A stretch of DNA of 32,000 nucleotides from a cyanobacterium endosymbiont of Epithemia turgida isolate EtSB Lake Yunoko. GTDB lineage: Bacteria > Cyanobacteriota > Cyanobacteriia > Cyanobacteriales > Microcystaceae. How positions within the stretch are numbered: the first letter of the stretch is position 1; each line of letters begins with the position of its first letter. The notes below the pieces were generated by a model. The model saw only the letters and a program-made list of their open reading frames with translations. It ran no database searches and was not told the DNA's origin. Location of the stretch: contig NZ_AP012549.1 in NCBI RefSeq assembly GCF_000829235.1, positions 60,001 through 92,000 of the forward strand, given 5' to 3'. The translations under genes and the position numbers were made by a program. Shown piece after piece: positions 1 through 32,000 of this stretch.

Positions 1-446
1 CTTCTCTAGTTTTTTAAACCCATTATAATCTTTTACTATAACTAATTTAGCAGCAGGTTGTTGTTGTTTAATTACCCGTTAGTTGCTAGTTTTAGAAATT
101 ACTCCTACTTGACGGACAACGAGGGTATCAATTGTTTCTATCTCGCTCCCTTTTTTAACTAAAGTTTTGTTACCACTAGCAAAATAACTTACGGTAAAAT
201 ATACTGTTTGAGTTATTTTTTAAGTAACTGCTAAGAATCAAGTTTAATGGGTTTACCTATTTTTTTGAATATCTTTACGAATTACTTCGAGAATATCCAA
301 AGAATATCCCACTCATTTCCCTGATCATTAACATAACTAAAAGGGATAGCGTCTTTACTAGTTCCGGCGGTAATTACTCCAGTTTATCTAATTCCTTCTA
401 AAATTACACCAGCTCAACTGGAAGATTGGCTAATTGTAGCAAACAT
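1..446 (-). pseudogene. Degraded periplasmic solute-binding protein (amino-acid ABC transporter, PBP type-3-like); runs off the left edge
   Basis: Minus-strand translation gives fragments in shifting frames separated by stops: TGVITAGTSKDAIPFSYVNDQGNEW, then KKGSEIETIDTLVVRQVGVISKTSN*RVIKQQQPAAKLVIVKDYNGFKKLEK. These follow the usual order of amino-acid SBPs (ligand-binding N-lobe, then the 'L.GK.VGV..GT' segment). An 11-bp tandem duplication (agaatatccaa/agaatatccca, 290-311) breaks the frame. Family assignment is by pattern memory only. Confidence 0.4.
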
Positions 447-697
447 TTAAATTCAAATTACTAAAGTTAATTTTTTTCCCATCGTTTCTTTCCTAAGACA
501 ACTTAGGTTTATAGACCAAGAGGATGGAAAAAATGTTTCGTCAAAGTTGATTGACTTAAATAATAAGAGGGTAATTTAAGCAAGTCGCAAAGATACACTT
601 AAAAATTTTCCGTTGCTTATGAGAAATAGATGCTAATGTAACTAGCTAGGTATGTTAACTTAATCAGTAAATCTTACTGAATTCTGCTTAGGCAAAA

Positions 698-3600
698 ATG
701 ACGAATAATCCTCCAAATTCACCACTAAAACCGTCTAATAAAAATAATTTGCTAACTAGATTAACTAGTTTTGCTAGGCGGCCTTCTACCCTGATAATGG
801 GTGGAATGTTGTTAATGTTGGGGATAACAACCTATTGTGGGATCAATTATTTCGTCTGTCAAAAACTATCACCTCTCCTTTCTAAAGAATTAAGTAAACT
901 TGTTGAAAGGGAAGTTAAAATAGGTAAAGTAGAAAGCTTTTCTTTTAATAAAATTAGTGTTGGACGTTCTTATATTCTCACCACTGAGACGGATACAGAT
1001 TATGCTGAAGCTGCAAAAATTGTCATCAGTTTTAATCCACTGCCCATCTTTATTGGTAGACCTTTAATTATTGATATTACTATCAAAAAATCTAATTTTT
1101 TTATCGAACAAAATAAAACAGGAGAATGGGTTAAATTTTCCAGAAATAAAGAAAAATTAGAACTCAATTTTCCAATTAATATTGACGCTAAGATTCGTCT
1201 CAAAGATGCAGACATTATGGTCCATCCTTACGGGTTTAAAAAATCTTTATCGCTTAAAGTAGATGGGAAAACAGATTATAATTATAAGTCCAATGACAAT
1301 CAACAATTTAGTTATGCTTTTGAGGTTAATCTTCTCAATAGTGAGATTAATATAGAAGGAAAAACCAATATTAATAGTTGGAAAACTCAAGTACAATTAC
1401 AGGTTTATAAATTGGAGTTATCCGAACTAGTTTCTTGGATTTCTGATTTACCTATTATCATTAAAAATGGGCAATTAAATAGTAATCTAAAATTTTATTT
1501 TCCTTCTTTAGAAGAAATAGAAAAAATTACAGGGTTAGGAGTATTTAATATTTCTACTATTGAAGCAAATATTAAATACTTAAAAACTCCCCTCAAAGTT
1601 GACTTGGGTTTAGATTTTCAAGAAAAAACTGTTAAATTACAAAAGACAGAAATTAGTATAGGAAAATTAATTGCCAAAATTACTGGAAGAATTAATTGGG
1701 ACCAAGGTTATAATGTTAACATTGATATTAATCCAGTTTCTCTAAAAGATTTACTTGCTATTGTTCCTCTAAAGTTGCCTCTCGAACTAAAGGGAGAAAT
1801 TCAAGGAAAATTTAGACTTAATGGGGAAATTAAAAATCCTATTTTGACTGGAACAATTAAAAATACAAAACTTCTGCTAATCGATCAGGTTATTATTAAG
1901 ACATTTACGAGTAATTTTAAAGCTAATTTATATCACTTTATCCTCGAAAAAGTTAGAATTATTCCTGCTGCCGGGGGAGAAATTATAGCTAGAGCAAAAG
2001 TAGATCCAGGAGTTCTAAAAGAGACAAAAAAACGAAAAAAGACTGATTGGAAAAAAATTCCTTTTTTCCTTGCTTTTAATGTTAAACTTCCCACAGAAGA
2101 ATTAGTAATTCCTTATTTTCAAAAGAAACAAAATATTAATTTAGGCCATATTACAGCTCAAGGTATAATTACCGGAACTTTAGGGAACCCATTAGGTAAA
2201 ATAGAATGGCAGTCTCCAAATCTAATTCACAATTCAAAAGAACAGATTTCAGGGAAAGGAAGAATTTTATTGTCAGGAATAGAAATTTCACTTCAGGAAA
2301 CAATTTTACGGTCTGCAGAAGGACATGTTACCATTCATGGTTTAGGAAGCTTGAAAGATAAAAAATGGAAGATAGCTTTGAAAGCTAATACTTTTTCTCT
2401 CAGCCCATTTTTAATGATTACTTGTTCGGTTATTACCTGTTCTGAGCAAGTTACTCGTCAGTCAGTTACTCTTACTAAGAGTAATGTAAAATTATCGGGT
2501 AAGTTAGATAATTTTCATTTAATTAAAATTAATGGTCAGGGAAATTTAACTATTGATGTTGATGGTGGGACAATCGCCGTTAGTAGTCGTCTCGCTAATG
2601 ACAATATAAATTCTGTTGTTAGTATATCAGGAATTTATCTTAATCCCTATATTTCCAATTTAGCAGTTCCTACAAAAGTAACAGAAAGTTACTTTAACCT
2701 ATCAGGTTCGTTGGAAAAACTCTTAGGAAATTCTACTTTAAATATTGACCATCTCCAAGCAAAGGGAAATTTACAATTAACCATTGATGGCAGTCCTGTC
2801 AATGCAACTATAGACTTAGGCAATGGAATTCTACAAACAGTGGTAAAATCTTGTCAAATTTCCTTTGACAAGATTTTTCCTGATTTATTCGTTAATGCTA
2901 AGTTAATTAGGAGTAGTTTTGACTTAGCATTAAATCTTAATTCTGTCTTCACATCCCCAAAAAACTTAATCTTCAATAGTTTAAAGGCTAATGTCAAGGC
3001 ACAATTTGTCGTGGAGAATAGTCTGGTTAATATTGCTGGAAAATTAAAAAATGGTCAGGTAAATGGGTCAGTTCACCTTGGTGAATTATATCTTAATAAA
3101 CTTGTTGCTACCCTACCTGTTACTGCAAAAGTTATCGGAGGAAAAATAAAATTTTCTAGTCAATTAATACCTTTACTTTCTACTAAACCTGACGTGAGTA
3201 GTGTCGAACTAATAGCTAATATACAGCTTTCTACGGCCCAAGGTAACATAAATACCACTACCCAATTATATAATAATCAGTGGACAACAAACATCAATGT
3301 ATCTAATCTCAATACTGCTCTGATTTCAGAGAAAATTATTCCCCAAGCGTTCTTAACTAAAATTTCTAATTTAACCGCAGAAATTAAATTTTCTGGCAGT
3401 ATAGAAGATTTTCTCGCAGGAAAGAAAATTATTCCTGTTCAAGTTAATAATATTGTCGTTAGAGCCGATGGACAAATTTTAAATGCTCAAGGAAATTTGC
3501 AATTATCTAATCTTTTGAGTAACCCTGATATTTCCAACCTCAACCTATCGGTTAATGTCAGTTCCAACTTATATCAATTACCCTTAACTGAATTAGTTTC

Positions 3601-6600
3601 CATTATTCCTCCAGATCGAAAATTCCTTTTCGGAGAACTTAGCGTGGAAGGTCAGGGAGAATTTACTGGAAAATTTTTAGGGAAAAACCTTTTAACTTCT
3701 CCTACATACCCAGGTAATCTCCAATTATTAGGAAATTTAAAATTTACTAATTTTGTCTTTAATGATCAAGTTTTTGAAGAAATTTTAACAGGAACTATCA
3801 AGGCAACTTTTAGAGAAAAAATTGCTCTAAATTTAGAAGGAAAAGACGATAAAATTAATGCAGTCTTTACCCCTTGTACCAAAAAAAACTGTCTTGCTCC
3901 TTATGTTCCCGCCTCTTTTGAATTACGTCAAACTGCCGGAGAACAATCTCCTATCCTTGTACAAGGAATTTTAGAAGGTAATCGCCTTACCACTAAAATT
4001 GAAGTATTACCTCTAAAATTAGCTAGAATTTCTTTAGGTAGAGAATATGGTGTCCCTAGTTATCTTTCAGGTTCGGTTAGCAGTCAATTGGAGATCGATA
4101 CTTCCACTCTCGAAGGACGGGGAACCCTCACTATTCACAAACCAAAGTTAGGATTTATTGAAGGACGACAACTCACCGCAAAGGTCCAATATAAAAATAA
4201 TGTGGTTTTTTTACACAATGCAAGCCTAAAATTAGGGAAGAGTGATTACAATGTGCAAGGTTCACTTGATCTGCAATCATTAGTCTTACAAGGAAAATTA
4301 ACGGTTAATGATGGTCGCGTAGAAGATCTGTTGACCGCCTTAAACGTTACTAACCTTGAACGGTTTTTAGACGTAATTAAATTACAACCCCCAGAGTATA
4401 ACTATACTACTGCTGAAGCCATCCCTCCAGAATCTGTCGGAGATGCTCAAGAAACCATTGCCGGACAAGTAAACTTATTAGGAGTTATTGATCAAAAAAT
4501 ACGTCAATTAGCTGCTCTCCGTAAAGCAGGAGGAATTCCTAGCGAATTGGATATTCGCGGTCGCTTCGATGCCAATGTTGCCCTAGGAGGAACTTTGTTA
4601 GACCCCACTTTTAACCTAAAATTTATGGGTAATAAGTGGGAATGGCATCCTCAACAACCCTTCCCCGACATTGTGCCACCCTTGGGTTTGGTGGTATTAG
4701 ATGAACAATTTATTCCCATTAACTCTGTGAAAGTTCAAGCTAAGTCAGTTAATGGAGTAATTGCAGTTAAATACGCCCAAATACGACTAAAAGAAACATT
4801 GTTTGCTTTACAGGGAGATTTTTCCTCACAAAACATAGATTCTGAGTGGAGAGTGCAACGCTTATCTGTTGATACTGTAGGTAACTTTGTGAAACTTCCC
4901 GTAGATATTGGTGGGTTTGTTAATGTATCAGGGACTCTAAGTGGAACCCCTACTCAACCGGAAATACAAGGACAGTTTGCCTTTTTAACAGGAGCATTTC
5001 AAGGACGATCACTGAGAAAAAACCTTCCAGGACGATTTAGCTATCAAGATGGTCGGTTTCGACTCGCTACTACTGATGCATCCTTTGTGTACTTAGCAAT
5101 TAATATTCCTTTTCCCATTACCCCCGAAAATGATATCTTTAACATTGAGGCAAAACTAGGCACAGATGCACTAGAGTTAGTAAGTGTTTTAACTGGAGAA
5201 CAAGTAATCTTAATTGGCGGAGAGGGGCAAGTTAACGCCCAAGTCCAAGGACGTATTAATCTTTTCAATGGACTGACGGTTAACGATTTAAACGCCCAAG
5301 GAAAAGTACTCCTAAGTGAAGCTATCTTCAAAAGTGCCGCTTTGCCCGAACCTTTAACTATTAGCGGAGAAATTAACCTCGATGATCAAGCCATGAAAAT
5401 TTCTCAACTAAAAGGAACTTTTGCCCAAAGCAACCTGATTATTGCCGGAGTTTTACCTTTATTCGAGTCCCAAGCTCAAGTTGAAAACCCCCTCACTGTT
5501 GCTATTGAAAAAGGAATTATTGATTTAGAAGGATTATATAGTGGAGAAATAGAAGGAAGTATTTTTGTTACGGGAAATGCACTTAAACCTTCTGTTAGTG
5601 GTGTAGTTCGTTTAGCTGATGGACAAGTCTTTATACCCGAAACTCCAAAAATCGCTACAGGGTTACCTAATGTTGCTCTAACTCAATCGTCAAAAACTCA
5701 TCCTCAAGTGTTTTTCTCTCAAGAAAATGTTTCTTTTGTCCCTAAATTACGGGATTTTAGAGTGATTATTCAAAATTTATCGGTGCAAACTCTTCCTCTG
5801 TTTCAGTTTCAATTCGGGGGAGATTTAATAGTTAATGGCTCTTTAAATAATTTAACTAGCCTGAAGCCTCAAGGAAACATTACCCTCAATCGGGGGCTGA
5901 TTAATTTTCTTGAAACCCGCTTTTTTCTCGAACGTCGAAATCTTAATCAAATTGTTTTTTATCCAGACAAAGGATTATTAAATCCCGATCTTGATCTACA
6001 ACTGCGGACGATTGTTTCAGAAGTTCCTGAGACCTCAAAGGACCTCCGTGCGGCCGATACTACTGAAATTCCTGATGATAGTTTAAATAAAGTACAACGG
6101 ATTGATATAAATTTGGCTCTTAAGGGATCTTTAAATCAGTTAATTCCCAGTTTTGACAAAGATAAATCTGAGTCGTGCTTGATTAAACATCTTTTACAAC
6201 CAATCCGTATTGAAACCACCTGGTCTGAGGAGGAATTAACTCTTTTAGAAAACTGTTTAACTCTTCTAGCTGAGCAAAGTCAAGAGAACTTAGATGAACA
6301 ACTTCTAAGTAATCCAGTAATTAATTTAACTAGTAGTCCTCCGCAGAGTCAAGGCCAAATCGTCCGCTTATTAGGAAAACAACTATTTGTTTTAGCTGAA
6401 TCTTTACAAGGACAAAGTACCGAGCAGTTAATTCAATTTGGCATTGTCCAGTTAGCATTATCAATGGTATTCCAAACCCTTATTTATGATATGGAGAGTA
6501 CTATCAGTGAAACGATTAGAAGTACTGATTTTAGAATTGTTCCATTCTTAGAAACTATTTATGAAGTGGAAGATAAAGGGTTTATTAAATTCTCCTACGA

Positions 6601-6646
6601 TTACGGTCTTAATGAATTTCGAGTGCGCTACGAAAAACAATTTTAG
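698..6646 (+). CDS. tamB: TamB/DUF490-family translocation and assembly module protein (cyanobacterial TIC236-like), 1982 aa
   Basis: Single uninterrupted 5.9-kb ORF with an ATG start. N-terminal membrane anchor (STLIMGGMLLMLGITTYCGINYFV). Long beta-rich body with recurring G-x-(I/L)-x-L-x-G strands. C-terminal DUF490-like region (NLTSSPPQSQGQIVRLLGKQ ... FRVRYEKQF) ending in an aromatic residue. Confidence 0.85.
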   Translation: MTNNPPNSPLKPSNKNNLLTRLTSFARRPSTLIMGGMLLMLGITTYCGINYFVCQKLSPLLSKELSKLVEREVKIGKVESFSFNKISVGRSYILTTETDTDYAEAAKIVISFNPLPIFIGRPLIIDITIKKSNFFIEQNKTGEWVKFSRNKEKLELNFPINIDAKIRLKDADIMVHPYGFKKSLSLKVDGKTDYNYKSNDNQQFSYAFEVNLLNSEINIEGKTNINSWKTQVQLQVYKLELSELVSWISDLPIIIKNGQLNSNLKFYFPSLEEIEKITGLGVFNISTIEANIKYLKTPLKVDLGLDFQEKTVKLQKTEISIGKLIAKITGRINWDQGYNVNIDINPVSLKDLLAIVPLKLPLELKGEIQGKFRLNGEIKNPILTGTIKNTKLLLIDQVIIKTFTSNFKANLYHFILEKVRIIPAAGGEIIARAKVDPGVLKETKKRKKTDWKKIPFFLAFNVKLPTEELVIPYFQKKQNINLGHITAQGIITGTLGNPLGKIEWQSPNLIHNSKEQISGKGRILLSGIEISLQETILRSAEGHVTIHGLGSLKDKKWKIALKANTFSLSPFLMITCSVITCSEQVTRQSVTLTKSNVKLSGKLDNFHLIKINGQGNLTIDVDGGTIAVSSRLANDNINSVVSISGIYLNPYISNLAVPTKVTESYFNLSGSLEKLLGNSTLNIDHLQAKGNLQLTIDGSPVNATIDLGNGILQTVVKSCQISFDKIFPDLFVNAKLIRSSFDLALNLNSVFTSPKNLIFNSLKANVKAQFVVENSLVNIAGKLKNGQVNGSVHLGELYLNKLVATLPVTAKVIGGKIKFSSQLIPLLSTKPDVSSVELIANIQLSTAQGNINTTTQLYNNQWTTNINVSNLNTALISEKIIPQAFLTKISNLTAEIKFSGSIEDFLAGKKIIPVQVNNIVVRADGQILNAQGNLQLSNLLSNPDISNLNLSVNVSSNLYQLPLTELVSIIPPDRKFLFGELSVEGQGEFTGKFLGKNLLTSPTYPGNLQLLGNLKFTNFVFNDQVFEEILTGTIKATFREKIALNLEGKDDKINAVFTPCTKKNCLAPYVPASFELRQTAGEQSPILVQGILEGNRLTTKIEVLPLKLARISLGREYGVPSYLSGSVSSQLEIDTSTLEGRGTLTIHKPKLGFIEGRQLTAKVQYKNNVVFLHNASLKLGKSDYNVQGSLDLQSLVLQGKLTVNDGRVEDLLTALNVTNLERFLDVIKLQPPEYNYTTAEAIPPESVGDAQETIAGQVNLLGVIDQKIRQLAALRKAGGIPSELDIRGRFDANVALGGTLLDPTFNLKFMGNKWEWHPQQPFPDIVPPLGLVVLDEQFIPINSVKVQAKSVNGVIAVKYAQIRLKETLFALQGDFSSQNIDSEWRVQRLSVDTVGNFVKLPVDIGGFVNVSGTLSGTPTQPEIQGQFAFLTGAFQGRSLRKNLPGRFSYQDGRFRLATTDASFVYLAINIPFPITPENDIFNIEAKLGTDALELVSVLTGEQVILIGGEGQVNAQVQGRINLFNGLTVNDLNAQGKVLLSEAIFKSAALPEPLTISGEINLDDQAMKISQLKGTFAQSNLIIAGVLPLFESQAQVENPLTVAIEKGIIDLEGLYSGEIEGSIFVTGNALKPSVSGVVRLADGQVFIPETPKIATGLPNVALTQSSKTHPQVFFSQENVSFVPKLRDFRVIIQNLSVQTLPLFQFQFGGDLIVNGSLNNLTSLKPQGNITLNRGLINFLETRFFLERRNLNQIVFYPDKGLLNPDLDLQLRTIVSEVPETSKDLRAADTTEIPDDSLNKVQRIDINLALKGSLNQLIPSFDKDKSESCLIKHLLQPIRIETTWSEEELTLLENCLTLLAEQSQENLDEQLLSNPVINLTSSPPQSQGQIVRLLGKQLFVLAESLQGQSTEQLIQFGIVQLALSMVFQTLIYDMESTISETIRSTDFRIVPFLETIYEVEDKGFIKFSYDYGLNEFRVRYEKQF

Positions 6647-7822
6647 TTAATTTTTAATAAATTGAGATAAAAATTATGTTAATGATACTAACTGGAAAAA
6701 ATAATGGCAATAATATATTAATTATAATCTCAGTTTATTAAGACTAAAATATGCGTATAAATTTAACGGTTCACTGTCAATAAATATTTTTCTTTAACCA
6801 TTAGTGGCATAACTAATACCAAAAAACAAATATTTAGCTATGTATTGAGTCAGAAGGATATTGAAGGATAAGGAGATGCTTCTATTTTTTTACTGATTAA
6901 AGACTAAGAAAAAATTAACAAATAGATTCAAAAAAATCATAAACCATGATCTCAATCATAGGGCAATTTTATCCTTTAAAACATCCTAAAATTGAACTCA
7001 GTTAAAAAGAAAACAATAATACTTTATCCATCTATACAGATGTCGATATAGGTTTTTATTTTCTAATTATATTAGCTTAATTTTTTAGACAGACTGGCAT
7101 CTAGGAATTACTTTTATTTAGCTATTTTTTATTTTGTATTTATTTAAGCTCACTTACTTAACTATTTTATTATTAGTATTTTACATTCCTATGAAATAGG
7201 AGAATAAATTCGAATTTATATCTTTTCCCATAATCATATATTCAATATTATAGTTTAGTTAGTTCATTCCTGGTGAGAAGATAGGTTAACCCCGATTAAA
7301 CTAAATTCTCTGTTGGATGACAATAGCTTACAGTAACTTGAACTACTTCTTCCTTATTAATTAGGATTAATAGGTAAATAAAACAAGATATAACTAAAAT
7401 AAATTCTCAATAATTTTAGATTTATTATTAAGTTGTCATTTTACTAAAAGTCATAGTAACAACAGCAGTTTTCATTTGGATAGATTAAAGTAACAAAACA
7501 AAAAAATGTTAGTCATATAAAAAAATGAAGCTATATTCCATAGATATTTTCAATAAAATTATGGAAATTAACCATAAGATCGACCAATTAATTTAACAAC
7601 TAATTAGCTGATCTAGCCACTACTGTTATCATGAACTATCCAATTATAATCTACCATAAAATAATGGTTAAAAAATATTTCTAGTTAGGTTATCGTCATG
7701 TTTGAATTTTCTCTAAAATTGAAGCACGAGACAGGTATATTCGGTAAAAAATTTTACATCTATTCCTATAATTTTGAGTGCCAAAACTTACTTTCTATTT
7801 AAACAGGTTTTGAAATGGAAAA

Positions 7823-7853
7823 ACCAGATGTTCATTATTAATGAACATCTGGT
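7823..7853 (-). terminator. Intrinsic-terminator-like hairpin overlapping the lgt stop codon
   Basis: Perfect 13-bp arms (accagatgttcat / atgaacatctggt) with a 5-nt loop. On the minus-strand RNA the hairpin is followed by UUUUCCAUUU. The lgt stop codon lies in the loop and the last four codons (PDVH) form one arm. Confidence 0.5.
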
Positions 7854-8689
7854 AGTGATCGCTTTTCCTTATAGAGCCAAATTAAACCCAAAATTCCTAA
7901 TCCTATCATTACTAAACTAATCATTTGAGCAATTTTCAAAGAGCCTAACATTAGGCTATCTGTTCTCAATCCTTCTATCCAAAATCTTCCAAAACTGTAG
8001 GTGATTAAATAGACTAAAGACAATGTACCTACTTGGATTTTATCCCTATGTTTTAATCCAAAAAAAAATAGACTTAATAACAAAAAAAATACTAATACAT
8101 TCCAAATAGATTCATATAAAAAAGTTGGATGAAAATATTCCTCATTAATATATGTTAAAGGACGGTGATTTACAGGAATATATAGTTTCCAGGGTAAATT
8201 AGTCGGAGAACCGAAAGCTTCTGAATTAAAGAAATTTCCCCATCGTCCAATGGCTTGTCCTAAGGTTAAAGATGGCACAATTAAATCTGCTAACTGCCAA
8301 ACAGAAACTTTATTTAAACGAGCAAAAATAATAGCTGTTAAAGTTCCTCCGATAATGGCTCCATGAATGGCAATTCCTCCTTTCCAAATGGCAATGATAT
8401 CCCCTGGATTTTGAGCGTATTGTTGCCATTCAAAGATGACATAATAAAGTCGAGCGCAGGGAATAGAGGAAATTACCAACCAAATCACTAGATCAGCCAT
8501 TAAATTGGGATCAACCTGACGTTTTTTGGCTAACCATTGGGATAAAGCAACACCAATTAAGACCGAAGACGAGATCAATAGTCCATACCAACGAATAGTA
8601 AAAAAACCAATTTCAAAGATAATTGGCCCTGGGGATTGAAACTGAAACCCTAATAAACTGTTCATTATCCAAATTAGTAGTTGAAACAT
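7838..8689 (-). CDS. lgt: Prolipoprotein diacylglyceryl transferase
   Basis: 283 aa polytopic membrane protein with Lgt hallmarks [15 protein letters not shown] and [20 protein letters not shown] start. Confidence 0.9.
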
Positions 8690-8817
8690 CGGAGGAATAG
8701 ATTGTCAATACCAAAGCCAATCAAGTACAATTGCACAAATTAATAGCTTTTGAGTTCTACCAAGTTAGCAGTTAAATATTTTTCTCCTTGTTATTTTCTC
8801 ATAGTTCTTACAATTAC

Positions 8818-9882
8818 CTACTTCCATTCGGGGTGAGATTCTACCGGTAAACAAGGACTATATTGGTTGATCTGATTAATCATTTTATATAAACGACCAA
8901 GGTTGCGTTGATCAAAATGAAATACTAAGCGAGGTAAGCTTTCTGTTTCATCCCCTTTTTCACTAGGTAAGGCAGCACTTTTACAAATTGTTTCCTTGAC
9001 AAGGATATCTGAATAGTCGTCATTGAGCTGGTCTACTTGTTCATCAGATAATTCTGAATTAAGACGCATCACAAATAAATCTCCCACATAGCGACTTGAA
9101 TGATACACGCAATAGAAATTACGGATAACGTTACAGGCATGAGCTAAATTGTCTGTAACAGTATAGAGACTAAAATCTTCTGGACTAATTAATCCCCGTT
9201 GTAAGAAATTCTTCTGGTTATGCTTGTTCCAAATTTTCCAATAGTCGCCTCCAGGTTCATCAATTAATACCAAAGGACAGGGTCCATATTTTCCTGTCTG
9301 AGAAAGAGTTAGGGTTTCAAAGACTTCATCTTGGGTGCCAAACCCTCCTGCAAATAGAGCTACTGCGTCACTTTCTCGCATAAAAAAGAGTTTTCTGGTA
9401 AAAAAGTATTTAAAATTAATCAATTTTGGATCATCAGCAATAAAAGGGTTGGCACTTTGTTCAAATGGTAATTGAATATTAAGTCCAAAAGAATGCTTTG
9501 GTCCTGCTCCTTCATTCCCTGCTTGCATTATCCCTCCTCCTGCGCCTGTAAGAACCATAAACCCAAACTGAGTGATATAACGAGCAAATTCAACTGCTAA
9601 ACGATACTCCGAACTTTGGGGAGACAGACGGGACGAGCCAAAGATAGTAACTTTACGTATGTGACGGTAAGGATAAAAAGTCTTAACCCCTTGTTCTAAG
9701 TCTTCTAGGGTAGCAGTTAAAATTTTCCAGTCGAGGCGGTCTATCTCTTCTCCCGCAATTCTCAACAAGACAGATAGTGCCCGTTTGACTAGGGTGCCAT
9801 GTTCATGTTCTGACAATTTTGCTATTAATTCCCGTATGTCTTTAGCTAAAGAAGGGGTTGTATTATCTTTTGATAAAGTCAT
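8818..9882 (-). CDS. LOG/TIGR00730-family Rossmann-fold protein with N- and C-terminal extensions (PpnN-like nucleotide 5'-monophosphate nucleosidase architecture)
   Basis: 354 aa. Contains LTGAGGGIMQAGNEGA and AGGFGTQDEVFETL (the LOG PGGxGTxxE-type signature). About 110 aa of C-terminal extension (HSSRYVGDLFVMRLN ... LPRLVFHFDQRNLGRLYKMINQIN) resembles the extra domain of long LOG/PpnN proteins. The functional subtype is inferred. Confidence 0.8.
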   Translation of the reverse strand: MTLSKDNTTPSLAKDIRELIAKLSEHEHGTLVKRALSVLLRIAGEEIDRLDWKILTATLEDLEQGVKTFYPYRHIRKVTIFGSSRLSPQSSEYRLAVEFARYITQFGFMVLTGAGGGIMQAGNEGAGPKHSFGLNIQLPFEQSANPFIADDPKLINFKYFFTRKLFFMRESDAVALFAGGFGTQDEVFETLTLSQTGKYGPCPLVLIDEPGGDYWKIWNKHNQKNFLQRGLISPEDFSLYTVTDNLAHACNVIRNFYCVYHSSRYVGDLFVMRLNSELSDEQVDQLNDDYSDILVKETICKSAALPSEKGDETESLPRLVFHFDQRNLGRLYKMINQINQYSPCLPVESHPEWK

Positions 9883-9917
9883 AGTTTTGGATTGAAGACT
9901 ACCCTCATTGTATCGAA

Positions 9918-9967
9918 AATTCTATTTATTCATACACATCTTTATATGTGTATGAATAAATAGAATT
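9918..9967. repeat. Perfect inverted repeat, 22-bp arms, 6-nt spacer
   Basis: aattctatttattcatacacat (9918-9939), ctttat, atgtgtatgaataaatagaatt (9946-9967). Zero mismatches. Lies 36 bp upstream of the LOG-family start codon. Confidence 0.95.
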
Positions 9968-10496
9968 AAAAATATAGAGTTTTATCATTGTTTTAAGTTT
10001 TGTATTATTTTATTCTTATTTTTTTAGTTTTATTAAGTAATAATTGTGGCTTTTTTATACCAAGTATGATGTCCAGTGTTTTTTATAATTTTTATCCTAA
10101 CTGTATTAGATCATTCCAAAAACTTGGTATTGATCACGACCGAGTTTCTCGGATTTTAATAAATACGTAAAACAAGAATTCCAGTTTTTATTATGATGTT
10201 GTCACAACTAGTATAGAATAGATATGATTATTAAATTTTTAAAACCTAGAAAAAATATAATAGCAATTTGGGGTTAAATAGATAGGTTTTGAACGCCATA
10301 TAGGAGTTTGGAGTCTGTGAATTTTTACTATTGATGTAAAAACCAGTATAGAACTGTATCGAAACCCCTACTAACTCTTCTAAAAATAAATAATAGACCT
10401 TTGGCAAGGTAAAATATAAATTTATCTGTTAATTGTCATGAGTTTAGTTTCATTATTAACCACTTTGATTTTTTGACTTTTGTGTATTTTTCTTTT

Positions 10497-10526
10497 TTGA
10501 CACTATAAAAGTGTTATTTTTAAAGT
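10497..10526 (+). promoter_or_regulatory. Candidate sigma70-type promoter for the small zinc-ribbon ORF
   Basis: Perfect TTGACA at 10497-10502, an 18-nt spacer, then TAAAGT at 10521-10526, about 40 bp upstream of the ATG at 10567. AT-rich DNA produces many -10-like hexamers by chance, so this is weak. Confidence 0.25.
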
Positions 10527-10566
10527 GAGTGAATATTGTTTTAGCAAACAACATTTTTAGTCAAAA

Positions 10567-10725
10567 ATGGATAATTGTCCTATTTGTTCTAGTCAAATTC
10601 TACGGCATATCAATCATCACAAAATTTACTGGTATTGTCCCCATTGCCATGAAAAGGTTCCTAATTTCACTCGATTTTTAGTTTCTCAGAAGATTCATGA
10701 GGTTGTAACTGAGGAAAAACGTTAA
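10567..10725 (+). CDS. Small zinc-ribbon protein, 52 aa (below the ORF-track length cutoff)
   Basis: ATG..TAA ORF encoding MDNCPICSSQILRHINHHKIYWYCPHCHEKVPNFTRFLVSQKIHEVVTEEKR. Two CPxC knuckles are spaced 18 aa apart (a 4-Cys zinc-ribbon pattern). It has a promoter-like motif upstream and a hairpin 24 nt downstream. Confidence 0.5.
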   Translation: MDNCPICSSQILRHINHHKIYWYCPHCHEKVPNFTRFLVSQKIHEVVTEEKR

Positions 10726-10748
10726 TATGTAACAGTCAAAATTAATTA

Positions 10749-10771
10749 TCCTACTCTTTTAAAGAGTAGGA
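10749..10771 (+). terminator. Hairpin downstream of the zinc-ribbon ORF
   Basis: tcctactct / agagtagga complementary arms (9-11 bp) around a tttaa centre. There is no clear U-tract on the plus strand (followed by caacatata), so terminator function is uncertain. Confidence 0.3.
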
Positions 10772-11018
10772 CAACATATAAATACTAATAATATGGACGG
10801 TCTGATCAATCCCGCCATAGCGCACAGTGCACAAGGGATATGATATGGTCAGATACATTGCCAAACTGTTGATTTGTCAAAAATCGGGTTGATATTTTGA
10901 TGATCGATTAATAAACTTGGACAGTCAACCAATCAAATCAATCATCTCAACTCCTTTAAAGAACTTCAACAGATCAATCAAGACTATTTACTCCCCTTAC
11001 GTCAAGAGAGTGCAACGT

Positions 11019-12095
11019 ATGGATTTTTTCGTGCTAGGTAAACTCTTAGCTGGATTAGTATTGTTAGTCGTTGGTGCAGAAGGATTAGTCAACGGTGCGT
11101 CTTTCCTAGCAGCTAGTTTGGGGATTTCTCCATTGGTCATTGGGTTAACTATTGTTGCTTATGGGACAAGTTCACCCGAAATGGCTGTGGCTATTCAATC
11201 AAGTTTTACCGGACAGGCCGATATCGCGTTGGGGAATATAGTTGGTAGTAATATTTTTAATGTCTTAGTCATTTTAGGGTTATCCGCCTTAGCAATGCCT
11301 CTAATAGTGGCACAACAGTTGATTAGACTTGAGGTTCCTATCATGATTGGGATTTCATTGCTGACTTTGTTGTTTGGATTTGACGGCTTGATTAACCGCT
11401 CAGATGGAGTAATTTTAGTAATCGGTGGAATTATTTATACTATTTTTCTCATTGTTAAAGGGTCAAAACAACCTTCTGAAGAAAAAGAATATGAAAAATA
11501 CACCGTTTTAGAAGATATTTCAGTTTTTCAATGGATGAAGAATTTAGGATTAATGTTAGGGGGAACAGGGTTATTAATTTTAGGCTCTCGTTGGTTGGTG
11601 GAAAGTTCTACTAGCATCGCCCTCACCATTGGAGTTAGTGAATTAGTTATTGGTTTGACGATTGTTGCAGTAGGAACGTCATTACCAGAATTGGCCACCT
11701 CAGTTATGGCTACTTTGAAAGGAGAGCGAGATATTGCGGTTGGTAATGTGATTGGAAGTAACATATTTAATATTTCGGCTGTATTAGGAATAGGGGCTAT
11801 GGTTTCTCCTCAAGGCATCCCTGTCTCTAATGCTGCCATTGGATTTGATCTACCAGTGATGATTGCGATCACTATTTCTTGTTTACCTATTTTCCTTACA
11901 GGAAATGTGATCGACCGTTGGGAAGGGTTACTGTTTGTTAGTTATTATATTGCTTACACAACTTATTTAATTCTACGTTCGACGGGACACGATAGCCTAC
12001 ACATATTCAGTAATATCATGCTTCTTGTTGTTATTCCCCTGACTGTACTTACTTTAACTATAGTCACCGTCAATAGTTTATGGAAACAAAGGTAA
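11019..12095 (+). CDS. Ca2+/Na+ antiporter, CaCA family (YrbG-type)
   Basis: Two alpha-repeats: GTSSPEMAV...GNIVGSNIFNV and GTSLPELATS...GNVIGSNIFNI. About 10 hydrophobic segments. I place the start at ATG 11019 (MDFFVLGKLL...). The track ORF from 10917 begins at TTG and adds 34 non-hydrophobic residues. Confidence 0.85.
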   Translation: MDFFVLGKLLAGLVLLVVGAEGLVNGASFLAASLGISPLVIGLTIVAYGTSSPEMAVAIQSSFTGQADIALGNIVGSNIFNVLVILGLSALAMPLIVAQQLIRLEVPIMIGISLLTLLFGFDGLINRSDGVILVIGGIIYTIFLIVKGSKQPSEEKEYEKYTVLEDISVFQWMKNLGLMLGGTGLLILGSRWLVESSTSIALTIGVSELVIGLTIVAVGTSLPELATSVMATLKGERDIAVGNVIGSNIFNISAVLGIGAMVSPQGIPVSNAAIGFDLPVMIAITISCLPIFLTGNVIDRWEGLLFVSYYIAYTTYLILRSTGHDSLHIFSNIMLLVVIPLTVLTLTIVTVNSLWKQR

Positions 12096-12412
12096 AAACG
12101 ATAGATTTTCCCTAATGAGTATTTAAGTTGTTCCTCGTTAGTAGCTATTATAAAGATTTCAGTTGAAGATATTATCGACCTAAACTATTTATCCGAAGAG
12201 GTATTAGTGAGGATTGTATTTATATATACTATACTGCCAACAGTAGGTTTTCAAATTAAATCCTCAATATTAGTCATCAAATTGTTAGTCATAACACTTA
12301 TGAATGCAATCTCTGTAATATTACTTATAAAAAAATAAATGAAAATATCACAGAGAATTGTCAACAAATGAATCATAGTTTTTGAATGAAGATAAAAAAA
12401 TAAAAGAAGATG

Positions 12413-12451
12413 TCTATTTACTCTATCATGAAAAATAATGGAGTAAATAGA
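12413..12451. repeat. Perfect inverted repeat, 11-bp arms, 17-nt spacer
   Basis: tctatttactc (12413-12423) and gagtaaataga (12441-12451). Individually compatible with chance in AT-rich DNA. Confidence 0.8.
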
Positions 12452-12607
12452 TTAGTTAAATAGTTAGATCAAGATAATTTAAATCAAATGAAAATATTAA
12501 GTAATTGACTAGAAAAATAAAAACAATTTGGTGATGATATTTTGGGCTTTGTGGTTTTCGACAAATGACTCTGATGTTAAATGATGGCAATAGCATAAAT
12601 ATAAAAG

Positions 12608-12952
12608 TTATTCTTTAGGCTCTAATAATTGACCAAAAAATCCAGAAACAAGAGATAAAATAATTGAACCAAATAAGGCATCCCAAAAGGTATCAATGCT
12701 AAACCCTGGTGTCAAATAACTCACTAAAGAAAAAGCAATAGCATTAACCACAAATAAAAATAACCCTAAACTCAAAAAAGTTAAAGGAAATGTAAATAAA
12801 ATCAGAATAGGCCGAACAATAGCATTAATTACTCCCATCACAATAGCAGCAAAGGTAGCAGCAAAAAAGGATTTAATAAAAATGCCTGGAATAACATAAG
12901 CCGTAATTAATAGTGAGATTGCTGTGATAAGCCACGTAAATAAAAATTGCAT
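12608..12952 (-). CDS. DUF360 / phage-holin-4-2 family small membrane protein (YvlD-like)
   Basis: 114 aa with four hydrophobic helices. The pattern ...VMGVINAIVRPILILFTFPLTFLSLGLFLFVVNAIAFSL...PGFSIDTFWDALFGSI matches the family layout. Confidence 0.75.
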   Translation of the reverse strand: MQFLFTWLITAISLLITAYVIPGIFIKSFFAATFAAIVMGVINAIVRPILILFTFPLTFLSLGLFLFVVNAIAFSLVSYLTPGFSIDTFWDALFGSIILSLVSGFFGQLLEPKE

Positions 12953-13065
12953 ATCAGTTATTTAACCTCTTTTTAATAAAAAATATATCAAGCTTATAGG
13001 AAGACACAATAATAATGTTGCGCTAAAAGATTTTCCTGATTGTCTTTATTTATTAAAAGCCAAAA

Positions 13066-15474
13066 TTAGTAAGGCCATTTCCATTCAGTTATTTCTGGTT
13101 TGTCGATACCATTATCATAGGCATAAGCTCTATGTGCCATAATAGCATTCTTCATGTGTTCATGAACATAAGCGGCGGCTGACCCTAATTTAGAAACACG
13201 GTGAATGACATCAATCACTAAATTAAAGCGATCAACTTGATTATTCATCGCTAATTCGAGGGGGGTGTTAATATTACCCTTTTCCTTATAGCCGCGAACA
13301 TGAAGGTTAGCATGATTGGTGCGACGATAGGTTAACTTATGAATTAACCAAGGGTAGCCGTGAAAGTTAAAAATAATAGGCTTATCTTTAGTAAACAAAT
13401 TATCAAAATCCCAATCTGAAAGTCCATGAGGATGTTCTCGTTCCGGTTGTAATTTAAACAAGTCAACTACATTAATAAACCGCACTTTTAATTCAGGAAA
13501 TTCTTCTCGTAAAATAGCAGTAGCGGCTAAAGCCTCTTTAGTGGCAATGTCGCCACAACAGGCCATAACCACATCAGGGCTATCAAGTTCTGTGCCACAA
13601 TCATCGTTACTAGCCCAATCCCAAATACCAATGCCCTTAGTACAATGTTCAATAGCTTTTTCTATGTCTAAATATTGGAGGTGTTTTTGTTTATCGGAAA
13701 CGATGACGTTAACGTAATTCTTACTTCGAAAACAATGATCTCCAACAGACAGTAAACAGTTAGCATCGGGGGGGAAATACACACGAACTATGTTTGCACT
13801 CTTATTGGTAACAAGATCAACATACCCTGGATCTTGGTGACTAAACCCATTATGATCTTGTCGCCAAACAGTGGAAGACAACATGATATTTAGGGAAGAA
13901 ATTGATGCCCGCCAAAATACTTTATTTTTGCAGATATCAAGCCATTTAGCATGTTGGTTAAACATTGAGTCAACCACATGAGCAAACGCTTCATAGGTGT
14001 GGAAGAATCCGTGACGACCTGTTAATAAATAGCCTTCTAGCCATCCTTGTAACGTATGTTCGCTCAATATTTCCATTACCCGTCCATCAGTGGCAATTTC
14101 AGTGCCGTCAGCATCTTCAGGCAGAATATCAGCCATCCATACTTTTTTACTTGCTTGGTAAATATTGCTTAGACGATTAGATGCAGTCTCATCAGGACCA
14201 AAAACACGGAAGTTAGTCATGTTGTTAGCCATGATATCCCGTAAAAAATTTCCAAACAAGAAAGTATTTCCCACCTCTATTGTTCCAGGCTTGGTTACTT
14301 CAACTTTATAGTTACGGAAGTCAGGCATTTTAAGGTTTTTACGGAGTAACCCTCCATTGGCGTGAGGGTTAGCACTCATGCGGCGATAGCCGATGGGGGC
14401 AAGTTTCTGTAATTCGGAAATTAATGTACCATTTTCATCAAAAAGTTCTTCGGGTTTGTAACTCTTCATCCAGTCCTCAAGAACTTTTAAGTGAGCAGCA
14501 TTATTGTGCATTTCTGATAAGGGAACTTGATGTGATCGCCAGAAGTTTTCTGTTTTCTTGCCATCTACTTCTTTAGGGCCTGTCCATCCTTTTGGAGAGC
14601 GTAACACAATCATTGGCCACATGGGGCGTTTAGCTGTCCCACTACTATGCGCTTCTTGTTGAATTTGTTTAATTGCTTTGATCGCTGCTTCCATGGTAGC
14701 GGCCATTTTCTGATGCATTACTTCAGGATCAGAGCCTTCGACAAAATAAGGTTTATAACCATACCCCTTGAAGAGACATTCTAGTTCTTCATGACTAATA
14801 CGAGCCAAAATTGTCGGATTAGCAATTTTATAACCGTTGAGGTGCAAAATAGGTAACACAGCACCATCACGTACGGGGTTGAGAAATTTATTAGAATGCC
14901 AAGAAGTGGCTAATGGTCCAGTTTCTGCTTCTCCATCTCCTACCACGACAGCAACGATAAGGTTGGGGTTATCTAAGGCCGCACCGTATGCGTGGGAGAG
15001 ACAATAGCCCAATTCTCCCCCTTCATGAATTGATCCAGGAATTTCTGGAGTACAATGGCTACCGATTCCCCCAGGAAAGGAAAACTGCTTGAAAAACTTT
15101 TTCATTCCCTCCTCATCTTGGCTTTTATCAGGGTAAGTCTCAGAATAGGTTCCTTCAAGATACACTGGCCCGAGTATTCCGGGAGAGCCGTGACCAGGAC
15201 CTGTTATATAGATTGCGTCTAAATCATATTTTTTAATCAGGCGATTGAGGTGGATATAAACAAAGCTCAAACCAGGACTTGATCCCCAATGTCCCAACAA
15301 ACGCTTTTTAATGTGTTTTTCCTGTAAAGGTTCTTTGAGTAAAGGATTATCTTGTAGGTAAATCATCCCAACAGCAAGGTAGTTACAAGCTCGCCAATAA
15401 GCATTAATTTGTCGTAAATCGCTGTCAGAAAGAGGATTTTCTTCTAAAGTTAAGTTTTCTGGTGTAGTTGTCAT
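13066..15474 (-). CDS. xfp: Xylulose-5-phosphate/fructose-6-phosphate phosphoketolase
   Basis: 802 aa. XFP signatures [34 protein letters not shown] and [15 protein letters not shown]. The full-length ORF is intact. Confidence 0.93.
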
Positions 15475-15610
15475 AGTTTATCGTTTTAAATTTGTATTTA
15501 AAGTTTATTACTGTAAATTAGTTACTTTTATTTAGTATAGTTATTTTTTTAAAATTTATTCACGTATATTCAAAAATTAAGTAACTGTAATAGCATGGCG
15601 ACTATAATTT

Positions 15611-15651
15611 TTTCATAGTAGCAATTTTTTGTAAATATTGCTACTATGAAA
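15611..15651. repeat. Perfect inverted repeat, 15-bp arms, 11-nt spacer, in the xfp-gap divergent intergenic region
   Basis: tttcatagtagcaat (15611-15625) and attgctactatgaaa (15637-15651). Lies 137 bp upstream of the xfp start and directly abuts dispersed-repeat copy A. Confidence 0.9.
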
Positions 15652-15663
15652 GGCTTTCAAATT

Positions 15664-15772
15664 ATCAGAACTCGGTACTTATAAAGATTAAGTCTTTGAA
15701 GTTATAGAATTTCATTAAAATAAGAGTTTTGGAGTTTGTTAGCTACTAATTTATAATTCTTGGTCGAGAAGA
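15664..15772 (+). repeat. Dispersed repeat, copy A (~109 bp)
   Basis: Aligns by eye at roughly 75% identity with 20085-20191. Shared blocks: atcagaa, ttataaa-attaagt-tttgaagtta-agaat, aaaat, agttttgga, ttagctact-attta, ttct, aaga. Confidence 0.75.
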
Positions 15773-15997
15773 GCTATGACTGTTTACTAATTTAGAAAGT
15801 TTAGTGATTTAAAACAAACAATGTAATTCAAGAGAATTTTTTTAAGTTATGGGATTAAATCAGAATGATGAAATAGTTAAAATTTTAAAAAATTTATGAA
15901 ATACAGAAATATCAGCTAAATATATATAAAATATTGATATTTTAGGCTTCACTTAAGATATAAGTTACGGGAAATACAGTACTGTAAGAACAAATAG

Positions 15998-17092
<1,095 letters not shown>

Positions 17093-17238
17093 TTTCTTCG
17101 GCTCTTCTAGACGACTAGCTGTGGAAGAGCTATAATAGTTGACACTACACACCCTTTCCTAAGTTATAAAATACTTCCAAAGTAGAAGTTCTAGGGTGCG
17201 ATTTTAATTGATGGATCTAAAAGAGAACATCTAGTTTC

Positions 17239-17276
17239 CCATCATAGTTCTTTAACTCCATCATAGTTCTTTAACT
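17239..17276 (+). repeat. Exact 19-bp tandem duplication
   Basis: ccatcatagttctttaact occurs twice back to back (17239-17257, 17258-17276). A 9-bp tandem (atctggttt x2) lies about 80 bp downstream. Confidence 0.95.
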
Positions 17277-19152
17277 AGTGTTAATACTCTGCTTCTCTGT
17301 CTTAACCTCTACACTTCGAATTTGAGCTATAGTCAAAGCATGAACACTTTTAATCTGGTTTATCTGGTTTATTTTTTTTACTAAAACTATTGGAGATGCC
17401 TCCCTATTAAACCAAGCTTTGTCTGTCACCTCAGTTACCTCAATTGAATAAAGACTCTTAAATAAGAAGACTTCACTATCCAAGAGGTTGGATAGTTCTC
17501 CTCAACATTTACTGAAAAACTGAATCTTACGAATTGATTCATCACTAGACTAAAGAAAAGGATAATAATTATGATAGTCGTAATAATCGTTAAAAATAGA
17601 ATCAGCGATTGTCCTTGACATTAACAAGTTAGCCGAGATAATCGCTTATAAATATCACCCATAATTTTAACCAATGATTAATAATTTCAATTAACTCGAT
17701 AAATATTAATTAGCTATAACTATCTATAAAAAATTTCCCAAACACATAATGCTAAAGTTTATCTTTCGTGTAGTATATGTGGACAAGCAGCTAGTCAATA
17801 TTCCGATCTTGTTGAAGATTTAGTTCAGTGGGAAATTACCAACATTTCGGTGGAAACTGAAATGGTAGAACCAACTTATCAAGTAGTCGCTAGGGCTGAG
17901 AAAAAATTACTTTTAGAATTGATCATACAACAAAGACAAAACTAATTTGCAACCCGTTATATTCAGACATAGGCTTTATGTGTTGAGCATAGCAATTATA
18001 AGGTATTAGTTGTACTAAACCAAGTGAGTCAGCTCAAATAAGTGTTAAATAAAAGAGTTCTATAAAAAGAGTGATCGCTCGATAGTAGACTGCCCGAGAG
18101 TATAGTTGACATAATTAGGAATACAAGAACTATCAAAATTGACTAGCAACCCAAAAGTCTTTTCCAGAGTTAGAATATAAACATCATATCTAAATATAAG
18201 AGGCTAAGAAAGTTAAAGAGATATCAAATTGGGTGTAACTATTAGAAAATACAATTAAAAAAGAATTGATCGAGTAATTATTTAAGCAAGAAAAGGATAG
18301 TGATATTGTTTTGTAAATGGAAGAAAAAGAACTTTGATTTGAAAAGATATAAAATCTCTTCAAGAGAGCTCAGAAAGAGATGAAATAACTTATTATATCC
18401 AAGTTTTTTTTATTAAAAAATAGATAAAAGTAAAATTTACTACTAAAAAATAGTTAACTTTGTTTAAATAGCTACAAATATAAAGTATTAAAACTAATGA
18501 CAGCAATTGTTCTGTATCCTACAAAAAAAGAGGTTAAAAAGGTAGTACAATTTTAGACAATGAGACATAGGGATTCAAGCAATACGGAAAATATAAAAAG
18601 ATAGATATAGCGATTATTCTTGGTAATTACTCGGTATATATCAAGTGGTTTATAAAAGTAAAATTGAAACGTTAGTAAGAGCTAAGCCTTGCAAACAAAG
18701 GTTGTATACGCAATCTGTTAATTTATTCAGTGAACGTGACATTTATTTTTAAAGAATCAGCTTTTAGTCTATTAGTAGGTGAATTATATCATTTTTTAAA
18801 ACGCTATCATTGTTGTTAATATCTCAATTAGCACATAACAAGGTTAACGATTATCTCAGATAATTATCATCAATAATTGAGATTTAAATTATTGTTTAAA
18901 TTTAGCATAACACGAAGTTATCTTAGTTTTTTACTTTAAAATAAAAAAATATTTTTTAGGGAAATATGGATAAGTAATCAGCAAAAAAAATATTAATATA
19001 AGAGTTACAAATAATACAGTTTATCGAATGTTATATTTTTAATATGTTGTTTAAATAGGATTAATTCTAAAAAATTAAAAAATATTTATAAAGTATAATT
19101 ATATCAATTAATTTTATTAATTTTTATTTTATATTCTGTTGATAATAGGGAA

Positions 19153-19198
19153 TTACTGAAAAACTTGTTGATAAAATTATCAACAAGTTTTTCAGTAA
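19153..19198. repeat. Perfect inverted repeat, 21-bp arms, 4-nt spacer
   Basis: ttactgaaaaacttgttgata (19153-19173), aaat, tatcaacaagtttttcagtaa (19178-19198). In the middle of a gene desert. Confidence 0.95.
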
Positions 19199-20084
19199 AA
19201 TATCCTTGGACTACCAATAATTTACTAGTCAAATTTTACATTAACTTAGAAAGTAATTTACGGTCATCGGTGTTGCCTAGAGTTAACTTAAAAGTCAATA
19301 TTTACTGCAGTAATTTATAGTTAAATGCGGTTTTAATCCGCAATGCTATCTCGCATAATTTCATACCTATTCAACTAGTTCTTTAAAAACTCAATATACT
19401 CTTCGGATTAGAATTGATGAAATTAATTTTTATTATTTTTATTATAAAAATTAGTAAAAATTAGCATATTAAAATTATTATCTAGAGCATAAATTTTATA
19501 AAATAATGATAGCTGATTTTGTAAAAAAATGCTTTTTTACAAAAGACAAAAGAAGCTGTAACATATAAAGTTTCGATATCCTGATCCAGGAAAAATGATA
19601 ACAAAAATTTTAACTTCACTTCTTCTCAGTTAAACTCCCATTTTTACAATAGAAGATCAATCTGTATTCACTTGAGATTTATCATTATGTGTAAATAATT
19701 ATTTATTAATGGTTCCGATAATCCCTGAGATTATCACTAAAAACTTAAATTTAATAAATTACTATATAATTATAAAATTATAATCTTAATAAGATATTAT
19801 CTTTAACCTTTAAAGTAGCTAATTTATTTCTGTTTAAATTGCTTTTAATTCAATATTTATACTGCTTATATTTGCCATCATTTTTACTCTCTATTAGTTT
19901 ATATTATTATTTTTTAGTTAATTACTTAAAGTTGTATTATGTATAAATCATTAACTGTTGAAACAGTAATAATTGGTTGTTTTAACTCTAGAACAAATCA
20001 ATCGTAACTCTTCCAGATTAGCTGTGAAAAAATAATAATCAATAAAAAAAAGCTGAGAGTCTTGACTTATAAGATTTACAGCAT

Positions 20085-20191
20085 ATCAGAAAATTTTTTA
20101 TAAAAATTAAGTTTTTGAAGTTACAGAATACAGTCAAAATCATAGTTTTGGACATTATTAGCTACTGATTTATCATTCTGAGTTGACAAGA
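20085..20191 (+). repeat. Dispersed repeat, copy B (~107 bp)
   Basis: Homologous to 15664-15772 in the same orientation (see copy A). Ends 75 bp from the 3' end of the Gfo/Idh/MocA pseudogene. Confidence 0.75.
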
Positions 20192-20265
20192 TCCATATAT
20201 TGTTTTATATCTAGCACGTCTACCCAGCAGTTCTTATCATTTACTTTATAGGCTAAATCCACTAT

Positions 20266-21302
20266 TTATTGAGAATAAACTCCTTCACATAAAGAGGGAA
20301 CTAAATACTTTCCTTGATCAATACTTTTTCCCCAACGATCAACGACTCGAATAAATAGTGCTAATCTTCCATCGGTAAAGAGTTCAGGGAATGCCAACTG
20401 TTTAATAATTTCAACTTCTGTGAGGGATTGACCTGCAGGAGCAGCTTGTAAATGAAAGCCATGAATATAATCTTTTAGGTTATTACTTCCTAAGACTAAA
20501 GTACCATGATCGCCATATACTTCACTTATACCCAATGTCCGTGTCCATTATTAAGTTAACGAACTGAGGGATACTTGACAGGGTACTCCATCATTCAGTT
20601 CTAACATCAATAAAGAAGTGTCATCAGTATTAACCGGCTTTAACTTACTATTATCTTTAGGATCAGGACGTTCTTTAATTGCAAAAATTATTTGAGCTGA
20701 TAATCGTTTAAAAGGTCCAAATAACCAGTGAATATATATACTCGAAACAATGGGAGCCAAGTGTCCCTAAAACTCCTCCTCCTTGATCTCAAGGGGAATA
20801 CCAATTCTAAGCAAGTTCTGGGTTTGCGCGACTCGCCACTAACCAATCAATCTTAATTAGGCGAATTAGTCTCACATAATTTTATTGTAAGTATTTTTAT
20901 AAAAGTTGCCACTTAGGAACATAACGAAACTCAAAATATGTTGTGACAACTAATTTTTTTTGTTGCGTTATGATGATAAAGTTCTTTTGCTTCTTGCGCT
21001 GACATCGCCATAGGTTTTTCTAACAGTAGATGTTTATCTGCTTCCAAAATTTATTTACCCATTTCTTAGTGAAGCAACAGAGGTTCAGAAAGACTAACAG
21101 CATTGATTTTACTTAGAGATAAGAGTTTTTAAAAATTATCAAAAACATAGGGGATATGGTGAGAATCTGCTATGGCTTTGGATTTTGGTAAATCATGATT
21201 GTAAATAGCAATTACCTCGGTGCTAGAATGGTGTTTTAATCCTGGAATATGGACAGCTTGACTAAAACCGGTTGCGATAACAGTGACACGAATAGTTGAC
21301 AT
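20266..21302 (-). pseudogene. Gfo/Idh/MocA-family NAD(P)-dependent oxidoreductase, inactivated
   Basis: The minus strand from ATG 21302 reads MSTIRVTVIATGFSQAVHIPGLKHHSSTEVIAIYNHDLPKSKAIADSHHIPYVFDNF*KLLSLSKINAVSLSEPLLLH*EMGK*ILEADKHLLLEKPMAMSAQEAKELY. This is the Rossmann N-terminus plus the EKPMA motif, with three in-frame stops. Later frames carry GGGVLGTLGSHCFEYI and further frameshifts. The 69-aa and 89-aa track ORFs (20551-20760, 20266-20535) are its C-terminal pieces. Confidence 0.85.
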
Positions 21303-21452
21303 AATCCCCGTTATAATCGAAACTTAAAATGTTACATGACAGTTTACTATCTATTTTTTAATAACTGCTCCAGTTTGTAACCATATCATGACTTTGAATT
21401 AAAAAATGAAGTATCTTATTGTATATAACCAAAATCTTCATGATGATTTTGT

Positions 21453-21502
21453 ATAACTTTAAGCATTGAGATATTTGCACATATCTCAATGCTTAAAGTT
21501 AT
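21453..21502. repeat. Perfect inverted repeat, 22-bp arms, 6-nt spacer
   Basis: ataactttaagcattgagatat (21453-21474), ttgcac, atatctcaatgcttaaagttat (21481-21502). Same 22/6 geometry as 9918-9967 but unrelated sequence. Confidence 0.95.
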
Positions 21503-23158
21503 TTGAATAACTATTCACACTCAAGTAGAAGATAACTACGATGAAGTAGTAATTTCACTATGAGCAATCTGTACTAACTTCAATTAGAATGACAAAGATA
21601 TCTATTTTATAAACTCGGGTAAATAGTCTATGAACTCCGTTGATAACGAAGTCCTTTTTATAGTCTTACTTACTTCATTTTTTTCATTATTTATAATGAT
21701 TTCTCTGGTATTTTAAGTCTATTGTCATGATAACTCACTTAACTTTTTAGAAACTGATTGAAGCTCAGCTTTTACGCTTACAAAACTTCATAAAAAAAGC
21801 AAGATAAGATATAAAAGTAATAGTTACAGTTTTTTTATGCAAGAGGGGAAGAACCTAAAACTTTTTATCAAGTAAGTTCTACAAAAGTTAGTTTGGCAGC
21901 ACGGGGGAGTCCTCACTCTAGTTTCTTTTGTAGGAGGCAGAAAAATTGGGGAGATTTTAAACAAATAAAATAGGCTAGATAGAGCAATTTTATTACATGA
22001 ACTCGATCTTCTGGTGAGAAATAACATTCTCTATTACCATTAACCACAATAATTAACCAGTTAGGAGTAGCTGGAAAAATTTTAGCCGCTTACTTATCTG
22101 AAAACACTAGAGAATGGGAACACGATCTTTCTTTTTCTTGAATAATCTTTATGTAAATTATTTTTCTAGTTATATTTTCTGATAGATTTAATCAATCTAT
22201 AATTTTTAAAATTTTTTATCCTCTTGAATTTTAACATAATATTTGTACTTTTGTTCTCGTTATAGAGAAAATTTTTAGCATTAGTTGACTTTAATGTTTC
22301 TTATTCCTCTAATCTTATTAGCTTAATTCTTAGCTAAAGTGGTATTTAATAAGCACTCTTTTGTAACCACCTTATTTTAAAATTAATTTAGCTATCAACT
22401 TGTACTTTAATTAATTCAATTTTCTTGTTAGTCCTTTTTACTACTTTCTGGAGAGTTCTATTTTTAAAATATATACAATTTTGTAATCCATCTGCTTATT
22501 ATCTAATAACTATTCTCCTCTTTTATTGAAAAAATATTTTCTTAGACTAAAAAATATTTTTATTTTTTATCTTAGCTTTTTCTTGTTTACTATTTAATAG
22601 TATTTTTTTAGGTTACTTTTAAGTCTTTTTGTTGTTCTTTATTTTATACTTTTTTTGCGGGGTTATTGATAATTTGTCTGTATTTATGATGTATTTTTTT
22701 TACTTCTATTTTGGTATTATAAAATATTTATTTCAATGCCTTGAAAACCATATTTTAATAAAATTATGCTACTACCTTTTTATTTATTTTCATAAAAAGC
22801 CATACGTTTTCTACCTTGTATACTCAACTAAGGCTGCTGTATCATTTTTTTCTTTAAAAATAAGTTATTTCATCTTTACTGAGTAACATAATCTCTGCTT
22901 GGCTGTAAAAATAAGTATTTTATAGATCAGTAAACAGAAAAAACTTAGACTTTAATTATGCTAATCTATTTAATTTAAAAAAGTAATAAATCTTAAGTAA
23001 ATTGTAGGTTATATTACGCTTTACTAATAAAAAAACCTTATGTATATTCTTAATTATAGCGTAAGAAAAATCATAGTTTAACTTATAAACAATCAAAAGT
23101 TCACCTAATGTGCCCTACTTGGTATTTTTTTCTCAAAAATTTATTAACCAGCAGATAG

Positions 23159-24208
23159 TTAATAATATTTATGGGTTAAAAAAGGTACTTTTATTACTTT
23201 TCCTCGTGCTTTTTCTATTTGAATGCTTAATTCTACTCCTCCTGCTTTGGTGCTAATATAAGCTAACCCAAAAAAACTTTGATTAATCTCAGTACAACTT
23301 GTCAAAATTCCTACTTTTTTTCCATCCAAAATAACTGGAGTTCCTGGAATAATCTCTTGACTCAACTTAACTCCCCATAGTCTTTGTTTGACTCCTTTAT
23401 AGGTATTTAGACGAGCAATGGTTTCTTGTCCAATATAACAGCCTTTTTCAAAGGAAATGGCTCGCCATAATCCTGCTTCTAGGGGATTATAATCTTCAGT
23501 TAATTCCTTATCAAAAAGCGGTCTTCCTTGTCGTATTCGTAATTGTTCCCACACGCGATCTCCGATAGGAATAATTCCTAATTGTATTAATTGCTCCCAA
23601 ACAGTTTTGGCTTGATTGATTGGAACAATTAAGGTATAGCCGGGGATAGCTAACCCACTTCCTACAGCTATCCTCATAGAAGCCTCTCCTATAGCCGTTA
23701 AACAATGACTTTCTGGTAGAAGTTCAGCCAAACCATTAATCCCCCCTTTTTTTAGAAAGGAAGTACATTCGGAACCAATTAAGGTAAAAACAATATTTTG
23801 ATCGGAAACATCTGTAATTTTTACTTTATCCATAGGAAAGATGTACCGGTCTATCCACTCCATCAAGAAGTGACGACGGTTTGGGGAAACCAAAATCAAG
23901 ATTGAGTCGTTTGTGACGTAAACTGTAACCAAATCAATGATTCTACCAGTAGAATTGATAAAAACGGTGTCACACGCTAGTCCTGGCTTTAATTTATTAA
24001 TATTATTGGTAGTTTGATTATGAAGGAAACGTAAGCGATCATCTCCTGTAAGTTTTAGAAGTCCCCAATGACTGCGATCATAAATAACCGCTTTGCTATA
24101 AGCTGTTTCAAATCCTTCACTATCATTGCCAAAACTACCGATTCTTGTTTTATTTTCTGTTAAAGTTGTCTCTGATTGTCTTTGAATTTTATGTATTTTT
24201 TGTCTCAT
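23159..24208 (-). CDS. ygfZ: Folate-binding YgfZ / GcvT-like protein (Fe-S cluster maintenance)
   Basis: 349 aa. GcvT-fold N-terminal region (DRSHWGLLKLTGDDRLRFLHNQTTNNI) and the YgfZ signature KGCYIGQETIARL. Confidence 0.85.
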   Translation of the reverse strand: MRQKIHKIQRQSETTLTENKTRIGSFGNDSEGFETAYSKAVIYDRSHWGLLKLTGDDRLRFLHNQTTNNINKLKPGLACDTVFINSTGRIIDLVTVYVTNDSILILVSPNRRHFLMEWIDRYIFPMDKVKITDVSDQNIVFTLIGSECTSFLKKGGINGLAELLPESHCLTAIGEASMRIAVGSGLAIPGYTLIVPINQAKTVWEQLIQLGIIPIGDRVWEQLRIRQGRPLFDKELTEDYNPLEAGLWRAISFEKGCYIGQETIARLNTYKGVKQRLWGVKLSQEIIPGTPVILDGKKVGILTSCTEINQSFFGLAYISTKAGGVELSIQIEKARGKVIKVPFLTHKYY

Positions 24209-24403
24209 AATTGATAATAAAATTTGATACTAAATTAATAAGTTAGTTTACTAAATATTTCCATTGTAATTCGTTGTTATTTTATATATCGTTACCAATT
24301 GACTTCTCCTGTTTCATTAAAAAATTAATATTTCTGATCGTATCAACATTACAATCCTACAATTTTACTTCAATGAAAGCTAACTAAACATTTAGTTTAG
24401 AAT

Positions 24404-24460
24404 ATTTTATTAAATAAGTCAAATATGGTTATTAACCATATTTGACTTATTTAATAAAAT
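24404..24460. repeat. Perfect inverted repeat, 27-bp arms, 3-nt spacer (longest in the window)
   Basis: attttattaaataagtcaaatatggtt (24404-24430), att, aaccatatttgacttatttaataaaat (24434-24460). Lies in the divergent ygfZ / ORF-24660 intergenic region. Confidence 0.95.
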
Positions 24461-24659
24461 GCTTTTTAACTTAATTTTGACAATTGTTTACTTAAGTTAT
24501 TCATCACCCAGATAAAAATAGGTTGAATGATAACTTCTACTTCTCGTAGATTCTCTATTATGCTAAATATAGATTTTATTGTTAACATCGGGGTTTCCTC
24601 TATATCGACGTCAAAAAACATTATAATGCTAGCCTAGCGGTGTTTCTCTTTTTTAAAAA

Positions 24660-25394
24660 ATGACCGAACAACAATTACATCCAAGATTTTATTGGTTTTA
24701 TATCATTATTTCCAATATTTTCCTAATCTTTATGTTGAAAACTCCAGCTGATAGTCAATTCTCATCAGAGGTTAATCCTATTCAGGATAGTTCGCTTGAA
24801 AATACCTTTGATTTACCACAAGAAATTATTGAAGATAGCCCAGTCTTAAAAAGATGGTTAAATAACATTCCTAATATTTTATATGATATTTATACTGATC
24901 CGAGTTTTCGAACACGTGTGGGAATAGGATACGCAGAATTTCCTTCTACTGAACATGATGGAGGAATTAATATTACGGTTGATGATATTTTCATTGGGAA
25001 AACTGGTTTGACAATTAGCGGTGACTATCAAACTTCTTTTGGAAGAAGAGATGCAGGAGGGGTTAACTTACAATATTATTTGTTGCCTTTGGGAAATTAT
25101 ATTAATGTTGCTCCTATGGTAGGATATCGTTCAATCTCCACTAATAACTATTCTGAAAGTGGAGTGAACATTGGAGGTAAATTGTTTTTTCCCTTATCAC
25201 GTACTGGCGCATCTGATATTTCCTTGTCTCACAGTTTTATCTCTCCTGGTGAAGATAATGAAGTAGGGATTACAACGCTTTCTTTTGGTTATGCAATTAC
25301 TAAAAATATTCGATTGGCTACAAAAATTGAAAGACAAAATTCACAGGTAAAAAAAGATAGCAAAATTGGCGTTATATTTGAATTAATACCATAG
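24660..25394 (+). CDS. Hypothetical protein with an N-terminal membrane anchor/signal and a beta-strand-rich C-terminal domain
   Basis: 244-aa ATG ORF of non-low-complexity composition in a window where decayed DNA holds no ORF this long. Hydrophobic N-terminus (FYWFYIIISNIFLIFML). Alternating-polarity strands (ITTLSFGYAITKNIRLATKIERQ) suggest a beta-barrel-like fold. No family recognised. Confidence 0.55.
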   Translation: MTEQQLHPRFYWFYIIISNIFLIFMLKTPADSQFSSEVNPIQDSSLENTFDLPQEIIEDSPVLKRWLNNIPNILYDIYTDPSFRTRVGIGYAEFPSTEHDGGINITVDDIFIGKTGLTISGDYQTSFGRRDAGGVNLQYYLLPLGNYINVAPMVGYRSISTNNYSESGVNIGGKLFFPLSRTGASDISLSHSFISPGEDNEVGITTLSFGYAITKNIRLATKIERQNSQVKKDSKIGVIFELIP

Positions 25395-25452
25395 TTTAAT
25401 ACTATATTTTGAAATAAAAATGGTGAAATAAATTATTAAGCAATAGACCACA

Positions 25453-26235
25453 ATGAGAACCTATTTACAAGTTTTACGATTATTTTGGACAACATCAGTT
25501 ACAGCAGAATTAGAATATCGATTTAACTTTATAATTGCTATGGTTAGCAGTTTTGCTAATTTGATTGGAAGTTTATTTAACCTATTCCTATTCTATGGAA
25601 CAGGTTATACCTTTCATGGATGGACCTGGGACGAAGCAATGATAGTGGTAGGAATATTTACTTTCTTACAAGGTATTTATACTACTTTTTTAGTCCCTAA
25701 TCTAAATCGAATTGTCGAACAAGTAGAGAAAGGAACCCTAGATTTCGTGTTACTGAAACCAATTAGTAGTCAATTTTGGTTGTCTTGTAGAATTTTATCT
25801 CCTTGGGGATTTTCAGATTTGGTTTTTGGGGTAATTATAATTTTCTATTTTAGTTCTAAACTATCTTTACATCTAGGAGACTATATACTCAGTTGTATAA
25901 CAATAATTTTGGGCATTACCATTTTGTATAGTATTTGGTTTATCTTAGGAGCAACCAGTGTATGGTTTGTCAAAATTTATAATGTGACTGAAGTTCTAAG
26001 GGGATTATTAGAAGCAGGTAGATATCCCATAAGTGCTTATCCTAAGATCTATCGTTTTTTCTTGACTTTTGTAATTCCTATTACTTTTTTAACCACTGTT
26101 CCGGCAAAGGTACTTTTAGGAAAAATTGAAGGTTTATGGATTTTAGGCGCAATACTAATAGCATTATCTCTATTATTGATCTCTCACTATTTATGGCAAT
26201 TTGCTCTTCGTTTCTATACTAGTGCTTCTAGTTGA
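25453..26235 (+). CDS. ABC-2 family transporter permease (DUF990 type)
   Basis: 260 aa with 6 hydrophobic segments. Family-typical N-terminus ...TAELEYRFNF... and the GTLDFVLLKPIS motif. Confidence 0.8.
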   Translation: MRTYLQVLRLFWTTSVTAELEYRFNFIIAMVSSFANLIGSLFNLFLFYGTGYTFHGWTWDEAMIVVGIFTFLQGIYTTFLVPNLNRIVEQVEKGTLDFVLLKPISSQFWLSCRILSPWGFSDLVFGVIIIFYFSSKLSLHLGDYILSCITIILGITILYSIWFILGATSVWFVKIYNVTEVLRGLLEAGRYPISAYPKIYRFFLTFVIPITFLTTVPAKVLLGKIEGLWILGAILIALSLLLISHYLWQFALRFYTSASS

Positions 26236-26301
26236 TTTTTACTTTATAAACAAGGACTTCTTCTACTGCTAAAAATATACAATAACTTTATTGTAATTTA
26301 A

Positions 26302-27032
26302 AATATAAGCTACAGTTATCCCGATGTGACTTACCCTCTGAACGGAATTAACTTATCAGTTCAAGAGGAGAAGAGAGTTGCCATAATTGGAGCAAACTGA
26401 TCGAGAAAATTCACTTTACAATTTCACCTCAATGGAATTTTTCTACCTCAGTTAAGAAATATTAAAGTAAGGTAGTAGGAAGTTAATACTCAAAATTTTA
26501 CCAAGATCAGAAATTTTGTTGGTTTAGTTTGTTAAAATATCGATAATCAGCTATTTATACCTACTGTGTGGGATGATATCGGTTTTAAACCGAAAAATGG
26601 TGGTATAAAGGGAAACCCCTGTAATTAAGAGTTTGAGAGGCTATGGAAGCGGTAAAAATAAATCCCAGAATCTATAGTTTAAGGAGCGCTGATAATTTAT
26701 CAGAAGGAGAAAAAAAGCGGGTAGCAACTGCCGGAGTTTTAGCCATGCAGCCTCAAGTGTTAGTGTTAGATGAACCTTCTTCCCAACTTGATCCCTGTTC
26801 TCGACGCTATTTAATTGGCTTGCTACAGACTTTTTCTCTAACTCAATTAATTGCTACCCACGACCTTAATTAATTTAGCCTGGGAATTATGTGAGCGCAC
26901 TATTATCTTAGGCAAGATCAGATTGTCTATGATGGTGATACAGACAGGATAATGAGCGATCAAAACTTTTTAAAGAAACAGGACTTAGAAACCCCTCTCA
27001 TCTCAGTTACAGTCGCCCCTACTGTAATTTAG
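26302..27032 (+). pseudogene. cbiO: CbiO/EcfA-type cobalt/ECF ABC transporter ATPase, inactivated
   Basis: The translation follows the CbiO order across several frames. The N-terminus is truncated. NISYSYPDVTYPLNGINLSVQEEKRVAIIGAN*SRKFTLQFHLNGI carries a TGA inside Walker A (expected GANGSGKSTL). Further pieces are VGLV..NIDNQLFIPTVWDDIGF and LSEGEKKRVATAGVLAMQPQVLVLDEPSSQLDP (decayed signature plus Walker B). The remaining pieces are LIATHDLN, ELCERTIILG and VYDGDTDRIMSDQNFLKKQDLETP. The 76-aa track ORF (26643-26873) is one piece. Confidence 0.8.
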
Positions 27033-28423
27033 GAGACGCCCCTTAAGTGAGTACAGAAAAGGCGAAGTTGAAATTTATGCTCTTAGAGTGGAAACATACC
27101 ATAGTTACCTCGAGTCATTGTATATTGTTAAACCTCTGCCTGCTCTATAAAATGCTTTAACCTCGAGACAGAATACAGAAAAAGTTTTTAAGCAAGAGTT
27201 AGCTGTGTTCTGTTGATAGAGTGTTCAAGATTAATAAATACAGTTGCAGCTTTTGTTTGAGTAATTAGATTTTTCAGCTACAAACGCTTAATTTAGTATT
27301 TAATTAGCATTTTTTAGGTGTTAAAAGTAAAAATTTTTTTAAAATTAGGATACCTAGATAAGATGAAAAGCTATCAAGGTCAATAGAAAATAAAAGTAGA
27401 AAATTATAGATTAAGTTCAACTATTTTAAAATAATTGTTTAGTTTTACGAAGGGACTCGATTAAGTTATTCAATAAATTATGATTATGAAATATACAGGA
27501 TTGTAAGTCTTCTGCTGACAATCTTGAAAAATAGCCTAGGGTAGGCTTCACCTATATTTTTACAAACTACAAAAAAGTTTAGGTTTAGCTTGTACTAAGT
27601 TATTTTTTTAAAAAATGGGGTGAAATGACTAAAATTAGAACACACAAGCGTTAAGCAATCTTGTCATCGATTCGCTTGAACCGACCCAAGTAGAAAAAAT
27701 ATTTTCTAGGGTGACAACAAACTGTTTCTGGTTAGAGATTTTCGCAATTGCTCTCTTCAAGAAGTCTTGGTTACTCTTCTTTAAATAAGATACTATCTAT
27801 CTCTATAACTGTACTTCTAGAATGAGTTTTGTGGACATCGTTGATCTAACTTTGACTCTAAGGGTTTATAACTTTGTTTCTCAAGAGTTACGTGCAGCAG
27901 AAGACTTCGAGTTCAAGATATTCTACACTAAGAATATTTTTCTTATTACAAAAGTTCACGAACTCTGATGGCTTTTTTAGAGAAACCCAAGACTTTATCT
28001 TCCTTTGAGGAGGCACTTTCCCATAGTAACGCGCTTTCATGTATATGTTGCCAGTGAACGTGATATTGAATGAATCTACCGGTTTTGCGTGGTGGTCAGA
28101 CAAGCAAGCTTAATTAGCCTTTCTGGTCAACTTCTTGGTATTCATGTTACTTAACTTACGCCAGTAGATTTGGTGTGCTATTGTTGATATGTTGGTATTT
28201 TAAAGTTCTGTTCTTTGGCGGTGCTTATGAAGCCATAAAGTAAAATGGTGATATATCAAATCTTCGACATTTTAATTCTACAAGATGACAATAGAGTTAC
28301 AGAGCTTAAAATTCTATAGATTTAGTTATCATGGAATAAAGCTTTAGACTGTCACTAACTATTCAGTTGAGCGCGGCTAGATTTTCAGCTAAAACTTTAA
28401 CAATTGTCTATAAGAAGTAATAT

Positions 28424-28458
28424 AGACTAATTTACCTATTTTTAGAGTAAATTAGTCT
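28424..28458. repeat. Perfect inverted repeat, 12-bp arms, 11-nt spacer
   Basis: agactaatttac (28424-28435) and gtaaattagtct (28447-28458). Confidence 0.85.
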
Positions 28459-28722
28459 GAAGCAAGTCACTATACTTTCTCTTCTTTTTTTAAAATAGGT
28501 TGAAAATTCTAACATCACTAAAATTTTGTGTTCTATGCAGTTTAAAATCTATTTTAGGGTGTCTTCTCAAGAAGAATGATCAATTATATTAGAGAATAGA
28601 ACCTCACACTGCCATTGCGTTTTTAATCAAAAATTAATCCTTTGAATTGACTAAGAATGTTGCAAAAATTAGGTGCTATAGTCAAATAGATTTGCCAGAG
28701 AATTATCATAGTAGACGCAATT

Positions 28723-29205
28723 GTGATGCTTAATTTCTCTTTTAAGTTAATGTTAATGACCTTTAAGGGCAAGCTTTTATGTGCTTTTTCTCTTTACAAG
28801 AGATATCGTGTTGTTAGTACCGCCCCTGTCGACGTTCTTTGGCAGAAATTAATTAATTTGGCTGATGTTTCTTGGCATCCCCTATTCTCAAAAACAAATG
28901 TCCCTTTGGGACTAATTGCGAAACCAGGGTTGATTTATCAAGTAGTAACACGCCTCACCCCCATCCCCATTCGTCTATTTGTAGAAAATGTAAGGCCAGG
29001 AGAATTATTAAGTATGCGAGTTTTAGCTATTCCAGGAATTGAACAGAAAATCACTTATCAAGTAGAGTCTACTCTCTGCGGGTCTTATATTTCCTATTCA
29101 GTGACTTTACGTGGATGGCTATCTCCATTGATCTGGTGGCTTATCAAACCCTATTCTGCTCGTGTCGCCTCTGAGTTAGCCAATGCGGCCGAAAGATTAG
29201 CTTAA
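28723..29205 (+). CDS. SRPBCC-superfamily (polyketide cyclase/dehydrase-like) protein
   Basis: About 145-160 aa. The pattern V.STAPVDVLWQKLINLADVSWHP ... RVLAIPGIEQKITYQVES ... ends in a C-terminal helix (ARVASELANAAERLA) typical of the START/Bet-v1-like fold. The track start is GTG 28723. In-frame ATGs at 28726, 28750 and 28756 are equally plausible. Confidence 0.6.
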   Translation: MMLNFSFKLMLMTFKGKLLCAFSLYKRYRVVSTAPVDVLWQKLINLADVSWHPLFSKTNVPLGLIAKPGLIYQVVTRLTPIPIRLFVENVRPGELLSMRVLAIPGIEQKITYQVESTLCGSYISYSVTLRGWLSPLIWWLIKPYSARVASELANAAERLA

Positions 29206-29239
29206 TCCTCTTTGCTTAGTTAAATGCACCAAAGTTGAA

Positions 29240-29507
29240 CTAATCGTAGTTTAATCTTGCAAGTCGCTGTTGAATGTGAGCCAGGTAGATTTTGTTGTCA
29301 ATAGCAACTCTTGGGGATGGTAATTTATTATTTGGCTAACCGGGCAAGTTAACACATAAGGCACACAGGGGAAGTACCTCCAGAAATAGCGACAGGACAA
29401 GACATCCCACACCTTGTCTATTCGACTAGCTCCCACTCGGGATTCAATAGTTGTTGAATAGTTTGTTCAGCACCCTCCAGATAACAATCAGCATCTATGG
29501 CGAAGAT
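29240..29507 (-). pseudogene. N-terminal relic of a PP-loop ATPase, TilS-like (tRNA(Ile)-lysidine synthetase family)
   Basis: One minus-strand frame reads IFAIDADCYLEGAEQTIQQLLNPEWELVE*TRCGMSCPVAISGGTSPVCLMC*LARLAK**. AISGGTSPVCL resembles the SGGxDS PP-loop followed by the CL..LL of TilS N-termini. A shifted frame continues KLPSPRVAIDNKIYLAHIQQRLARL (compare the AHxxHxLR motif). There is no start codon, and the rest of the gene is absent. Assignment from memory of the family pattern only. Confidence 0.3.
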
Positions 29508-29640
29508 CTATTGCTAGTAGCTTCCGAAGTCATATCTATAAACCTTTCTGTGGTCAGCAGTGCAACCTCATGCTAACACCTGTATTGTTTTTCATCATTC
29601 TTTGTAATTTTATATTTACAATGATTCTCTTCTCAGAGGT

Positions 29641-29670
29641 TCGCCAAGTTAACCTAAGTTAACTTGGCGA
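29641..29670. repeat. Perfect inverted repeat, 13-bp arms, 4-nt spacer, built over the 3' end of the cobU pseudogene
   Basis: tcgccaagttaac (29641-29653), ctaa, gttaacttggcga (29658-29670). The present stop codon of the cobU reading frame (TAG, complement of cta) is in the loop. Confidence 0.95.
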
Positions 29671-30160
29671 TTGCCCCCAGGTGTCGGGTTAAATTTCCTA
29701 GGCGATCACAAAATGTACGTCTTAAGGGGAAAGTTGGAATGACTCCCCATCCTGCCTCCTCAGCTACTAAAACAACATCTACCGGGGTCGTTTCTAAACG
29801 GTCTAAGAATTGAGCCATCGTCTTTATCCAGGTCAAACCATCTTGTTCTAGACAATTGGACACCCAGGTTTCTAGAGAATCAATCAAAAGACAATGAGGC
29901 GGCGTAACTGTTTCTAATATAACTGATAAGTAATAGGGAACTCGTCGGGTTTCTCAATGGGGAAGACGACGTCCTCGATGGCGAGTAATCCTTTCTAGCC
30001 ATTCTGGGTCCTGGGTATTATCTAAGGCTGTAGCGATATAAATAACAGGCTTCTTAGATTTTTCAGCCAGGGTTTCAGCCCACTCACTTTTACCTTAAGG
30101 GGTAGGCCCAGTTACTAAAATAATTTGTTGGTTTTGAAGCGGTTCTAAATCATTTACCAT
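29654..30160 (-). pseudogene. cobU: Adenosylcobinamide kinase / adenosylcobinamide-phosphate guanylyltransferase (CobU/CobP), inactivated
   Basis: A single frame from ATG 30160 reads MVNDLEPLQNQQIILVTGPTP*GKSEWAETLAEKSKKPVIYIATALDNTQDPEWLERITRHRGRRLPH*ETRRVPYYLSVILETVTPPHCLLIDSLETWVSNCL...VVLVAEEAGWGVIPTFPLRRTFCDRLGNLTRHLGAIAKLT*. There is a TAA inside the P-loop (expected G..SGKS) and a TGA where the family has a conserved Trp. The C-terminus is about 15 aa short. The 77-aa track ORF (29654-29887) is the tail. Confidence 0.85.
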
Positions 30161-31605
30161 AATAACTAGAATTGCTTTGAAATTTTAGGACTCAATAAAT
30201 TCCACAAAAAAAGTATATATTCCATGATCGATCATCCTTTTAGCTTGAGATAAAGCGGTATAAAAATTAGCCATTGTCTCAGTGACAAAAATAAAAAGTA
30301 CCGGACGTTATACCCAAAGAATCTATCTTAAACCTGGAGATATTTCGAAGTCAGTTAAAATAGTATGAATATTTATCATGATTTTATTTTAATATTAATA
30401 ATTTAATTAATATTAAAAAATATAATTTATTTTAGTTTAGCACTAATAATTATTAATTCTTGCTCTTTATTTTTATTTTCATAAAGTAGACAAAAAATAA
30501 ATTAATTATATCCAGGGTTTTAAGATTTAATAATAAGTGTGTAAGGTTTGCTTATTTATTGTTAGCCTTGAACACCATAAATCATAAAAAATAATTAGCA
30601 AAAAATGACAACTAACTTATTAAAAACTTTTTGACTTTAATTATACTGTATTTATGTTAACTTTAGCAACCTTAAAGCAAGTAATTTTAGTCTAATTATA
30701 GGGTTAATCTACGATACTATAACATTGTTGATAATTTCTGATAACGCAATATAAATTCTTCGATGTTTAATCATAATGATTGAAAGTTAACTATGATGAA
30801 TTCTCGATTTGGTATATAGTGTAGGTTCAACTATAATTTAGTTAACAAGAAGTTTTTTTCACCACTAGGCTAATTGATTTGGAGTTGATGGATGTTTTCC
30901 AAGCTTTAATACTTTAAAATCAGCTGATGTACTTGCAAAACTTGTCTACGGACTTGACTTAAGGAAGTTGACACGTAGAATATTAGCTCTAGATTAAATT
31001 AATCACAATTGAGCGTAATTTGTATAAAACAACCTATTTATTAAGATTTTTATTTAAATAGAAATTATTATATCTAATAAGTAAATTAGTAAAATACTAG
31101 GCATGATATGCTTAAATAATTTATATAAATTTTAGCTATATTTTTTAGACAGTTGTTTATAAAAAATTTTTTATATAACCAGATTAATAAAAAAATAAAC
31201 ATAAGTTTTATGTATTTTAATAGGTGACAATAGCGGAAAAAATAATTAAAAATATTTTTTTGAAATAGAAATTAAGCTGCAATTATATTTGTTATAATTT
31301 ATCTTATAAGTTCTCTTGTCGGACCAGTTTATTTTAATAAAAAAGAAACCACGCAAACAGTTGTTAACGTTGGTACGAACAAGGGAATAAAAAATAACTC
31401 ACCTTCTGTTTCGTAATTTTAGTGAGATTTAAACTTTGTTACAGTTAATTTTGTACTTTATCTACTACAATAATAGTTTTATTTCTTAAAGCAGATCGTC
31501 ACTCCATTTTTAATAAAATTACGCTAAGTGAGCACTCTTTACTACGTAAAAGGTTTAAAATTTACTTTTAACTTCCTGAGAAAGGTTATTTAAAGTTTCT
31601 CTAAG

Positions 31606-31640
31606 ATTTAATGTATTTATCGTTGATCAATACATTAAAT
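31606..31640. repeat. Perfect inverted repeat, 12-bp arms, 11-nt spacer
   Basis: atttaatgtatt (31606-31617) and aatacattaaat (31629-31640). Same 12/11 geometry as 28424-28458 but unrelated sequence. Confidence 0.85.
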
Positions 31641-32000
31641 TGCAGCGCATGGATACCGCAATTACGATTTATTATAAGAGAGGTTGTTAAATTTTTATGC
31701 TGAGTAAGGCAACATTACCAATACGGTTAATATAATTAATTTATTCAATTTCTTATGCTCTGTCCTCTAGGTTTTTATTTTTTAAGAATTATTCCAGGTC
31801 AGCATTCAATTTGGGCTAAAAGTGGTTATAGTTATAACCTGTAGAATCAATTTATTCTATGATAGAAAGACAAATGGGGTGATGAGAGATAAAGATTTTT
31901 TTAACCAGGCTTAGATACTCTCATAACAGTAGTATTTAAAAGTAAAATTTATCTAGAAAGATAATAAAAATGTACAGTAAAAATTAATAATCGTATCCTT

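Follow-up and report, generated by a model that had tools for sequence, protein, structure and literature searches.

Perfect hairpins in diazoplast DNA as probable footprints of short-range template switching

Long, mismatch-free hairpins punctuate a 32,000-nt stretch of DNA (the window) from EtSB, the nitrogen-fixing cyanobacterial endosymbiont ("spheroid body" or diazoplast) of an Epithemia turgida-type diatom, an assignment backed by 100% identity in YgfZ. These hairpins are probably the footprints of short-range template switching (quasipalindrome-associated mutation), mostly functionless and seeded in part by old terminators. Comparison with related genomes points to a recent origin for most of them, as by-products of events that would have converted short imperfect palindromes into long perfect ones.

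An excess of unrelated perfect hairpins

The whole window was scanned exhaustively for perfect inverted repeats with loops of up to 10 nt, and the counts were compared with 100 dinucleotide-preserving shuffles made inside 500-nt blocks of the window. Nine repeats with arms of at least 12 bp were observed against a shuffle mean of 0.10, and six with arms of at least 14 bp and four with arms of at least 20 bp (22-28 bp) were observed against a mean of 0, the longest arm in any shuffle being 13 bp. The excess is real and far beyond chance, confirming what an earlier note, made from the sequence alone, had estimated for the longest arms. That note listed twelve perfect repeats, of which eight are perfect, three (12413, 15611, 31606) are mismatched and one (28424) has an 11-nt loop. 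Its four long stems stand, with arms of 22-28 bp in place of 21-27 bp, and it missed three perfect repeats (2845-2877, 10749-10771, 22530-22561) and the one-mismatch 15-bp repeat at 2892-2933.

Table 1. Hairpins of the window and their settings
Position	Stem	Setting
2842-2880	14 perfect pairs (2845-2877), or 17 with one mismatch	intact tamB-like ORF (698-6646)
2892-2933	15 pairs, one mismatch	same tamB-like ORF
7823-7853	perfect 15 bp, - strand	overlaps lgt stop codon
9918-9967	perfect 22 bp	36 nt upstream of LOG-family gene start codon
10749-10771	perfect 11 bp	24 nt downstream of small Zn-ribbon ORF (10567-10725)
12413-12451	17 bp, 2 mismatches	convergent intergenic, Na/Ca exchanger gene (+) / holin-like gene (-)
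15611-15651	19 bp, 1 mismatch	divergent intergenic, xfp (-) / gap (+)
19153-19198	perfect 22 bp	decayed DNA adjoining ppsA deletion site
19517-19544	perfect 12 bp	decayed DNA
21453-21502	22 perfect pairs (25 with one mismatch)	upstream of GFO/IDH/MocA pseudogene
22530-22561	A/T-only, perfect 11 bp	
24404-24460	perfect 28-bp palindrome	divergent intergenic, ygfZ (-) / 244-aa gene (+)
28424-28458	12 perfect pairs, 11-nt loop	
29641-29670	perfect 13 bp	within cobU pseudogene
30387-30418	A/T-only, perfect 13 bp	decayed DNA
31606-31640	16 bp, 1 mismatch	decayed DNA

The arms do not form a sequence family. No similarity above chance words of 6-9 nt was found when all arms were compared with one another, no second copy of any arm was found in about 370 kb of diazoplast DNA, and no target-site duplications were seen at the hairpins. 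The 16 hairpins are also scattered in their placement: decayed DNA holds five, divergent promoter regions three, the intact tamB-like coding sequence two and a pseudogene one, and only three sit at the 3' ends of intact genes, which argues against one shared function. The majority probably serve no function themselves.

Arms of at least 12 bp occur at a density of 28 per 100 kb in the window, 16.6 in six relatives and 1.1 (1 in 92 kb) in free-living Rippkaea/Crocosphaera-like DNA. The density in EtSB and its relatives is thus about 15-25 times that of the free-living loci, a ratio drawn from a few hundred kb and not normalised for the non-coding fraction. Tolerance of the mutations, or a raised rate of them, may account for this.

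Derivation of the arms from local sequence

The window was aligned with six syntenic diazoplast genomes and one closer relative of EtSB (96.6% identity in coding and about 86% in intergenic sequence; 95% amino-acid identity in YgfZ). Changes were polarised on a single-gene NJ tree of YgfZ, with one ingroup lineage and one outgroup at sites below 12 kb. At most sites the relatives conserve one arm, and the other has become its reverse complement in a single lineage, in many cases together with an indel. The earlier note had proposed recent creation by template switching or quasipalindrome correction, with selection for the hairpin as the alternative; the alignments favour creation at most sites, and its interpretation overall is supported.

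The palindrome at 24404-24460 is, on this alignment, the clearest apparent single template-switch event in the window. Its ancestral seed is GGTTA-T-TAACC. RgSB matches the conserved left arm at 89% identity, in one orientation only. The right arm mirrors the left without a mismatch, as its reverse complement, and displaces an 8-nt-longer sequence common to four relatives. In the closer relative only 3 nt are available beyond the seed, all in the ancestral state, which fits a recent origin of the long palindrome.

One-arm rewriting is also seen at 2892 (right), 19517 (left) and 31606 (left). At 2892-2933 the left arm TTAATGCYAAGTTAA is ancestral and the right arm has changed from TTACTTTAACAGGAA to TTGACTTAGCATTAA, the reverse complement of the left, converting the peptide TLTGN to DLALN. 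At 19517-19544 the right arm is conserved in five relatives, and three to four clustered EtSB-specific changes turn the left arm into its reverse complement. The right arm at 31606-31640 is common to Epithemia CP123991, and the left arm has been re-templated.

At 2845, 9918, 10749 and 19153 both arms have changed, which no single one-way copying event can produce; two or more events, or compensatory selection, would be needed. Within its 39 nt the EtSB-specific hairpin at 2842-2880 has 11 changes found in EtSB alone, where its flanks diverge by about 10%, and it replaces the peptide RTGKIPLDEIVPN with KSCQISFDKIFPD while preserving the reading frame. At 9918-9967 an ancient outer stem, TTCTAT...ATAGAA, shared with the ENA 3.09-Mb diazoplast and free-living Rippkaea PCC 8801, encloses a perfect inner part that is EtSB-specific and a mosaic: left-arm ACACAT reads as the reverse complement of ATGTGT in the ancestral right arm, and the outer part of the right arm corresponds in the same way to the ancestral left arm. 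At 10749-10771 an ancestral 6-bp stem (CTCTTT/AAAGAG) has been lengthened by five EtSB-specific changes spread over both arms, and at 19153-19198 a quasipalindrome common to four relatives, with 12 of 22 positions paired, has acquired clustered changes in both arms.

Deletions accompany two further hairpins. The repeat at 15611-15651 is specific to EtSB and came with the loss of sequence that the R. yunnanensis and R. sterrenbergii symbionts retain. At 29641-29670 all six relatives hold 31 extra nucleotides and an intact cobU of 189-192 aa, and in EtSB a 31-nt deletion and clustered substitutions jointly make the hairpin. The relatives align poorly at 30387-30418, which taken alone is a poor case.

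The recent creation proposed in the earlier note is favoured at most sites, but not at 21453, 28424, the outer stem of 9918 or 7823, which are ancestral imperfect hairpins. The repeat at 21453-21502 is present in all ingroup relatives with one to three mismatches (their consensus pairs 19 of 22 positions), and its outer pairs covary, with AACT/AGTT in EtSB and ACAT/ATGT in Epithemia CP123991. The repeat at 28424-28458 is found in four ingroup relatives with mismatches or bulges. At 7823-7853 lgt itself supplies the right arm, with the conserved 3' end of its reading frame. On the - strand the stem runs into a T-tract, and in relatives 11 of 15 positions pair; the hairpin is probably the lgt terminator, made perfect in EtSB. 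Some of the ancestral imperfect hairpins are probably terminators or regulatory inverted repeats that the EtSB lineage only perfected or lengthened. At most sites the consensus of the relatives pairs at 50-86% of positions (12/22, 18/28, 13/24 and 19/22, for example) against an estimated composition expectation of about 28%, with lower values at 28425 (1/12) and RyunSB 20278 (6/16). This figure may be inflated because the alignments set each palindrome against its relatives, but it fits older quasipalindromes serving as seeds.

The relatives bear private perfect hairpins of the same make. RgSB has a perfect 19-bp version of the 22530 repeat (11749-11790 of its segment), and the R. sterrenbergii symbiont shows the same rewriting signature at 14629 (24 bp) and 4080 (18 bp). 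Two sites hold different hairpins in different lineages: the 12413 site in the R. yunnanensis symbiont is occupied by a wholly different perfect 16-bp hairpin (20278-20319 of its segment), and the 31606 site in the R. sterrenbergii symbiont by an unrelated perfect 25-bp palindrome (2824-2873 of its segment). At 1311 in the ENA 3.09-Mb diazoplast, which bears the signature too, a conserved terminator stem between convergent genes has been extended to 22 bp.

Under template switching, DNA synthesis would first copy a short or imperfect inverted repeat; the nascent strand would then fold back or pair with the opposite strand, be extended on the other arm as template, and return to its original template. 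The sequence of one flank would give way to an exact reverse-complement copy of the other, so that one step would extend or "correct" the palindrome and in many cases leave a net indel. The seeds would be pre-existing short palindromes, including some old terminators or regulatory inverted repeats. Gene-poor, weakly constrained, A+T-rich diazoplast DNA may tolerate such products, so that they would build up independently in every lineage, and the hairpins would look perfect because they are young or repeatedly re-corrected. The absence of any mismatch among the 188 arm nucleotides of the four long hairpins puts their divergence since they formed, or were last corrected, below 1.6%. In an unbiased scan of EtSB-specific mutation clusters, 4 of 143 (2.8%) had a nearby reverse-complement copy against 0.8% of controls; reverse-only matches, too, were somewhat more frequent (2.1% against 1.2%). 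This modest enrichment suggests that template switching accounts for the hairpins but for no more than a small fraction of the mutation clusters overall.

Selection, mobile elements and chance

An unlikely alternative is that the hairpins are selected elements, namely intrinsic terminators (many of them bidirectional), structured 5' leaders or palindromes bound by proteins, kept perfect by purifying and compensatory selection, with long stems making up for low G+C. Position is consistent with this at some sites: the T-tract behind the lgt stop codon at 7823, the location of 10749 and 12413 directly past gene ends, terminator-like flags on the - strand at 9918 and 10749, and the lengthened terminator of the ENA 3.09-Mb diazoplast. 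Retention is too, since 21453 and 28424 are kept in all ingroup relatives, the outer stem of 21453 covaries and that of 9918 is conserved out to free-living Rippkaea. Together with the different hairpins that lineages carry at 12413 and 31606, the conservation of 21453 and 28424 hints at selection for the presence of a hairpin. However, perfection of the longest hairpins (24404, 19153, 9918) is lineage-specific, divergently transcribed genes flank 24404 and 15611, 2845 and 2892 lie in intact coding sequence, 29641 lies in a pseudogene, and 19153, 19517, 30387 and 31606 lie in decayed DNA. Terminator-like sites are no commoner than in shuffles (10 against 8.8 and 5 against 5.9). Stems of 22-28 bp, for which folding energies of -26 to -30 kcal/mol are predicted, also appear longer than an intrinsic terminator requires. 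One-step signatures with indels suit a mutational event better than stepwise compensatory change, and the closest free-living relatives do with almost no such hairpins.

Insertion of small mobile palindromic elements (MITE-, REP-, SDR- or Rickettsia-palindromic-element-like) is very improbable. Cyanobacteria carry small dispersed repeats, and a palindrome within an insertion found in a single genome (Epithemia CP123991, below) would suit such elements. The arms have no common consensus and no target-site duplications were seen, as the earlier note observed in holding that they are not copies of one MITE. They are single-copy in about 370 kb of diazoplast DNA, and since one arm is orthologous to the sequence of relatives at most sites, there is no contrast of empty and filled sites. 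This reading is largely refuted by arms that are unique, unrelated and derived from local sequence. Chance in A+T-rich sequence, or an artefact of assembly or amplification, can hardly be credited: the A/T-only cases of 11-13 bp (30387, 22530, 19517) are individually within or near the reach of the shuffles, as the earlier note allowed, but chance and artefact are refuted for arms of at least 14 bp (0 of 100 shuffles), the assembly of a separate public run (Logan SRR29904087) matches positions 13159-32000 of the window at 100% identity, hairpins included, making an assembly artefact unlikely, and diazoplast genomes from different projects show like features.

Likeness to known systems

The proposed mechanism is already known, although a term search of three diazoplast papers found no mention of it. 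The earlier note knew of no obvious match among described systems; the pattern does match one, as an enrichment of inverted repeats ascribed to template switching (PMC5941160) and hairpin creation by template switching (PMC8794818) have been described. Lavi et al. (2018; PMC5941160) report the enrichment of perfect inverted repeats in proteobacteria; the mechanism to which they ascribe it also underlies the E. coli quasipalindrome mutation hotspots examined in template-switch assays (PMC7202029). As in the proteobacterial survey, perfect repeats in EtSB exceed composition-matched nulls, with an excess that rises with arm length, and form no sequence family. The EtSB arms, however, are much longer (22-28 bp) and their density is far above that of sampled free-living relatives. 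The focus there was conservation of the same repeat across species, whereas here it is lineage-specific creation or extension in decaying DNA.

Template-switch mutations create and maintain hairpins (Monttinen & Loytynoja 2022, PMC8794818), and short-range switching is described in primates (PMC7954356) and in coding and promoter DNA of yeast (PMC8604942, PMC13100816). There, as in EtSB, one event gives a substitution cluster, with or without an indel, that amounts to a reverse-complement copy of neighbouring sequence, and long perfect stems and multi-residue protein changes can result, as with the tamB-like gene. That work deals with eukaryotes or structured RNA genes, whereas EtSB is a bacterial endosymbiont in early organellogenesis with mostly non-genic products.

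The hairpins at 7823, 10749, 12413 and the ENA 3.09-Mb site resemble intrinsic (Rho-independent) terminators as stem-loops past gene ends, and some of these appear to have been seeds. Unlike terminators, most of the long hairpins have coding or promoter DNA as their setting, or lack a suitable upstream gene or a U-tract. Rickettsia palindromic elements, REP/BIME and SDR/MITEs are likewise hairpin formers scattered intergenically, with some in genes, in (reduced) bacterial genomes, but they are multi-copy families with a consensus, whereas the EtSB hairpins are all unique and of local origin. A 24-bp palindrome in Epithemia CP123991 (9535-9584 of its segment) lies inside a 70-nt insertion absent from all other genomes, and stands as a case against the template-switch explanation. 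Coding palindromes of Nematomorpha mitochondria (PMC6649704) are also perfect inverted repeats within protein genes of a reduced, endosymbiont-derived genome, but they are pervasive and far longer (up to 284 bp), whereas EtSB has two short ones in one gene.

Perfect hairpins in the window

The window has a G+C content of about 32% and its ORFs are cyanobacterial, separated by long stretches that contain gene fragments only. An exhaustive scan for perfect hairpin repeats, named here by their start coordinates, recovered those listed in the table together with the genes. The earlier note had described twelve inverted repeats (IRs) as perfect, which holds for most of them but not for 12413, 15611, 28424 and 31606, where the arms contain a mismatch or two, or the loop is large. 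Nine hairpins with arms of at least 12 bp were observed, against 0.10 per shuffle in 100 dinucleotide-preserving shuffles (500-nt blocks) in which the longest arm was 13 bp; chance is thereby ruled out, in agreement with the rough estimate made previously. An assembly artefact is unlikely, given an assembly from a separate sequencing run (Logan SRR29904087) that is 100% identical to positions 13159-32000. The finding is real and non-random.

Genes, pseudogene fragments and perfect hairpins of the window (hairpins by start coordinate)
Feature	Position	Strand	Remark
tamB-like gene	698-6646	+	
Hairpin	2845		perfect arm 14 bp
Hairpin	7823		perfect arm 15 bp
lgt	7838-8689	-	
LOG-family gene	8818-9882	-	
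Hairpin	9918		perfect arm 22 bp
Hairpin	10749		perfect arm 11 bp
Na/Ca exchanger gene	10917-12095	+	
Phosphoketolase (xfp)	13066-15474	-	
gap	16004-17092	+	
Hairpin	19153		perfect arm 22 bp
Hairpin	19517		perfect arm 12 bp
GFO/IDH/MocA oxidoreductase pseudogene fragment	20266-21302	-	intact in several relatives
Hairpin	21453		perfect arm 22 bp
Hairpin	22530		perfect arm 11 bp
ygfZ	23159-24208	-	
Hairpin	24404		perfect arm 28 bp
ABC-2 permease gene	25453-26235	+	
ABC-transporter ATPase pseudogene fragment	26643-26873	+	intact in several relatives
Hairpin	29641		perfect arm 13 bp
cobU pseudogene fragment	29654-29887	-	intact in 6/6 relatives
Hairpin	30387		perfect arm 13 bp

Sixteen arms from the window and its relatives were searched against one another and against about 370 kb of diazoplast (spheroid body) DNA. 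The only matches of an arm are to itself, to the partner arm and to the ortholog; the window and eight diazoplast loci, ~370 kb in total, contain no further copies, and no arm resembles another. The earlier view that the arms are mutually unrelated and not MITE copies is upheld, and a MITE, REP or SDR family is rejected on these mutually unlike arms, single-copy within the ~370 kb. Neither pairs of filled and empty sites nor target-site duplications were seen; orthologous sites already contain one arm. Arms of 24404 and of a hairpin at 14629 in the Rhopalodia sterrenbergii symbiont (L085) match the relatives in one orientation only, meaning that just one of the two arms pre-exists in them. The candidate exception to the lack of filled and empty sites is a 70-nt insertion in the Epithemia symbiont CP123991 (L083 9500-9584), which is absent from all other genomes and holds a perfect 24-bp palindrome (9535); its source was not found in the ~370 kb of diazoplast DNA.

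Of the 16 hairpins, only three sit at 3' ends of intact genes; three are located between divergent genes, a further three fall within coding or pseudogene sequence, and the remainder are in decayed DNA. A sense stem-loop directly downstream of a gene and followed by a U-tract is present only at 7823 and, arguably, at 10749, 12413 and 9918, and is not found at 24404, 19153, 21453, 15611, 2845, 2892 or 29641. Scanning for consensus terminators picks out 7823, 9918 and 10749, each on the - strand, and terminator-like sites in the window show no overall excess over shuffles. Locations and scan together rule out that all of the hairpins are terminators. A subset is probably under selection for hairpin function, namely 7823, 10749, 12413, 21453, 28424 and, at 9918, the outer stem; such selection may explain spots that repeatedly host hairpins. 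The four long hairpins have predicted RNA folding energies of -26 to -30 kcal/mol (ViennaRNA, RNA parameters). Scans of the window detected neither tRNA nor tmRNA genes, and no structured RNA family of Rfam matched at gathering thresholds anywhere in it. An imperfect hairpin at 6781-6836, some 135 nt downstream from the stop codon of the tamB-like gene, has 25-nt arms that are 76% complementary and may be an old terminator or an "uncorrected" quasipalindrome.

Ancestral and derived states at individual sites

Syntenic loci were obtained from an ingroup comprising the R. yunnanensis symbiont, the Epithemia symbiont CP123991 (L083 and L090), the Rhopalodia spheroid body RgSB (AP018341) and the R. 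sterrenbergii symbiont, and, outside the ingroup, from a 3.09-Mb ENA genome (two loci) and a 2.48-Mb genome similar to uoEpiScrs1. YgfZ from the E. turgida endosymbiont (EtSB) is closest to YgfZ from endosymbionts (diazoplasts) of other Epithemia and Rhopalodia, followed by free-living Rippkaea and Crocosphaera. On a YgfZ protein tree, EtSB sits in a polytomy with the four ingroup symbionts, and the ENA and uoEpiScrs1-like genomes fall outside. Aligned non-coding DNA of EtSB and the relatives is 70-88% identical. A metagenome scan with the LOG protein recovered no close relative (best match 76%) and yielded Crocosphaera-like control DNA.

Alignment to relatives, as the earlier note had proposed, revealed one orthologous arm and a second arm that is its reverse complement at 24404, 19517, 2892 and 31606, and an exact reverse-complement copy beside an ancestral arm is also present at 14629 and 4080 in the R. 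sterrenbergii symbiont. At 24404, four relatives have ...GGTTATTAACCAG(A/G)AT...TTTTxATAAATT in common; EtSB has preserved the left side, at 89% identity to RgSB, and, past the 5-bp seed GGTTA-T-TAACC, a pre-existing short palindrome, continues with the exact reverse complement of this left side, ending up shorter by 8 nt. At 19517, five relatives have kept the right arm, and three to four clustered, EtSB-only changes have made the left arm complementary to it. Within the intact tamB-like ORF, the left arm of 2892-2933 is ancestral and 7 of the 15 positions in the right arm have been rewritten, so that the peptide TLTGN has become DLALN, and approximately 12 nt upstream the 2845 hairpin (2842-2880) carries 11 changes in 39 nt, compared with a flank divergence of about 10%. 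At 29641, all six relatives possess 31 extra nt and an intact cobU, whereas in EtSB a 31-nt deletion and substitutions have produced the hairpin within the cobU pseudogene. One arm is common to relatives and the other is new, with indels alongside, at 31606 and 15611. The 8-nt length change at 24404, the 31-nt deletion at 29641 and the 2845 cluster are all clustered, lineage-specific changes.

Mosaic sites, with changes in both arms, are 9918, 10749, 19153 and 2845. A short or imperfect stem is ancestral at 9918, 10749 and 19153: the seed at 10749 is CTCTTT/AAAGAG, and the outer stem of 9918, TTCTAT/ATAGAA, is found even in free-living Rippkaea. The 7823 hairpin overlaps the lgt stop codon and 11 of its 15 positions are paired in relatives, and 21453 and 28424 are ancestral hairpins, present in all ingroup relatives with one to three mismatches. 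At most sites the consensus of the relatives pairs at 50-86% of stem positions, a range that may be inflated because the alignments set a palindrome against its relatives, compared with an estimated ~28% from composition alone.

Within 24394-24460, the 24404 palindrome repeats in inverted orientation a TTGACT hexamer that is located 17 nt upstream of a TAAACT/TAAAAT hexamer, so that ygfZ and a 244-aa gene are now each faced by a promoter-like -35/-10 pair; judging from these motifs, the template switch at this site may have copied a putative promoter element. A run of N in the intergenic DNA upstream of ygfZ (L085 ~9700-9760) makes the R. sterrenbergii symbiont state at 24404 only partly readable. 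Just upstream of the LOG-family gene, a 7-bp IR, CTTCTAT...(~21 nt)...ATAGAAG, is shared from Rippkaea PCC 8801 (L174 9930-9975) to the diazoplasts and, from its sequence, may be a regulatory or leader element.

Distribution, age and origin of the hairpins

Hairpins with arms of at least 12 bp occur at 28 per 100 kb in the window and 16.6 per 100 kb in six relatives, compared with 1.1 in Rippkaea PCC 8801 and Crocosphaera-like contigs (92 kb, 33-41% G+C) and 2.7 in 80 loci from assorted free-living bacteria. Arms of at least 20 bp number four in the window, six in the relatives and none in the Rippkaea/Crocosphaera DNA. The diazoplast excess over free-living relatives is approximately 15-25-fold, per total DNA over a few hundred kb, and the larger non-coding fraction of diazoplast genomes must account for part of it. 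Each relative has long perfect hairpins of its own, located elsewhere: CP123991 has arms of 24 and 20 bp, the R. sterrenbergii symbiont of 25, 24 and 18 bp, the 3.09-Mb ENA genome of 22 bp, and RgSB of 19 bp. Where alignable, these follow the same pattern of one ancestral arm, and a hairpin at 1311 in the ENA genome extends a conserved GC-rich terminator stem between convergent genes. Unrelated hairpins occupy the same location at 12413 in EtSB and R. yunnanensis, and at 31606 in EtSB and R. sterrenbergii.

The 188 arm nucleotides of the four long hairpins contain no mismatches, giving a divergence since formation or last correction of less than 1.6% (95% bound), against an intergenic difference of ~14% between EtSB and a closer relative on a JGI metagenome contig (L093). 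YgfZ of this relative shares 95% amino acid identity with that of EtSB, with nucleotide identity of 96.6% over the CDS and ~86% in intergenic DNA, and the contig ends 3 nt past the 24404 seed, these three nucleotides being ancestral and not palindromic. The 21453 hairpin is ancient yet perfect only in EtSB, and so it must be subject either to ongoing correction or to selection.

Short-range template switching at quasipalindromes is the most economical account of these observations, as it covers the copying of one arm as a reverse complement, the indels that go with this, the growth from seeds, the lineage specificity, the indifference to genic context, and the perfect stems. The earlier statement that no described system matches the pattern does not stand, since this known process probably explains flawless hairpins in decaying DNA; it is a known mutational mechanism on a new, unusually clear substrate and no new genetic system. 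Template switching creates hairpins (PMC8794818), the proteobacterial enrichment for perfect IRs has been ascribed to it (PMC5941160), and its effects on coding and promoter DNA have been described in yeast (PMC8604942, PMC13100816). In an unbiased scan of EtSB mutation clusters, a nearby reverse-complement copy was found for 4 of 143 (2.8%) against 0.8% in controls, with small numbers and a crude alignment method, and reverse-only controls gave 2.1% against 1.2%. Because the scan lends weak support, the case for template switching rests mainly on the site-by-site anatomy.

In diazoplasts such events may occur at an elevated rate, or their products may simply be better tolerated. Loss of hairpin or single-stranded DNA nucleases (SbcCD, ExoI/VII, RecJ) might lie behind the excess; a spheroid body preprint (bioRxiv 10.64898/2026.03.19.712447) describes replication and repair genes as largely intact except dnaA, which is reported as universally absent. 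A diazoplast-specific elevation of fold-back or template-switch synthesis, or a lost removal of long palindromes, with a possible link to the unusual replication of these genomes, is considered rather unlikely. A term search of three diazoplast papers (PMC5638926, PMC12377750, bioRxiv 10.64898/2026.03.19.712447) gave no mention of hairpins or palindromes.

The window offers an unusually clear natural case in a bacterium turning organelle, with ancestral and derived states both visible, independent events in every sister lineage, and a reach into coding DNA. Were the rate elevated or palindrome removal lost, the creation of palindromes would be a quantitatively important force, as yet unrecognised, behind sequence turnover, pseudogenisation of the cobU type, promoter and terminator birth, and even protein change as in the tamB-like gene, all while organelle evolution is at an early stage. 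With a genome-wide excess, template switching would be a candidate origin of new terminators or promoters, and these endosymbionts would be expected to differ, in a way open to testing, in replication or in how hairpins are processed. A single event looks like many substitutions plus an indel; should the excess be genome-wide, template switching ought to be modelled when aligning, dating and inferring selection in diazoplast genomes.

Gene content and decay around the hairpins

An exact look-up of the phosphoketolase sequence gave no recorded entry. Among the matches listed for this protein, all distant homologues, the best is from Stigonema (78%), and many non-cyanobacterial MAGs match at ~70%, which may reflect horizontal mobility of xfp or the extent of the matches listed. 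A 52-aa ORF at 10567-10725 (+), followed by the 10749 hairpin, encodes two CxxC motifs (Zn-ribbon-like) and is kept in all diazoplast relatives examined, with a length of 65 aa in L090. The ppsA/PEP-synthase gene (~2.3 kb, 769-791 aa in 6/6 relatives) is nearly all deleted in EtSB, where ~200 nt at 17566-17764 remain between alignable flanks (compared with L083 17919-20275). The loss of cobU in EtSB fits the loss of B12 synthesis that has been reported for Epithemia sensu stricto symbionts. HIP1-type octamers (GCGATCGC) of relatives are degraded to GCGATCAC in EtSB (window ~29700-29720), which fits A+T-biased decay.
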